The notes under the pieces: generated by a model
What the model was told of the DNA's origin: nothing
Databases searched by the model: none
The model's input: only the letters and a program-made list of their open reading frames with translations
Program-made: the position numbers and the translations under genes
NCBI GenBank assembly: GCA_035553375.1
Contig: DATNCY010000318.1
Span: 698 to 64,697, forward strand
Direction of reading: 5' to 3'
Origin: Gemmataceae bacterium
GTDB lineage: Bacteria > Planctomycetota > Planctomycetia > Gemmatales > Gemmataceae
DNA: 64,000 nt
In this document: positions 1-64,000 of the stretch, in pieces
How positions within the stretch are numbered: the stretch's first letter is position 1
How the letters are laid out: the number at the start of each line of letters is the position of its first letter

Positions 1-1
1 A

Positions 2-553
2 TTCGCTATGGTCCTCGCCGTCGGCAATCTCGCCGTGGCGCACGTCACGCTGCACATGGCCTTGCGTGATGTCTTTCGCCATCTGACGCCGGCTGCCGTA
101 TTGGAGAAAGCGCACCTCCTCGATGATCTGTTGACCCGCATGCTGGGGCGTCGGCCGCGCCTCGGCATCGCTGCGTTGAATCCGCACGCCAGCGATGGCG
201 GTCTCTTCGGCGACGAGGAAGCGACGATCATCGCTCCCGCCGTGGAAGCGGCTCGCAAGGATGGTCTCGACGCCAGCGGTCCCTGGCCGTGCGATACGCT
301 CTTTGTGCGGGCGCGGCATGGCGAGTTCGATGGCATCGTGGCCATGTATCACGATCAAGGACACATTGCGCTGAAACTACTGGGCGAAGGCCGGGCCGTC
401 AACATCTGCGCCGGTCTGCCGATCGTGCGTACCAGCGTGGCGCACGGCACTGCCTACGACATTGCCGGTCGCGGTGTCGCCGATGCCGGCAGTCTCGTCG
501 AGGCGACGCGCGTTGCCGCACTGCTGAGCCGACCTCATGGCCGTAGCGAATGA
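2..553 (+). CDS. pdxA: 4-hydroxythreonine-4-phosphate dehydrogenase (PdxA family), C-terminal part; 5' end lies outside the window
   Basis: Frame is open to the left edge. Motifs IAALNPHASDGGLFGDEE, VAMYHDQGHIALK and VRTSVAHGTAYDIAG are typical of PdxA. Confidence 0.8.
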   Translation, partial: FAMVLAVGNLAVAHVTLHMALRDVFRHLTPAAVLEKAHLLDDLLTRMLGRRPRLGIAALNPHASDGGLFGDEEATIIAPAVEAARKDGLDASGPWPCDTLFVRARHGEFDGIVAMYHDQGHIALKLLGEGRAVNICAGLPIVRTSVAHGTAYDIAGRGVADAGSLVEATRVAALLSRPHGRSE

Positions 554-663
554 GCCGCGAAGAAGCGGTAAGGACCGTTCCTTTCATCGATTTGGACGGG
601 AGCGAAAATAAATGCTATTAGATTGTCATCTTCCTCATCGTGTCAGCGAGGGGTGGCCGGATA

Positions 664-1863
664 ATGGCGATGGCGGATCTCGGCGCGGCTGCGCCTCTGG
701 TTGATGAATTGCAAAAGTGTCACCTGCTCGCCCCAGAGCATTTGGCCCCCATCCGCGCCTACTGCAAAAATGCTCCGCGGCATGAGCCTTCCGACCTGGT
801 GGATTTCCTGGTTCGTCAGGGCATTCTCACCCGCATGCAAGCGGACTGGGCGCTTGAGGAACGCGCGGGCGATCTGGTGCTGTCGCAATTCCTTTTGACC
901 GAGGAACTCGGCACCGGCAGCATGGGTACCGTTTACAAGGCGCGTTCGATGAAAGCCGATGCCTGTTACGCCCTCAAAATTGTGCCGCGCCGCAACATCA
1001 TCAGCATCAACACGGTCGTCGAAAAAGTTCAGGCGCTGCGTGAAATCCGCCATCCTCGCGTCAGCGCGCTCATTCATCTCGGCGCATCGGGCGAACGGGT
1101 GTATTTGGCCTGGCCGTTCCTCGAAGGCGGCGAAAAACTGGACGAAATGGTACGGCGACAAGGCAAGTTAACGCCGCGACAGACCATTCAGATTGGTCTG
1201 CAAGTCGCGTCGGGATTGCTGCCCTATCACGAACACGGCTTGTTTCACGGCTTGCTTAAGCCGAGCGACATCCTCATCGGCACGGATCGCCGCGTGCGTA
1301 TTCTCGATTTCGGCGTGGGCTTTTTGCTGACGAGCGAGCGCGGCAAATCGCTGCTCGACACGATGACCAACACGCGGGCGCTGGCGCGCGGCCTCGATTG
1401 CAGCAGTCCCGAATCGATCATGAACCCGCTGGATCGTACGCCGGTCGGCGATCAATACAGCCTCGGTTGCATCCTCTATTTCTGTCTGGCCGGCCGATTT
1501 CCCTTTCCGAACCAAAATCCCGTCAAGAAAATGCTCGGCCACCAGTGCGAGGAACCGACGCCCCTCCGCGAACTCAATCCGCAAGCGTCGCCGCGTCTGG
1601 CCGCCATTGTCGAATGCCTGATGGCCAAGGTACCGGAGGAGCGTTACGAGAGCATTGCCGATGTGGTGCGTGAACTTCAATCGCTGACGCAGTCCGGTCC
1701 GCGACGTGGGCCGGCCCAACCTACTCCTCCGCCCTCCGAACCGGAAGAGGAGGATGACGAAGCCCTCGAACCACGCTCCGGCTGGGGGCTTTGGCCGCTG
1801 CTCCTGACTGGACTTGCGGCCGGAATCATCGGCGGCATCATGGCCGTGCTGCTGACGCATTGA
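664..1863 (+). CDS. Ser/Thr protein kinase with C-terminal transmembrane anchor
   Basis: Gly-loop LGTGSMGTVYKA, AxK lysine (YALKIV), catalytic-loop-like HGLLKPSDIL, DFG (ILDFGVG), and a C-terminal hydrophobic helix. ATG 664 is preceded by GAGGGG; GTG 640 (ORF track) is an alternative start. Confidence 0.8.
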   Translation: MAMADLGAAAPLVDELQKCHLLAPEHLAPIRAYCKNAPRHEPSDLVDFLVRQGILTRMQADWALEERAGDLVLSQFLLTEELGTGSMGTVYKARSMKADACYALKIVPRRNIISINTVVEKVQALREIRHPRVSALIHLGASGERVYLAWPFLEGGEKLDEMVRRQGKLTPRQTIQIGLQVASGLLPYHEHGLFHGLLKPSDILIGTDRRVRILDFGVGFLLTSERGKSLLDTMTNTRALARGLDCSSPESIMNPLDRTPVGDQYSLGCILYFCLAGRFPFPNQNPVKKMLGHQCEEPTPLRELNPQASPRLAAIVECLMAKVPEERYESIADVVRELQSLTQSGPRRGPAQPTPPPSEPEEEDDEALEPRSGWGLWPLLLTGLAAGIIGGIMAVLLTH

Positions 1864-1886
1864 GGACGGGGCCGATGCTCCTTGCC

Positions 1887-2038
1887 GTCCGGCTCGGCTC
1901 GCCGGACCTACCAAGTAGGTGCCGCGAGCCGAGCGGCACTTGTGCAGTCAAAGTCCGGCTCGGCTCGCCGGACCTACCAAGTAGGTGCCGCGAGCCGAGC
2001 GGCACGGTTTCATGTCCGGCTCGGCTCGCCGGACCTAC
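1887..2038. repeat. Tandem array (2.5 copies) of a 53-nt imperfect palindrome
   Basis: The unit GTCCGGCTCGGCTCGCCGGACCTACCAAGTAGGTGCCGCGAGCCGAGCGGCAC occurs at 1887-1939 and 1953-2005, with a half unit at 2014-2038. Arms pair at 21 of 25 positions. Confidence 0.9.
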
Positions 2039-2075
2039 TTGCCCAGCGCACTGGAGATATTATCCGCGTTACGAA

Positions 2076-2300
2076 TTACTCCAGGTCTTCGGCCAGGCGG
2101 TCGAGAGCCGCCTCCCATTTCTCCGGTGTGTCATAGATCCCTTCGGCGATTTCCAGGCGGACACGTTCGACCAGATCCCGGCGAATGTCTTCGCTGGGGG
2201 CGGAGACTTCCGTCTCGGCCTTGGTTGGCGTGTTGAACAGTCCTTGCAAGCGGTTGCGCGAAATGGGGCCTTCCAGACAAGTCGGCATGTGATAGTACAT
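2076..2300 (-). CDS. FlgM-like anti-sigma-28 factor (small protein)
   Basis: C-terminal segment IRRDLVERVRLEIAEGIYDTPEKWEAALDRLAEDL resembles the FlgM C-terminal helix region. ATG 2300 has GGGGAG 9 nt upstream; the ORF track start 2384 is also possible. Confidence 0.5.
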   Translation of the reverse strand: MYYHMPTCLEGPISRNRLQGLFNTPTKAETEVSAPSEDIRRDLVERVRLEIAEGIYDTPEKWEAALDRLAEDLE

Positions 2301-2807
2301 TGGATCATCTCCCCTGACGGCGTGGGAGTTGTGCGGGTAACCGCGCCACGACGGCAGGCTCATCATACTGGTTGAGATTTGCACGAATCAACCCACGGGG
2401 CTGTCCGGATAGGAAAAAGCAGCCCCGACCATGATAGGATTTCCGAATCTTCCGGGTCCAGAACACCCGCGTGGCGCCTTACGTTGGCCGAGACGAACGC
2501 CCCGGACAGGCTAGGAAGACCACGCAGGCGGGGGAGAGTCGCCACCTGTTCGGTTGCTCACTCCACCCTTGCTACATTCAGTTATCGTCGCGAAGCCGGG
2601 TAAGCTTCAGGGAAATCTCGCGCCGTTAGGAGACAAATCCGCGCTGGCAGACCCTGGCGAGTGCATTGATCCTGGAATGCCCGGCGCTTCGAGAACACCA
2701 CGCGAAGCGGAGAAGCCTTCTCTTCCGGGAATACGGCAGCGCTGCCTTGTAACCTCGCCGCGATTGTCTCCGCTGGCGTTTCCTCCGATAATAGGCTTCG
2801 CCGCACG

Positions 2808-3620
2808 ATGCGCGAACCATCCCTCCAGCGGAGAACCGCCGTGAATCCCGAATGGCGAAATCGATACGAACGTGCCGTCGAAGCCGCACGCAAAGCCGGG
2901 CAACTGGCCATGCGCTATTTCGATGGCTCCTTCACCGTCGAATGGAAGTCCGACCAAAGCCCCGTCACCGTGGCCGACCGCGAGGCCGAGCAATTGCTGC
3001 GCAAGACATTGCTAGACGCTTTTCCGCACGACGGCTTTCTCGGCGAGGAAAGCGGCGATTCACCCGGTTCATCCGGCTTTCGCTGGATCATCGATCCCAT
3101 CGACGGCACCCGCAGCTTCGTGCGCGGCATTCCCATTTGGGCCACCCTCGTCGGACTGGAATATAAGAACGAGACGATTGCCGGCGTCGCCGAGGTGCCG
3201 TGCTTGGGCCACACTTACCACGCGCTACGCGGCGAGGGGGCGTTTCGCAACGAACGGCGGATTCATGTCTCCGATGTGGCCGATATGTCGAAGGCGATGG
3301 TCTTCTATTCCAGTCTGTCCTGGTTCGTCAAGGCGGGGCGGGAGAAGACGTTTCTCGATCTGACGATGCGCACCGAACGACAGCGCGGCTTCGGCGATTT
3401 CTACGGCCATGTTCTTGTCGCGCAAGGATCGGGCGAACTGATGGTCGAACACGGCGTCCACGCCTGGGATGTCGCCGCGATCAAGCCGATCGTCGAGGAG
3501 GCCGGCGGACGCTTCAGCGACTGGAGCGGCAAGCCGACGATTCACACTCCCGATGTACTTATCAGCAACGGCAAACTGCACGATGAGGCGCTGGCGCTCT
3601 TGCGGGCGCATCCAGGGTGA
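2808..3620 (+). CDS. Inositol monophosphatase family protein (IMPase / histidinol-phosphatase-like)
   Basis: Family motifs SPVTVADREAE, GEESG and WIIDPIDGTRSFVRGIPIWATLVGL, plus a C-terminal WDVAA motif. Confidence 0.8.
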   Translation: MREPSLQRRTAVNPEWRNRYERAVEAARKAGQLAMRYFDGSFTVEWKSDQSPVTVADREAEQLLRKTLLDAFPHDGFLGEESGDSPGSSGFRWIIDPIDGTRSFVRGIPIWATLVGLEYKNETIAGVAEVPCLGHTYHALRGEGAFRNERRIHVSDVADMSKAMVFYSSLSWFVKAGREKTFLDLTMRTERQRGFGDFYGHVLVAQGSGELMVEHGVHAWDVAAIKPIVEEAGGRFSDWSGKPTIHTPDVLISNGKLHDEALALLRAHPG

Positions 3621-3627
3621 AGAATTC

Positions 3628-4692
3628 ATGCCACCACCACGGACAATGGAATGGATCGGCGATGCCGATGGTTTTGTGCGTCTGATCGACCAGACGCAAT
3701 TGCCGACCACCCTGACGTATCGCGATTGTCCCACCGTCGAGGACGTGTGGGAGGCCATCCGCAGTTTGCGCGTGCGTGGCGCTCCGGCCATCGGCGTTGC
3801 GGCGGCGATGGGCGTCGTTATCGGCGTGCAAGCATGCGCGGATGCGACGCGCTATGGCAAACGTCTGCGCGAAGTGACGACGTATCTGCGAACCAGCCGG
3901 CCGACGGCGGTTAACCTGTTCTGGGCGCTGGAACGCATGGAACGCTGTTTCGAGCAGCAATGCCGGCAGGGGTCGCCACAGGATTGGACGCGGGGATTGC
4001 TTGCTGAAGCATTGGCCATCCAGGACGAGGATCGCCGCATGTGCCGGGCGATTGGCGCGGCGGGAGCGTCGCTCATCGCGGAGGGGCAAGGTGTGTTGAC
4101 GCACTGTAACGCCGGTGGATTGGCGACGGCGGAATACGGCACGGCCCTGGCGGTGATGTTTGCCGCTGCCGAGCAAGGACGGCGCTTTCAGGTCTATGCC
4201 GACGAAACCCGGCCTTTGCTCCAGGGCGCTCGCCTGACGGCGTGGGAACTGCGGCAGGTGGGCATTCCGGTGACGCTAATCTGTGATAGCATGGCCGGGC
4301 AGGTGATGAAGGAGGGGCGCATTCAATTAGTCGTGGTCGGAGCCGATCGCATCGCGGCCAACGGCGATACGGCCAACAAGATCGGCACCTATGGCGTTGC
4401 CCTGCTCGCTCGCGCTCACGACATTCCCTTCTACGTCGCCGCACCGTCCAGCACGTTCGATCTGAGCCTGCCGAACGGCGACGGCATTCCCATCGAGCAG
4501 CGCGATCCGCGCGAGATTACGCACGGTTTTGGCCGGCAGACCGCGCCGGAGGGCGTTGCCGTGTACAATCCCGCGTTTGATGTGACGCCGCATCATCTGA
4601 TTGCGGGCATCATCACGGAAAAGGGCATTATCCAGCCGGTTCGCCAGGAAAATATCCGCGCTGTTCTGGCGCAAGTTCCTCCATTGCGGTAG
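3628..4692 (+). CDS. mtnA: Methylthioribose-1-phosphate isomerase
   Basis: N-terminus MEWIGDADGFVRLIDQTQLP, plus RGAPAIGVAAAMG, TRPTAVNLFWAL, HCNAGGLAT and VVVGADRIAANGDTANKIGTY. ATG 3628 lies in the frame of the longer track ORF 3469. Confidence 0.85.
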   Translation: MPPPRTMEWIGDADGFVRLIDQTQLPTTLTYRDCPTVEDVWEAIRSLRVRGAPAIGVAAAMGVVIGVQACADATRYGKRLREVTTYLRTSRPTAVNLFWALERMERCFEQQCRQGSPQDWTRGLLAEALAIQDEDRRMCRAIGAAGASLIAEGQGVLTHCNAGGLATAEYGTALAVMFAAAEQGRRFQVYADETRPLLQGARLTAWELRQVGIPVTLICDSMAGQVMKEGRIQLVVVGADRIAANGDTANKIGTYGVALLARAHDIPFYVAAPSSTFDLSLPNGDGIPIEQRDPREITHGFGRQTAPEGVAVYNPAFDVTPHHLIAGIITEKGIIQPVRQENIRAVLAQVPPLR

Positions 4693-4731
4693 AAAGATTA
4701 TTCCTGATCCTCGTGACGAATTGTCAGTCGA

Positions 4732-5046
4732 ATGTGCCTTTATGAAGAGAGGCGAGAGTATTCGGCGGACAACCACGCAAAGGGGATCGATATACAGAAG
4801 CATGAATCCAGTCAGGACGTGGGAAAGGAAGCTAACAAGCCATCTTTACTCGAAATCATCCGTGGCATCCTCACGTTGGCCTTTCTGCCATTGATCTTGC
4901 TCTGGAGAGACCTGTGGTATGGCCCTCCCCTACGCTGCTTGAGTTGTGGCGCCCGTACCGCTTTCAACTGTGTCGTAACTAAAGATGGCCGCCGGCGCTG
5001 CGAATCGTGCGGACACTACTGGGAGGATCATCGCGGGCATGCGTAG
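4732..5046 (+). CDS. Hypothetical small membrane protein with C-terminal zinc-ribbon (CxxC...CxxC)
   Basis: One hydrophobic helix (ILTLAFLPLILLW) followed by CLSCGARTAFNC...CESCGHYW. Lies in a locally lower-GC stretch. No family recognised. Confidence 0.3.
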   Translation: MCLYEERREYSADNHAKGIDIQKHESSQDVGKEANKPSLLEIIRGILTLAFLPLILLWRDLWYGPPLRCLSCGARTAFNCVVTKDGRRRCESCGHYWEDHRGHA

Positions 5047-5329
5047 ATTATCACGGTTTCTTGCCTGAAATTCTTCTCACAAGTGAGAACAAATCGTCTT
5101 CTTTTTGTCACTTTCTGGAAGAGGACGGCAGCACGATTCATCCGATCGCTTCATTTTCCCGGCAATTCCCAGACGCATCGTTGGCACTCGGTTTGCTTAC
5201 CCTTCGAGCCACGCGATACCGCACCATGAAAGAGGTTGACACTGCTTCCGCGAGGGCTACAAAGTCTCCCGGTAGCACGGCCGATTGGCTCTCCGCCCTG
5301 GTTTCTGTCTCCGGAGCGTTGAATTCGTC

Positions 5330-6013
5330 ATGTCAGACCCCATTACAAATACCCCTGGAGGTTCGCCGCCTCCACCGCCGGACAAACCCGAAACGAACGT
5401 CACCGCCAATCCGCCTGCCGTTCCTCCGGTATCCGCGGCCGTGACGACCAAGCCAGCCGCTGCGCCGCCCAAGCCCGCAGCCAAGCCGGCCGCCAAGGGC
5501 AAGCCGGGGCGACGTGGTTTCCTCTATGCCATGCTCGGCACCTGGATCGGCGTTGCCTGGACGACCATGACTGCGTCGCTGGGATTGATGACGCTGGGCA
5601 CCGTTCGCTTCCTGTTCCCCAATGTCCTCACTGAGCCGCCCAACAAGATCAAAATTGGCTTCGCGGATAACTATGAGGACGGCAAGGTTATCGAGCGCTA
5701 CAAGGATCAGCACGCCTGGATTGTGCGTCGCAAGGATGAGAAGTTTGGCGACATTATTTATGCGCTGAGTACCACCTGCACGCACCTCGGCTGCACGCCC
5801 AACTGGCTCGAACGCGAACAGAAATTCAAATGCCCCTGCCACGGCAGCGGCTTCTACATTAGCGGCATCAACTTTGAAGGCCCCGCTCCTCGACCGCTGG
5901 AACGCTGGGCCGTCCTCGTCGGCGATGACGGGCAAATTGTCGTCGATATGAGCAAGAAGTTCCAGCAAGAACGCGGCGAGTGGAACAACCCCGAATCATT
6001 CATCAAGGTGTAG
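5330..6013 (+). CDS. Rieske [2Fe-2S] subunit of a cytochrome bc-type complex
   Basis: Rieske boxes CTHLGC and CPCHGS; twin-arginine-like GRRGFLYAML followed by a TM helix. ATG 5330 is preferred over the TTG 5285 of the track. Confidence 0.85.
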   Translation: MSDPITNTPGGSPPPPPDKPETNVTANPPAVPPVSAAVTTKPAAAPPKPAAKPAAKGKPGRRGFLYAMLGTWIGVAWTTMTASLGLMTLGTVRFLFPNVLTEPPNKIKIGFADNYEDGKVIERYKDQHAWIVRRKDEKFGDIIYALSTTCTHLGCTPNWLEREQKFKCPCHGSGFYISGINFEGPAPRPLERWAVLVGDDGQIVVDMSKKFQQERGEWNNPESFIKV

Positions 6014-6016
6014 TGT

Positions 6017-6102
6017 CCGCTATCCGCTGTCCGCTATCCGCTGTCCGCCAAACACATAACAGTTTGTTTGGCGGACAGCGGATAGCGGACAGCGGATAGC
6101 GG
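6017..6102. repeat. Periodic-arm hairpin P1: 38-bp perfect stem built from heptamers (TCCGCTA/TCCGCTG)n
   Basis: 6017-6054 is the exact reverse complement of 6065-6102. Lies between the Rieske stop (6013) and the cyt b SD/GTG (6106/6118). Confidence 0.95.
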
Positions 6103-6117
6103 GGTGAGGAGCCAGCC

Positions 6118-6891
6118 GTGTCTGTCGGTGATTTCATTCGTAATTCGCAAGTCTGGAAGAGCATCTTCCGCCACCCGGCCCCGCGCGATCGGCGCAACCG
6201 TGTGGTTGTCATGCTCACCAACGTCTTCCTGCATCTGCATCCGGTGTCGGTGCGCAAGAGCGGTATCGCGCTCAGCTACACCTGGTGCATGGGCGGATTG
6301 ACGTTCTTCATGTTCCTGGAACTGACCGTGACCGGCGTGCTGCTGATGTTTTACTATCGGCCGACGCTCGAACACGCCTACAACGACATCCTCATCCTCC
6401 GCGATGTGGCCACGCTCGGTATCCTCCGCGAGCTGCATCGTTGGGGCGCGCATGCTATGGTCATCACGATCTGGCTGCACATGTATCGCGTCTTCCTCAC
6501 CGGCAGTTACAAGCCACCCAGAGAATTCAATTGGGGGGTCGGCGTCATCTTGCTTGTTTTGACGCTGTTGTTGAGTTTCACCGGCTATTTGCTGCCGTGG
6601 GATCAGCTGGCTATCTGGGCCATCACGGTCGGCAGTAATATGGCCCGCGCTACGCCGTTCCTCGGGCATGAAGGGCCGGGTGCGAGCTTCTTGAAAGTGG
6701 GTGATGTCTCCCTCATCCATTCCGGCTCGGACGCGCGATTCATATTGTTGGGCGGACGCTTCGTGAGCGGCGACACGTTGCTGCGGTTCTACGTGTTGCA
6801 CTGCGTCGCAATTCCGCTCGCTGTCGCCGTGCTGATTGCCGTCCATTTCTGGCGTGTGCGCAAGGACGGCGGCATCAGTGGCCCCCTGTAA
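6118..6891 (+). CDS. Cytochrome b, N-terminal (b6-like) part
   Basis: [38 protein letters not shown] and multiple TM helices. GTG start has GAGGA 7 nt upstream. Confidence 0.85.
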
Positions 6892-6900
6892 AAATGGCAC

Positions 6901-6959
6901 TGCCAGCCCGCAGCGCCGGCAAGGGACATTCGTTCCCTTGCCGGCGCTGCGGGCTGGCA
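6901..6959. repeat. REP-A palindrome copy 1
   Basis: TGCCAGCCCGCAGCGCCGGCAAGGGA / TCCCTTGCCGGCGCTGCGGGCTGGCA: 26-bp perfect arms, 7-nt loop. Lies 10 nt after the cyt b (N) stop. Confidence 0.95.
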
Positions 6960-6994
6960 ATCAATGACAATACTTGTCACCAAGGCGACGAAAC

Positions 6995-8293
6995 ATGGAG
7001 CATACGCTCGACAAAGGTTTGCAAAACGGCCTGGCCTTCTTTTATCTGCTCGTGGCCTTACTCAATTTTGGCTTCGCGGCCTATTGGTATGGGGTCAAGA
7101 AATTGGCCGCAGCCGCCATCTGGGCGGCCGTCGGTGCGCTTTTCTTGATCCATTGTGTTGGTTATTTCGCGCACCTGGGCTGGTCGCTGCCCTTCGGCAT
7201 ACGCGAAGCCGTCGATCAAGCCACCGGGCCGGTCGTCTACACGATGCTCTCCATCGTCGGCTTCATCGTGCTGCTGGTTTTCCGCCGTTTCTTTGTGCAG
7301 CCAAACATCGCCTGGGCACTGCTGCAACTCAGCCTGCTGATTGGCGGATGGGCCATGACCGACCCGAACTTCCGCGACATCGTCGCCAAGGAAGACAACG
7401 TCCCCATCACCATGCTGATTTATTCGGTCGGCTTCTTTACCTGGGCCGCCCTATATCGAGCCGTGCAGAACGATGACCGCATTGCGCGCGGCGAGCCGGT
7501 GTTGGAAAAGGTCGAGGACGAGAAAGTATTGGTCTGGCCGGACCTCGTTTATACCGAACTGATTGCCATGATTATCGCCACGTTCGTGCTGGTAATCTGG
7601 GCCGTGTTGCTCAAGGCGCCGCTCGAACAGCCGGCCACCAGCGCCAAGGCGCCCAACCCATCGAAAGCGCCGTGGTACTTCCTCGGTTTGCAGGAAATGC
7701 TCGTCTATTACGATCCGTGGATGGCCGGTGTCGTGCTGCCGACGATGATTGTCATCGGCCTAATGGCCATTCCCTATATCGACTTCAATCGCCAGGGCAA
7801 CGGCTACTATTCGTTTGCCGAACGTAAGTTTGCCGTGTCGATTTTCCTCTTCGGTTTCGTTGTCCTGTGGGTGACGCTGATTGTGTTGGGCACCTTCTTG
7901 CGTGGTCCAAACTGGAACTTCTTCGGACCATTCGAGTATTGGGATCCGCATAAGGTGCTGCCGCTTAATAACGTCAACCTTTCGCAATTGTTCTGGCTGA
8001 ACATGCTGCATATGCCGCTCGATGATTTCAAGGTTCGTTTCGGCAACTTCCTTGGCCCGATCATTCGGGAGTTGCCCGGCATCATCGTGGTGTTGCTGTA
8101 CCTGTTCGCCCTGCCGCCGCTGCTGGCGCGGACCGTAATGCGACCCTTCTTTGTGCGGATGGGTTTCGTTCGTTTCATCCTGCTGGTGACGTTGATTCAG
8201 TTCATGGCCGCGCTGCCGCTGAAAATGTTGTTGCGCTGGACCCTTAACTTGAAGTACATCGTCGCCATTCCCGAAATCTTCTTCAATATTTAG
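6995..8293 (+). CDS. Cytochrome b C-terminal / subunit IV-like membrane protein with extra TM helices
   Basis: PNPSKAPWYFLGLQEMLVYY matches the PEWYFL-type motif of the cyt b C-terminal domain or PetD. Polytopic. ATG 6995 is in frame with the track start 6974 (TTG). Confidence 0.75.
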   Translation: MEHTLDKGLQNGLAFFYLLVALLNFGFAAYWYGVKKLAAAAIWAAVGALFLIHCVGYFAHLGWSLPFGIREAVDQATGPVVYTMLSIVGFIVLLVFRRFFVQPNIAWALLQLSLLIGGWAMTDPNFRDIVAKEDNVPITMLIYSVGFFTWAALYRAVQNDDRIARGEPVLEKVEDEKVLVWPDLVYTELIAMIIATFVLVIWAVLLKAPLEQPATSAKAPNPSKAPWYFLGLQEMLVYYDPWMAGVVLPTMIVIGLMAIPYIDFNRQGNGYYSFAERKFAVSIFLFGFVVLWVTLIVLGTFLRGPNWNFFGPFEYWDPHKVLPLNNVNLSQLFWLNMLHMPLDDFKVRFGNFLGPIIRELPGIIVVLLYLFALPPLLARTVMRPFFVRMGFVRFILLVTLIQFMAALPLKMLLRWTLNLKYIVAIPEIFFNI

Positions 8294-8302
8294 GGACTTG
8301 CC

Positions 8303-8365
8303 GTTTAGCGACGCTTCGCGGAGGCGTCGGATAATGACAGACGCTTCGCAGAGGCGTCGCTAAAC
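8303..8365. repeat. Composite palindrome between the cyt b C-terminal gene and the cytochrome c gene
   Basis: Outer 12-bp stem GTTTAGCGACGC / GCGTCGCTAAAC encloses two direct copies of the self-complementary GACGCTTCGC(G/A)GAGGCGTC. Confidence 0.9.
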
Positions 8366-8380
8366 AGAATTGGGACGATC

Positions 8381-11300
8381 ATGGCCGCTACCGATCAAAC
8401 CTACCGCAAGCAAAAGACGCTGGATATTGTCTTCGCGGTTTCCTGTATTCTGATGCTGCTAAGCACCTTCTGGATGTTCTGGCAGGATTACGACCGGCAA
8501 TTCAAGCACGTTCAGCGCGACTTCCGCGATGTGGAAGAGGCCATGAACGAGCATCAGATGATCGCGCAATTGCCCTCCAAGGAGGAGGTCGAGGCCAAGC
8601 GGAAGGCGATCGCGGACGCCAAGCAGACTTACGAATCCGAACACGACAAGCTGCGGCCGCGCGAACGCGAGTTGATGGCTTTGCACGATCGCAAGGACAA
8701 CGAATATCGCGGTATCAAGGCTGATTTCGACTCCAAAATGAGTCTCTATAACATCGCCGTCGAACACGTCGGCAAGGAGACCAACGCCGACCTGAAGAAA
8801 GCGCCGCAGAAGGAAGCCGATGACTTGCGGAAAGAACTTTTCGATCCGCAAACGGGGCTGCAAAAGCAACTCACCGACGCTCAGGATGCGCTGGACAAGA
8901 TCGATCAGCAGATCAAGAAAGACGTGACGCAGCCGCTCGATGGGCCGCAACAGGCGGTCAACCAGGCGGAGGACAATCTCAAGAAACTGACAGCGTCGTT
9001 CGATCGCTTGGCCAAGGTGACTTCGCAAAAACGCTGGAAATTCGGCGATCTCTTCCGCACGCTGCCCATTCTCGACGCTTTTGAATCGCCGACCAAGATC
9101 AAACAGCTTTGGCTGCCCGATTTGACCATCGATTACGGTGGATTCAAGGATGTGCCGCGCTACGATCGTTGCATCTCCTGCCACCTCGGTATCGAACGCG
9201 GCAGCTTCGATCACGCCACGCTAACCCGCCTCACCCGCACGCCGGACATCATTTCGGCGGACATCAACAAGGCTCAGGCGCGTAAGAAGGAACTGGAAAG
9301 CAAGGACGGTTCGGAAGAGGACATCAAGCGCGTCGATAACACAATTCAGAAACTTGAAAAAGAGCGCGATCGCGCCAACGGCATGAAGGCTCGGCTCGAT
9401 CAGGCACGCGATATTCTGATGGCGCGGAAGAATGCGGGGGAAAACCTTGGCTTCGATCCGAGCGATTTGCCGGACAAGGTCAAATGGCTGAATATGACGC
9501 CGGGACAAATCACCCAGTACGCCGCCCATCCACGGCTCGATTTGTTCGTCGATGCCAATAGTCCGCATTCGATGGAGAAATTCGGCTGCACCATTTGCCA
9601 TCAGGGACAGGGCAGCGCCACCGATTTCCTGCTGTCCGCACACACGCCGGCCGACGCCAGGCAGGAAGAGGAATGGCACAAGGAGTACGGTTGGGCGCAC
9701 AGTCATTATTGGGATTTCCCTATGCTGTCCAGCCGATTCACCGAGTCGAGCTGTCTCAAATGCCATCACGAAGTAACGGATCTTATTCGTCACGGCAGCA
9801 AGGAAGAAGCGCCCAAGCTGCTGCGCGGCTATAATCTGGTGCGCGAGAACGGCTGCTTCGGCTGTCACGAAATCTCGGCCTTCAAGGCTGGTCGCGAGGT
9901 CGGGCCGGATCTGCGGCTGGAGCCGCAACCGGCGCTGGAGTATTTGACGCCGTCGGAACAGGACAAGGCGAAATCTGATCCGCTCAATCTACCGGGCGCA
10001 TACCGCAAAGTTGGGCCAAGCCTGCGACGCATCGCCGAGAAGACCAATCAGGATTGGGTGCGCAAGTGGATTCAGTCGCCGCGCGGCTTCCGGCCGGATA
10101 CGAAGATGCCGCATTTCTTCGGGCTGAGCAACAACAGCAAGGAGGCGCTGCCGGAGGAGCAGCAGAAGTTCCCCGATGCGGAAATCGCCGGCATCGCCTA
10201 TTACCTGATGGCCGAGAGCAAGGGTAATCTCGAAAGCGATACGACGAAAAAGGACAACGCCCGCAAGGTTCTCGAAAGCCGGATCGCGGATTTGCAGAAA
10301 GTACTCAAGGGCGATCTGCTGCAAGATCGCGATTGGAAGGAACTGACGGATGCGTGCCGCCGTTTGGCCGATCTCGGTTTGATGTCGGTTCCCGCGCAGG
10401 CGAACGAAATCAATCACCTCCTCACTCGGCAGCGGCAGTTGCAAGACCGCATGCAGGAGTTGCGCAAGCGCGAAGCGGCCCTCAAAGCCAAGCCGGAAGC
10501 CGAAGAACTCAGCGCCGACGAAAACAAGGAACTGAGTCAGGCGGGAGGGGAACTCGACAAGGTGACGAAGGATTTGATTGACGCCGGCCAGATTACGCCG
10601 CTGGCGAAACGAATCACCGATGAGGAAGGCAAAACCGTTGATGTGCCCAAGAAGGGCGATGCGGCCAAAGGTCGCAAGCTGTTCACCGAAAAAGGCTGCA
10701 TGGCCTGTCATAGTCACGAAGGCACAACGAAAGCGGGCGATGGCGTCGGCGTGGTGCAGGGCGAGGCGAACTTTGGGCCGAACCTCAGCCGGCTCGCCGC
10801 CAAGATCGCGCCCGAGATCGCCGCCAAGGGCGAGTTGGAAGAGGCGAAACGTCGCTGGATCGTGCAATGGGTGTTGAATCCCACGATCTATCATCCACGG
10901 ACGCGCATGCCCATCACGCATCTGTCGCCGGAAGACGCCGGCAACGTGGCGGAATGGCTGCTGAGCCAAAGGGTGACAGACTGGGAAGACAAGGGACCGG
11001 AAGAGCCGAAGGCGATGGATCTGGTCTCCCTGGCTCGTCTCTATCTCGGCAAGGCACCCGGTTTCACACGGCTGGATGTAGAGAATTTCCTGCCGCCGAA
11101 CACGGGCGAGTTGCCCGGCATCCCGGATGATCGCCTGGGCAACTTGCCGCCCGATTCCGATGAGCGGAAGTTGAACGGCCCGATCAAGGACGACGCGGAA
11201 GGACAGGCGAAACTCAAGTGGTACATCGGCCGCAAAGCTATCAATCGCCTGGGCTGCTTCGGTTGCCACGATGTGCCCGGTTTTGAGACGGCCAAGCCGA

Positions 11301-13129
11301 TCGGCACAGCCCTGAACGATTGGGGCAAGAAGGACGCCGACCGTATTGCGTTTGAGGATGCCGACATCTTCATCCGCGATAACTATAACGTCGTCCCTGT
11401 GCGCAACAATCCCGACGACAAGAGCAAGCCGGCTGCGGACTGGCACGCCAAGGACGGGAAGCAACCTTACGAAAAGCTCTACGCCGAGGCGGTCAATCAC
11501 CATCGGCGCGAGGGGTTCCTGCATCAGAAACTCGTGGAACCGCGCAGTTTCGATTTCCACCGCATTCGCACCTGGGACGATCGGCTACGTATGCCGCAGT
11601 TCCGCTTTGCTCGCACCACGCGACACAAGAACGAAAGCGATGAGGCGTTCCACGCGCGCCAGGAGTTTGAGGAGGCGGAAGCGCGCGAAGCGGTGATGAC
11701 GTTCATCCTCGGTCTGGTCGCCGAGCCGATGCCGCTGAAATATCTCAATCGTCCCGCACCGGATCGCTTGGCCGAAGTCAAGGGACATCAGGTGTTGGAG
11801 AAATTCAACTGCTCCGGTTGTCATCAGATTCGGCCCGGCGTCTACGAGTTCAAGACGAGCGACGAAGGGCTGACGTTCTTGCAGGAAGCCTACAAGTCGA
11901 GCAGCAGCAGTTTCAAGAAAGACCACGTTTTTCCCGGTCATAATGCCTGGGTTGGCGCACCCCAAACATCAGCCGATCGGCTCACGGTGTTTGGCACCCA
12001 TCCCAAGATGGACGATACCTCCTACGAGGATCGCCGAATGTTGGTGGTGCGTCTGACAGATGCCCTGCGTTTCACCGGCACGGATCGCGTAACGCGCAAC
12101 CTGCCGGCGGCCAGCGTGGTACCGATCATCCCCGAAAGCCTGACTGTGCGGGCTGACCCGTGGGGCGGTACCTTCACCGAGTTGATGACCGGGTACATGA
12201 AGCCGCGCGAGGCCGATCCGGACAAGGCGCGGTCGATGCTGCCGCCGCCCTTGATCCGCGAGGGCGAACGGGTGCAACCGAACTGGCTGTATGGCTTCCT
12301 TCTCAATCCGCCGCCGGTTCGCCCGACGAACTACATGATGCTGCGCATGCCGAAGTTCAACATGAGCAGCGAAGATGCTCGCGCTCTGGTGAACTATTTC
12401 AGCGGCGTGTCACGGCTTACCAATCCCGGTTCCGGCGTCACGTCGGAATATGTGGATGTTCATCAGCACGATGAAGCCTACTGGCAGGCCCGTACCCGCG
12501 AATACATCAAGCGGCTCAAGGGCGACAAGAAGTACGACGAGCGCGTCAAGCAGATGGAACCCGTGTGGCAGGACGCGCTCAAACGGCAAATCGCCGAGGC
12601 CGAGGCCGGCTTGGACGCGGCGAAACAAGCCGTCAAGGACGCCCCGGAAGGCGAGCCGCGCAAGCAGAAACAGCAGGATGTGGACGCTCGCGAGGCCAAC
12701 ATCAAGAAGTGGAAAGAGGAACTCGACAAGAAGAATTACGACCGCCTGCGCAAGCATTGGGATGAAAAGGGAGCCTATGCCAGCGATGCGTATCGTCTGG
12801 TGACGGATCGCAATCTGTGCTTGCAGTGTCACAGCGTCGGCGATGTGTCGGCGGCCTTGCCGCAGGGACCGAACCTGGATCTGACGGCGCAGCGATTGCG
12901 GCCGGAGTGGGTTCGGCAGTGGATCGCCAATCCGGATCGTTTGTTCGGCTACAAACCGGCCATGCCGCAGAATTTCCCCAACGATTCGCTAGAATATCAA
13001 AATGTCTTTCTCGGCAGACCGCTCGATCAGGTGACTGCCGTGCGTGATGTTTTGATGGCTTTGCCGCGCGTGGCCGACATGCCGGGCAATCGCTCGCGGG
13101 CGCCCGTCGCGGCCGGAGGAACCAAGTGA
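8381..13129 (+). CDS. Very large membrane-anchored multihaem c-type cytochrome (eight CXXCH motifs) with coiled-coil-like Lys/Glu-rich segments
   Basis: N-terminal TM helix. CXXCH motifs read directly: CISCH, CTICH, CLKCH, CFGCH, CMACH, CFGCH, CSGCH, CLQCH. Lies immediately downstream of the Rieske and cyt b genes. Confidence 0.85.
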   Translation: MAATDQTYRKQKTLDIVFAVSCILMLLSTFWMFWQDYDRQFKHVQRDFRDVEEAMNEHQMIAQLPSKEEVEAKRKAIADAKQTYESEHDKLRPRERELMALHDRKDNEYRGIKADFDSKMSLYNIAVEHVGKETNADLKKAPQKEADDLRKELFDPQTGLQKQLTDAQDALDKIDQQIKKDVTQPLDGPQQAVNQAEDNLKKLTASFDRLAKVTSQKRWKFGDLFRTLPILDAFESPTKIKQLWLPDLTIDYGGFKDVPRYDRCISCHLGIERGSFDHATLTRLTRTPDIISADINKAQARKKELESKDGSEEDIKRVDNTIQKLEKERDRANGMKARLDQARDILMARKNAGENLGFDPSDLPDKVKWLNMTPGQITQYAAHPRLDLFVDANSPHSMEKFGCTICHQGQGSATDFLLSAHTPADARQEEEWHKEYGWAHSHYWDFPMLSSRFTESSCLKCHHEVTDLIRHGSKEEAPKLLRGYNLVRENGCFGCHEISAFKAGREVGPDLRLEPQPALEYLTPSEQDKAKSDPLNLPGAYRKVGPSLRRIAEKTNQDWVRKWIQSPRGFRPDTKMPHFFGLSNNSKEALPEEQQKFPDAEIAGIAYYLMAESKGNLESDTTKKDNARKVLESRIADLQKVLKGDLLQDRDWKELTDACRRLADLGLMSVPAQANEINHLLTRQRQLQDRMQELRKREAALKAKPEAEELSADENKELSQAGGELDKVTKDLIDAGQITPLAKRITDEEGKTVDVPKKGDAAKGRKLFTEKGCMACHSHEGTTKAGDGVGVVQGEANFGPNLSRLAAKIAPEIAAKGELEEAKRRWIVQWVLNPTIYHPRTRMPITHLSPEDAGNVAEWLLSQRVTDWEDKGPEEPKAMDLVSLARLYLGKAPGFTRLDVENFLPPNTGELPGIPDDRLGNLPPDSDERKLNGPIKDDAEGQAKLKWYIGRKAINRLGCFGCHDVPGFETAKPIGTALNDWGKKDADRIAFEDADIFIRDNYNVVPVRNNPDDKSKPAADWHAKDGKQPYEKLYAEAVNHHRREGFLHQKLVEPRSFDFHRIRTWDDRLRMPQFRFARTTRHKNESDEAFHARQEFEEAEAREAVMTFILGLVAEPMPLKYLNRPAPDRLAEVKGHQVLEKFNCSGCHQIRPGVYEFKTSDEGLTFLQEAYKSSSSSFKKDHVFPGHNAWVGAPQTSADRLTVFGTHPKMDDTSYEDRRMLVVRLTDALRFTGTDRVTRNLPAASVVPIIPESLTVRADPWGGTFTELMTGYMKPREADPDKARSMLPPPLIREGERVQPNWLYGFLLNPPPVRPTNYMMLRMPKFNMSSEDARALVNYFSGVSRLTNPGSGVTSEYVDVHQHDEAYWQARTREYIKRLKGDKKYDERVKQMEPVWQDALKRQIAEAEAGLDAAKQAVKDAPEGEPRKQKQQDVDAREANIKKWKEELDKKNYDRLRKHWDEKGAYASDAYRLVTDRNLCLQCHSVGDVSAALPQGPNLDLTAQRLRPEWVRQWIANPDRLFGYKPAMPQNFPNDSLEYQNVFLGRPLDQVTAVRDVLMALPRVADMPGNRSRAPVAAGGTK

Positions 13130-13923
13130 TGCACCTGGGGAATAAGAAGGGGATTTCGCTGGCACTGACCGCCGCACTTGTGCTGAGTGCCGCGACAGTA
13201 GTTCACGCGGCAGGCTGGGGCACGATCAAAGGACAAGTGGTATGGGATGGCGGCGCGGTTCCCAAACCCGTCGAAATCAAAGTCGATAAGGACAAGGATC
13301 ACTGTCTGAGCAAGGGGGCGATCTACAAGGAAGATAATACCTTCGTGGTCAACCCCAAGAACAAGGGCGTGCGTTGGGCCGTCGTTTACCTGATGAGCGA
13401 GGAAGGGTTCAGCAAGCCGATTCCGATTCATCCAGCGCTCAAGAACTTCAAGAAAGTCGTCGAGGTGGATCAGCCTTGCTGCAAGTTCGAGCCGCACGTT
13501 TTAGCTCTGCAAGAAGGCCAGACCTTGCTGGTCAAGAACTCCGCCCCCATCGTGCATAACGTGAACGTCCAGGGCGGCACTCTTGGGCCGAGTGTGAATC
13601 CGATTCTGCCAGCCGGCCGCTCGCTCAAACTCGATGACATCAAGGCTCGGCAGTTGCCCATCTCGATTTCCTGTAGCATTCACGGCTGGATGGCGGGCAA
13701 GGTTTTCGTCCTCAAGAATCCCTACTTCGCCGTGACGGACGAAGACGGCAAGTTTGAGATCAAGAACGCCCCGGCCGGTAAGTTTCGCCTCGTCATCTGG
13801 CAAGAAGGTATGGGCTGGGTGGTCGGCGATAAGGGCCCGAGCAAGAAGGGCAAGTCGATCACGATCAAGGCGGGTGCGACGAACGATCTGGGCAAGATCC
13901 CCGTGAAGCCGTCGAAGGATTGA
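13129..13923 (+). CDS. Secreted cupredoxin-like protein with C-terminal carboxypeptidase-regulatory-like beta domain
   Basis: Signal peptide. Putative type-1 Cu ligands IVHNV ... CSIHGWM (C-x2-H-x2-M). C-terminal DEDGKFEIKNAPAGKFRLVIW. The ATG overlaps the upstream stop codon (TGATG). Confidence 0.6.
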   Translation: MHLGNKKGISLALTAALVLSAATVVHAAGWGTIKGQVVWDGGAVPKPVEIKVDKDKDHCLSKGAIYKEDNTFVVNPKNKGVRWAVVYLMSEEGFSKPIPIHPALKNFKKVVEVDQPCCKFEPHVLALQEGQTLLVKNSAPIVHNVNVQGGTLGPSVNPILPAGRSLKLDDIKARQLPISISCSIHGWMAGKVFVLKNPYFAVTDEDGKFEIKNAPAGKFRLVIWQEGMGWVVGDKGPSKKGKSITIKAGATNDLGKIPVKPSKD

Positions 13924-13941
13924 TTGTGAAGTCACGGTTTT

Positions 13942-13992
13942 ACCAGCCCGCAGCGCCAGTAAGGGAATTCCTTGCTGGCGTCGCGGGCTGGT
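13942..13992. repeat. REP-A palindrome copy 2 (slightly degenerate)
   Basis: ACCAGCCCGCAGCGCCAGTAAGGGA ... CCTTGCTGGCGTCGCGGGCTGGT, 19 nt after the stop at 13923. Confidence 0.9.
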
Positions 13993-14018
13993 AAACCATT
14001 TATGCAACCTGGAGGTAT

Positions 14019-14984
14019 ATGATGCGTCGATTTCAATTAGGGCTTGCGATGTTCGCATTGCCTGTGCTGGCCTGCTCTCTCTTCCTCGCTGGCTGTAGCA
14101 AGGAAGAGAAAAAGGACAATACGAACACGAAGACCGAACAAGACCCGACGAAAACGGCCGGTCCCCTGAAAGCTCTGGAGCCCAAGGGCGGTGTCGTCAA
14201 AGGCAAGATCACGCTGAAAGGCTCGCCGGATGTGGAGGCACTGACGAAGGCTCTCAAGGCGAAGATCGAGGCCAAGGCCGACAGTAAGGATTATTGCCTG
14301 AAATGCGCCGATACCGAGAAGACGGAGCAGGAGTATCGCATCGGCGATAACAAGCAACTGGGTAACGTATTCGTGTGGATCAAACCGGACACGGGGACGT
14401 TCTTCAAGGTCGATGAAAAGCAACTGGCGCACGCGAAGGATCATCCGGTGGAGATCCGTCAGCCGCATTGCGCCTTCATTCCCCATGCCGCGATCCTCTT
14501 TTCGCAATATCATCCCGATCCCGCTAAGCCGCGCTCGGAGAAACCGACCGGACAGGTACTTAAAATCATCAACGATGCGGAGATCAGCCACAACACCAAC
14601 TGGAAGGGCGGCTCCAAGAACGCCGGCGATAACGTCACGCTGCCAAAAGAATCGAAACCGCGCGTCGTCGATAACCTCGTTCCCGACTCGACTCCGGTGA
14701 CGTTCGTCTGCAACATCCACGGCTGGATGGACGCCCACCTGATGGTCGTCGATACGCCTTACTACGCCATTAGCCTCTCCGACACGCTCGACAAGAACAA
14801 GGTCGAAAAGAGCAGTGATAAGTTCGGCACCTTTGAGATCAAGAATCTGCCCGTCGGGAAGGTGCGCATCCTGGCTTGGCATGAAAAAGCCGGCTGGCTC
14901 AACAAGGGTGAGGGCAAGGGGCAAGAAATCACAATCGAGGAAGGCAAGCCGCTAGACTTGGAATTCACGGCGACCGCGAAGTAA
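14019..14984 (+). CDS. Cupredoxin-like lipoprotein, paralogue of the preceding gene
   Basis: Lipobox LFLAGC. Putative ligands ISHNTN ... CNIHGWM. C-terminal FGTFEIKNLPVGKVRILAW. GGAGG lies just upstream of ATG 14019/14022. Confidence 0.6.
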   Translation: MMRRFQLGLAMFALPVLACSLFLAGCSKEEKKDNTNTKTEQDPTKTAGPLKALEPKGGVVKGKITLKGSPDVEALTKALKAKIEAKADSKDYCLKCADTEKTEQEYRIGDNKQLGNVFVWIKPDTGTFFKVDEKQLAHAKDHPVEIRQPHCAFIPHAAILFSQYHPDPAKPRSEKPTGQVLKIINDAEISHNTNWKGGSKNAGDNVTLPKESKPRVVDNLVPDSTPVTFVCNIHGWMDAHLMVVDTPYYAISLSDTLDKNKVEKSSDKFGTFEIKNLPVGKVRILAWHEKAGWLNKGEGKGQEITIEEGKPLDLEFTATAK

Positions 14985-14998
14985 GTTGCGAGTAGGCT

Positions 14999-15063
14999 CC
15001 GACAAGCCCAGAGCGCCAGCGACGGGATGAAGAACCCCGTCGCTGGCGCTCTGGGCTTGTCGG
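14999..15063. repeat. REP-A variant (GCGCCAGCGACGGG core), 28-bp perfect arms
   Basis: CCGACAAGCCCAGAGCGCCAGCGACGGG / CCCGTCGCTGGCGCTCTGGGCTTGTCGG, between convergent stops 14984 and 15076. Confidence 0.95.
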
Positions 15064-15075
15064 GCATGAGATCGT

Positions 15076-16749
15076 TTACGTAGCGGTTAAGGCCGCCCGC
15101 GCGCGGGCGGCCTCAGCTTTTTTTCGCACTTCACGCCGCTTCAGGCTCGCCTCCACGAAACTACGGAACAGCGGATGTGCCTGCGTCGGCTTCGATCGAA
15201 ACTCCGGATGACACTGCACGGCCACGAACCACGGATGATCCGGCAATTCAATCATCTCAACCAGTTTACCATCCGGGCTGGTACCGGAGAAAACCAACCC
15301 GTGAGCAGCGAACTGCTGGCGATACTGATTGTTGAACTCGTAGCGATGGCGATGACGTTCCTTGACCAATTCACTGGCGTAGATGGCACGGACGCGGCTG
15401 CCCTCCGCCAGATGGCAAGGCCAACTGCCTAGCCGCATGGTGCCGCCGAGATCCGTGATGGTGAACTGGGCATCGAGCAGACAGACGACGGGATGTTGGC
15501 ACTTGGGATCCATCTCCGTCGAGTTGGCGTCCTCAAGGCCAACCACATTGCGGGCGAACTCGATCACGGCCGCCTGTAAGCCGAGACAGATACCGAAGAA
15601 GGGCACTTGCCGCTCGCGGGCAAAGCGGATGGCTTCGACCTTGCCGCCGACGCCGCGATAGTTGAAGCCGCCCGGCACGAGGATGCCATCGACGCCGCCC
15701 AGCACGCGCTCGGCCCCCTCGCGCTCGACCTCCTCCGCCTCAATCCGCCGTATCACCACGCGCGAGGCCAGGGCGATGCCGGCGTGATCCAGCGATTCAT
15801 AAACGGATTTGTACGCATCCTGATGCTTGATATATTTGCCGACCACGGCAATCGTCGTCTCGTGCGTCGGATTGATGATGCGATGTACCAGCGTGCGCCA
15901 GCCGTTCATGTCCAACTCTTGCGCGCGCAGGCCGAGTTTCTCGACGATCAATTCGTCCAGGCGGTTTTCGACCAGGCTGAGCGGCACCTCGTAAATGCTG
16001 AACGCTTTATCGCGTTCCTCAATGACGGCACGCGGTTCGACGTTGCAAAACAAGGCGATCTTGTCGGCCGCATCCTTGCCCAGCTCGCGCTCGGTGCGGC
16101 AAATGAGAATGTCGGGCTGAATGCCGATTTGCCGCAGCCGTTCGACGGAATGCTGGGTTGGCTTGGTTTTGGCCTCGCCGGCGGCCTTGAGGTAAGGAAT
16201 CAGCGTCAGGTGAATATATAGACAATTGCTCTTGCCTATGTCGAGGGCGAATTGGCGGATCGCTTCGAGGAAGGGTAGTCCCTCAATGTCGCCGACCGTG
16301 CCCCCAATCTCGGTGATGACCACATCCACGTCGCCGGTGGCCAGCTTGCGCACCGCCGCCTTAATTTCGTCGGTGACGTGTGGGATAACCTGCACCGTCT
16401 GGCCCTTGTAGGCGCCGCGCCGTTCCTTCTTGATGACCGATTCGTAAATGCGTCCGGTGGTGTAATTGCAATCGCGCGTCAGAGGGGCGTTGGTGAAACG
16501 CTCGTAGTGGCCGAGGTCGAGATCGGTTTCGGTGCCGTCGTCGAGGACGTAGACCTCACCGTGTTGGTAAGGGTCCATCGTACCGGGATCGACGTTGATA
16601 TAGGGGTCGAACTTTTGCAAGCGGACGCGCAAGCCGCGATGCTCCAGCAGCATGCCGATGGAAGCGGAAGTCAGCCCCTTGCCGAGAGAACTGACTACGC
16701 CGCCGGTGACGAAAATGTGCTTGGTTTGCTTGGTGGCGGATGCCGTCAT
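15076..16749 (-). CDS. pyrG: CTP synthase
   Basis: [17 protein letters not shown]-terminus and a glutamine amidotransferase domain with GICLG and HRHRYE. Start trimmed to ATG 16749 from the longer track ORF. Confidence 0.95.
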
Positions 16750-16899
16750 GGTATCTCTTGTGAGCCGGTGGATCAAATCATATAGCCCCCAGCTTGCTGG
16801 GGACGCGATCTGCCCCCCCGGCAAGCCGGGGGCTATATGTACGCAATGATACCCAATCGACGCTCGTTTGTCAGGGACAGCCGGCCGCGAGAAGATCAT

Positions 16900-17661
16900 T
16901 CAGGCGGCATGGCGGGTCTGTCTGTGGCGATAAGCCGCGACAAAGCGTTCGTAATCGTCGTAGGTATCGACGCCAAAACCGCTCTGTTCGACAACGCCGA
17001 CCTGGATGGGATGCCTCAGAGCGAGGACGCGGAGCTGTTCGAGTTTTTCCAATTGCTCCAAGGGTTCGGGCGGCAGGGCCGCCAGGCGCAGCAGGAAGGG
17101 GCGGCGATAAGCATACAATCCGACGTGAAGGAGGAACCGCGCCGGACGCAACGTAAAATCGGGCTGACCATCGCGGACGTAAGGTATGGGACTGCGGCTG
17201 AAGTACAGCGCCCGGCCGGCGGCGTCGCAGACGACCTTGACGCAGTGCGGACTCTGCCATTGCTCCCGCGTGTGCAACGGCGTCGCCAGCGTCGCCATGT
17301 CCGAATCCGGGTGCGAAAGCAGTTGTTCGATCAACAGATCGAGAGTGGCCGGTTCGATCAGCGGTTCATCGCCCTGAAGATTGACAATCAAGTCGGCATC
17401 GAGCTGGCCGGCGACCTCGGCGACGCGATCGGTACCGGTGGGATGATCGCGACGAGTGCGAACGACGCGACCGCCGAAGCTCTCGACAGCGGAGACGATG
17501 CGGGAATCGTCCGTGGCGACAACGACAAGGTTGGCGTGCTTGGCCTGGCAAGCGCGTTCGTAGACGTGCTGCACGAGATATTTGCCGGTCTGCCGGAGCA
17601 GCGGTTTGCCGGGTAGACGAGTTGAGGCGTAGCGAGCGGGGATGACGATGGCGGTTTTCAT
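16900..17661 (-). CDS. kdsB: 3-deoxy-manno-octulosonate cytidylyltransferase
   Basis: MKTAIVIPARYASTRLPGKPLL N-terminus, LQGDEPL, and full-length KdsB-like architecture. Lies directly upstream of pyrG. Confidence 0.9.
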   Translation of the reverse strand: MKTAIVIPARYASTRLPGKPLLRQTGKYLVQHVYERACQAKHANLVVVATDDSRIVSAVESFGGRVVRTRRDHPTGTDRVAEVAGQLDADLIVNLQGDEPLIEPATLDLLIEQLLSHPDSDMATLATPLHTREQWQSPHCVKVVCDAAGRALYFSRSPIPYVRDGQPDFTLRPARFLLHVGLYAYRRPFLLRLAALPPEPLEQLEKLEQLRVLALRHPIQVGVVEQSGFGVDTYDDYERFVAAYRHRQTRHAA

Positions 17662-17687
17662 GCGGACCTCCTTGTCCTGGCTGGGGA

Positions 17688-17750
17688 GAGCTTAGTATCG
17701 TTTACGTTTCGCCGACACGGATTTGGCGAAACGTAAACGATATTAGGCTC
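17688..17750. repeat. REP-C palindrome copy 1 (GTTTACGTTTCGC core)
   Basis: ATCGTTTACGTTTCGCC / GGCGAAACGTAAACGAT 17-bp arms, in the divergent kdsB-alaS intergenic region. Confidence 0.9.
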
Positions 17751-17893
17751 TCGCCGGGCGTTTGCCGAACTCCGACACCAGATTAGACCTTCCCTCGGTC
17801 CGGCTGACAAGACCGCTCGGCGTTGACGGCGGCAGCGTTAGGTTGGAGAATAATCGAACTCTGTTCACTGAGGACGTTTATCGAGAAGCATTC

Positions 17894-20608
17894 ATGTTGA
17901 CCGCGAATGAAATCCGCCAGCAATTCATCGACTTCTTCGTCAAGAAGCACGGCCATACGTTCGTGCCCTCCAGCAGCGTTGTGCCGCACGACGATGCCAC
18001 GTTGTTGTTCACCAACGCCGGCATGAACCAGTTCAAGGACGTGTTTCTCGGCACCGGTTCGCGTCCGTACAAACGGGCGGCCGATACGCAGAAGTGCATC
18101 CGCGCGGGCGGCAAACACAACGATCTCGAAGACGTGGGCAAGGATACCTATCATCACACCTTTTTTGAGATGCTCGGCAACTGGTCGTTCGGTGATTACT
18201 TCAAGAAAGAGGCGATCCGCTGGGCGTGGGAGTTGTTGACGGACGTGTGGAAGCTGGACAAATCGCGACTGCACGCGACCGTTTTCGAGGGCGATGACGA
18301 GTTGGGGCTGGCGGCCGATGACGAGGCGGCGGCGCTGTGGCGTTCCGAGACGGACATCGAACCGGCGCACATTCACAAGGGCAACAAGAAGGATAATTTC
18401 TGGGAGATGGGCGAGACGGGGCCATGTGGTCCTTGCACGGAAATTCACATCGACCGCACACCGGACAAGAGCGGCGGCAAGCTGGTGAACAAGGGCACGG
18501 CAGACGTTATTGAGATATGGAACCTCGTTTTTATCCAGTTTAATCGCGGAGCGGACAAGAAGTTGACGCCGTTGCCGGCGAAGCATGTCGATACGGGCAT
18601 GGGCTTCGAGCGTGTCACGGCGGTATTGCAGGGCAAGGCGAGCAATTATGATACCGATGTGTTCACGCCGATCATGGACGCGATAGGGAAACTCACCCGC
18701 AAGAAATACGGTGGCCGACTAGATGATTTGCACGACGTCGGTTTCCGCGTGATTGCGGATCATCTGCGCATGGCGACGTTCGCCATCACCGACGGAGCGC
18801 GGCCGGGCAACAAGAAACGCGATGCCGTGGTGCGCAGCGTCATTCGCCGGGCGGTGCGTTATGGCTATCAGTATTTCGATCTGCGCGAGCCGTTCGTTTA
18901 CAAGCTGGTTCCGGTACTCGTTGAGCAGATGGGCAGGGCATTTCCGGAACTGCAAACGAAAACTGCGCAGACGGCGGAGATTCTGCGGGTGGAAGAAGCG
19001 GAATTTTTTAAGACAATTCAACGTGGTCTCGTCCATTTTCAAACGGCTGCCGCGAGTGCGAAGAAATTAGCGGAATCTGTCCCAGGAGCCGATACCGGAG
19101 TTATTTCCGGCGAAGACGCGGCTTCTCTGCAAACGACCTACGGATTTCCCATCGATCTCACCAAACAGATGGCCGGTGAGCTTGGCATGAGGGTGGACGA
19201 AGAGGAATATAACGAAGCAATCGAACGACATAAAGAGATTTCAAGGCAAGGCCGCGAAAAAATTGTCATCTCCGCCATCACAGGCGAGTTGCCGAAAACA
19301 AACGACGCGCCCAAGTACGCCGGCCTTTCCACAACCGGCAAGCTCCTCGGCTGGGTCAAGAATAACACAGTAATCTGTACGGGCCGGCTGAATGAAGACG
19401 ATGAGGCAGCTTTGCTCGTGGATCAAACCAATTTCTACGCCGAACAGGGCGGGCAAGTCGGCGATAGCGGCATCATCCGCACGGCCAGCGGGCGTTTCGA
19501 GGTGGACGACACGCAGAAACTTGGCGATAGCGTCATCCACCTTGGCCGTGTCGTCGAAGGGCATATGGAGTGCGGCCAGTCGGCGACCCTGGAAGTCAGC
19601 GGTCTTCGCCCTCATACCATGCGCAATCACACGGCCACGCATTTACTCAACTGGGCGCTGCGCCAAGTGCTTGGCGAACACGTCGAACAGCGCGGCTCCC
19701 TGGTCGATGCCGACAAGACACGATTCGATTTCGTGCATGACAAGCCGTTGTCAGCGGAGGAAATTGCCGAAATTGAGCGAATGGTCAACCAACGCATCTA
19801 TGCCGATTTACCCGTAACGCCGGTGACGATGCCGTTGGCGGAGGCGAAGAAACTGGGCGGCGTTCGCGCTGTGTTCGGCGAAAAGTATCCCGATCCGGTG
19901 CGTGTGTTGATGATCGGGCCAGAGCGACCGGAGGAGGCGACGCGCGAGCATTCCATCGAGTTCTGCGGCGGCACGCACTTGACGCGCACTGGACAGGCGG
20001 GGTTCTTCAAGATCGTCGCTCAGGAATTGGTCGGCAAGGGCGTGCGCCGCGTGGTCGCCGTCACCGGCAGCGAAGCCGTGGCCACGGTGCAACGCCTCTC
20101 GGCCGTGGTGGACGATCTGACGGGGCGTTTCAATTGCCAGCCGGAGGATTTGCCGCGCCGCATTGAGACATTGCAGGAAGAAGTGAAGAAGTTGCAGGCA
20201 CAGCTCCGCAAGGGGGCGGCGAGCGATCTAGCTGGGGCCGGCGATCGTCTGCTGGCGGAGGCGATCGAGGCGAATGGAGCGAAAATCATCGTCGGCGAGA
20301 TGCCGGCCGCGCCGGTCGAGCAGATGCGTCAGCAACTCGATCGTCTGCGCGAAAAGGCCAAGAGCGCGGTGATCGTGATTGGCTGGGCCGACGAAGGCAA
20401 AGTCGGGTTGCTATGTCTGGTGACGGAGGATGTGGGCAAGAAGGGCTTGCACGCGGGCAAACTGGTGGGTGAGGTGGCGAAGGTGGTCGGTGGCAAGGGC
20501 GGCGGTCCCGCTACGGGCATCGCCCAGGCCGGCGGCAAGGACGCGAGCAAACTCGCCGAAGCGTTGCAAGTGGCGAAGAAACTGGCGCGCGAGAAATTGA
20601 ACGGGTGA
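17894..20608 (+). CDS. alaS: Alanine--tRNA ligase
   Basis: IRQQFIDFFVKKHGHTFVPSSSVVP, LLFTNAGMNQFK, FFEMLGNWSFGDYFK, editing-domain HTATHLL, and C-terminal DHHA1-like GGKGGG. Start trimmed to ATG 17894. Confidence 0.95.
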   Translation: MLTANEIRQQFIDFFVKKHGHTFVPSSSVVPHDDATLLFTNAGMNQFKDVFLGTGSRPYKRAADTQKCIRAGGKHNDLEDVGKDTYHHTFFEMLGNWSFGDYFKKEAIRWAWELLTDVWKLDKSRLHATVFEGDDELGLAADDEAAALWRSETDIEPAHIHKGNKKDNFWEMGETGPCGPCTEIHIDRTPDKSGGKLVNKGTADVIEIWNLVFIQFNRGADKKLTPLPAKHVDTGMGFERVTAVLQGKASNYDTDVFTPIMDAIGKLTRKKYGGRLDDLHDVGFRVIADHLRMATFAITDGARPGNKKRDAVVRSVIRRAVRYGYQYFDLREPFVYKLVPVLVEQMGRAFPELQTKTAQTAEILRVEEAEFFKTIQRGLVHFQTAAASAKKLAESVPGADTGVISGEDAASLQTTYGFPIDLTKQMAGELGMRVDEEEYNEAIERHKEISRQGREKIVISAITGELPKTNDAPKYAGLSTTGKLLGWVKNNTVICTGRLNEDDEAALLVDQTNFYAEQGGQVGDSGIIRTASGRFEVDDTQKLGDSVIHLGRVVEGHMECGQSATLEVSGLRPHTMRNHTATHLLNWALRQVLGEHVEQRGSLVDADKTRFDFVHDKPLSAEEIAEIERMVNQRIYADLPVTPVTMPLAEAKKLGGVRAVFGEKYPDPVRVLMIGPERPEEATREHSIEFCGGTHLTRTGQAGFFKIVAQELVGKGVRRVVAVTGSEAVATVQRLSAVVDDLTGRFNCQPEDLPRRIETLQEEVKKLQAQLRKGAASDLAGAGDRLLAEAIEANGAKIIVGEMPAAPVEQMRQQLDRLREKAKSAVIVIGWADEGKVGLLCLVTEDVGKKGLHAGKLVGEVAKVVGGKGGGPATGIAQAGGKDASKLAEALQVAKKLAREKLNG

Positions 20609-20611
20609 TCG

Positions 20612-20668
20612 ACCAGCCCGCAGCGCCAGCAAGGGAAACCCATCCCCTTGCTGGCGCTGCGGGCTGGT
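20612..20668. repeat. REP-A palindrome copy 3
   Basis: 24-bp arms ACCAGCCCGCAGCGCCAGCAAGGG / CCCTTGCTGGCGCTGCGGGCTGGT, between convergent alaS (stop 20608) and the gene ending at 20675. Confidence 0.95.
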
Positions 20669-20674
20669 GAGGAA

Positions 20675-21781
20675 TCACGGCGAATATCCCACCGGCGAAC
20701 GCGGACCGAGTTGCGGTTGCCCCATCTGTGGCATTGTCGGCGGCGCGGTCTCGAACTCCGGCGCTCCCAGCCGTACCGTCGGGGGCGGCGGCGGAGGCGG
20801 CACACGATAGCCCTGTTGCGGCCTACTCGGTGGGACCGGCGTCCCGCCGGTCATTGGCCTCCGATACTCAGGACGAACTGCCGAACGGGGATCATACTCA
20901 TCGCCTTCACTCGGTGCCTGACCGCGATAGATCGGCTGCGGTTCTTCGAGTAGCGGTTGGGCCGGCGGTGCGGTCTGCCGTACCACGACGCGGGAAGTCG
21001 GCGAGGTCTCACCGCGACCGCGATTGCTGGCCAACTGCGTCGGCTGCTGCCGATTGCTGCGAATATGTTGGACCCACGCTCTCTCTAATTCCTCGACATT
21101 CTGATACCGATAGTGCGTCCGCAAGGCGGCGTCCCAATTGTTGTTGTTGTTCTGCATGCCCTCGGCGACAAACGCCAGGAAAACCTGCCGGCTGCTCTGA
21201 CCGACCAGGAAGTTCGTCACCGAGTAGCCCTCGGCGTACAGCACCATCACATCGCGCGGATATTCCTTCAAGCTGAACAGCCGGCGCAGCGGGATGGTCC
21301 GGCCGGGCGTTTGTAAAATCTGCCGAACCATCTGCTCGTGGGTATGGCGTTCCTGTTCGTCCTCGGACAGCACGGAGCCGCCCTCGTCGGCCCAGCGCGG
21401 CACCGGCGTGCGATAATAGTAGGCGAGAACCGTGTGCGTGACTTCGTGCGGCAAGACGCTGGCGATCAAGCGATCCGGCTTGCCTTCGATGTGCATGTCG
21501 ATGCTGAGGATGGCACCGCGATCGAAGGCGAACGAGGTAGCGCCGCCGGAGCCGTTCATCGTCACCGTGACCTTGACCGGACACGGTTGGCCCCACGGCC
21601 GCATCTCTTGACCGATCCACTCAATCGCCTTGGTACGGCGATAGTATTCCGCCCAGTCGCCGACTTGCTTGGCGAAGGCGGCGTCGGGCGCTTCGACGAC
21701 GAAATTTTGCGTGCGATAAGATGCGCCAAGAGAAGCCAATGCGCCGGCCAAGACGAGAACGAGTGAGGGGCGTGCAGCCAT
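20675..21781 (-). CDS. Secreted putative zinc metallopeptidase (HEXXH) with Pro/Gln-rich C-terminal tail
   Basis: Signal peptide MAARPSLVLVLAGALASLGA. HEVTH motif in SVLPHEVTHTVL. The last ~110 aa are low complexity (PPPPPPP, PQ-rich). Confidence 0.55.
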   Translation of the reverse strand: MAARPSLVLVLAGALASLGASYRTQNFVVEAPDAAFAKQVGDWAEYYRRTKAIEWIGQEMRPWGQPCPVKVTVTMNGSGGATSFAFDRGAILSIDMHIEGKPDRLIASVLPHEVTHTVLAYYYRTPVPRWADEGGSVLSEDEQERHTHEQMVRQILQTPGRTIPLRRLFSLKEYPRDVMVLYAEGYSVTNFLVGQSSRQVFLAFVAEGMQNNNNNWDAALRTHYRYQNVEELERAWVQHIRSNRQQPTQLASNRGRGETSPTSRVVVRQTAPPAQPLLEEPQPIYRGQAPSEGDEYDPRSAVRPEYRRPMTGGTPVPPSRPQQGYRVPPPPPPPTVRLGAPEFETAPPTMPQMGQPQLGPRSPVGYSP

Positions 21782-22064
21782 GCCGATGCCTCCAGCAAAG
21801 ACAGGTCGAGTCCCGACGTGGACGGCGATAGGGAGAACGGCCTCCCGCCGTGATGTGTCCGCTCAACTCTACACGCAAAAGTTGAGCCATGAGCGCGCGC
21901 GAGACAAAAGTTTCCCCGGTGCGCGGTTGCAATCTGCTATATGGCCAGACGTTGCGGTTTACATCGAGTCGATGGCGCGATGATATGGGCATCCCAACGA
22001 TTGTAAGGTTTGCAATCGCGCTGGAAAATTAGATAAAAGGGGCACGGAAGATTTGACAGTCGAT

Positions 22065-22180
22065 AATTAACCACAGAGACACAGAGGCACAGAGGAACGA
22101 CATAAAAAAATGGGCGAGCAGAGGCTTTCACCAACCACTCACCCATTTTGTATTTTCTTCTCTGTGTCTCTGTGGTTATT
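22065..22180. repeat. Periodic-arm hairpin P2: arms built from 8-nt units (CACAGAGA/CACAGAGG)
   Basis: The left arm AACCACAGAGACACAGAGGCACAGAGGAA...AAAAAAATGGG pairs imperfectly with the right arm CCCATTTTGTATTTTCTTCTCTGTGTCTCTGTGGTT. The left arm carries one extra unit. Confidence 0.85.
22104..22146 (-). terminator. Putative intrinsic terminator for the minus-strand operon ending at 22176
   Basis: On the minus strand a 9-bp stem (ATGGGTGAG/CTCGCCCAT, one G-U) with a 19-nt loop is followed by a run of six T. It is embedded in the centre of hairpin P2. Confidence 0.5.
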
Positions 22181-23600
22181 TCTTCTTCTTATCCTTCGGC
22201 GGCGTCGCCGGCTCCGCCCCCGGCGGCAGTAGCGACTTGAGCAGTTGCCCATTCGTGCCGTTGTACACACGCACGATGCCCTCTTGACCGCCGGCGGCGA
22301 CGAGAGCGCCGTCGGGGCTGACGCCCAGCGCGTAGAGGAAATCGGTGTTGCCGCTGAAATTACGTGTGTTGCCGCCGTTAACATTCCAGAAACGCACCGT
22401 CTGATCGCCGCTACAGGTGGCGAACTGATCGGTTTTGCCGACGAACACCAGGCGCGTCACCTGTTTGCCGTGGCCGGTGATCGTGCGAACCTGCTCGCCC
22501 TTCTCGAAATCCCAGATTTTGACGACATTATCCGCGCCGGCCGAGGCCAGCAATTTGCCATCAGCCTTCCAACCCACGCCAAGAACGTGGTGCGTGTGCC
22601 CCTCGAACGCCTTGAGGAACTTGCCGCTCGGCACCTCGAACGTCTTGACGAATTTGTCGGCCGCACAGGTGGCCAGCTTTTTGTCGTCCGGGCTAAAGCG
22701 GACACCGAAGACGGTGTCGCTATGGCCGTTCTTGATGTCCGCGACCAATTTGCCGGTGGCGACCTCGAAAATCTTGATCTCGCCGTCCGCCGTCGGCGCT
22801 CCGCCGCCGGTGGCCAGCAGCTTGCCGTCGTGCGAGAAGTCCAGGGCAACGACGCGATCGGCGAAGCCGGTCAGACGCCGGCGAATCGCGCCCGTCTGCG
22901 CGTCCCACACCAGGACTTCCTGGAAAGCGCCCGAGGCGAGGGATTTACCATCGGGACTGTAAGCGAGCGATTCAACGATCGACAGGTGCGCGGCCTTGAC
23001 GGGTTTCTTGTCCGGCCCGGTCAATTGTGGATCGACCAGGGTGCGAATATGCGCGCCCGAAGCGGCATTGTAGATGTGGATCTGGTTGCTTCGTGAGGCG
23101 GCGACGCTGGTCTTGTCGGGGCTGACAGCGATGCCCAGCACCGGATGTACGTTGGCGGGCGGGCCGCTGACGATCACCTTGGGCCGTTCACGCCGCATGG
23201 TCGGCGCCTTGGCACCCTGGTCAATCCACAACTTGATAAGAGCCAACTCTTCGGGAGTCAGCGGTTTCTCGCCCTTGGGCGGCATGAATTTTTTCTGTGT
23301 CTTGCTGGCCAGTTTGATGAGCAGGCTCTCGCCCGACTTGGCGGGCACGATCGCCGCACCGTGCTTGCCGCCCTTCATGAGCGCTTCGTAGTTGCCCATG
23401 TCGAGCTTGCCTTCCTTGATGTTGTCGCTGTGACAGTAGGCGCATTTATCGACGAGGATCGGCTCAATGTCCTTATCGTACAGCACCGGCGTGGCGCGTT
23501 TCAGTTCGACGACCTTGATCGGCTCGACGCCTTTCTTCTCCTCGGCGACGACAAGCGCCGGTACGAGAACGATGAGACAAAACGAAAGCAGGCAACGCAT
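22176..23600 (-). CDS. PSCyt1-type cytochrome c domain fused to WD40 beta-propeller
   Basis: Signal peptide. CAYCHSDNIKEGKLDMGNYEALMKGG plus LALIKLWIDQGA (planctomycete cytochrome C domain), then repeated WD40-like units (GHxxxV...S.D.k.latg...d..vkiwd). AGGAG lies 8 nt upstream of ATG 23600. Confidence 0.8.
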   Translation of the reverse strand: MRCLLSFCLIVLVPALVVAEEKKGVEPIKVVELKRATPVLYDKDIEPILVDKCAYCHSDNIKEGKLDMGNYEALMKGGKHGAAIVPAKSGESLLIKLASKTQKKFMPPKGEKPLTPEELALIKLWIDQGAKAPTMRRERPKVIVSGPPANVHPVLGIAVSPDKTSVAASRSNQIHIYNAASGAHIRTLVDPQLTGPDKKPVKAAHLSIVESLAYSPDGKSLASGAFQEVLVWDAQTGAIRRRLTGFADRVVALDFSHDGKLLATGGGAPTADGEIKIFEVATGKLVADIKNGHSDTVFGVRFSPDDKKLATCAADKFVKTFEVPSGKFLKAFEGHTHHVLGVGWKADGKLLASAGADNVVKIWDFEKGEQVRTITGHGKQVTRLVFVGKTDQFATCSGDQTVRFWNVNGGNTRNFSGNTDFLYALGVSPDGALVAAGGQEGIVRVYNGTNGQLLKSLLPPGAEPATPPKDKKKK

Positions 23601-23624
23601 GCGGGTATCTCCTTCATTCGCCTT

Positions 23625-23698
23625 GTGTAGCCGTGACACGCAGCGGAGCGCGCGTTTACGTTTCGCGCGAAGCGCTCCGCCGCGCATCGCGGCTACAC
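23625..23698. repeat. REP-C related element copy 2
   Basis: CAGCGGAGCGCGCGTTTACGTTTCGCGCGAAGCGCTCCGC, flanked by GTGTAGCCG / CGGCTACAC. Lies between the stop at 23709 and the start at 23600 of two minus-strand genes. Confidence 0.85.
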
Positions 23699-23708
23699 GA
23701 GGATCGGA

Positions 23709-26285
23709 CTATTTCACCACATTGACATTCAACTTCACTTCGTGCGTCGTCGCGTGCCCCTGGTACATCGCCGTGGCACGGACAATCAGGTTCGATAGGT
23801 TGACGGGCATCGACCCGGCTTTGACGACGAGTTTGCCCTCATTCATACCGGCGGGGATGACAGCCTCGCCGATCTGCACGCCCTTGCCGTCCTTGGGCAA
23901 AACAACCTGCACCTTGAACTCGCCTTCGTAGCCGTACAACCGCGCCACCTTGACCATGACCTCGGCCTCCTTGCCGAGTTTCACCGTGGCCGACTGTGTG
24001 GATAGGGTCAGCGTGGCGACCGACTTGGGCAGAATGGTCAGCGTGATCGGCGCGGACGGCAGGACGACGATGGTGTTCGGTTTCTGCTTGGCCATCGGGT
24101 CTTTGTTGTAGGGCATCTGCGTTTGCGTGCGCAAGACGATGGTGTAGACGCCCGGTTGCACCGTGGCGGCGACGTTGATCGCCAGCGAGCCATCCGTCTT
24201 GTTGGCTGCGATGGTGACGGCTTGATTGTTGTTGAAGGTCAATCCCTTGGGCAACTCGGTCACGATCGCCTGCACGGTCAAGGGCGTCTTGAAGTCCGCC
24301 GAAATGCGCGACAGTTTCACCTTGAGCGTGCCCTTTTCACCTTGAATAAGCGTGGGTTTGTCGAGCGTGCCACTGAGGCTGTACGGAGCGCCGGGGCGCA
24401 CGGCCAACATCAGGCTGTGATCGACGCGGCTGATGGTCGGGATGTTCTGCCCCTGCTGCACCGGCCAGACGATGCTGGCCGAACGCGCCTCGCGCACCAC
24501 CTTCTGACCATTGATGGTGGCCGTGCCCTTGATCTTGATGTGTCCGGTCCACGCGGCCGCTCCCGCGGCTGCCGAGACGGTCAAACGTGATTCACGCAAG
24601 TCGCCGCCCACGGTCTGCGGCGCGACCGTCACGCCGGCCGGCAAGCCGTCGGCACTGAGGGCGATGTCGCCGATAAAGCCGTCCTGACGAAGGGCGAAGA
24701 TCGTAAACGCCTGCTGACCGCCCGAGAGGACGGCCATGCCTCCAGGCCGGTGTTCGTCCGGCGGCAGGGCCACCAGATGAAAATCGGGCTGCGGCGGTGA
24801 GATGCGGACGCGATAGTAATGCCGCGGACCGGCTACCGTGTCGGCCAGCCGGCCGCTCACCAACAACTGATATTTACCGTCGGCCGGCACCACGAAGCGA
24901 TACGTCTGCGGGTCTTCGCTGCGTGAATAAAATTTGCGACTAAGAATATCTTGATTATCATCCGACTCCTTCAGTTCGGTTTTGGCATCGCGGAGCATGA
25001 AGTACATGTAGGTCGGCGCGCCGAGGCGATCGCTGAGAATCTCGATGTTGTACACCGCGCCTTTTTTCGCCGTGAACGTGTACCAATCGCGATCGTGCGG
25101 CTTCTCGACATGCCCGGCAATCTCGCACGGCAGAGTAATCTCTTGCGCCGTGTCCGGCGCGTCGTTGTTGCCGTTGTCGAGTACGACGGGAGCGCGGGCC
25201 AAGGAGATCAGGAACGGATTGGACCAGCCGGCCTCATTGCGGACGCGGTACTCGAACCCGTCGAGCGCAGCCATCGGCGGCGCCACCAGACCGCTGAACG
25301 CCAGGCGCTGTCCGGCGTCGCTGGGAGCGGTGACGCTGACGGTTATCTTTTCCAGCACGCGATCATCGACCACGGCCAAGGGATCGAGTTTACCGCCTGG
25401 CAAATTGCGGCCATAGACGGTCACGCTCGTTGTCTTGCCCGGTTCGACGACACACGGAAAGACGGCGTCGATCCACGGAGCGACGCTGATGCTGAGCCGA
25501 TAGAAATGCTCGGCCGTGCCCTGCGTGTGGGTGAACTGGAAGAGACGCACATAATAATCGCCATCGTCGGGCAGCGTACAGTCGGTGAGGGCGTCCCGGA
25601 GGTTGTAATCGCGGCCGCCGGCCAGGTGCTTGCCCTTGCTGTCGTACAATTCGATGCCGGCGTGAAACCGGCTGTCGATGGTGGAGGCGAGACAACTGAG
25701 AACGACGCGCTGGCCCTTCTTGCCTTTGAACACGTAGTAATCGACATCGGTGGGCGCGGCCATCGAGCCGTTGATAGTCGAGTTCAACTCGACGCGCTGG
25801 GCCTGCTCCACATCGTTGTTCGGTTCCTTCTCGAGTACCTCGCTGAGATCGCCGATCGCGAAAGCGCGCGGATTGCTGACGCCCCATTTGTTAACGAATC
25901 GCACATCATGAATGCCGGGCGGCACGTTCGCCGCGATGGTCACTTTGAATCGGCTGACAGTCGGCTTGCCCATACCCGGCTTCGGTTTCTTCTTGGGATC
26001 GGGTTTGGGCGGAGGCGGCGTGGGGCCGGCGAGCGGCTCGGCCTTGATACCGGCATGGCTGAACAGAAGTTGTTCGGGTTCTTCGAGGTCGGTGCCGGTG
26101 AAGGTCACTTCGACCGTGGAGCCGATCTTGCCTCCAGGCGGCATGACGGTCATCAGGCGCGGGGTAGGTAGATTCGAGCCAACCAGCTGCTGAGCGTGGA
26201 TCGGACTGCCGAACAACAGTCCAACGCCAGCGAGCAGGAGGGCCAAAGCAGGACGGCCCCCGGACACGCGGTGGTACATCGACAT
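23709..26285 (-). CDS. Large secreted protein with pre-peptidase C-terminal (PPC)-like domains
   Basis: Signal peptide ALALLLAGVGLLFGSPIHAQQ. PPC-like signatures EPNNDVEQAQRVELNSTINGSMAAPTDVDYYVF and NGNNDAPDTAQEITLPCEIAGHVEKPHDRDWYTF. AGGGAG lies upstream of ATG 26285. Confidence 0.65.
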   Translation of the reverse strand: MSMYHRVSGGRPALALLLAGVGLLFGSPIHAQQLVGSNLPTPRLMTVMPPGGKIGSTVEVTFTGTDLEEPEQLLFSHAGIKAEPLAGPTPPPPKPDPKKKPKPGMGKPTVSRFKVTIAANVPPGIHDVRFVNKWGVSNPRAFAIGDLSEVLEKEPNNDVEQAQRVELNSTINGSMAAPTDVDYYVFKGKKGQRVVLSCLASTIDSRFHAGIELYDSKGKHLAGGRDYNLRDALTDCTLPDDGDYYVRLFQFTHTQGTAEHFYRLSISVAPWIDAVFPCVVEPGKTTSVTVYGRNLPGGKLDPLAVVDDRVLEKITVSVTAPSDAGQRLAFSGLVAPPMAALDGFEYRVRNEAGWSNPFLISLARAPVVLDNGNNDAPDTAQEITLPCEIAGHVEKPHDRDWYTFTAKKGAVYNIEILSDRLGAPTYMYFMLRDAKTELKESDDNQDILSRKFYSRSEDPQTYRFVVPADGKYQLLVSGRLADTVAGPRHYYRVRISPPQPDFHLVALPPDEHRPGGMAVLSGGQQAFTIFALRQDGFIGDIALSADGLPAGVTVAPQTVGGDLRESRLTVSAAAGAAAWTGHIKIKGTATINGQKVVREARSASIVWPVQQGQNIPTISRVDHSLMLAVRPGAPYSLSGTLDKPTLIQGEKGTLKVKLSRISADFKTPLTVQAIVTELPKGLTFNNNQAVTIAANKTDGSLAINVAATVQPGVYTIVLRTQTQMPYNKDPMAKQKPNTIVVLPSAPITLTILPKSVATLTLSTQSATVKLGKEAEVMVKVARLYGYEGEFKVQVVLPKDGKGVQIGEAVIPAGMNEGKLVVKAGSMPVNLSNLIVRATAMYQGHATTHEVKLNVNVVK

Positions 26286-26738
26286 GGTGGAACACTCCCT
26301 GAAAAAACCGGATTCCTGAAAGCAGTCAGTCGGCGGGGCGCGACGGTAGGCAACCGTTGTCAACCAGCGGGAGGCCAAACTCAATCGGCGACGGCGGGTT
26401 AGTTGTCCGCTGGAGGCGCACAGGTCGCCGGTGGGATCAGCGGATCAATCCATTAAGGCATCGTAATCGAGCGCGCAACGGCGGTCAAGCAAGTTCGGCA
26501 AAAGAGGCGAACCAGCGAAGCCAGAAACCAGCCCGACATTTGGGAACAGACTCTCAAGTGGCCGCCTCGGACATTTCGAGGAACAGATGCCAATCGTGCG
26601 AATTAGCCGGGTGCGACTTGAAGGGAAGCCGCACCCGGCCATGCTTTTTCCTCACCCCGCTTCGTCGCCGGTCGATAAAGAACGATAAGCCTCGTAAGCG
26701 CGATTCGGCCATCAGATGATGCAAGGAGGGCGGCGAGC

Positions 26739-27863
26739 ATGCACCACGTTCGGCGACTGGGACCACTGCTGTTGTTGGGTTTACTGGGATCGGGCGCGGC
26801 GAGGACCGCACCTACCGTGCTTTCCGTTCCGCAAGCCGGACCCAGTTCCACGGTCCTCCCCGGTGGCATTGCCGATGCGACCGGACGCACCGGCTTTTTC
26901 GCCAGCGCCGGCGGCGGCATCGAGGCGCTCGACCTCGCCACCGGCAAGGTTCTCTGGCACACCCACGAGGCGCAGCGGCCATTGCTCGTGGTCAAAGACC
27001 ATCTCCTCGCGCAGGCCGGTGTCAAACGCAATCGTCTGCGTATCCTCCGTCTCGATCTGACGCACAAGGGCGAATGCGATCTCGAATCCGATCCGGTCGT
27101 CTTCCCGGCCTGGGTGGTGACGGGCGAGGCGCTCGGCCGTTCCTTCTCGACTCACTGGCATGTGGAGAAACATCAACTCGTGCTGGAGTGGGAAGCCAGC
27201 GCCTGGTACGTCGGCAAAGCCAGGCCGACAGTGGAGCAGGAGATGGCCGCGCGCAAGCACACCAGCGGCGTTGCCCTGGTCGATCTGCGCACTGGCCAGG
27301 TCGAGGTTCGGCCGGCGACGAAGATCGCCGCACCGTCCGCGCCTCTCTTGCCCGAACATCTGGAGAAGAAGGCGGTGCGCTGGCAGGGGCTTGTCGGACA
27401 GCAGTGGAAGGTTCTGACGCTGGAGGAGACGAAGGAAGGACAGCATCTCATGTTCTACTCATGGGATCGGCAAAGTGATAAATGTTCCGAACCGAAGGAA
27501 CTGCTCCGGGGCAAGCGGCTGGTAGTGCGTGCTACGCTGGATGAGCGTTTCCTGTGTCTCCGCGAGGCCCATCCGCGGCCGGATGAGAAAGACTTGCTGA
27601 CGCCCTCGAAGCCGGTGTCGTGGTGGTGGCTCTTCTCCGTGGAGACGGGCGAGTTGATGGGACGCATCCCGGCGGAACCGGGGATGCACGCCGTGGTCGT
27701 ACTCGGCAAGCGCGTGCTGTATCTGATGCCGGGTTCGCTGCGTGGCCCGCTCGATCCGCACACCCTTCAGCCGCGCATGCTCAAGGCGATCGATCTGACC
27801 TCCGGCAAGAAGTTGTGGGAACGCGCTGTCGCAGGGAAGTTGCTCACGCCGCCGCGATTGTAA
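26739..27863 (+). CDS. Secreted PQQ-like (BamB-like) beta-propeller repeat protein
   Basis: Signal peptide. Repeated D-L-x-T/S-G-K-x-LW motifs (ALDLATGKVLWH, AIDLTSGKKLWE). AAGGAGG lies 9 nt upstream of the ATG. Confidence 0.5.
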   Translation: MHHVRRLGPLLLLGLLGSGAARTAPTVLSVPQAGPSSTVLPGGIADATGRTGFFASAGGGIEALDLATGKVLWHTHEAQRPLLVVKDHLLAQAGVKRNRLRILRLDLTHKGECDLESDPVVFPAWVVTGEALGRSFSTHWHVEKHQLVLEWEASAWYVGKARPTVEQEMAARKHTSGVALVDLRTGQVEVRPATKIAAPSAPLLPEHLEKKAVRWQGLVGQQWKVLTLEETKEGQHLMFYSWDRQSDKCSEPKELLRGKRLVVRATLDERFLCLREAHPRPDEKDLLTPSKPVSWWWLFSVETGELMGRIPAEPGMHAVVVLGKRVLYLMPGSLRGPLDPHTLQPRMLKAIDLTSGKKLWERAVAGKLLTPPRL

Positions 27864-27889
27864 TAGGGATCTTCAACAAATTTTTCCCA

Positions 27890-27934
27890 GCCGCTTGCGG
27901 CTTAGCGCTCGGTGAGCGCTAAGCCGCAAGCGGC
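27890..27934. repeat. Single-copy perfect palindrome (about 21-bp stem)
   Basis: GCCGCTTGCGGCTTAGCGCTC GGT GAGCGCTAAGCCGCAAGCGGC, 27 nt after the stop at 27863 and about 100 nt upstream of metK. Confidence 0.9.
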
Positions 27935-28036
27935 CATTCTCGCCAGTTGTAATTGCGTCCCTTGCCCTCCATCTCCTATAATCCGCCCAGTGGCCCCGGT
28001 GGCCGGCGTTACTCTCGATTGTAGAGGAACTATGAC

Positions 28037-29302
28037 GTGAGCACGAATAGACATTTGTTCACTAGCGAATCCGTTTCCATGGGCCATCCCGACAAGGTGG
28101 CCGACCAAATCAGCGATGCCATCCTCGATCATTGCCTGGCGGCCGATCCGCTCAGCCGGGTCGCCTGCGAAACGATGGTCACGACCGACCTAGCCATTGT
28201 CTCCGGCGAAATCACCACGTCGGCCAACCTGAGCCGATCCGTCGTCGATCGCCTGGTGCGCGACACCATCCGCGAGATTGGCTATGTCGATCCGGGCATC
28301 GGCTTCGCGGCGGATACCTGCCAGGTGATGTGTAATCTGCACAGCCAATCGCGCGACATCGCTTGCGGTGTGGACAGCGGCGGCGCAGGCGATCAAGGCA
28401 TGATGTTCGGCTTCGCTTGCAATGAGACGCATACCTTCATGCCGATGCCGATTTATCTGGCGCATCGTCTGGTTGAAAACCACGCCCGCCTGCGCCGCAG
28501 CGGCGAATTATCGTTCATTCGCCCGGATGCCAAGAGCCAGGTGACGGTCGAATACAACGAAGACGGCACATTCCATCGCCTTCATACCCTTGTCTTGTCC
28601 ACACAGCACGACGAGCGTGCCATCGTTCGCCGCGAGGGTCGCGAGCATTTCTCTGATGAGGCCCGCGAGGAAATCATCACGAAGTTGATTCTGCCGACGC
28701 TGCAAGCGGAGAATAAGAAACTCGTCAAGGACCGCAGTCAGATTGAACTGATTCCGCCGGGCGGCTCACCGCGCCGTCACGACGAGGAAGTGATCTATTG
28801 CCATATCAATCCGACGGGCATTTTCCTGGAAGGCGGGCCGCACGGCGATTGCGGTCTAACGGGACGTAAGATCATCGTCGATACTTACGGCGGTCGCGGC
28901 CGGCACGGCGGCGGCGCGTTCAGCGGCAAGGATCCGACCAAGGTGGATCGCTCCGCCGCCTACATGGGCCGCTACATCGCCAAAAACATCGTCGCCGCTG
29001 GATTGGCGGCGCAATGCGAAGTGCAGTTGTCCTACGCGATCGGCTACCCGGAACCACTCAACATCTGGGTGAGTACATTCGGCACGGCGGCGCGCGGTCT
29101 GCGCGATAGGGACATCGCCGAGTTGATCCGCACGCACTTCAAGCTGACGCCGCTGGGCATCATCGAGACGCTGAATCTGCGCCGGCCGATCTATCGCGAA
29201 ACGGCCCGCCACGGTCATTTCGGTCGAGAACTGGCACCGTTTAGCTGGGAGAAAACCGATGTGGCCGCCGCCCTGCGTCGTGCAGTCGAAAAAGCGGCGT
29301 GA
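28037..29302 (+). CDS. metK: S-adenosylmethionine synthetase
   Basis: [41 protein letters not shown] and [19 protein letters not shown] start with GAGGAA upstream. Confidence 0.95.
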
Positions 29303-29305
29303 TTG

Positions 29306-29353
29306 CCAGCCCGCAGCGCCAGCAAGGGTTCCCTTGCTGGCGCTGCGGGCTGG
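29306..29353. repeat. REP-A palindrome copy 4
   Basis: 23-bp perfect arms CCAGCCCGCAGCGCCAGCAAGGG / CCCTTGCTGGCGCTGCGGGCTGG, 4 nt after the metK stop. Confidence 0.95.
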
Positions 29354-29359
29354 TGGAAT

Positions 29360-29917
29360 TCATATCTGCCACGACCATTCTTCATTTGTCTGCGGCTTGA
29401 GGAGACGAAATCCCTTCATCCGCCAGCCATGCTCCGGCTCGAAAGCGAAGAGCGCATCGCAGTCGGTGAAAAACTCTTGGCCGCCGTGCACCTTCACGCT
29501 GAACCGCACATGAACCTCGCGCTTCTCCCGCGATGGCTGGCCCTCGATGCCAATGTCCCACACATCCACGCGCTCGACGATCTTTTGCTCAAGATAAGTC
29601 TGCCCGGCCGTGCGTAACTCTTGCTTGGTCTTGCCGCCGTGCGAGCGAAATTGATCGGAAATATGGACGAACGCCGCATCGAGTTTGTGTGCATTCACGG
29701 CCGCTGTCATTTCGTTGACCTTGCGGACGATCTGTTCGCGGTCGGTTTCCACGGCGACATTGAGGATCGCGTAAATCCCAATGAGTCCCGCCATGACGAC
29801 AGCGGCGATCAAGCACCAGCGTTTACGCGTTTGCCACCAAACGAGAACCAACAACCCGGTTAGGGCCGCCAGAATGACATAAACATTTGTGCGACCTTCA
29901 AAAAGCCAGTCGGGCAC
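29360..29917 (-). CDS. Hypothetical membrane protein (two TM helices plus a soluble domain)
   Basis: The GTG start lies 15 nt after the stop of the upstream aminotransferase, with GGAG in between. Two N-terminal hydrophobic helices. No family recognised. Confidence 0.5.
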   Translation of the reverse strand: MPDWLFEGRTNVYVILAALTGLLVLVWWQTRKRWCLIAAVVMAGLIGIYAILNVAVETDREQIVRKVNEMTAAVNAHKLDAAFVHISDQFRSHGGKTKQELRTAGQTYLEQKIVERVDVWDIGIEGQPSREKREVHVRFSVKVHGGQEFFTDCDALFAFEPEHGWRMKGFRLLKPQTNEEWSWQI

Positions 29918-29932
29918 GGCAATACTCCGTGG

Positions 29933-31159
29933 TTAGGTGGTCGCGTCGATGCGCAGACAACGCGCGATCTGCCGCACCGCCTGACGCAGGCGATGCTCGT
30001 TCTCGACCAGAGCCAAACGCAAATAGCCCTCACCGGCATCGCCGAAGCCACGGCCTGGACTAACGGCCACCCCCGCCTCCTCGATCAACTTCATCGAGAA
30101 ATCGATCGAACCCATGCGCTCGCGCCATTCCCGCGGATAACGCGCCCACACGAACATCGTCGCCTTGGGTGATGTCACCTCCCAGCCGATGCGCCGTAGG
30201 CCATCGACCAGCACATCGCGGCGATGCTGATACTCCAGCGCCTGCCGATCGACCAACTCTTCACCGTGACGCAGGGCGACGATGCCGGCAATCTGGATGG
30301 GCTGGAATATGCCATAATCGTAATAGCCCTTGATGGTGGCCAGGGCGCGCACCATCTCGGCGTTGCCGGCGCAGAAGCCGAGCCGCCAACCGGCCATGTT
30401 GTAACCCTTGCTCATCGTGGTCGTCTCGACGCCGACTTCCTTGGCGCCCGGCACACTGAGAAAACTCGGCGCTCGATAGCCATCGAAGCAGACATCGCCA
30501 TAAGCGAAGTCATGGATTACCATGAAGCCGAAACGCCGTGCCAGCGCGACGACTTCGACGAAAAAGTCCCGCTCGACCACGGTTGTGCTGGGATTGTGTG
30601 GATAATTCAGAATAAGCACCTTGGGCCGAGGATAGAGGTGTTCGGCGACCGTGGCGACATTGGCGAGAAAGCGATCGGGATGGGTGCAATCGAGGCTGAT
30701 GACGTTGCCGGAGGCGAGAGCGACCGCATAAACGTGGATCGGAAAGGACGGCGCTGGTACAATAGCGGTATCGCCGGGACCGAGCAGGGCGAGGCACATG
30801 TGGCTGAACACTTCCTTGGACCCCAGCCCCGCCAGAACTTCGGTATCGGGGTCCAATTGCACTCCATGACGGCGGGCATAACGAAGGGCCACCTCACGGC
30901 GGAGGTTGTGTAAACCGTTACTCACCGAGTAGCGATGATTCCGTTCATCGTGAGCGGCTTCGCACAGTTTCTCGACCACTTGCGGATCGGGTACATCGCT
31001 CGGATTGCCCATGCCCAGGTCGATAATATCCACGCCCGCACGGCGTTTACGGTATTTGAGTTCATTGATTTTGCCGAATAGATATGGTGGCAGACGTTTG
31101 ACGCGATCGGCGACGTTGATCTGAAAAGGCGTCTGCGGCGTATTGGGTTCGTTTTGCAT
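29933..31159 (-). CDS. Class I/II PLP-dependent aminotransferase (AlaA/AspC-like)
   Basis: [28 protein letters not shown], and [15 protein letters not shown] (PLP lysine context). Start trimmed to ATG 31159. Confidence 0.85.
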
Positions 31160-31362
31160 GATGGGTACAGCCAGGGCAAGTTGACGGAACGGCCGCAAGG
31201 CCGCGACTCCTCTGAGTCTAGCACTCGTGCCCCTCGCTGTCAGCCCCGGCGAGAAAGTTGGCACGGAAAATGCTATCGAAATGGCTAAGCTTGAGCGATC
31301 GAAGGATCTGATCGTCGTTTATGCCCTGGAGGAAAGAAGAACGAATTGGTATCGCCGGGTGA

Positions 31363-31875
31363 ATGAAAATCGTCGCCCATCGATCCGTTTGCCGGACGAG
31401 GGAGGTTATCGTGGTTCGTTCTCCATCGGAGGTTAGTCCGCGAGAAGCCAGCCAAAATGTCGCTCCGGCGGCAGACTGGTGTTCGCGAACCCTGCACGCT
31501 TCCGGGGAAATTGTCCCCGCGATCGAGGATATTATCGCCTCGCTCGATGCGGTCGGGTTTTCGAGCAAGGAAGCCTTTGGCGTGCGCCTGGCGCTGGAGG
31601 AAGCGCTGGTCAACGCCATCAAGCATGGGCACAAGGGCGATCCGAGCAAGGAAGTCCATCTTCGCTATCATCTCACGACGGAATGTCTGGTCGCGGAAAT
31701 CGAGGATCAGGGACCGGGCTTCAAGCCGCAAGAGGTGCCCGATCCTTTCGCGCCGGAAAACCTGGAACGGCCGTGCGGCCGCGGTCTGCTGCTGATGCGC
31801 AACTACATGACGTGGGTACGGTTCAACAGCGTCGGCAATTGCGTGACCATGTGCCGTCTGCGCCGGGGAGCTTGA
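31363..31875 (+). CDS. RsbW/SpoIIAB-like anti-sigma regulatory kinase (HATPase_c)
   Basis: LALEEALVNAIKHG (N-box) and IEDQGPGF...GRGLLLMRNYM (G-boxes). Exact start uncertain. Confidence 0.65.
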   Translation: MKIVAHRSVCRTREVIVVRSPSEVSPREASQNVAPAADWCSRTLHASGEIVPAIEDIIASLDAVGFSSKEAFGVRLALEEALVNAIKHGHKGDPSKEVHLRYHLTTECLVAEIEDQGPGFKPQEVPDPFAPENLERPCGRGLLLMRNYMTWVRFNSVGNCVTMCRLRRGA

Positions 31876-31886
31876 ATCAGCCGCTT

Positions 31887-31937
31887 GCCAGCCCGCAGCG
31901 CCAGCAAGGGATTCCCTTGCTAGCGCTGCGGGCTGGC
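31887..31937. repeat. REP-A palindrome copy 5
   Basis: GCCAGCCCGCAGCGCCAGCAAGGG / CCCTTGCTAGCGCTGCGGGCTGGC (one mismatch), 12 nt after the stop at 31875. Confidence 0.95.
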
Positions 31938-32010
31938 TCTCACTCGCGGTTGACGCTGCCTCGGCTGTTGGCGTACACTACAACTCTTCTTTCAACGCGA
32001 GGGGTGAGCC

Positions 32011-32523
32011 ATGAGCCAAGGAAAAGGCGGCGACAGCGGTTCCGAAACACCTTATGCGACGGCACGCGGACGCGATTGGCCGAGCGTGCGCCAATTCAAT
32101 GTGTTCGTCGAAAATCGCGTGGGCAATCTGCTGTCCGTGGTGCGCCGTTTCGAGACAACAGACATCCGCATTGTCTCGCTCACCGTCAACGATTCCGCCG
32201 ACTGCGCCATCATCCGCTTGGTACTCAGCGATCCCGAACGCGCTCTGGAGATTTTTCAACTCGCCAATCTCCCCGTGACCGAAAGCGATCTGCTCGTCGT
32301 GCAATTGCCCGAAGGAGATCAACCGCTGCTCGACATCTGCAAGGCGCTGCTTGGCGCGGAGATCAGCATTCACTATGCGTATCCGCTGCTGATTGGGCCG
32401 CGTGGCCGTGCCGCCGTCGCGCTGCACGTCGAGGACCACGAAACGGCGGCCAGCATGTTGTCGCGCATGGGCTTCACGCTCTTCACGGAAAACGATTTGC
32501 AGACCGATGAAGGGATGTCGTGA
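32011..32523 (+). CDS. ACT-domain (amino-acid-binding) protein
   Basis: Two tandem ACT-like units (FNVFVENRVGNLLSVVRRF..., LVVQLPEGDQPLLDICKAL...). GAGGGG lies upstream of the ATG. Confidence 0.6.
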   Translation: MSQGKGGDSGSETPYATARGRDWPSVRQFNVFVENRVGNLLSVVRRFETTDIRIVSLTVNDSADCAIIRLVLSDPERALEIFQLANLPVTESDLLVVQLPEGDQPLLDICKALLGAEISIHYAYPLLIGPRGRAAVALHVEDHETAASMLSRMGFTLFTENDLQTDEGMS

Positions 32524-32535
32524 CAACACCCCGGC

Positions 32536-33381
32536 TCAGGCCGAGCGGCGGCGTGTGAGGACGGCAATCTCCAGCTTGATAAGCTGCTGGACCACGACGG
32601 CGGCACGCGGCCGTTCATCGGCTCGATGTGCCAGCAGACGCTCGATCAGGGCGACGAGCGAGGCGGGCAGGTTGGCAACGCTGCGGCGGATGTCGGCGGG
32701 CGGATCGCAACGATGACGGCGGAACGTCTGACGGAGCGAACCGGCCGGATAGGGCAAGCGCCCCGTGAGCATCTCGAAGAACATCACCCCCAAGCTAAAC
32801 AGATCGCTACTTAGATCCTCGGTCGGCAAGGGATCGCATTGTTCCGGCGCGAGATAGTTGGCCGTGCCCAGCACGTAGCCGGCACGCAAGAAGGCGGCGT
32901 TCTCACCGGGCCGATGGGCGAACCCCAGATCGATAAGAACGGCGGCGCCGTCGTCGATCAGGCGGACGTTATCGGGTTTGATGTCGCCGTGAAGGAAGCC
33001 GGCCGTGTGTAGCGCGGCGAGCGCCTCGGCGATTTGCCGAATGATCCACACCGCCTCGGACAGCGGCAAACGAAAGTCGCGCCGCAGCCGGCGGCGCAAC
33101 GCCTCGCCCGGCAGCAGGTCCATGACCAGGAAGTAGGGCGGGGCGGTGACATGAGCGTGGGTGACGCGGACAAGCTGCGGATGACGCACGCCAAGGCCGG
33201 CACGCGCTTCTCGTTGCAGCAATTTGATGCCGGTGTCGGGATCGTCCCAATCGTCGCGGAGCAGCTTAATCGCACAGGGAGCATCTGTATCCAGCGCGCG
33301 CGCGGAATAAACCGAGGTCATCGGTCCACCGCCGAGACGCTGCAACAGTTGATAGCCCGCAATACGTGGGATAGGGTGCAT
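32536..33381 (-). CDS. Ser/Thr protein kinase (catalytic domain only)
   Basis: LGGGPMTSVYSA, AIKLL, HGDIKPDNV, DLGFA and APEQ. Start trimmed to ATG 33381; the longer track ORF runs through a palindromic repeat. Confidence 0.8.
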   Translation of the reverse strand: MHPIPRIAGYQLLQRLGGGPMTSVYSARALDTDAPCAIKLLRDDWDDPDTGIKLLQREARAGLGVRHPQLVRVTHAHVTAPPYFLVMDLLPGEALRRRLRRDFRLPLSEAVWIIRQIAEALAALHTAGFLHGDIKPDNVRLIDDGAAVLIDLGFAHRPGENAAFLRAGYVLGTANYLAPEQCDPLPTEDLSSDLFSLGVMFFEMLTGRLPYPAGSLRQTFRRHRCDPPADIRRSVANLPASLVALIERLLAHRADERPRAAVVVQQLIKLEIAVLTRRRSA

Positions 33382-33432
33382 CGCGGGTATTATCGGTTTC
33401 TCATCACGAGGGAATGTAGCAAAAGCAGACTG

Positions 33433-33478
33433 GCCCGGAGCGCCAGCGACGGGATAACCCGTCGCTGGCGCTCCGGGC
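33433..33478. repeat. REP-A variant (GCGCCAGCGACGGG core)
   Basis: GCCCGGAGCGCCAGCGACGGG ATAA CCCGTCGCTGGCGCTCCGGGC, between the coaD stop (33482) and the kinase start (33381). Confidence 0.95.
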
Positions 33479-33481
33479 TGG

Positions 33482-33988
33482 TTATTGGGTCCGTTCGCGC
33501 ACGCGCGCCTCCAGTGCATCCTTAGCTTCCGGTGGCAAGAATTTATCGAGCCGGCCGCCGAACGTGGCAATCTGACGCAGCAGGGTGCTGCTGACGTGCG
33601 AATACGCCTCCTTGGCCATGAGAAATACCGTCTCGATCTCCGCATCGAGGTTCAGGTTCATCAGCGACATGGTGAACTCGTTCTCCATATCGCTCGTCGT
33701 GCGCAGACCGCGCAGCATGACGCGCGCGCCGACCTCGCGCACAAATGTCACGGCCAAGTTGGTGAACGGTTGCACCGACACATTGGGATACGGCTTGATG
33801 ACCGCGCGCACCAGTGCGACGCGCTCACGCTGATCGAAAAACGGTTGTTTATCGGGATTGATGCCGACGCCGACGATGAGGCGATCGAAAATCAAGCTGC
33901 CACGACTGATGATGTCCAGGTGGCCGCGATGGACGGGATCGAAAGTGCCCGTGTAGACCGCGATACGATGGCTGAGCGGTTGAGTCAT
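33482..33988 (-). CDS. coaD: Phosphopantetheine adenylyltransferase
   Basis: IAVYTGTFDPVHRGHLDII and full-length CoaD-like sequence. The start overlaps the stop of the upstream gene (ATGA). Confidence 0.9.
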   Translation of the reverse strand: MTQPLSHRIAVYTGTFDPVHRGHLDIISRGSLIFDRLIVGVGINPDKQPFFDQRERVALVRAVIKPYPNVSVQPFTNLAVTFVREVGARVMLRGLRTTSDMENEFTMSLMNLNLDAEIETVFLMAKEAYSHVSSTLLRQIATFGGRLDKFLPPEAKDALEARVRERTQ

Positions 33989-35115
33989 GAGGAGGCTCCG
34001 AGCAACGCGATAAGACGATCCAGTTCTTCGGTGGTATTGTAGGCATGCGGACTGATGCGCAGCCGTCCCGCTCGCTGGTTGATGACAATGCCCGCATCCC
34101 GGCAGCGACGCACCATCGCCCGCGTCTCGCCCCCCGGAACGATCAAGGAGACAATGCCGGACTTCTCGTTCGGTCGCCGACTGCTGTACACGGACACACC
34201 GATGCGTTCCGCCTGCTCACACAGATAATCGGTCAAATGCAGGACGCGCTCGGCGATGGCATTAATGCCGACGCCGAGTAGCAATTCCAGACTCGCACCC
34301 AGGGCAAGGATGCCGCCGACGTTGAGGCTGCCGCTTTCCCAGCGGCCGGCATGGGGTTTCAGACGCAGCTCGACGCGGTCGAAGTTCCGGCTATCGATCA
34401 CGCTGTTCCAGCCGACGCCGACGGGATGCAATTGCTCGACCAATTCCCGGCGAATCCACAGCAAGCCGGCTCCTTCCGGGCCAAGCAGCCATTTGTGTCC
34501 GTCGGCCGCGAGGAAGTCGATCGGCGTTCGCCGCACATCGAGCGGCAGCACGCCCAACCCCTGAATGGCATCGACGAAGAATAGAACGCTCTTCTCGCGG
34601 CACAGTCCGCCGACGGCATCCAGATCATTGCGAAAACCGCTGGCGTATTCGACAAAGCTAAGACTGACCAGGCGCGTTCGATTGTCGATGGACGCGCGCA
34701 GATCATCGAGAATAATGCGTCCGTCGCGGCTCGGCACACGCCGCAGTTCCACGCCCCGATGAGCGAGATTCATCCACGGATATAGATTGGCGGGATATTC
34801 GTCCTCCGCTGTCACCACGTTGTCACCGGCCTGCCAGGGCAACCCCTCGGCGACAATGCCGATGCCCTCGCTGGTGTTCTTGATGAAGGCCATATCGAGC
34901 GGATCAGCGTTGAGCAACTGCCCGGCATGGCGACGTATTTCCTCGATCTGGCGCACACGGGTTGCGTCGTACACATCGCCGTTCTCGGCGAGGTCGGCGG
35001 CCCAGGTGACAAGTGTTTGGCGGGCGCGCTCCGTCAGCGGGGCGACGGCGGCGTGATCGAAGTACGCCCAGCGCGTCGTCACGGGGCATTCACGGCGTAG
35101 ATCAGTCCAGTCCAT
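33985..35115 (-). CDS. Class V aminotransferase / cysteine desulfurase-like PLP enzyme
   Basis: YFDHAAVAPL, FLAADGHKWLLGPEGAGLL (PLP lysine context), and RISPHAYNT near the C-terminus. Start trimmed to ATG 35115; the track extension runs into a repeat. Confidence 0.8.
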   Translation of the reverse strand: MDWTDLRRECPVTTRWAYFDHAAVAPLTERARQTLVTWAADLAENGDVYDATRVRQIEEIRRHAGQLLNADPLDMAFIKNTSEGIGIVAEGLPWQAGDNVVTAEDEYPANLYPWMNLAHRGVELRRVPSRDGRIILDDLRASIDNRTRLVSLSFVEYASGFRNDLDAVGGLCREKSVLFFVDAIQGLGVLPLDVRRTPIDFLAADGHKWLLGPEGAGLLWIRRELVEQLHPVGVGWNSVIDSRNFDRVELRLKPHAGRWESGSLNVGGILALGASLELLLGVGINAIAERVLHLTDYLCEQAERIGVSVYSSRRPNEKSGIVSLIVPGGETRAMVRRCRDAGIVINQRAGRLRISPHAYNTTEELDRLIALLGASS

Positions 35116-35163
35116 GTGAGGGATTGTAAAGGGATTGGCTCGACTTGGCGAAGCCAATTTACT

Positions 35164-35252
35164 CCCCTCTCCCCCGTACTCGGGGGAGAGGGGTCGGGGG
35201 GAAGTCTCGCCCCTCACCCCCAACCCTCTCCCCCGAGTACAGGGGAGAGGGG
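35164..35252. repeat. GGGGAGAGGGG-type double palindrome
   Basis: CCCCTCTCCCCC GTACTC GGGGGAGAGGGG, then TCGGGGGG...CCCCTCACCCCC, then CCCTCTCCCCCGAGTACAGGGGAGAGGGG. Lies in the divergent region 35116-35339. Confidence 0.9.
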
Positions 35253-35339
35253 AATAGGATCGGATTGCCCTTGCCTAGCGAGCGTGAGGCTTCGACAATC
35301 AGCAGCGAGTGATCGATCTTTCTTTCAGGAGTTGCCGCC

Positions 35340-36140
35340 GTGTTTTTGATTGAACCGGATGAAACGCGTTATGATTTGCGCTGGCACTTGTTCGGAACGC
35401 CGGTGCGCGTTCATCCGATGTTTTGGCTCGTGAGTATCATCCTCGGTTATGACAGCACAATTCGCGCCGGAGTCGGTTATTTACTGGCCTGGGTGGGCTG
35501 TGTGTTCTTTTCCATCTTGCTCCATGAATTTGGCCATGTGTGGATGGGACAGATGTTCGGCTCCTCGGGCCATATCGTGCTGTACAGCTTCGGCGGATTG
35601 GCCATTGGCAGCAAACAACAAGACCGGCGCTGGCAACGCATTCTTGTCTCCTTGGCCGGCCCGTTGATTCAGCTCGTCTTTCTGGCTTTGCTCTGGTTCG
35701 GCAAGGATTTGCTGTTTCGCAGTGTCCCGCTGGGATGGAGAATCCCGACCTATCGAATCTGGTTGATGCTGATTGAAATCAACCTGCTGTGGCCCTTGCT
35801 CAATTTGCTCCCTATTTGGCCGCTTGATGGCGGACAAATCAGCCGCGAAGTGTGTCAGGGCGTCATGCCGGCGCAGGGTACCTCCTTCTCTCTGGGATTG
35901 TCGATGGTTGTGGCCGGATTTCTGGCCGTCCATGAATTCATGGCCTCGAAGGGCCGACCGCTCTTCCATCTGTCGATTCCGGAATCCAGCCCAATGTACC
36001 TTCGGCTTCTCAAGGGCATGTGTGAATCGGGCAGCATGTTCAACGCGCTCTTTTTCGCCCTGTTTTGCGTCAGCAGTTTCATGGCCTTGCAAGCGGAAAA
36101 CCAGCGTCGCCGTTCGTGGAGCGATGATGAGTGGGTTTGA
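35340..36140 (+). CDS. M50 family (site-2 protease-like) membrane metalloprotease
   Basis: HEFGH in a TM helix, NLLPIWPLDGG, polytopic. GTG start. Confidence 0.75.
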   Translation: MFLIEPDETRYDLRWHLFGTPVRVHPMFWLVSIILGYDSTIRAGVGYLLAWVGCVFFSILLHEFGHVWMGQMFGSSGHIVLYSFGGLAIGSKQQDRRWQRILVSLAGPLIQLVFLALLWFGKDLLFRSVPLGWRIPTYRIWLMLIEINLLWPLLNLLPIWPLDGGQISREVCQGVMPAQGTSFSLGLSMVVAGFLAVHEFMASKGRPLFHLSIPESSPMYLRLLKGMCESGSMFNALFFALFCVSSFMALQAENQRRRSWSDDEWV

Positions 36141-36150
36141 GGGCGTTTCG

Positions 36151-36205
36151 CCAACCCGCAGCGCCAGCAAGGGTTTTCATTTCCCTTGCTGGCGCTGCGG
36201 GCTGG
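36151..36205. repeat. REP-A palindrome copy 6
   Basis: CCAACCCGCAGCGCCAGCAAGGG / CCCTTGCTGGCGCTGCGGGCTGG (one mismatch), between convergent stops 36140 and 36210. Confidence 0.95.
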
Positions 36206-36209
36206 TAAA

Positions 36210-38651
36210 TCATCGCAAGGGTAGCTGCCCTTGCGAGGACGAAGCCGGGGGCGTGGTTGGAATCGGTTGCGTTACGGGCACTGGCTGCGTCGCCGGAATC
36301 GTGGGCGTGTCCATCGCCGGGCCCTCGGGCGGCCGCAGCATGCCGAAGGTCGAAGTCGTTCGCGCCGGCGTCTTCGGGCGCGTGGACTTCGCCGGCAGAG
36401 CTTTCGGGGCGGCGACCGGCGGCGTGACGGGGGGCGTCTTGCTGCCACTGGGCAGTTCGCTGGCCGGGAATAGCTCGCTCTGCGACATGTCTTCGACCAG
36501 CTTGGGCAGCTGATTGACTTGCCCTCGTTCGATCCGCTCCGCCGAGGGCAGTTCTTCCGCTTCCTTCAGCGGCGCTATGTCCTTCCAAATCGACGGCAGC
36601 GAGCCGGCGTTGATCTGCGGATACACGTTGATCGGTCCACTTTGTTCCAGCGGAGCCGCCAGGGCACCCGTCGGCAAAGCCCGTTCACGCAGCAACAACG
36701 CCTTGGTCCGCTCACGCAGATGTTCGACCGCTCGCTTCTGGGCGGCGACCGGAATAGGGCCTTCGGAGATGGTCACGTTGTCGTGCTGCAAGATGGTGCC
36801 CTTGGCATACTCCCAGCCGGCGATGGCGTTGTTGTAGGTGACGATGGCTTGATACTCGGTGGCCAAGGCGTCGGACCAGAAACGCTGCGCTTCCAGCAAC
36901 ACATTTATCAACACGCCCTTGCCCGTGGCGGGATCGTTGGCCCCCGCAAGATAAAGATTATACTGGATCTTCAATTGTTTGGCGAACGCATCGCGCTGGG
37001 CTCGTGCCGCCTTGATCTGGAAGTAGGCCGAGGACATACGGCGATAGTACAGACCGAGGAAGCGTTCCGCCTTCAACTCCTGATCCTGCAAGACCAGGAA
37101 GCTACGCGCCAATTGCAACTGCGTCTGCCGTAGCTGGGCGTGAGCGAAGCGGAAACCGAGCGGCATCGCCAAACGCAAGCCGACCGTCCAATCGTTGAAG
37201 GTATTAGACGCCAGGTTACGCAGCGCATTGCCCGTGGTGCTGGAGTCTGAACCGTCCAGGCGGGTGCCGATGGCGTTGCTATCGTAGGCGGCGAAGCTGC
37301 GCAGATCGGGCAGCAAGTAGTTCTTGGCCAATTGGACATTCATCTGCGCCACCTTCACATCCTGGCGAGCAATGTACAATTCGGGACGATTCTGGAGCGC
37401 TTCAACCAGGGCGGTATCCCAGTCGGGACGATATTCCGCCAGGGTCGGCGCGTCGCTGGGCACCAGGCGCGTGCCGTCCTCAATCTGCATGCCAAGCATG
37501 GCTCGCAATTGCCGTTCGTTGTCGAGTACCGTATCGATGGCCTGCAAGCGCTGGCTGCGGAATAGGTTGTACTGCCCCTCGGCCTGATAGAGCTGGGCGA
37601 AGCCATAGCGGCCGACCGTGGCGTTCGTCTTGGCGATTCGCCACGATTCATAGGCGAAGCGCAAACCCTGCTCGCGGCTGAACAGCTGCCAATACGAGCC
37701 GTACAGGTTCCAGTAGGCGTTTTCGACGTTGAGCAACATCTGGTTGACGTTGCGCTCGAATTCGGCCCGGTTCTGGTTGAAGCGCGTACGAGCGATCAGG
37801 ATACCGGGAGGCAAACCCAGACCGACGCCGGACGTGTTGTTGAAGTTATACGGCAGAAACTGCGCCGCCGGCGGCCCCGTCAACGAGTTGGCCGGCGAGA
37901 TGGGCAGGATCGATCCTGGGTGGAAGGCCCGCAACTGGTTGATCTCGACGCCGAAGCCCTGCAACAACGGCTGCTCCAAGGTGAATTGCACGGAGGGCTG
38001 ATAGTTCGGATTGATGCGGGCCGGCAGGTTGGTGAACGTGTACGGCACATTGAACGTGATGCCGGCCACACCGCCGGTCGGCAACGGCTTGTAGATACCG
38101 GACTGGAATTGCGCTTGTTGCTGCACGATGGCGTTGATGCCGCTGGTCGAACCGCCGGACTGAATGTTCTGCAAGGCCGAGGCGATGGGCTGATCGGTAT
38201 TGACCCAACTCATGCTGGTGCCCACGACGGCGTCGAACTTGGCCAACGAGGCGTCGATGTTGGCCGCCGTCGTCGCCGGGTCCATGGCCAGCACGCGGAT
38301 CGAGTCGGAGCCTTGCGGCGGCGACCCTTGCGGCGCGGAGATCAAGTTATCCAAGCCGACGCCGGGGAACAGCAAGCTCGGCTGGCCGACGGTGCCCTGT
38401 TCCAGCGAGATGGCGACTGCCTCGGACAGCGACAGATAGCGAATCTGCCGCTCAAGATTAAACAGCGTCGGCGGCGCACCAACCATGGGGATGGTCGGCT
38501 GCGCTCCCACGTTGGGATTTTCCTGAAGATTGAAGGGTACGGGGCCTTTATAGATGTTGGCCTGATCTTCGGTGAGGAAAACTCGCCCCTTGCAGCCGAC
38601 CAAAATCAGCAACAGCAGGCCCAGCGTGCCGAACGATGTCTTCCAGCCCAT
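36210..38651 (-). CDS. TolC-family outer membrane efflux lipoprotein with Pro/Thr-rich C-terminal extension
   Basis: Lipobox LILVGC. Two OEP-like repeats (LSLSEAVAISLEQG...; QAEGQYNLFRSQRLQAIDTVLDNERQLRAMLG). C-terminal ~130 aa are P/T/A-rich. Start trimmed to ATG 38651. Confidence 0.75.
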   Translation of the reverse strand: MGWKTSFGTLGLLLLILVGCKGRVFLTEDQANIYKGPVPFNLQENPNVGAQPTIPMVGAPPTLFNLERQIRYLSLSEAVAISLEQGTVGQPSLLFPGVGLDNLISAPQGSPPQGSDSIRVLAMDPATTAANIDASLAKFDAVVGTSMSWVNTDQPIASALQNIQSGGSTSGINAIVQQQAQFQSGIYKPLPTGGVAGITFNVPYTFTNLPARINPNYQPSVQFTLEQPLLQGFGVEINQLRAFHPGSILPISPANSLTGPPAAQFLPYNFNNTSGVGLGLPPGILIARTRFNQNRAEFERNVNQMLLNVENAYWNLYGSYWQLFSREQGLRFAYESWRIAKTNATVGRYGFAQLYQAEGQYNLFRSQRLQAIDTVLDNERQLRAMLGMQIEDGTRLVPSDAPTLAEYRPDWDTALVEALQNRPELYIARQDVKVAQMNVQLAKNYLLPDLRSFAAYDSNAIGTRLDGSDSSTTGNALRNLASNTFNDWTVGLRLAMPLGFRFAHAQLRQTQLQLARSFLVLQDQELKAERFLGLYYRRMSSAYFQIKAARAQRDAFAKQLKIQYNLYLAGANDPATGKGVLINVLLEAQRFWSDALATEYQAIVTYNNAIAGWEYAKGTILQHDNVTISEGPIPVAAQKRAVEHLRERTKALLLRERALPTGALAAPLEQSGPINVYPQINAGSLPSIWKDIAPLKEAEELPSAERIERGQVNQLPKLVEDMSQSELFPASELPSGSKTPPVTPPVAAPKALPAKSTRPKTPARTTSTFGMLRPPEGPAMDTPTIPATQPVPVTQPIPTTPPASSSQGQLPLR

Positions 38652-38918
38652 AGTCTTTCCCCGTTGAACCACTCCACCCTGCCCCACCGAATAACATTTC
38701 TCGATTTCGCGGCGAGGAATGGGCTATCCCTTCGCGACGCGGAATCGCTGCTTCGGTGAGCATGGAATCGGACAGGTATTGGCTATATCGGCAATGACGG
38801 TTCTAACATCTAGAGGAGTTTTGCCGGATGTGACGAATAAATTGATCCTACCACCAAGTACCAGGTGAGTGGGGAAGTTTAGGGAATGGCAAATCAGCGA
38901 AGAGAAGAAGAGCGGCGA

Positions 38919-39266
38919 TCACAGGCGATTGGGGTCGTCGGGATTCCAGCGCGGCGCGATGCCGACGTAAGGCAGTCCGAACATGCGTTTGATGGCCGCC
39001 CATTCGCCGACATCGTTGCCTTCGGCGCGATGGCCGATCCACTGGAACAGATAGCCCAGGACGAGCGCGCCGACACCCCAATACCAGGGCAGGAAGAACA
39101 ACAGCATGACGCCGGTGACGGCCAGGGGGATGCCGATCATGTGGATGGCGAAGTTGAACGGCAACTGATGGCGCAAGCGCCAGCCCTGCAAACGCCGGCG
39201 GATGAAACGCAACAGGGGCCAGCGTCGAGAGGATGGGTTAGGTACGGACGTTTGTGCTTCGCTCAT
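38919..39266 (-). CDS. Small membrane protein, DUF962/Mpo1-like
   Basis: Two TM helices with HxxGIP (HMIGIPLAV) and QWIGHRAEGN motifs. Start trimmed to ATG 39266. Confidence 0.45.
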   Translation of the reverse strand: MSEAQTSVPNPSSRRWPLLRFIRRRLQGWRLRHQLPFNFAIHMIGIPLAVTGVMLLFFLPWYWGVGALVLGYLFQWIGHRAEGNDVGEWAAIKRMFGLPYVGIAPRWNPDDPNRL

Positions 39267-39295
39267 AATTGACTCTGTACCGCTTGCGTTTCGCG

Positions 39296-41083
39296 TCACA
39301 TTCGTTCTACCGTGCAGATGCCCAGCAGGTCCAGACCGCACTGAATCACCCGCGCCGTCAGATCGCACAGCAATAATCGACTCTGCCGCAGTTCGGGCGT
39401 CTCCGCCTTCAAAACCGGGCACTTGTCGAAAAAGCCGCTGTAGATTTTGGCCAGATCCCACAGATAACTGGTGATGACGTTCGGCTTGTACTCCACCGCG
39501 GCGGCCGCGAGCGCTTCCTCGAAGCGCAGAAGTTGCACAGCCAAGGCACGCTCTTCGGGCGTATCCAAGATCGGCAAAGGTGGATGCTCCCGGAAGGACG
39601 CATCCTCTACCCCTGCCTTGCGAAAGATGCCCCGGTTACGCACATAGGCATATTGCATGTACGTTGCCGTGTTGCCGTCCATGGCGACCATCTTGCTCAG
39701 AATGAACTTATAATCGCTGGTGCGATTCTGCGAAAGATCGGCATATTTCACCGCGCCGAGGCCGACCACTTCGTGAATCTGCCGGCGTTCTTCTTCGGTT
39801 AGGTCAACGACTTCCTTGCCCAGTTCGAGGAGCTTCTTTCGGTTTTCCTCGTACACTTCCGCAGCAGCCGCGATAGCCTGGCTCAACAGCGAATCGAGCG
39901 ACGCTCCCGTGCCTTCGCGCGTCGAGATGGGTTTGCCCTTCTCATCAAGGACGGAGCCGAACGAAATGTGTTCAAACGCAACCTTGCTCTGTCCCCAACG
40001 GGCCGCGATGCCGAACAGTTGCTTGAAGTGCAGCGATTGCCGGAAATCGACGACATAAAGGATCGCGTCTGGATTCCATTGTTCAAGTCGGTAGCGAATG
40101 GTTGCCAGATCGGTCGTGGTGTACGTGAACGCCCCGTCTCGTTTCTGGACGATGGTGGGCGCTTCGTTCTCCGCGAAGAACACGGCCACCGCTCCGTTGC
40201 TATCTTGGGCGATGCCGTGTTCGCGCAGACTCCGCACCACATTGGCCAGCATCGGATTATAAAAACTCTCGCCAAGCGTATGATCGAACGGCAAAATGTC
40301 GAGCCGGCGATACGTGGCATCGATCTCAGCCAGACAGTGAGGCATGAACTCACGCCAAAGACGCAGGTTTTCCTGATCGCCGGCGTGTAGGCGTGCCGTC
40401 TCATCCCGCGCCGCCTGCGCGATGGGATCGTTGGGATCGTCCTCTTCTTCTCCCCGCTCGTTGACGACTTTCTTGATCTGCTTGCGAACATGGACGTACA
40501 GCCGAGCCAATTCGCGCACCGGATCGGCCGCGAATGCTTCGGCGTCGAGGAAATGCTTGTAGCCGTACAGCAGGATGCCGAACTGCGTGCCCCAGTCGCC
40601 AAGATGATTATCGGTGATGACTTTATGACCGAGGAAACGCAGCAATCGCGCCAGTGCATCGCCAATGATCGTGCTGCGCAGATGGCCGACGTGCATCGGT
40701 TTGGCGACGTTGGGCGAACTGTAATCGATGACGAAGGTGCGAGGAGTGGCGACCGGCGCAACGCCGAGCCGGTCGTCGCCTGCCATGTGCTGAAGTTGTC
40801 GCGCCAGCCAGTCGCTTTGCAGCGTCAGATTGATGAAACCCGGCCCCGCGATTACGGGAGGAGCCAACATATCCTCAAGCTGCAAACGCTCCGCGATGGT
40901 CTGCGCAACCTCACGCGGAGGTTTGCCAAGTTGCTTGGCCAACGACATGGCGCAGTTGGCCTGATAATCGCCGAAACGAGTGTCCTGCGCCGGTCGGAGC
41001 ATGACGGCGTAGACGGCCGGATCGGTCGCCAGGCCGCTCAGCGCGTCCTGGAGTTTTCGCTGCAACAAGGCAAGGACATTCAT
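39296..41083 (-). CDS. argS: Arginine--tRNA ligase
   Basis: SSPNVAKPMHVGHLRS (HIGH region), a full-length ArgRS-like body, and the C-terminal anticodon-binding DALR-type region. Start trimmed to ATG 41083. Confidence 0.95.
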   Translation of the reverse strand: MNVLALLQRKLQDALSGLATDPAVYAVMLRPAQDTRFGDYQANCAMSLAKQLGKPPREVAQTIAERLQLEDMLAPPVIAGPGFINLTLQSDWLARQLQHMAGDDRLGVAPVATPRTFVIDYSSPNVAKPMHVGHLRSTIIGDALARLLRFLGHKVITDNHLGDWGTQFGILLYGYKHFLDAEAFAADPVRELARLYVHVRKQIKKVVNERGEEEDDPNDPIAQAARDETARLHAGDQENLRLWREFMPHCLAEIDATYRRLDILPFDHTLGESFYNPMLANVVRSLREHGIAQDSNGAVAVFFAENEAPTIVQKRDGAFTYTTTDLATIRYRLEQWNPDAILYVVDFRQSLHFKQLFGIAARWGQSKVAFEHISFGSVLDEKGKPISTREGTGASLDSLLSQAIAAAAEVYEENRKKLLELGKEVVDLTEEERRQIHEVVGLGAVKYADLSQNRTSDYKFILSKMVAMDGNTATYMQYAYVRNRGIFRKAGVEDASFREHPPLPILDTPEERALAVQLLRFEEALAAAAVEYKPNVITSYLWDLAKIYSGFFDKCPVLKAETPELRQSRLLLCDLTARVIQCGLDLLGICTVERM

Positions 41084-41111
41084 GGTTCCATCCACGCGGC
41101 GTGATTTCACA

Positions 41112-41200
41112 ACAAGCAAGGAGCGCAAGCGACGGGTCGAAAACCCGTCGCTTGCGCTCCGGGCTTGTTTGATCCCGTCGCTTGCGCTCCGGGCTTGTTT
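41112..41200. repeat. REP-A variant with an extra duplicated right arm
   Basis: ACAAGCAAGGAGCGCAAGCGACGGG / CCCGTCGCTTGCGCTCCGGGCTTGT (41112-41168), plus a second copy of CCCGTCGCTTGCGCTCCGGGCTTGTTT at 41174-41200. Lies between the rsfS stop and the argS start. Confidence 0.9.
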
Positions 41201-41208
41201 GTCGCATC

Positions 41209-41691
41209 TCAATAATGGCGCTGCCAATCGACGCGCGGGGCGTCGGCCCACAGTTCCTCCATGGCATAGTATTGGCGCGTCGGTTCATCGAACACATGAA
41301 CGACCACGTCGCCGTAATCCTGCACGACCCACTTGCTCGATTCGTAGCCTTCGACGGACAGGCGTTTATCGCCGCGTTCGTGCATGGCGTCGTCGATTTC
41401 TTCGGTGATCGTGTGGATTTGCCGGCGGCTGGCGCCGGTGATGAGGACGAAAAAGTCATACAGGGGGGTGATGCCCCGCATATCGAGAACCAAAACGTCA
41501 CGCCCCTTGTTTTCCGAAGCCACATGAGCGGCCAGGGAGGCGCGTTCAAGAGAGGTCGAAGTTAGAAGTTGTTCGGTTCGGCGCGTTGCGAGTTTCAAGA
41601 GACCTCCTTCCGGTTTTTGCGATCCGAGAGCAGAGGTCGGCCAATGGGGGATGGAGACGTTCGACCGTTCGGCGTCACCTCCCGTGGTCAC
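41209..41691 (-). CDS. rsfS: Ribosome silencing factor RsfS (iojap-like); start uncertain
   Basis: KGRDVLVLDMRGITPLYDFFVLITGASRRQIHTI ... WVVQDYGDVVVHVF...YYAMEELW. The true start is probably internal to the 160-aa track ORF. Confidence 0.75.
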   Translation of the reverse strand: MTTGGDAERSNVSIPHWPTSALGSQKPEGGLLKLATRRTEQLLTSTSLERASLAAHVASENKGRDVLVLDMRGITPLYDFFVLITGASRRQIHTITEEIDDAMHERGDKRLSVEGYESSKWVVQDYGDVVVHVFDEPTRQYYAMEELWADAPRVDWQRHY

Positions 41692-41993
41692 CTCCGGACC
41701 GGATCAAGCCAGTCCCCTACACGGAAAACACACAACCGAGAGCTATCCGCTCTCCGTGGGATGCCGAACCGCCGTTCGGTCGGACCATCCCATCTCTCTT
41801 ATCATCCAGCCTCCTGCCACCGTCGTCAAGCATCTCCTGCTCAAATTGCGCGTTTCACGGGTATCGATTGAGACTACTGTACTAATTATAGCGACCCAGA
41901 CAGTCCCCTCGGAACTTTTCCCACTCTTTTGTCTTCCTTTAACCAGACAAACGCCAGCCTGCGAGGTTCGCCAGCTGATGAATTTGCTTGTTG

Positions 41994-42060
41994 GCGAGCC
42001 TCCCGCGTGAGCGGGGGGAGTTTTCACGGCATTCTCCCCCCGCTCACGCGGGAGGCTCGC
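41994..42060. repeat. Single-copy perfect palindrome, 27-bp arms
   Basis: GCGAGCCTCCCGCGTGAGCGGGGGGAG / CTCCCCCCGCTCACGCGGGAGGCTCGC with a 13-nt loop. Confidence 0.95.
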
Positions 42061-42194
42061 CATTTGTTAGCGCCTCCGAGGAAATGCTCTGGCACTGGCA
42101 CGGTCTCGCCGCTATAGTCCGCCGCGCTTTGGGAGTTGGCCGCAAGCACGTTCTCGTTTCGTCGTGCAAACCGTGTCTTGATCAGTCCGTGGTT

Positions 42195-42229
42195 CCGGCA
42201 AGGGTTCCCTTGTTGGCGTCGTGGGCTAG
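42195..42229. repeat. Degenerate REP-A remnant (centre plus right arm)
   Basis: CCGGCAAGGGTTCCCTTGTTGGCGTCGTGGGCTAG retains the AAGGG/CCCTTG centre and a diverged right arm. Confidence 0.6.
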
Positions 42230-42258
42230 TAACCCCTTTCCAGGAACAGAGGGAGATT

Positions 42259-43185
42259 ATGCGCAAACTGTTGTGGTGCTGTTCGGCCGCCGGCGTACTC
42301 GCGGCCGGGGGGCTGTTCTCAACGGCCTACCTCGCTTGCAGTTATCCCGACTCGACCTTGGGCCGAGGGCTTAGCGCGGTATCCAGCACATCGATCACCA
42401 TGCAGCCGATCACCGGCCTGGCCAGGCTGGTGGCCAAGCTGGCCCATCAAACCGTCAACCCGCAGGAAACCGCGTGTGCGTCCGGCTCCGCCGAGGAGTG
42501 CGTGCCCGACGATCCACAGCCCGTCGCCAGCGAACCGGTCAAAACGGCCGTCATCGAGATACCCGTGGCGGAAGCGGAGAAGGAACCGGCGCCGATCGTC
42601 ATCAACGAGGACGATCCAATGCCGCGCATCAACGAGGTGGAAGCGCTGCCTTCGACCATCGAGCTTGCCGGCGCCCAGGAAGTGCAACCCGTCTGCCCGG
42701 TGTTCATGCCTTATTGCAGCGACGATGCCGAGCCGGTGACGAAGCCGAAGATGCCCTCCACCGAGGACGAAGAGAAGCAGGCGGACAACAGTGAGGAATC
42801 CGACGATAGCGCGAGCAAGGCGTGGATGAAACTGTTCGAGGACGCGGATCAGAAGAGCAAGTCTGCTCCGGCCGAGGAACTGCCGGCTCCCACGGAGGAA
42901 GCGCAGACTGAGCCGAAATGTCAGGAAGACAGCCATTTGCACGAACACTACTCCGGCTGTCCGCACATGACCTGCCCGTACACGGGCAAGAGCTATCCGT
43001 CCTACGACCCGTCGATGAAGTCGGGCCAGGAAGAGGTCAGCGAGGAACCGCCGATGCCGCCCACGCACCACCACAAAAAGACGCACAAGAGCAAGGAGAA
43101 AAGCCCAGGTGCCAAGGGCGTCGATACGATGGAGTATCGTCCCAGCGATGGCGGACTCAACGAGTATGGTAACGGTCCTCTGTGA
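42259..43185 (+). CDS. Hypothetical secreted acidic protein with His/Lys-rich C-terminus
   Basis: GGGAG lies 5-6 nt upstream of ATG 42259. Signal-like N-terminus, then long Glu/Asp/Pro-rich sequence. No family recognised. Confidence 0.45.
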   Translation: MRKLLWCCSAAGVLAAGGLFSTAYLACSYPDSTLGRGLSAVSSTSITMQPITGLARLVAKLAHQTVNPQETACASGSAEECVPDDPQPVASEPVKTAVIEIPVAEAEKEPAPIVINEDDPMPRINEVEALPSTIELAGAQEVQPVCPVFMPYCSDDAEPVTKPKMPSTEDEEKQADNSEESDDSASKAWMKLFEDADQKSKSAPAEELPAPTEEAQTEPKCQEDSHLHEHYSGCPHMTCPYTGKSYPSYDPSMKSGQEEVSEEPPMPPTHHHKKTHKSKEKSPGAKGVDTMEYRPSDGGLNEYGNGPL

Positions 43186-43194
43186 TTGGTCTCA

Positions 43195-43260
43195 CAGCGG
43201 AGCGCCGGTTTACGTTTCGCGAAACATAAACCCGCGCTCCGCTGCGCGTCGCAGCTACAC
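43195..43260. repeat. REP-C related element copy 3
   Basis: CAGCGGAGCGCCGGTTTACGTTTCGCGAAACATAAACCCGCGCTCCGCTG is a near-perfect palindrome, followed by CGCGTCGCAGCTACAC. Lies between convergent stops 43185 and 43267. Confidence 0.9.
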
Positions 43261-43266
43261 AATGCT

Positions 43267-51724: not shown

Positions 51725-52330
51725 TCAGGAGTAGGCGGCGACAAGCATGCTTCCCGGTCGCGCCTCGACCTTGGTGATCCACTCCCCAACTTCGTCCAGC
51801 ATCTCCTCGAACCCGTCCTCTCCGTGCGGCCCGGCTGCTCGCATGGCCCGGAACGCCGGTGCCGCCGCCCTCACCTCAGCCCCCGTCCAGTGGCCAAGCG
51901 ATGACCCGAATGGGTTTTCCGGAAGTGGGACCGGCGAGCGGCCGACCAACCCGTTCCAGAACCGCAGTTCAACCCCGTGCGCTGCGAACAACTCGTCCAG
52001 TTGAGTGACCAGTTCTGTGCTGCAGCGATGGAAGTGATTCTGGACCCACTGGCCGAACGAACTGCACACATGCTCGAAGGCGTTCTTGTACACGAACCCC
52101 GCGTCCGGCCGAGTCACCTGGCCCGCGAATATATCCCGCAGGGCGTCAGCGTGGGTGAAACCCGGGCACCAATCCTCCATCAGGTCTTCCATCTCTTCGT
52201 CGAGCCAGGTGAGCGACTCTCCCTGTCCCTCCTGCTCCAACAATTCCTCCAGGAGGTCGGCGTCGTTGGAGCCGGGGACGGCCTTCACCTCGGCCTCATC
52301 CACGAGGTAGACCATCATTCCCATGCTCAT
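51725..52330 (-). CDS. Hypothetical acidic protein
   Basis: GGAGGG lies 8 nt upstream of ATG 52330. Sequence is non-repetitive. No family recognised. Confidence 0.4.
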   Translation of the reverse strand: MSMGMMVYLVDEAEVKAVPGSNDADLLEELLEQEGQGESLTWLDEEMEDLMEDWCPGFTHADALRDIFAGQVTRPDAGFVYKNAFEHVCSSFGQWVQNHFHRCSTELVTQLDELFAAHGVELRFWNGLVGRSPVPLPENPFGSSLGHWTGAEVRAAAPAFRAMRAAGPHGEDGFEEMLDEVGEWITKVEARPGSMLVAAYS

Positions 52331-52973
52331 CCGAGTACCCTCCGCTCCCTTCACCGAACTTGTTACTTGAGCGCGCCCCTAAATAAGTGCTTGTGCCCCA
52401 CCCTCATACGGATAGTTCAACTCCACGGCACCAGGCTGTCAACGGCAATCTCAACCAGCACCGCCGTCTTTCTTCCACTTTCCTCCCGCCCATTCACGGC
52501 CTTTTTCATCTCCCTGTCATCGAAAGAATCCGGTATCTGAGAAGGAATCTTCTCGCTGCCGGCTGTCGCGCAGCACCATCGCTTCATCAACCGCTATCTC
52601 GCCACGGCCGGCCACCTGAGGGCAGACAAAAGGCTCGTCTTTTTGGTAAACTAACCCTCGCGTGTCGTAAAGGAGGCGAGCCATGAAGTCGGATGCGGTC
52701 CAGATCGAGGGTATGGTGCAACCTACTTCGGGCATGACGCTGACGGATTAGTTCTGGGCGGGAATGCAGGCCATTTGGGCCGGTCAAGCTGCTCGTGGTC
52801 ATGTGCCGCGCGAAAAAGCCCAGATTGACGCCGAGATTAAGGCGTTACGGGACGAGGCGGAGGAAGAAATGCAACAGGTGGAACGCCTCCACGAAGAGGC
52901 GAGTTCGGAGTCTTGAAGGCTGCTTTGCGGGAATCGCCGCCGATGATCCTAACGTGAATACCGAGGCGTCTTC

Positions 52974-53726
52974 ATGTGTCTGCTGGCCTTATTCTACCGC
53001 GTGGTCGAAGATGCCCCCGTGGTGGCTGGGGCCAATCGCGAAGAATACTACCAGCGCGGCGGCGAACCGCCGCGTCTGCTCGATGATGGCCCTATCCGCG
53101 CCGTGGCCGGTATCGATCCCGTGGCCGGGGGGACGTGGTTCGGGGTCAACGACAAGAATGTATTCGTAGCCGTCACCAACCGGCGCAAGTCCGACACACC
53201 TCCTCAGCCACGCAGCCGGGGTTTGCTGGCACGCGAATTACTAACCTGTACCTCCGCGAAAGCCGCCGTCGATCGCGCCATCCGCGAACTGGAACAGAAT
53301 CGTTACGCCGGCTGCAACTTCCTGTGCGCCGATGCCAGCCGTGCCGTCGTCATTCAAGCGGGCGACTGGCTGCGCGTGCGGCCGTTGCCGCCGGGGCTGC
53401 ATGTGCTGACCAACCGCGATGTCAATGATGCCAGCGATCATCGGCTGAGTTATGCCCTCGATTGGCTCAGCCGGCATTCGTACTCGACGGCGGAGCAGTG
53501 CGTGCAAGCGCTGCAACAATTATGCGCCCAACATGAGCCGAACGATCCGCCGATGTGCTTTCGCGCCAAGGATCGCGGCACGGTTTCCAGTTCCATCGTG
53601 GCCTTGCGCGGCCGGCTGGAAGACAGCACCTATCTCCATGCTCAGGGGCCGCCCGACCAGACGCCCTACGTGGCCTATTCGCACTTGCTTCACGACTTGA
53701 CCAATGACCACAATAGCGGATCGTAA
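52974..53726 (+). CDS. NRDE family protein (TANGO2 homologue)
   Basis: MCLLALFYRV N-terminus (Cys2), GANREEYYQRGG (NRDE motif), AGGTWFGVN, FVAVTNRR and SRGLL. Confidence 0.75.
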   Translation: MCLLALFYRVVEDAPVVAGANREEYYQRGGEPPRLLDDGPIRAVAGIDPVAGGTWFGVNDKNVFVAVTNRRKSDTPPQPRSRGLLARELLTCTSAKAAVDRAIRELEQNRYAGCNFLCADASRAVVIQAGDWLRVRPLPPGLHVLTNRDVNDASDHRLSYALDWLSRHSYSTAEQCVQALQQLCAQHEPNDPPMCFRAKDRGTVSSSIVALRGRLEDSTYLHAQGPPDQTPYVAYSHLLHDLTNDHNSGS

Positions 53727-53768
53727 AAGGCACTCTTGCGATTCACCGTAACAAGGCAGGCACCTGTC

Positions 53769-55127
53769 ATGGGGAAAACATTGATCCCTCCCGGTCCCAA
53801 GGGGCATTTCCTCAGCGGTCATCTGCCGGAGATGCGCCGCGATTTGCTCGGTTTCTACTTGCGCTGCGCCCGCGAATACGGCGATTGCACCACGCTGCGC
53901 TTTGGACTGCGGCGCATCTTCTTCGTCAATCACCCCACGTTCATCGAGCAAGTCCTGCACAGCCGTAATTTCACCAAACACTACGCCCTGCGCATGAATC
54001 GGCTGCTGCTGGGCAATGGCTTGCTGACCAGCGAGGGCGATTTCTGGCTGCGGCAACGCCGGCTCATTCAGCCGGTCTTTCAGCGCGAGCGCATCGTATC
54101 CTACGCCGCCGACATGGTTGCTTTCACCCAGCGACAACTCGCCTCGTGGCACGATGGCGAGGTGCGCGACCTGCACGCCGAGATGCGAAAGCTGACGCTG
54201 GCCATCGCTTCCAAGAGTCTGTTCGGTGCCGACGTGACCGGCCAATCCGAGGCGGTCGGTCAGGCGCTTCACGATGCGATGGGCACCTTCAGCCAGCGTT
54301 TCTTCCGTGTCTTCCGCATTCCGGAGCGCATTCCGACCCCGGAAAACCTGCGGATTCGCCGCGCTATTCGCCGACTGGATGCAATCCTCTACGGCCTCAT
54401 CAATCAACGCCGCGCTGAAGGCGAGAAAAACGATCTACTATCGATCTTGTTGCACGCGCGACACGAGAGCGACGGCACCGGCATGACCGATCAGCAACTG
54501 CGCGACGAGGCCATGACGCTTTTTCTGGCCGGCCACGAAACCACGGCCCTGGCGCTTTCCTGGGGCTGGTATTTGCTGGCGCAGCATCCGGAGGTGGTCG
54601 AAGAACTGCAAACGGAACTGCATCAAGTGCTTGGCGGGCGTCCGCCGACCGTCGCCGATTTGCCAAACCTGCGCTATACCGAGATGGTCGTGCAAGAAGT
54701 GATGCGGGTTTATCCGCCCGCGTATGCGATTGGCCGCCAGGCTATCCAGGCTTGTACGATCAACGGGTATCCCGTGCCGGCGGGCGGAACGGTACTCATG
54801 AGTCAGTGGGTGGTCCATCGCGATCCGCGCTTTTTCGATGATCCGGAGCGCTTTTATCCGGGACGTTGGGCGGATGGCCTGGCGCGCCGCTTGCCCCGTT
54901 ACGCTTACTTCCCCTTCGGCGGCGGACAGCGGCTGTGCATCGGCAACACCTTCGCCCTGATGGAATTGTCCCTAGTATTGGCGACGATTGCCCAGAGTTT
55001 CCATTTCGCGTTGACTCCCGGCTTGGTGGTTGGTCTGCGGCCTCAGTTGACTCTGCAACCGGATCGCCCCATCCTGCTGAAACTGCAAAGGAGGAATGCA
55101 CAATGCACAATGCACAATGCACAATGA
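53769..55127 (+). CDS. Cytochrome P450
   Basis: Haem-thiolate loop FPFGGGQRLCIGNTFA, I-helix LFLAGHETTA, ExxR (EVMR), PERF-like PERFYPGRW. ATG 53769 is preferred over TTG 53736. Confidence 0.9.
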   Translation: MGKTLIPPGPKGHFLSGHLPEMRRDLLGFYLRCAREYGDCTTLRFGLRRIFFVNHPTFIEQVLHSRNFTKHYALRMNRLLLGNGLLTSEGDFWLRQRRLIQPVFQRERIVSYAADMVAFTQRQLASWHDGEVRDLHAEMRKLTLAIASKSLFGADVTGQSEAVGQALHDAMGTFSQRFFRVFRIPERIPTPENLRIRRAIRRLDAILYGLINQRRAEGEKNDLLSILLHARHESDGTGMTDQQLRDEAMTLFLAGHETTALALSWGWYLLAQHPEVVEELQTELHQVLGGRPPTVADLPNLRYTEMVVQEVMRVYPPAYAIGRQAIQACTINGYPVPAGGTVLMSQWVVHRDPRFFDDPERFYPGRWADGLARRLPRYAYFPFGGGQRLCIGNTFALMELSLVLATIAQSFHFALTPGLVVGLRPQLTLQPDRPILLKLQRRNAQCTMHNAQ

Positions 55128-55174
55128 AAGCTCATTGTCTTTTATTCTGCATTCTGCATTCTGACTTCTGCATT
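55095..55174. repeat. Periodic element P4: (AATGCAC)x4 facing (ATTCTGC)-type heptamers
   Basis: 55095-55126 holds four exact heptamers and overlaps the last 10 codons and the stop of the P450 gene. 55144-55174 reads ATTCTGC ATTCTGC ATTCTGA CTTCTGC. The two arrays are complementary at 6 of 7 positions per unit. An inner 6-bp hairpin is CAATGA aagc TCATTG. Confidence 0.9.
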
Positions 55175-55178
55175 AAGA

Positions 55179-55868
55179 ATGTATCCACACCGCATTCGCT
55201 TGCGTGCCCCCTGGGGATGTGAACGCCTACCCGCTGGACTGCCGAATGCGGACAGCGGACAGCGGACAGCGGATTGCGGACTGCCGACTGCCGACTGCGG
55301 CCGTCGCTTCCGCCGGCGTTTTGGCTATCCCGGACGCATTGATGCGTATGAGCGTGTCTGGTTGACGTTCGTGGGCGTCGCCGGCGCGGTGGAAGTGTGG
55401 CTCAACGATGTCGCCTTGGGACGGCGAAACGAAGCATCCGGAGCGTTCGAGTTCGAGGTGACGCCGTTGTTGCGGCCCCGCAACGAGTTGGTCGTTGACG
55501 TGGAAGGAACGGCGGAACAAGGTGTATGGGATGAGGTCGCTCTGGAAGTTCGCTGTACGGCGTTCTTGCGCGGCCTGTCCTGGTTCGCGATAAAAAAAGG
55601 AGAGCGGGCGGAGTTGCATGTTACCGGTCAGGTGGTCGGCGTGGCCGAACGGCCGCTCGAACTATACATCGTGTTGGATCGCTCCGTCGTCGCCTATCAA
55701 GTGGTGACGGCGACGACCGAAGGGCAACCGTTTGAGATTGTCGTGCCGGACCTGGCGGTGGAAGACGGCGGTTCAGTGGTCAAAGTCGATCTGGTGAATG
55801 GGGCATCGGTCTGGTACACCAATGAGGGAACCGTGACGTTGGAGTCAAGATCGAGCTTAGGTGGATGA
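55179..55868 (+). CDS. Hypothetical protein with GH2 sugar-binding-like jelly-roll N-domain, carrying an in-frame heptanucleotide-repeat insertion
   Basis: IRLRAPW ... RRFGYPGRIDAYERVWLTFVGVAGAVEVWLNDVALG ... FEFEVTPLL resembles the GH2 N-terminal domain pattern. Residues 20-41 are encoded by the 7-nt repeat at 55236-55298. Confidence 0.45.
   Translation: MYPHRIRLRAPWGCERLPAGLPNADSGQRTADCGLPTADCGRRFRRRFGYPGRIDAYERVWLTFVGVAGAVEVWLNDVALGRRNEASGAFEFEVTPLLRPRNELVVDVEGTAEQGVWDEVALEVRCTAFLRGLSWFAIKKGERAELHVTGQVVGVAERPLELYIVLDRSVVAYQVVTATTEGQPFEIVVPDLAVEDGGSVVKVDLVNGASVWYTNEGTVTLESRSSLGG
55236..55298. repeat. Periodic element P5: nine tandem heptamers (GGACAGC consensus) inside a coding frame
   Basis: GGACTGC CGAATGC GGACAGC GGACAGC GGACAGC GGATTGC GGACTGC CGACTGC CGACTGC. 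Shares the AGCGGAC/AGCGGAT unit with the right arm of P1. Confidence 0.95.
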
Positions 55869-55875
55869 GACAGGA

Positions 55876-56325
55876 ATGGATATTCATACGTTAAAATTGT
55901 CGATCACTGAGGAAGAAATCAATACGCTCGTTGCGGAGTTTCCCTCAAGCGATAGCGCGGTTGAGAATCTGCGTGTTCGGCTGACGCCGGAAGGGATCGT
56001 CGCGTTCGGCGATTATCCGGCCATGCTGATGAAAATGGCCTTCGAGACTTTATGGGAAGTGAAGGGTGCCGGCAGTGTGGTGGAAGCGCGGTTAGCATCG
56101 ATCAAGGTATCCGGTTTGCCGGCCAAGATGCTGCGCGGCGTGCTGTTGAAGACGATTCGAGACATGACGGCTCAGGAACCGGGCGTCCGCGTTGAAGACG
56201 AATCCATTCGCATCGATTTGAGCAAACACACGGCTATTCAAAGGTTACGATTGCGCGTCAATCTCACCGGCGTGCGGTGCAGTTCGGGGAATCTGGTTAT
56301 TGAAGCGGGGCCGGAGACAGCTTGA
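55876..56325 (+). CDS. Hypothetical protein (possibly DUF2993/LmeA-like)
   Basis: ORF abuts the preceding gene; GTG 55861 overlapping its stop is an alternative start. Weak resemblance only. Confidence 0.35.
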   Translation: MDIHTLKLSITEEEINTLVAEFPSSDSAVENLRVRLTPEGIVAFGDYPAMLMKMAFETLWEVKGAGSVVEARLASIKVSGLPAKMLRGVLLKTIRDMTAQEPGVRVEDESIRIDLSKHTAIQRLRLRVNLTGVRCSSGNLVIEAGPETA

Positions 56326-56413
56326 CGGGCAAGGCCGTCTCGATCGTCGCCGGGATGGTCCAGTTCTTCCACCCTCGGCGGACGAACGGGATTTCATCCG
56401 CAAGAGGACGATC

Positions 56414-56740
56414 ATGCTCCGCGAAGCAAGCCGGTTTCATCCTGCGCCCGTATCCCTGGACGAACGGCCTCGCGTCCTCCTGGTCGATGACGATCCCGAT
56501 GTGGCCCACACCGTCTCTAACATTCTCCATCAAGAACAATGCGAGGTCGCCATCACCCGAGCGCCGACGAAACGCTACAGGCGTTGACCGAGCAATCCTA
56601 CGATGTGCTTCTCCTTGAGTTGGCTCTGGCGGAATCCGATGCCTTGAACTTGCTGGCTGAGGTTCGGCAACGCGCCCCGGCGACGTGCTTCGCCTGGCGA
56701 CCGGCACGCTGGCGGACGGATGGATCTCTCTACCTGTTAA
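56414..56740 (+). pseudogene. Response-regulator receiver domain disrupted by frameshift(s)
   Basis: Frame 1 reads RVLLVDDDPDVAHTVSNILHQEQCEVAI and stops at 56587. The continuation SADETLQALTEQSYDVLLLELALAESDALNLLAEVRQRAP is in another frame from ~56555. A further shift is likely near 56670. Confidence 0.4.
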
Positions 56741-57095
56741 TTACCCGATACGGGCAGGACATGACGAAAATTGTTAACCGAATTGCGCGCAGTTCGTTGT
56801 TTCATTCGGGGTGCGGTCGAGACGGTAGCGTTAACCCGTTTGGTGTCTCTCGGAGAGAACGCGAGAATTTTTCCGCGAGAGGTTCGGGGTGCGAGCGTAA
56901 CCCTATGGGGCACGTTCGCACCCCGAATGATCCTGCCAAACCCGAGGGTTTGTGGAGCATGGACAAGCGTGCGAAATCCCACGAAATATAGGCGAAAACG
57001 CCCAACCCCGGGAGGTGTTGCCTTCCGGCGTTGGGCGTTAACGAGTGTGTAGTGTTTTTTCGCTGTATCATGCCACCCTGATGGACGGCAAGCCC

Positions 57096-58985
57096 CTACA
57101 GAAGAGGATTGAGTAGCGCCCCTAGGGTTGGTGGCTGTTGCAGTGCCGCGAGCGCTGCCTGCTGCGTGGCCGAGTTGCCGGTCAGATTGTGCAGACCCAG
57201 CGCCAGAACCTGCGTACTTTCTACAAAGCCCTCGGGAGTCAGGAAGAACGGGTCGCTGGCAATTTCGTTGCATGTGGACAGCACATCATTCGCCAACCAC
57301 CAGGCCAAGGGACTTGATGGCGAGAATCTCGATGGCGAGTTTACGAACAGCGACAGGTCGTAAGCCAGGCGAAACTCCTCTGCCGCCAGGGGAGAACCCA
57401 GAATGGGCGAGGTCGCGATGGTTTGCAGCAAGTTCAGATCGGCCGCCGGAAGGGTAAGCAACGAGTGCAAGCGGAGTGCGAGATCGAGCTGGTAATTCAG
57501 TTCCTGGTTCCCAAGGAACATGGCCAGGGGCAGCGGGAAGGGCATGTTCACGGGGGTGGGAGCCGGTGGTGGCGGAGTGGGAGCCGGCGTTGTCGTGAAG
57601 GTGAACTGGTCTGCCGGCACAGTCGCCGAGGTGGCACCGGATGAGATAACGGTAACGTCCACCGTTCCCGAACCTGCCGGACTAATGGCCGTGATCGAGG
57701 TTGCCGAGTTGACCGTGAAACCGGCAGCCGGAATTCTGCCGAAGTTGACCGCGGTCACGCCGGTAAAGTCGGTACCGATGATGGTAACCGCCGTGCCGCC
57801 GGAGATCGGGCCAGAGTTCGGGCTGATGCCGGTGACGGTTGGGACGGCCTGGGTCTGGAAGGCGCCGATGTCCGTGGCACCGTTCACGGTGCGCGGAAAG
57901 CCAGTGCCACGCTGGTCATTGGCAAAGCCGTTCGCCGCACCGCTGGCAAGGGCGGCACTGCCCACCGGCAGAGCCAGCGTGGGCGTCGGACCGCCGTTGT
58001 TGCTGGGCGTGAAGGTTGTGAAGCCGGGTGACACGTCGGTCTTGTTGTTAGCCCCCGTAATGGCGGTGATGCCTGTGGTGCTTCCAATCAGGCTGAAGTC
58101 CGCCGCCAGGGTAGAGCCATTATCCTGGTTGATGTCGGGCGCGGCATTGTTCATGTCGGTGTTTTGGGCGACGATCGTGCTGTTCAAGGTGAGCGTGTTG
58201 CCGGAGAAGTTCACCTCGGAGATGCCGCCGCCACGCGTGCTGTTGGGTGCGCTGTTGCCCGCGATAGTGCTGTTCTTGATGGTCGCCGTGTTGGTACCCC
58301 AGAGATAAATCCCGCCGCCGCCCAGGCTGCCCGTCGCGGTGTTGCCGACGATGGTACTCTCGTAAATGTTCTCCGTGCCGCCGTTGTTCACGCCGATCCC
58401 GCCGCCGTAGCCGGTGGTCGTGTTGCCGGAGATGGTGCTGTACCCGATCGTCAGTGTTGCGGGGGTTTGGAGGAAGATAGCCCCCGCGTGATAGCCGTTA
58501 CTATTGGTGTTGTTGAAGCCCATGATCACCGACCGGAGGAGGGTCAAGTCGGAGTTGTTATCGAAAATGGCCTCTTCGGTACTGCCGGTGGTGTTGGACA
58601 GGGTGACACCGGAAATCGTCGTCGGGTTCGTACCGCTGGCGATACTGAAGACCCGATTGTTCCCAGTCGCGGGGGTGATGGTCAGCAAGTTGGCCCCAGG
58701 GCCGTCAATCTCAAGGGGCGCAGTCACGTTCATCTGACTGGTGAGGTTGATGGTCTGAGGGGTGCTGAACAGGTTGCTGAACTGGATCGTGTAGCCGCCG
58801 TTGGCATTCGACTGGGCGACTTCAAACGGCAACGACCCGGGCGAGGCGACGTCGCCGCTGGTGTTCGTGACCGTGACTGTTGTCGGCACAATGCGCGATT
58901 CCAGTGCCTCAAGTTCCAGACGAACGAGTTTCTTGGTGTTGGTCTTGGGGGAACGGGACGCACGGCGAAACAATCCAGGAAGCAT
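57096..58985 (-). CDS. Secreted right-handed beta-helix repeat protein with IPT/TIG domain and N-terminal LExLExR motif
   Basis: N-terminus RLELEALESRIVPT. Gly/Asn/Thr-rich repeats (GGGI..., NSTIAGN, STIVGNTA). IPT/TIG-like PTVTGISPNSGPISGGTAVTIIGTDFTGVTAVNFG. Confidence 0.7.
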   Translation of the reverse strand: MLPGLFRRASRSPKTNTKKLVRLELEALESRIVPTTVTVTNTSGDVASPGSLPFEVAQSNANGGYTIQFSNLFSTPQTINLTSQMNVTAPLEIDGPGANLLTITPATGNNRVFSIASGTNPTTISGVTLSNTTGSTEEAIFDNNSDLTLLRSVIMGFNNTNSNGYHAGAIFLQTPATLTIGYSTISGNTTTGYGGGIGVNNGGTENIYESTIVGNTATGSLGGGGIYLWGTNTATIKNSTIAGNSAPNSTRGGGISEVNFSGNTLTLNSTIVAQNTDMNNAAPDINQDNGSTLAADFSLIGSTTGITAITGANNKTDVSPGFTTFTPSNNGGPTPTLALPVGSAALASGAANGFANDQRGTGFPRTVNGATDIGAFQTQAVPTVTGISPNSGPISGGTAVTIIGTDFTGVTAVNFGRIPAAGFTVNSATSITAISPAGSGTVDVTVISSGATSATVPADQFTFTTTPAPTPPPPAPTPVNMPFPLPLAMFLGNQELNYQLDLALRLHSLLTLPAADLNLLQTIATSPILGSPLAAEEFRLAYDLSLFVNSPSRFSPSSPLAWWLANDVLSTCNEIASDPFFLTPEGFVESTQVLALGLHNLTGNSATQQAALAALQQPPTLGALLNPLL

Positions 58986-59220
58986 GAGGCACCTTCGGAA
59001 TCAGAGGTCAATGACGCGGTGAGCGCGATCCATACAGTCGTTGAAAGGGGTGCAAGGGTGGGAGGGATAGCGCCCCACAAATCACACCCGTAGCGGGGTC
59101 GTCCAAGGTTACCCTGTTTTGCTCGCCGGGCTGGAAAAAAGGAGCAGCCGTGGTCTAACTCCGGGCCGGATTGGATAATCTAAACGCACGGACCTGCACA
59201 ATCGGAAGGAAAGGACTCAG

Positions 59221-61380
59221 ATGAAGTTGGACACGGAGCTTTATCGCTTGCCGCTGTGTTTTGACTCCGGCCGGCTGGCGGAAGAAGTGGCGAGCATGGA
59301 CGAGACCGCCTGGCAAAGCGTTGCACCGGACGAGTTGGGCGACGTGTCGCTGCCCCTTGTTGCCGGCCGCGCTCACCCGGCTGGCCCGCTGGCCGTGACG
59401 CCCCATCTGGAGCGCTGTCTCTATCTCCGTCAGGTACTGGCTTCCTTGACGTGCGTGCTGGGGTGGACTCGCCTGCTGCGTCTGCCGGGGCCGCAGGATG
59501 AGGGGCATGCCGGGGACATTGGCTATTACCTGTCGCAGCGGCTGGCCATCCATGTCCCCATTCACACGGTGCCCGAGGCACGCTGGATTTGCGCCGACAG
59601 GGAACACCACCTGGCGGCAGGCGAGGCCTGGGTTGTTGACACCTGGCGTCCGCATTGGCTTCACGTGCCCGACGGCCAACAATGCGTCCACCTGGTCCTG
59701 GCGACGGTGGGTTCCGATCGTTTGTGGGATCTGATGGCCGAGGGCGAACGTCCCTGTGCCCCACCGCCGCATGAAATCATGACGCCGCGTCGTCTACTGT
59801 TCCAGCCCGAAGCCATGCCGGAGTTGGAGGTGGAGCAGGTCAACTATCCGGTGGTGATGTCGCCGTGGGAACAGGCGAGTCTGATCACTCTGCTCGTGGA
59901 AGAACTGACACCCTCGCCGCAGGCCGCGGCATCCGCGATGAAGCTGGAGGCCCTTCTGGAACGATTCCATCGCCGGTGGCGCTCGTTGTGGGCGCGCTTC
60001 GGCACGGACGCTGCCGGCCATCCGGCCTATACCCAGGCCCTGGCGCAGCTGCGCGGACAACTCACGTCGTTCGCCGGTCTGCTGGAGTTGTCCAACGGCG
60101 CGGACGCCATCGCTTTCCTGGAGAACTGTATCCTGGCTCCCGCCCTGATCGAACCGCGAGAAGCCGCTCCCGCGGTGGTATCGGTTCCTCCCCTGGCGTG
60201 CCGGGAGCATCAACCCGTTGACGATGCGGTCCGAGGTGTTCGCGTGACCACGGCAAGGGATTCGCAACCCTCCATCGCTGCTGGAGCAAGCAGCGTCGCG
60301 AAGCAATCAACGGTGCCCGCCGTCGCGGTGGTCGCGCCGCGCAGCGCGTTCACCAGCAGCTTTCCCGAACTTCTGAATTCGCTCGGTATCTCGCTGCTGG
60401 TTTCGACGTACCAGGCGGGGAAATTGATTGTGGTGCGTGCGGATGGTGCCAGTCTCAACACGCACTTCCGATCCTTCCCCATGCCGATGGGCATTGCCGT
60501 GGATGGACCGCGCCTGGCGTTGGGAACCGGCGTGCAGGTCTGGCAATTTATCAACCAGCCGGAAATGGCTCGCAAGCTGGAGCCGGCTGGTAAACACGAT
60601 GCCTGCTTCGTGCCCCGCGGCAGCCATGTCACGGGCGACATTCGTATTCACGAAATTGCCTGGGCGGAACACGAACTGTGGATGGTCAACACACGCTTTT
60701 CCTGCCTGTGTACTCTGGACCCCCAATGCAGTTTTGTGCCGCGCTGGCGGCCGCCGTTCATCTCGATGTTAGCCCCGGAGGATCGCTGCCATCTCAATGG
60801 CATGACGCTGGTCGAAGGGCGGCCGCGCTACGTCACCGCCCTGGGACAAACCGACACCCCAGGCGGCTGGCGGCCCAACCGCGCGCACGGCGGCTGTTTG
60901 CTTGAGGTGCCGTCCGGAACGGTCGTTCTGGACAGGCTGTCGATGCCCCATTCACCCCGCTGGCACAATGACCGACTTTGGGTTCTTGAGTCCGGGGTGG
61001 GCGGCCTGGCGTGGCTCAACACCGCCACGGGTCGGCTTGAGACAGTGGCCTTGCTACCCGGCTTCACACGCGGCCTCGACTTCGCGGGACCTTACGCTTT
61101 TGTGGGCTTATCGCTGGTGCGCGAGTCCAGTGTTTTCGGGGGGCTGCCGCTCACCGATCGCTGCCGTGAGCGCAAGTGCGGCGTCTGGGTGGTGGATGTG
61201 CGCGATGGCCGGACGGTAGCGTTCCTTGATTTCGAGCAGGGCGTGCAGGAAATCTTTGCGGTGCAAGTCTTGCCGGGCCTGCGCTATCCTGATGTCTTGC
61301 TCCCCGACGATCCGGCCGTTGCGCACTCTTTCGTCCTCCCCGACGAGACGCTCGTGGAAGTGACATTTCCCCATGCCTGA
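59221..61380 (+). CDS. Fusion protein: cupin/aspartyl-asparaginyl beta-hydroxylase-like N-domain plus C-terminal domain of an uncharacterised conserved family (recalled as TIGR03032)
   Basis: C-terminal half GISLLVSTYQAGKLIVV..., PMGIAV, FVPRWRPPFIS, DRCHLNGM, HSPRWHNDRLWVLESG and FTRGLDF matches my memory of that family. The N-terminal half has a cupin-like GEAWVVDTWRPHW. Confidence 0.55.
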   Translation: MKLDTELYRLPLCFDSGRLAEEVASMDETAWQSVAPDELGDVSLPLVAGRAHPAGPLAVTPHLERCLYLRQVLASLTCVLGWTRLLRLPGPQDEGHAGDIGYYLSQRLAIHVPIHTVPEARWICADREHHLAAGEAWVVDTWRPHWLHVPDGQQCVHLVLATVGSDRLWDLMAEGERPCAPPPHEIMTPRRLLFQPEAMPELEVEQVNYPVVMSPWEQASLITLLVEELTPSPQAAASAMKLEALLERFHRRWRSLWARFGTDAAGHPAYTQALAQLRGQLTSFAGLLELSNGADAIAFLENCILAPALIEPREAAPAVVSVPPLACREHQPVDDAVRGVRVTTARDSQPSIAAGASSVAKQSTVPAVAVVAPRSAFTSSFPELLNSLGISLLVSTYQAGKLIVVRADGASLNTHFRSFPMPMGIAVDGPRLALGTGVQVWQFINQPEMARKLEPAGKHDACFVPRGSHVTGDIRIHEIAWAEHELWMVNTRFSCLCTLDPQCSFVPRWRPPFISMLAPEDRCHLNGMTLVEGRPRYVTALGQTDTPGGWRPNRAHGGCLLEVPSGTVVLDRLSMPHSPRWHNDRLWVLESGVGGLAWLNTATGRLETVALLPGFTRGLDFAGPYAFVGLSLVRESSVFGGLPLTDRCRERKCGVWVVDVRDGRTVAFLDFEQGVQEIFAVQVLPGLRYPDVLLPDDPAVAHSFVLPDETLVEVTFPHA

Positions 61381-61433
61381 CGAATTCCCGCCCCTTGCCA
61401 GATGGTGTAGCGCGTGTAGAATTGCTATCGGAA

Positions 61434-61463
61434 ATGGCAACCCGCTTGGAAGCGAGTTGCCAT
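61434..61463 (+). terminator. Hairpin downstream of the gene ending at 61380 (possible terminator, no clear U-tract)
   Basis: ATGGCAAC-c-CGCT tgga AGCG-a-GTTGCCAT, followed by ATTCTTGG. Confidence 0.3.
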
Positions 61464-61580
61464 ATTCTTGGCCAGTTCACTACCACCGGACCAACCATTG
61501 TTGTTCTGATTCGAGCGAGTGTAAAGACTGGCAAAACAGGTGAAGCGAAATAGTTGTAATTCCCTTCGAGTCAATTATTT

Positions 61581-61669
61581 GGAGAGGTGGCTGAGTGGCC
61601 GATAGCGCCGGTTTGCTAAACCGGTGTCGGGGTAACACCCGACCACGGGTTCGAATCCCGTCCTCTCCG
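61581..61669 (+). tRNA. tRNA-Ser (anticodon GCU), class II with long variable arm; CCA not encoded
   Basis: Acceptor GGAGAGG/CCTCTCC. Anticodon stem CCGGT/ACCGG with loop TTGCTAA. Variable stem GTCGGG/CCCGAC. T-arm ACGGG-TTCGAAT-CCCGT. Confidence 0.95.
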
Positions 61670-61759
61670 TTTTTCTTCTAATCCTCAACGACGCAAACAC
61701 TTGAAAGAGCCAGACTTGCGAAAGGCAGTTCTGGCTCCCTTCGTAGGCGTTCTGCCCAT

Positions 61760-61861
61760 TTATCCGAAAAACAGGGTCATTCTTATCCGATAGGTGGTTG
61801 TATTTTATCCGACTGACCCGTAGAATAGCTTTTTCGGATAAAATCTCCCACCTGTGGATAA
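61760..61861 (+). promoter_or_regulatory. Array of TTATCCGA boxes upstream of the integrase gene
   Basis: Direct copies at 61760, 61783 and 61805 (22-23 nt spacing). An inverted copy TCGGATAA is at 61834, and a one-mismatch inverted copy GTGGATAA at 61854, ending 10 nt before ATG 61871. Confidence 0.4.
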
Positions 61862-61870
61862 GGCGCTCCG

Positions 61871-63487
61871 ATGGCTACACTCGACCTGTCAGGGCAATAC
61901 CGGCGTGACTTGGGTTGGAAGCTCACGAGGAGCGGCAAACGGGCGCAGCAGCGTTTCTACCTGGGACGAGACAAGAATACTGCGCAGGTCAGCGAAACCC
62001 GCTTGCAAGCGTTCTGGACTGCCCTGGAAGGGTATTTCGCCAACGAGCGAAAGGGCGAATCACCCCTCTGGGAAGAGTGGAGCCTTGAGATAGCACAGGC
62101 CATCACCGATGGCAAAATGGTCATAGCTCCGCCCCCTCCTCATGCGGCGCTGGTCGCCCTCTTCCCCGACGACCCTGACATTGTTTCGGCAGCTTGGAAG
62201 GATATGCTCCTCCAGCACTTCTCCAGCGTCATCGGCTTTTCGGGCATGGTTGCTGCTGACGGCTACAAGGGACGAGGCGAGTTCGACAAGCCGAAGCCGA
62301 TCCACACCGGCCACACCTTGCATTCGGCCATCGACACCTATGTTGAGTATTTGCACCGTGTCCACAGGACAGCCGAAAACATTGTGTCGCAGACCGGCAA
62401 GAAGCAGGGCGAGCGTGCGGAGAGAATGAAGCGCCACCATCCTGACTTTCCGCTCTATGACCTGACGGCGAAGAAGATTGAAGAGATTTTGTTGTATTGG
62501 GGGAAACGACCCGTTGATGCGAAAAAAAGGCGGTATTCAAGGGATACCTGCAAGAATCAACTGATCCTCATTCGTGCCTTCCTGCGCTGGCTGCACCGGC
62601 AGTCATCCGACATGAAGTGGAAGCTGCCGCCCGACTACCTCTTCCCACGCATCAAGATTGAGTGGCTGGCATCCGAGGTTTCTGGCGAAGTCAAGAAACG
62701 CACCTTCACCATGAGTGAGGTCGGCATCCTCTGGAAGCACGCCACGCCGCTTGAACGTATCTTCATCGCTCTGGGCCTCAACTGTGGTTTCGGGGCGGCT
62801 GAAATCGGCACGCTGGCCGAAACGGAAATCAAAGGCAGCGTCATCAAACGGCTGCGTCACAAAACCAAAGTTTTTGGAGCATGGTGGCTCTACCCGATTA
62901 CTCGTGATGCCGTAGCATGGGCCAGGAAACGGAAGGAGGTCTTGGGAGTCACATCCGACTACTTGCTCGTTTCCGATTCCGGCAAGCCGTATTGTGCGGT
63001 TACAGTCGGCAACAACAACAACCAGAAAATCAGAAACTCGTGGAACCGGCTGATTAAGCGTGTACGGCAGAAGCATCCTGAGTTTCCTAGGCTATCTTTC
63101 GGCAAACTTCGGAAAACGTCGGCAAGCTGGATGAGACATGTTGGCGGCGGCGAAATGGCGAGCATCTTCATTGCTCACGGCAAGGCGACTGGCGATACCC
63201 TGCTCGATCTCTATGCCGACCGACAATTTCGCAAGTTGTTCAAGTGCCAAAAGCGAATCTGGAATAAGTTGAAGCATGTTCTGACGGGCGAGTTTCCAGA
63301 GCCGAAGTCGCACAAACCGAGGAGCAATCGACTCGAAGATGCCTTGAAGCAGCGGATTCAGAAGTTGAAGAATCAAGGGTACAAGCTTACGAAGATAGCG
63401 GAGATGACGAACAGCCCGTTGACCACAGTGCGCAGGATCGCTTCTTCTCAACCTCTGAATTCCGACGTGGATGCTGGCCAACAATAA
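61871..63487 (+). CDS. Tyrosine recombinase / phage-type integrase with C-terminal HTH-like tail
   Basis: Lies 200 nt downstream of tRNA-Ser in lower-GC DNA. Catalytic-domain-like segments RLRHKTKV, FGKLRKTSASWM, IAHG and LLDLYA (candidate R..K..H..R..H..Y positions). Tail GYKLTKIAEMTNSPLTTVRRI. Confidence 0.75.
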   Translation: MATLDLSGQYRRDLGWKLTRSGKRAQQRFYLGRDKNTAQVSETRLQAFWTALEGYFANERKGESPLWEEWSLEIAQAITDGKMVIAPPPPHAALVALFPDDPDIVSAAWKDMLLQHFSSVIGFSGMVAADGYKGRGEFDKPKPIHTGHTLHSAIDTYVEYLHRVHRTAENIVSQTGKKQGERAERMKRHHPDFPLYDLTAKKIEEILLYWGKRPVDAKKRRYSRDTCKNQLILIRAFLRWLHRQSSDMKWKLPPDYLFPRIKIEWLASEVSGEVKKRTFTMSEVGILWKHATPLERIFIALGLNCGFGAAEIGTLAETEIKGSVIKRLRHKTKVFGAWWLYPITRDAVAWARKRKEVLGVTSDYLLVSDSGKPYCAVTVGNNNNQKIRNSWNRLIKRVRQKHPEFPRLSFGKLRKTSASWMRHVGGGEMASIFIAHGKATGDTLLDLYADRQFRKLFKCQKRIWNKLKHVLTGEFPEPKSHKPRSNRLEDALKQRIQKLKNQGYKLTKIAEMTNSPLTTVRRIASSQPLNSDVDAGQQ

Positions 63488-64000
63488 CATGGCAGGTGTG
63501 AAATCCTGGGAGCAAACGGATGTTCCCGCCGCCGATTTTTTCGACTTGACCTTTCGAGAACTTTTCAGCCCCTCCAAGGCGCTGATCTGCGACTTTGCCG
63601 AGAAAAATGCAACAAGGTCTGACAAGAAAGAGGAGGTCGGCGCAGCCCCCTATACGCCCCCTCTACCTCCTCCCCTCTGAGGAAATCAAAAAAAAGATAA
63701 TTAGATTAGATAAATGCAACATTCCTGCACTGGCCTCGTCAATAGGCAGTCGCTCGGTCGTCTCGGCCAACCGCTGACCGGAATCCATGCACACCGACCG
63801 CTGCACAAAAGGATGTCCCATCAACATCATCCTCGACACGGACTGGACTCTCTGAGCTTGCTTTCGCTTGCGGGGCCGCAGGTCGGCCAATCTGCACTGA
63901 CCGGGGCTTCTATCTCGTCGGCGACTGCCCGCAGCTTTGCGGCGAGCAGCTTTTGCCCCTTCTGTTCCGCCTCTAAAGCAAGGTTGCGTACTTGTGTGAT

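Follow-up and report, generated by a model that had tools for sequence, protein, structure and literature searches.

A palindromic heptanucleotide microsatellite separating the Rieske gene from the cytochrome b gene in a Gemmataceae-like soil planctomycete

Cyanobacteria reportedly contain dispersed tandem heptanucleotide repeats (STRR) in their intergenic DNA. Intergenic heptameric SSRs with convergent inverted pairs have been described in Xanthomonas (unit GGGAATC) and Nostoc (GGGGAYT) (Rehm et al., 2015, PMC4692102). These repeats are 89-93% intergenic and lie on average 28 nt past the upstream ORF; they are scarce between divergent genes and present inside operons, with about 185 arrays giving 70-75 convergent inverted pairs, which can form a stem-loop. 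The repeats differ in length between species, and their function is given as unknown (PMC4692102). As cited in the same paper, heptamers are in general excess among bacterial SSRs (Mrazek et al., 2007), and polymerase slippage has been put forward for heptamer repeats. Direct repeats of another heptamer, TAACTGA, are found in Beggiatoaceae, Cyanobacteria and Bacteroidetes, in intergenic DNA and within operons. They are AT-rich, lie just 5' of start codons, include one indirect case among 170, and have no known mechanism of spread (MacGregor, 2015, PMC4679880).

We analyzed a hairpin, here called P1, that separates the Rieske and cytochrome b genes in a 64,000-nt stretch of planctomycete DNA (the window). 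P1 resembles the Xanthomonas and Nostoc repeats in its tandem 7-nt units, its non-coding position near an upstream stop, its inverted arrays and its place inside an operon. It differs from them in its unit (CCGCTRT/AYAGCGG), which is not G-rich, in its planctomycete host, and in having perfectly complementary arms with a unique inner stem; in the clade of P1, moreover, the architecture also occurs with 8- and 9-nt units and nested around other hairpins. Since the unit is not G-rich, no quadruplex is expected, and a G-quadruplex reading of the kind considered for Xanthomonas was rejected (the unit has GG runs only). With the STRR, P1 shares tandem heptamers in intergenic DNA, whereas the STRR have other units, belong to another phylum and are described as direct arrays rather than as perfect hairpins. 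Arrays of the P1 heptamer in other genomes, (AGCGGAY)n, are biased to non-coding DNA and rare between divergent genes, like the Xanthomonas and Nostoc repeats, and like TAACTGA they present one heptamer in tandem across distant phyla; unlike TAACTGA, P1-type arrays lie just 3' of stops and are inverted.

REP hairpins are said to stabilise upstream mRNA in E. coli and, when located within about 15 nt of a stop codon, reportedly can impede terminating ribosomes. P1 is similar to REP, BIME and REPIN elements in being a stable palindrome just past a stop codon, also within an operon, but it belongs to no high-copy family, and its 86 nt form a perfect structure with microsatellite arms. Template switching at quasipalindromes, which reportedly copies a change in one arm to the other arm, is a known route from imperfect inverted repeats to perfect palindromes, and in this respect resembles the origin proposed below; it is said to have been demonstrated in reporters of E. 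coli, with point changes and short indels rather than whole heptamer units, and not in planctomycetes.

Structure, position and authenticity of the hairpin

The window has a G+C content of 60%, and Gemmataceae MAGs encode the closest counterparts of its proteins. The genes and features around P1 are as follows.

5330..6013, + strand: gene for the Rieske [2Fe-2S] subunit (Pfam PF00355, E = 4.9e-09; identical protein on the independent contig L001)
6014..6048, + strand: left tandem array, (TGTCCGCTATCCGC)x2.5, alternating CCGCTAT/CCGCTGT heptamers (TRF)
6017..6054, + strand: left arm of the P1 stem, four heptamers and CCGCCAAACA
6055..6064, + strand: loop of P1, 10 nt, CATAACAGTT
6065..6102, + strand: right arm of P1, exact reverse complement of the left arm, with the array (GCGGACAGCGGATA)x2.3 at 6071-6102
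6106..6111, + strand: Shine-Dalgarno (SD)-like GAGGAG, separated by 3 nt from the stem upstream and by 6 nt from the GTG downstream (from the sequence)
6118..6891, + strand: gene for the cytochrome b N-terminal subunit, GTG start (Pfam PF00033, E = 7.4e-39)
6901..6959, + strand: REP-like perfect 26-bp hairpin at the next operon junction after P1, in the same post-stop niche but of another family
6995-8293: gene for a cytochrome b C-terminal-like membrane protein
8381-13129: gene for a multihaem cytochrome c of 1582 residues

A preliminary description of this DNA had reported a perfect 38-bp hairpin with heptanucleotide microsatellite arms, and this was confirmed. All 38 of 38 positions of the arms (6017-6054 and 6065-6102, with 10 nt between them) are complementary, which makes P1 the longest perfect inverted repeat of the window among arms up to 150-200 nt apart. 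Each arm consists of four heptamers (CCGCTAT, CCGCTGT, CCGCTAT and CCGCTGT, as read in the left arm) and the unique inner segment. In TRF, the arrays at 6014-6048 and 6071-6102 have period 14 (100% match; 2.5 and 2.3 copies, respectively) and period 7 (88% match; 4.7 and 4.6 copies). P1 has three properties of intergenic heptameric SSRs with inverted pairs: 7-nt head-to-tail units, a non-coding location nearer to the upstream stop than to the start codon that follows, and an inverted second array. The predicted RNA fold of 101 nt has an energy of -84.6 kcal/mol (z = -14.8, equalled by 0 of 200 shuffled sequences), and a 146-nt stretch including P1 folds with -94.4 kcal/mol (z = -11.8). The periodicity of the arms also allows alternative pairings, 21 and 18 bp long, with the register displaced by 14 nt.

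The reported placement between the Rieske TAG and the SD of cytochrome b holds as well, with 3 nt on each side of the stem. The stop codon (6011-6013) is followed by TGT and then by the stem, the left array beginning 1 base past the TAG; on the other side come GGT, GAGGAG, CCAGCC and the GTG at 6118, so that P1 ends 15 nt 5' of the start codon. The inverted repeat thus takes up 86 of the 104 nt between TAG and GTG. Our reading of the initiation region, GAGGAG-N6-GTG, agrees with the GAGGA-N7-GTG proposed earlier, and the GTG start is backed by alignment, as the proteins of relatives begin with MS(V/I)(A/G)DFIRN (from ATG) at the same position. SD-like motifs precede 17 of the 44 crude gene calls in the window. 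An exact-protein look-up found no record of the window's cytochrome b, and a scan of 5000-8500 detected no promoter-like sites.

We compared P1 with several element classes. It had been described as unlike an intrinsic terminator, and we came to the same view: beyond the stem, the + strand continues with GGTGAGGAG and the - strand with ACACTACACC, and a scan for terminators and promoters gave no match at P1; as there is no U-tract, P1 is not a canonical intrinsic terminator. Likewise, the statement that it differs from REP elements was borne out, since P1 lies outside the REP-like families of the window, and neither the window nor a metagenome scan contains the near-identical dispersed copies expected for a member of a REP or REPIN family. 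The window contains no second copy of the P1 core, the other array of the same heptamer (at 55236) being no copy. A search of JGI metagenome contigs with the core pattern, CCGCCAAACA-N4-20-TGTTTGGCGG, returned 103 matches, none of which had heptamer arms; core matches lacking heptamer arrays were taken as chance, so that no paralogue or orthologue of P1 was found. P1 does not qualify as a MITE, given flanks (TAGTGT and GGTGAG) that lack a direct repeat and the lack of other copies in the window and in the metagenome scan. Nor does it qualify as a phase-variation SSR, as the arrays lie 3' of the stop and 5' of the SD, and the spacing between SD and start codon is outside the array. P1 had no match to Rfam at the gathering threshold; below it, only generic long-hairpin models of miRNA precursors were returned. 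The window's only Rfam match at gathering score is a tRNA at 61581-61669 (89 nt versus a 71-position model).

P1 is genuine sequence and not an assembly artefact. The independent ENA contig L001 contains an identical P1 and is 99.975% identical to the window over 16,013 nt (4 positions differ). The runs holding the window sequence are soil metagenomes, and P1 is present in unitigs of two such runs from different studies (X1 and X2), including a 70-nt unitig over the loop and both arms; one X2 unitig links the 3' end of the Rieske gene to the left arm. We give next to no credence to an artefact at a palindromic repeat, even though short-read graphs break at P1 (unitigs stop there, as expected of a palindrome) and one X1 contig leaves at 6012 into REP-like ATCCACCAGCACGCAGCGCCAGCAAGTGCT instead of P1, which may represent a minor allele or an artefact of the assembly graph. 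Unit numbers at P1 were the same in all four sources (window, L001, X1 and X2), for which unitigs built from 31-mers are a poor test. The comparison of orthologous junctions that had been proposed as a check gave no unit-number variation: the four sources of P1 are identical, and the relatives lack P1.

The Rieske-cytochrome b junction in related genomes

We read the junction in seven related Gemmataceae contigs and in one relative from RNA runs. The relatives have 82-89% nucleotide identity in cytochrome b (four measured); the RNA-run relative, recovered from two metatranscriptomes, has ~90% identity. Their spacers are listed below.

L124: 9 nt, without hairpin
L122: 9 nt, without hairpin
RNA-run relative: 11 nt, without hairpin
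L121: 52 nt, small hairpin
L123: 59 nt, 11-bp hairpin
L230: 86 nt, 18-bp hairpin forming part of a longer stem with imperfections
L228: 88 nt, imperfect hairpin
L229: 260 nt, tandem 8-mer and 7-mer arms forming a giant hairpin (-150 kcal/mol)
One further contig: 47 nt (length only)

P1 was absent from all 8 relatives read, and the spacer contents were unrelated, although some hairpin is present at about 6 of the 8 junctions (about 7 of 9 when the window is counted). The turnover is evident in L229 and L230, which have identical cytochrome b proteins and ~92% identical flanking genes: from stop to start, their spacers (9741-10000 and 1212-1297, respectively) show zero similarity. The spacer is thus hypervariable, and P1 represents one of its states rather than an ancestral one. 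It is lineage-specific and stands where several relatives have a 9-11-nt stop-start junction, and it is either young or homogenised. No direct array lacking an inverted partner was seen at this junction.

The initiation signals differ as well. Relatives with a 9-nt spacer start cytochrome b with ATG and have no SD, in contrast to the GTG and strong SD of the window, and these junctions look like cases of stop-start coupling. Long-spacer variants have SD-like motifs, whereas two of the three 9-11-nt variants have none, the third (CGAGGCCCCCA) having GAGG.

P1 does not qualify as a conserved regulator of the bc complex operon. A special role at this junction, as implied in the preliminary description, is unsupported, since every relative examined lacks the element. 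It had also been said that an element unique to this locus and invariant, with no effect on downstream translation, would be only a curiosity. For the exact P1 sequence, uniqueness and invariance are largely what we found, with no relative carrying it and no change in unit number; the same does not apply to its architecture and its heptamer, as described below.

Tandem-arm hairpins in the window, the clade and other phyla

Post-stop hairpins are common in the window. A strong hairpin starts at most 25 nt past the stop in 16 of 44 crude gene calls, versus 3 of 200 random positions, and such hairpins also occur between convergent genes. Perfect stems account for 21 of 33 post-stop hairpins. In the others, the sense-strand mismatches (G-T 10 versus A-C 8) are a count that is not informative about bias; the lack of a G-T preference is a hint against a purely RNA-level maintenance. 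Long hairpins were also seen between divergent genes (17683-17755, 35160-35256 and 41992-42062), so that not all of them are post-stop elements. A 66-nt unit, itself a hairpin, is repeated 2.4 times between convergent genes at 1885-2041. The hairpins of the window include two sets of REP-like or related sequences, and three further hairpins that share the architecture of P1, with arms of tandem 7-9-mers.

6901-6959, 13939-13995, 20612-20668, 29306-29353, 31887-31937, 36151-36205, 48495-48548: REP-like CCAGCCCGCAGCGCCAGCAAGGG family, seven hairpins of 23-26 bp, perfect or near-perfect, 3-15 nt past the stop
14999-15063, 33433-33478, 41111-41199: related family CCCGTCGCTGGCGCTCYGGGC
22068..22178, - strand: arms of tandem 8-mers (CACAGAGN), 19-bp perfect outer stem over the stop of a WD40 gene, enclosing a terminator-like inner hairpin with a U7 tail
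50216..50351, + strand: arms of tandem 9-mers (CACGGAAAN), 47-bp stem with 1 mismatch (-77.5 kcal/mol), placed after the stop of a transglutaminase/7TM gene and ahead of GGAGG-N7-ATG, where an ATP-grasp gene starts
55095..55174, + strand: imperfect hairpin, arms (AATGCAC)4.6 and, downstream, (CTGCATT)n, in which each unit has a single C-C mismatch; the (AATGCAC)4.6 array covers the last codons and the stop of a P450 gene
Window 22068-22178, L001 ~200-222, L122 3791-3911, L229 9756-9966: CACAGAG-type family with tandem 8-mer outer arms, AACCACAGAGnCACAGAG...CTCTGTGGTT

The REP-like sequence of 6901-6959 reached a depth of 4181 in soil run X1, versus about 9 for its flanks. The palindromes of the CACAGAG type were seen at four loci, belonging to three or four genomes; they have the outer termini AACCACAGAG...CTCTGTGGTT in common, their interiors are unrelated, and their palindromy extends into the locus-specific flanks. 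The outer end of the 50216-50351 hairpin, TTTTCACCAC, is also found in the L229 element.

Comparable elements were found at other junctions of the clade. In L124, an AAATCCG/CGGATTT hairpin follows cytochrome b and occurs again one gene on in the same operon; in L229, another junction of the same operon has hairpin arms of GCTMTTA; and L076, a further Gemmataceae MAG, contains a P1-like CCGCTGT/CGGATAG pair. Spacers in this clade are replaced wholesale by very stable hairpins, many of which consist of tandem 7-9-mers.

The P1 heptamer itself recurs in the window, as had been described for 55236-55298, though within a coding gene.

55236..55300, + strand: second AGCGGAC/AGCGGAT array (unit at 55247-55281), (GCGGACA)n and derivatives, in the CDS (55179-55868) of a small GH2_N-like protein (MYPHRIRLRxPW...)

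Here (GCGGACA)3 encodes ADSGQRT. Gemmataceae homologues have the same stretch at varied lengths, and other homologues have an unrelated segment of ~33 residues in its place.

Scanning for (AGCGGAY)n arrays and their inverted pairs had been suggested as a further check. With the pattern AGCGGAYAGCGGAYAGCGG and one genome per species, we detected arrays at no fewer than 119 loci in many phyla; those with matches listed include Acidobacteriota, Gemmatimonadota, Planctomycetota, Omnitrophota, Kiritimatiellota, Actinomycetota and others, as well as Steroidobacteraceae and other Gammaproteobacteria. Among the matches listed, 62 of 114 testable arrays were spanned by no open frame (versus 15% of random positions), and crude gene calls placed 33 arrays between co-directional, 19 between convergent and 6 between divergent genes, with 19 intragenic. 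An inverted partner (at least 14 nt within 200 nt) accompanied 20 of 129 arrays (~15%) among the matches listed, compared with 9 of 625 controls. Perfect stems among these pairs measure 35, 31 and 31 bp; nesting with other heptamers was seen in several pairs. In two gammaproteobacterial MAGs (L062 5088-5251 and L028 1680-1810), nested palindromes consist of outer AGCGGAT and inner GTGAGTC, each with its complement.

The common property of the arrays in (AGCGGAY)n loci is their period, not their sequence. Other arrays in the same loci were mostly of period 7, with at least 27 different units among the matches listed. The strand of (AGCGGAY)n relative to flanking genes (20:13 among the matches listed) was not informative. 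Counting perfect arrays of at least 2.5 units, the 64-kb window contains four of period 7 and one of period 6, with periods 5, 8 and 9 absent. In 839 kb of other-genome loci, which had been chosen for a heptamer array, the numbers were 30 for period 7, 11 for period 6, 2 for period 8 and 1 for period 9. P1 is one member of a class in which tandem 7-9-mers form arrays, frequently as inverted pairs, directly past stops in its own clade and in many other phyla.

Origin and effect of the hairpin

Our favoured, fairly probable explanation is that P1, the heptanucleotide palindrome of a Gemmataceae-like soil planctomycete, arose by slippage and template switching and acts as a REP-like stem in the mRNA. 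Replication slippage would build a heptamer array, the periodic arms could pair in registers 14 nt apart, and an intrastrand template switch (fold-back, or quasipalindrome correction) would then copy one arm onto the other. Such copying would account for the exact mirroring of the alternating A/G unit variants, and it would agree with the perfect stems of 21 of 33 post-stop hairpins and with sense-strand mismatches that do not favour G-U. The sequence of P1 would itself not be under selection. As no intermediate was seen at the junction, slippage and template switching are what we infer for its origin.

Judging from the predicted fold, P1 would probably give the transcript an intercistronic stem of very high stability. 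As part of the operon mRNA, P1 would fold into a stem of 38-39 bp that could act like REP hairpins as a barrier to 3' exonucleases, and it would be a plausible substrate for a double-strand RNase (RNase III-type). Being so near the stop codon, its base would have to be opened by the terminating ribosome. P1 would also abolish stop-start coupling of the Rieske and cytochrome b cistrons, so that translation of cytochrome b would depend on its own GAGGAG-N6-GTG. In the two metatranscriptomes with parts of the genes, no contig of at least 97% identity covers 5880-6240, and the only RNA contig over the junction comes from the ~90%-identity relative without a hairpin.

The hairpins at about 7 of the 9 junctions read could also reflect selection for some hairpin there. 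P1 would then be a selected intercistronic RNA element, in which any very stable stem is favoured while the sequence is free to turn over, and which sets the relative stability or translation of Rieske and cytochrome b by exonuclease protection, RNase III processing or uncoupling. The exact fit of P1 between a stop codon and a good SD, the unrelated hairpins of the relatives, the SD-like motifs of the long-spacer variants and the reported stabilisation of upstream mRNA by REP hairpins in E. coli agree with this explanation. Nevertheless, we regard it as unlikely: three relatives do with 9-11 nt and no hairpin, the sense-strand mismatches lack a G-U bias, and hairpins follow a third of all genes, which removes the need for any explanation specific to this junction. 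The same general occurrence of post-stop hairpins, also between convergent genes, would suit a terminator or attenuator without U-tract after the Rieske gene, as would the GC-rich and very stable stem directly past the stop codon. We hold such a function to be very unlikely, given the missing U-tract, the location within an operon whose subunits are obligate partners, with the next start codon 16 nt away, and the lack of promoter-like sites in the region scanned; an RNA contig also joins both genes, but in the relative without a hairpin.

Mobile spread could instead account for units that recur in a genome (AGCGGAY twice in the window, AAATCCG at two junctions of L124, CACAGAG at four loci). 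P1 would in that case be a small mobile palindrome, REPIN- or MITE-like, with tandem-repeat terminal inverted repeats, which had been inserted behind the stop codon. Compared with the 9-nt junctions, P1 is indeed an insertion, the CACAGAG-type termini are common to loci with different interiors, and other families of the window are clearly dispersed. On the other hand, no second P1 core was found in the window or among the 103 metagenome matches, the ends of P1 lack a direct target duplication, units vary by locus, and no transposase was identified; in addition, an insertion does not predict palindromy that extends into locus-specific flanks, as in the CACAGAG type. Altogether, a mobile element appears rather improbable. 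Lowest among the functional readings we place an array bound by a protein with specificity for the AGCGGAY heptad in DNA or RNA, which is extremely unlikely. The tandem occurrence of this heptamer in many phyla and a similar proposal for the TAACTGA repeats (PMC4679880) speak for it, but the same loci contain at least 27 different heptamers and the strand counts relative to genes (20:13) show no clear bias (both among the matches listed), the relatives have other units at equivalent sites, and the unit is tolerated in the coding region at 55236-55300.

It also seems rather improbable that post-stop palindromes growing symmetrically by 7-9-nt units are the product of a distinct undescribed process. 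This could be a hairpin-templated expansion of microsatellites, or a very small self-propagating element with tandem-repeat termini. Such a process would be at work both in Gemmataceae and in several further phyla from soil, with whole spacers replaced faster than synonymous sites diverge.

At its own locus, P1 is a small matter, as it exerts no conserved control over the bc complex operon, and the clade-wide turnover of hairpins with tandem arms is the more interesting lead. Inverted tandem heptamers past stops are already known from Xanthomonas and Nostoc; what is new is P1 as a planctomycete example. Hairpins of this kind break short-read assemblies and can mislead gene callers. The clade offers a natural system for asking why heptameric repeats are in excess in bacteria and so frequently form inverted pairs, and allows testing whether template switching between hairpin arms drives their growth.

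Follow-up and report, generated by a model that had tools for sequence, protein, structure and literature searches.

Palindromic arrays of tandem 7- to 9-nt units beside stop codons in a Gemmataceae genome and in many other bacterial phyla

A heptamer-biased repeat process acts in many bacterial phyla and phages. Its arrays gain and lose whole units in one arm, and about a third to half of them are inverted pairs. These pairs accumulate at tolerated sites, i.e., spacers between a stop codon and a ribosome-binding site, regions between convergent genes, and variable loops of proteins, where they are tolerated in frame when the unit lacks a stop codon. At one orthologous slot, close relatives gain such hairpins, lose them, or swap them for unrelated ones. 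We studied five elements of this class (P1 to P5) in a window of 64,000 nucleotides from a Gemmataceae bacterium, the window being the whole stretch of DNA that was analysed. The class is real, little studied, and related to the heptanucleotide simple-sequence repeats (SSRs), including STRR, and to REPs. We give even chances to the reading that P1 to P5 are palindromic microsatellites, i.e., REP-like intergenic hairpins whose arms are made of tandem 7–9-nt units.

Results

Our scan of the window for periods of 7–9 nt with at least three copies found eight arrays at five loci, exactly where a preliminary description of this DNA had placed P1 to P5. In 100 dinucleotide shuffles of the window the mean was 0.35 arrays (maximum three). 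Within the window, the elements are far more frequent than in composition-matched sequence, and the grouping of the five into a single architectural class is upheld. They adjoin stop codons, SD sequences or coding frames, as had been described. The planctomycete origin given in the preliminary description is also right, as one protein encoded in the window is identical to one of a Gemmataceae MAG. The sequence likewise bears out that P1 and P5 share AGCGGAY, and the motif attributed to P2 and P3 is found when both are aligned with the hairpins of two relatives as ACC-(CRCRGAR..)n, a unit family that includes loci L123 and L126. Folded as RNA, P1 to P3 are very stable (z -8 to -15), P4 is a decayed hairpin and P5 is unstructured. 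Around 20 of the 27 long hairpins in the window, P1 to P3 among them, begin 0–26 nt past a stop codon. The array hairpins are a minority of these 20 or so, most of the others being ordinary REP-like palindromes, and P1 to P3 share one post-stop-codon niche with the REP-like families, the array hairpins beginning 0–10 nt past the stop. No Rfam family matched the elements, and consensus terminator hits did not exceed those in shuffles.

These results refute the idea that the elements are unrelated one-offs or assembly artefacts. The source and most of the sequences compared come from metagenome assembly, and a contig is sometimes cut within a repeat of this kind, e.g., L001 starts inside P3. However, eight arrays were found against the 0.35 expected, an independent assembly carries an identical P3, genomes of isolates (Streptomyces, Kitasatospora) and long-read assemblies carry arrays too, and some arrays are read in frame in variable loops of conserved proteins.

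P1 (6014-6102, + strand) is a hairpin of heptamers, with 4.7 copies of TCCGCT[A/G] and 4.6 of the complement GCGGA[C/T]A. Its 5' arm, (TCCGCTR)n (6017-6054, 38 nt), and its 3' arm, (GCGGAYA)n (6065-6102, 38 nt), enclose a loop of 10 nt (6055-6064) and are 100% complementary over 38 nt; the stem mirrors a 14-nt alternation between the arms, and the C-rich arm comes first. The fold reaches -86.7 kcal/mol (z -15.5). P1 occupies the spacer from the stop codon of a Rieske gene (6011-6013) to the SD/GTG start of cytochrome b (6118), leaving 0 nt after the stop and 15 nt before the start. Genes flanking P1 and P3 were assigned by Pfam. Three relatives (L122 to L124) lack P1, and their Rieske-cytochrome b spacers measure about 9–50 nt.

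P3 (50216-50351, + strand) is made of 9-nt units, with three copies of CACGGAAAR in each arm. The arms (50216-50262 and 50305-50351, 47 nt) are 98% complementary, the sole mismatch being a G.U on the transcribed strand, and flank an AT-rich loop of 42 nt (-76.8 kcal/mol, z -14.5). P3 lies between the stop codon of a 7TM-transglutaminase gene (50214-50216) and the GGAGG/ATG of an ATP-grasp gene (50364), with gaps of 0 nt from the stop and 12 nt to the next cistron. We found no sigma-70-like promoter inside P3. A syntenic relative without P3 has only a 13-nt gap at this site.

P2 (22068-22178, - strand) consists of 8-nt units, CACAGAGR, around an inner terminator-like hairpin, and covers the stop codon of a WD40 gene (22176-23687, minus strand). 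Its outer arms, with three copies of CACAGAGR against two of the complement (on the sense strand, two copies in the 5' arm and three in the 3' arm), differ by one unit and form a perfect outer stem of 19 bp; the fold reaches -58.1 kcal/mol (z -8.3). In sequence and MFE structure the inner hairpin (AAAAUGGGUGAG...CUCGCCCAUUUUUUU, 22107-22149, - strand) consists of a GC stem with U7 after it; one of its pairs is G.U on the transcribed strand and would be C.A on the opposite one. It is the sole feature of the five elements predicted to resemble a canonical intrinsic terminator, and P2 alone among them has a U-tract.

In P4 (55095-55174, + strand), (AATGCAC)x4.6 faces (CTGCATT)x4.4. A P450 gene (53736-55127) takes about 10 of its final codons and its stop from the first array, and the second array ends just upstream of the next start (55179). 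The arms are complementary at six of the seven unit positions, with one C.C mismatch per unit (-32.3 kcal/mol, z -3.6), and P4 is a decayed hairpin. In the relatives L205 and L206 the 5' arm unit is AATGCAG, which pairs perfectly with CTGCATT; in the window AATGCAC is homogenised throughout the 5' arm, disrupting the pairing. L205 and L206 are near-identical strains separated at P4 by a 7-nt indel, i.e., one unit, in a single arm, which shows slippage at work and supports it as the candidate origin proposed earlier. A syntenic relative without P4 encodes a P450 of 446 aa and has a 7-nt gap to the next gene.

P5 (55236-55300, + strand) has 9.3 heptamers of the GCGGACA/GGACTGC type and no inverted partner, and its fold is not significant (z -1.3). 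It is read in frame as ...LPNADSGQRTADCGLPTADCG... in the N-terminal variable loop of a GH2_N-like protein (55179-55868). This loop is hypervariable in alignment A1, and is encoded by an array only in the window and its closest homologues. At the same site L205 has a complete in-frame hairpin, (TGTCCGC)n...(GACAGCG)n. Similarly, the UvrA gene of locus L020 carries an in-frame array in a variable loop.

A genome-wide system had been suggested. The class is neither a dedicated system of that kind nor a planctomycete peculiarity: the same architecture, even with AGCGGAY-type units, is found in Acidobacteriota, Verrucomicrobiota, Gemmatimonadota, Chloroflexota, Bacteroidota, Streptomyces, and viral contigs. 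In a single scan, (GCGGAYW)n arrays turned up in over 120 genome stretches of many phyla. The period was 7 in 320 of the 373 arrays of the cross-phylum set, and 117 arrays (31%) had an inverted partner, against two of 373 in the control. Units in this set were very diverse, with hundreds of unrelated ones, most of them seen once or twice. We also used a repeat-independent sample, i.e., 711 kb of loci picked by a protein, and compared it with shuffles. It contained 51 arrays of period 7 (24 inverted, against 3.8 in shuffles), nine of period 8 (four inverted, against 0.2), and eight of period 9 (two inverted, against 0.2). None of the 20 arrays of period 6 or the four of period 12 was inverted, and among the abundant periods of this sample inverted pairs were confined to 7–9.

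The extreme diversity of the units makes a sequence-specific binding array, as suggested in the preliminary description, unlikely in general. Binding sites for a DNA- or RNA-binding protein might serve a global regulator (as proposed for Geobacter), CsrA (by GGA motifs), cold-shock proteins (one per heptamer), or sigma-54, which is a candidate because GGATTGC arrays regenerate GG-N8-TTGC. Regulator sites have been proposed in the literature (PMC2700814, PMC4679880, 10.1101/2022.06.06.494920), many array units contain GGA, and GGATTGC arrays are 5–16 times commoner than arrays of permuted units. Yet the other GGxTTGC units are no commoner than background, with 2 and 3 stretches, the sigma-54-like strand faces away from the gene at start codons, the sites would be base-paired in hairpins, most units occur only once or twice, and arrays are also found in coding regions and phages. 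We regard this explanation as very improbable.

In the other phyla, array hairpins were located between co-directional (31), convergent (13), and divergent (2) genes, the last being fewer than the 9.6 expected by length (p = 0.003). The hairpins began a median of about 3 nt after the stop codon. The sense strand read (GCGGAUU)n next to stop codons (38:9) and (AAUCCGC)n next to start codons (30:7). The 5' arm was G-rich in 54 of 56 array hairpins of other phyla, whereas ordinary hairpins of the same loci split 23:21; the arm order at Gemmataceae-type loci was mixed (7:10). Pure slippage fails to explain this G-rich-first polarity, the 5–16-fold preference for GGATTGC, or the recurrence of one unit at several loci of one contig.

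Turnover was clearest in the slot after cytochrome b. The window has a REP-like hairpin there, and L122 has a GC hairpin of another kind; the hairpins of L123 and L124 are built from CACAGAGG arrays and from (AAATCCG)n, respectively. Of 78 further relatives, 16 had a long hairpin in this slot, array-built in 10 of the 16 and with differing units; many of those without a hairpin had only a short spacer. Orthologous hairpins kept their stems and varied in their loops. The ratio of G.U to A.C mismatches on the transcribed strand was 28:12 in this slot but 30:26 in the multi-phylum set, and hints at best weakly at selection on the RNA.

Such regularities could reflect a selected intercistronic RNA device that abuts the stop codon on one side and the next ribosome-binding site on the other. 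In one version, a ribosome that terminates there would open the 5' arm and thereby release the 3' arm and the leader, so that translation of neighbouring cistrons is coupled; in another, the G-rich-first order would hide a C-rich, Rho-loading arm within operons. The tight geometry fits (gaps of 0/15 nt at P1, 0/12 nt at P3, and a median of about 3 nt elsewhere), as do the strand preferences at stops and starts, the polarity restricted to array hairpins (54:2), the G.U excess after cytochrome b, the conserved stems, and the location of P1 and P3 within conserved operons (Rieske-cytochrome b and transglutaminase-ATP-grasp). However, a narrow tolerated window would give equally tight geometry, and in these operons most relatives do without a hairpin, their spacer being 7–25 nt. 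Coupling is meaningless for the 13 of 46 hairpins between convergent genes. P1 has the opposite polarity (C-first), within the mixed order of Gemmataceae-type loci, the pairing of P4 was lost with no obvious consequence, and the larger set lacks the G.U bias. We consider such a device unlikely.

Slightly more doubtful is the proposal of non-autonomous mobile elements (MITE- or foldback-like), with heptameric binding-site arrays as terminal inverted repeats, mobilised by a protein encoded elsewhere. The idea of a mobile element draws support from presence/absence differences at orthologous sites of relatives, where unrelated hairpins replace each other in one slot, and loses it from the lack of any transposase or RAYT domain in the 64-kb window. 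Unit families recur at separate loci (P1 and P5; P2, P3, L123 and L126), several GCGGATT arrays occupy separate loci of single contigs, a fixed arm order is expected of a defined terminal inverted repeat, and the behaviour is REP-like, including insertion in uvrA. Nevertheless, no target-site duplications were seen at P1 or P3, and the copies of a family have in common their unit, not their loop, length or flanks. The G-first rule spans hundreds of unrelated units, which common descent cannot explain, and single-unit indels indicate in-situ dynamics.

Discussion

The analogy with the STRR of heterocystous cyanobacteria, drawn in the preliminary description, is a fair one. STRR are tandem heptanucleotides present in many copies per genome, mostly non-coding and of unknown function. 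Descriptions of STRR concern direct arrays rather than inverted pairs that form stems. The phylum and unit sequences are different here, and the units of P2 and P3 have 8 and 9 nt.

Over-representation of long heptanucleotide SSRs in bacteria was reported in 2007, as cited in PMC4692102, where an inverted pair of Xanthomonas heptamers is shown as an example. Bacterial heptanucleotide SSRs (Xanthomonas GGGAATC, Nostoc GGGGAYT) have the same period-7 bias and intergenic enrichment, and also vary in length and sequence between close relatives. In contrast, our units are not G4-forming, their positions are tied to stop and start codons, and inverted pairing is quantified as common (31–44% of arrays). 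The tandem hepta- and octanucleotide repeats of Geobacter metallireducens are "mostly found in pairs" (PMC2700814), likewise with 4–5 tandem units of 7–8 nt, often in two sets on opposite strands, intergenic and intragenic, in tens of copies. That report concerns one genome, reads the repeats as global-regulator binding sites or regulatory RNAs, and does not connect them with stop codons, turnover, or other phyla. Inverted heptamer or octamer arrays, of which the preliminary description was not aware, had thus been noted in Xanthomonas and G. metallireducens. For the taxa concerned here (Gemmataceae, Acidobacteriota, Verrucomicrobiota, others) and for the GGATTGC and AGCGGAY units, the searchable literature has no such repeats. 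The TAACTGA direct repeats common to Beggiatoaceae, cyanobacteria, and Bacteroidetes are mostly intergenic, often end at a start codon, are mixed with other heptamers, and occur within ORFs only in the stop-free orientation, the forward unit carrying stop codons (PMC4679880). They are nearly all direct, with one inverted set among 170, and their unit differs from those found here.

The stop-codon niche of the array hairpins matches the distribution reported for REPs, which follow ORFs and separate unidirectional or convergent genes (PMC3733652). REP/REPIN/BIME elements (PMC3733652; PMC3116915) are also plausibly transcribed as RNA hairpins, patchy among relatives, and occasionally inserted in frame in genes such as uvrA. 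However, REPs are dispersed copies of one 20–40-bp sequence with GTAG/CGTC tags, often RAYT-linked, whereas the arms here are internally periodic, with units that vary by locus, copy changes by whole units, and no RAYT seen in the window. Rickettsia palindromic elements, as summarised in PMC3733652, enter protein-coding genes without shifting the frame and are translated with them; unlike the elements described here, they are longer, dispersed copies of one sequence, without tandem substructure and restricted to Rickettsia.

If P1 to P5 are palindromic microsatellites, replication slippage would create the arrays, and intramolecular hairpin-templated copying or inverted duplication would make the mirror arm or keep it in step. 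Such copying may keep the 38-bp stem of P1 perfect, and would explain why perfect, young elements (P1, P3) stand beside decaying ones (P2, P4, P5). The elements would survive only at sites that tolerate an insert. Once transcribed, the intergenic ones would give a cistron a very stable stem-loop at its 3' end, and there they may act as REPs are thought to, i.e., as barriers to 3' exonucleases, or alternatively as weak terminators, attenuators, or possible RNase III substrates. These stem-loops would then be tolerated or mildly useful to the cell, rather than essential.

Tandem arrays and their predicted folds

Tandem Repeats Finder placed arrays with periods of 7 to 9 nt at exactly the five loci named in the preliminary description: P1 at 6014-6102 (unit TCCGCTR), P2 at 22072-22174 (8-nt unit CACAGAGR), P3 at 50227-50340 (9-nt unit CACGGAAAR), P4 at 55095-55174 (AATGCAC and CTGCATT), and P5 at 55236-55300 (GCGGACA type). 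A frequency above chance had also been proposed. Over the 64 kb of the source genome that were read, a scan for at least three copies of a 7-9-nt period found eight arrays, whereas 100 dinucleotide-preserving shuffles averaged 0.35 and never exceeded 3, and we find it barely conceivable that the class reflects chance or artefact. The planctomycete-type assignment of the genome was confirmed by one window protein that is identical to a Gemmataceae MAG protein.

The inverted pairing of arrays holds for P1 to P4, but not for P5, which lacks a partner. The arms of P1 (38 nt, loop of 10 nt) are 100% complementary and those of P3 (47 nt, loop of 42 nt) 98% complementary; P2 has a perfect outer stem of 19 bp, and in P4 one position in 7 is not complementary. 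The predicted RNA folds have minimum free energies of -86.7 kcal/mol for P1 (z -15.5), -58.1 for P2 (z -8.3), -76.8 for P3 (z -14.5), -32.3 for P4 (z -3.6) and -33.8 for P5 (z -1.3, like shuffles). Sequence sharing among the five loci concerns units only, and is pairwise. As first noted, AGCGGAY is common to P1 and P5, and P2 and P3 resemble each other, aligning as ACC-(CRCRGAR..)n together with the hairpins of two relatives. With units of 8 and 9 nt, P2 and P3 are near-neighbours of the heptanucleotide SSR class.

Gene context in the window

According to the window gene calls, the elements do adjoin stop codons, SD/start regions or coding frames. P1 occupies the spacer between the Rieske and cytochrome b genes, 0 nt from the stop codon and 15 nt from the start codon. 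P3 does the same between a 7TM-transglutaminase gene and the ATP-grasp gene partnered with it, at distances of 0 and 12 nt. A WD40 gene has its stop codon overlapped by P2, inside which lies a GC stem of canonical appearance with U7 behind it. The first array of P4 encodes the C-terminal ~10 residues of a P450 along with its stop codon, and the second ends 4 nt upstream of the next start; P5 is a translated array. Around 20 of the ~27 long hairpins of the window, including copies of REP-like (dispersed, non-array) palindromes, start 0-26 nt past a stop codon. Tandem-unit hairpins thus share their niche with ordinary REP-like hairpins.

The largest set of REP-like palindromes has seven copies with the arm CCAGCCCGCAGCGCCAGCAAGGG (6901-6959, 13939-13995, 20612-20668, 29306-29353, 31887-31937, 36151-36205 and 48495-48548), perfect stems of 13-26 bp and imperfect arms of 23-26 nt; all seven begin 3-15 nt past a stop codon. 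CAGC recurs in this arm at a spacing of 7 nt and then 6 nt, and given this spacing the arm may be a degenerate array. A second set has about three copies of CCCGTCGCTGGCGCTCYGGGC (14999-15063, 33433-33478 and 41111-41199), the last of which is a 30-nt tandem duplication with alternative hairpins, located between the RsfS stop and the ArgRS start. Families A and B of these REP-like palindromes do have the many dispersed copies that are typical of REPs. Other palindromes include a 66-nt unit repeated 2.4 times in tandem (1885-2041), itself palindromic (GTCCGGCTCGGCTCGCCGGAC...GTGCCGCGAGCCGAGCGGCAC) and flanked by a Ser/Thr kinase gene (640-1863) on one side and a small convergent ORF on the other; nested GGGGAGAGGGG repeats forming a palindrome upstream of an M50 peptidase gene (35160-35256); two hairpins with GTTTACGTTTCG in common (17683-17755 and 43195-43244); a 29-bp perfect stem (41992-42062); and a nested double hairpin 3' of the ATP-grasp gene (51368-51460).

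Rho-independent terminators consist of a GC-rich stem of ~5-15 bp with a U-tract directly after it. This form is absent from P1 and P3, whose stems of 38 and 47 bp lack a U-tract; only P2 has one, the U7 tail of its inner hairpin. Promoter and terminator scans gave matches no commoner than in shuffles, with no promoter inside P3. At gathering score, Rfam 15 matched only a tRNA (61581-61669) in the whole window and none of P1-P5.

According to PMC3733652, REPs follow ORFs, in spacers whose flanking genes are unidirectional or convergent, and the array hairpins have the same type of location in the window and in other phyla. However, REP/REPIN elements are dispersed copies, many in number, that all share a single conserved palindrome of 20-40 bp and a GTAG or CGTC tag, which P1-P5 do not. 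REPs are also often linked to a RAYT transposase. Domain searches found no transposase or RAYT (IS200/IS605-like) domain in the ~44 genes of the 64-kb window, which look like housekeeping genes. MITE- or foldback-like mobile elements combine terminal inverted repeats with a target-site duplication and a matching transposase elsewhere in the genome; inverted arrays are present here, no target-site duplication was seen by eye at P1 or P3, and we consider an origin of the arrays as such elements improbable.

Orthologous slots in relatives

The window cytochrome b is 90-96% identical to proteins on Gemmataceae-type contigs; the comparison sequences are mostly MAGs. In these relatives the spacer between the Rieske and cytochrome b genes is ~9-50 nt long and free of hairpins, which indicates that P1 is lineage-specific. 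In a syntenic relative (JGI contig, gaps taken from the gene table), the site of P3 is a 13-nt gap, and that of P4 a P450 of 446 aa followed by a 7-nt gap. The slot 3' of cytochrome b is filled in the window by a REP-like hairpin and, in three relatives, by a different GC-rich hairpin (L122), a CACAGAGG-array hairpin with the unit of P2 (L123) and an (AAATCCG)n/(CGGATTT)n hairpin (L124). Among 78 further metagenome relatives, 16 have a long hairpin that starts at most 25 nt past the cytochrome b stop, 10 of them array-built from differing units (GGTGGAT, GGAATTW, ACAATTT, GGTTTCT, CGTTCGT, CGCRGAGAR and others), and in many of the others a short SD-bearing spacer is all there is. Hence, the slot is used repeatedly, different hairpins can fill it, and it can also do without one. 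The surrounding operon (5285-13129) encodes a complex of a Rieske protein, a split cytochrome b and a multihaem cytochrome c of 1582 aa; relatives keep the gene order, and the hairpin content differs in each intergenic spacer.

In orthologous hairpin pairs the stems are kept and the loops vary, with essentially zero informative double changes for covariation. Positions 1-140 of an independent short-read contig (L001) correspond to window 50225-50364, so that the contig starts exactly within the 5' arm of P3, which shows that array hairpins break assemblies. The longest array by far among the Gemmataceae-type loci examined consists of ~26 copies of GCTGATA (L122, 1247-1484) and has a short inverted partner, (TATCAGC)x3, upstream.

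Arrays within genes and their dynamics

Since 7 and 3 have no common factor, a heptamer array gives the same 7-residue repeat in all frames, and stop-free units are therefore tolerated within genes. P5 lies within the hypervariable N-terminal loop of a GH2_N-like protein. Homologues of this protein mostly have a native loop of ~35 residues; the window protein and its closest homologues carry array-encoded loop peptides (ADSGQRT, PLSAIR), and in the DNA of a relative (L205) both arms of an in-frame hairpin, (TGTCCGC)n...(GACAGCG)n, are present at this site. A verrucomicrobial UvrA (L020, 6996-7024) has the array peptide KSAVRNPQSAN in a variable loop, as confirmed against solved UvrA structures; REPs inside uvrA are reported in PMC3733652. 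An in-frame array pair also occurs in a Ser/Thr kinase, between the DFG and GTPxYMSPE motifs (L033, 1176-1277).

Between two nearly identical strains, L205 and L206, one arm of the P4 orthologue has changed by exactly one 7-nt unit, a whole-unit copy change between close relatives as in heptanucleotide SSRs. The 5' arm of P4 is AATGCAG in relatives, pairing with CTGCATT, and has been homogenised to AATGCAC in the window, which destroyed the pairing. The arms of P2 also differ by one unit. These cases show that arrays change by whole units in one arm, and slippage, one of the origins first proposed, gains support from the single-arm changes of P2 and the L205/L206 pair. The perfect hairpins P1 and P3 are probably young or recently corrected.

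Distribution across phyla and period spectrum

The arrays had been taken to be a genome-wide system of planctomycetes, and this specificity did not stand, as matches occur in many phyla. Scanning one genome per species for GCGGAYWGCGGAYWGCGGAYWGCGG gave at least 120 stretches, against ~0.1 expected by chance (a rough estimate); the matches listed include Acidobacteriota, Verrucomicrobiota, Planctomycetota, Gemmatimonadota, Chloroflexota, Bacteroidota, Streptomyces and others. The 867 kb around these listed matches contain 373 arrays of period 6-10, of which 320 have period 7. A complementary array lies within 200 nt for 117 of the 373 (2 in a reverse-not-complement control). The unit differs from the one searched in ~200 of the 373, and most units are seen once or twice; we think it very unlikely that the arrays exist to bind a protein. 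Arrays were found in 44 stretches of IMG/VR viral contigs, some with a dozen heptamer arrays per 13 kb. Three viral contigs, L219 (IMG/VR UViG_3300047160_011294), L233 and L237, have 8-16 arrays per 9-14 kb, mostly heptamers, including a 25-copy GATTGCG array; the metagenome of one of the three also yielded Gemmataceae relatives of the window.

The period spectrum was obtained from 711 kb of loci chosen through a protein, not through repeats. Period 7 is represented by 51 arrays, 24 of them inverted (3.8 in shuffles), period 8 by 9 (4 inverted; 0.2), period 9 by 8 (2 inverted; 0.2), period 6 by 20 (0 inverted; 2.6) and period 12 by 4 (0 inverted; 0.0). The head-to-tail excess at 7 nt, far above periods 8-12, is likewise a trait of heptanucleotide SSRs. 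Among well-represented periods only 7 to 9 form inverted pairs. Arrays of 7-9-nt units that form stems thus make up a class of their own, and a widespread one.

As in heptanucleotide SSRs, the arrays are enriched in non-coding DNA: 189 of 381 lie outside called genes, where 18% of the sequence is non-coding, and many of the 'genic' ones fall in ORFs over-extended at the 5' end (the gene caller used a self-trained codon model, checked on the called genes of L124, and gene starts are approximate). Among the listed matches from other phyla, array hairpins lie between co-directional (31), convergent (13) or divergent (2) genes; the last number compares with 9.6 expected by intergenic length (p = 0.003) and 6.3 by number (p = 0.08). 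There the median gap from stop codon to hairpin is ~3 nt. The cases that bear on a possible pairing between the 5'UTR and 3'UTR arrays of one gene are few.

Polarity, unit preference and RNA-level signals

A structure X-loop-rc(X) is identical on both strands, so the order of its arms is independent of the strand; arm order as a sign of the transcribed strand was dropped for this reason. Of the 56 array hairpins in the multi-phylum loci around the listed matches, 54 begin with the arm that is richer in G than in C (33:1 within the family of the searched unit, 21:1 for other units), versus 23:21 for ordinary perfect hairpins of the same loci. Also among listed matches, the sense strand carries (GCGGAUU)n beside stop codons (38:9) and (AAUCCGC)n beside start codons (30:7). 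Gemmataceae-type loci have mixed arm orders (7:10), and P1 is C-first. A selected device for cistron coupling or Rho shielding would account for the hairpin geometry and the polarity, but the hairpin is dispensable, convergent contexts occur and the polarity of P1 is reversed; we regard such a device as doubtful.

Any heptamer can form arrays, and in IMG/VR GGATTGC is favoured 5-16-fold: exact (GCGGATT)3.5 was found in 32 stretches and three permuted units in 2, 6 and 3. Arrays of GGCTTGC (2 stretches) and GGTTTGC (3) are at background level. GGATTGC arrays regenerate the sigma-54 core GG-N8-TTGC; this reading was rejected because the orientation beside start codons is wrong and because these two sister units stay at background, against 32 stretches.

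Mismatches were counted within arms only, since 170-nt segments are confounded by coding sequence. On the transcribed strand there are 28 G.U versus 12 A.C at the post-cytochrome b slot and 30 versus 26 in the multi-phylum set of listed matches; the single mismatch of P2 and that of P3 are both G.U. As a sign of RNA-level selection, this excess is suggestive at best.

Relation to known repeats

More than 30 years after they were first noticed in bacteria, heptamer repeats have, to our knowledge, no accepted origin or function. One precedent is the STRR, with canonical units such as CCCCAGT. The analogy with STRR drawn in the preliminary description stands for tandem heptamers in non-coding DNA (P1, P4), but P5 is coding, and host and units differ: STRR are known in heterocystous cyanobacteria, whereas the units of this Gemmataceae MAG are TCCGCTR, CACAGAGR, CACGGAAAR, AATGCAC and GCGGACA. 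An excess of heptamer SSRs in bacteria was reportedly described in a 2007 study. Further precedents are the GGGAATC repeats of Xanthomonas, one inverted example included (PMC4692102), the TAACTGA repeats of Beggiatoaceae (PMC4679880) and the paired hepta- and octamers of Geobacter (PMC2700814). In the searchable literature we found no quantified tie of periods 7-9 to inverted pairing, equivalence of array hairpins with REP slots, G-first polarity rule, cross-phylum GGATTGC and AGCGGAY units (literal unit strings included), or description of such arrays in Planctomycetota.

Interpretation and significance

We lean, with roughly even confidence, towards P1-P5 being REP-like palindromic microsatellites. 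Heptamer-biased slippage would make and remodel the arrays, and the inverted copy may be made, or kept in step, through hairpin-templated copying. Selection would purge arrays from all places but three, namely the stretch after a stop codon, the space between convergent genes and protein loops that tolerate them, and the transcripts would form very stable 3' stem-loops with putative REP-like effects.

A bolder proposal, which we hold with little confidence, is that self-complementary heptamer arrays are a distinct pan-bacterial class with rules of its own: the G-rich arm first, (GCGGAUU)n after stops and (AAUCCGC)n before starts, and GGATTGC favoured across unrelated phyla and phages. If true, it would imply a conserved function, e.g., a shielded C-rich Rho-loading arm or translational coupling between cistrons, or alternatively a new transposase-independent propagation of palindromes by hairpin-templated synthesis.

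In practice, the arrays break assemblies and lengthen ORF calls. Three regularities are also open to test: of the well-represented periods, 7-9 alone give inverted pairs; the pairs take the post-stop-codon slot of REPs and replace REPs in relatives; and in many phyla the order of the arms is strict and one unit is preferred. If these regularities reflect mutation, they would point to heptamer-specific slippage and palindrome copying that also write new peptide loops, e.g., in UvrA. If they reflect function, operons of soil and aquatic phyla would have a widespread level of organisation that has escaped annotation.
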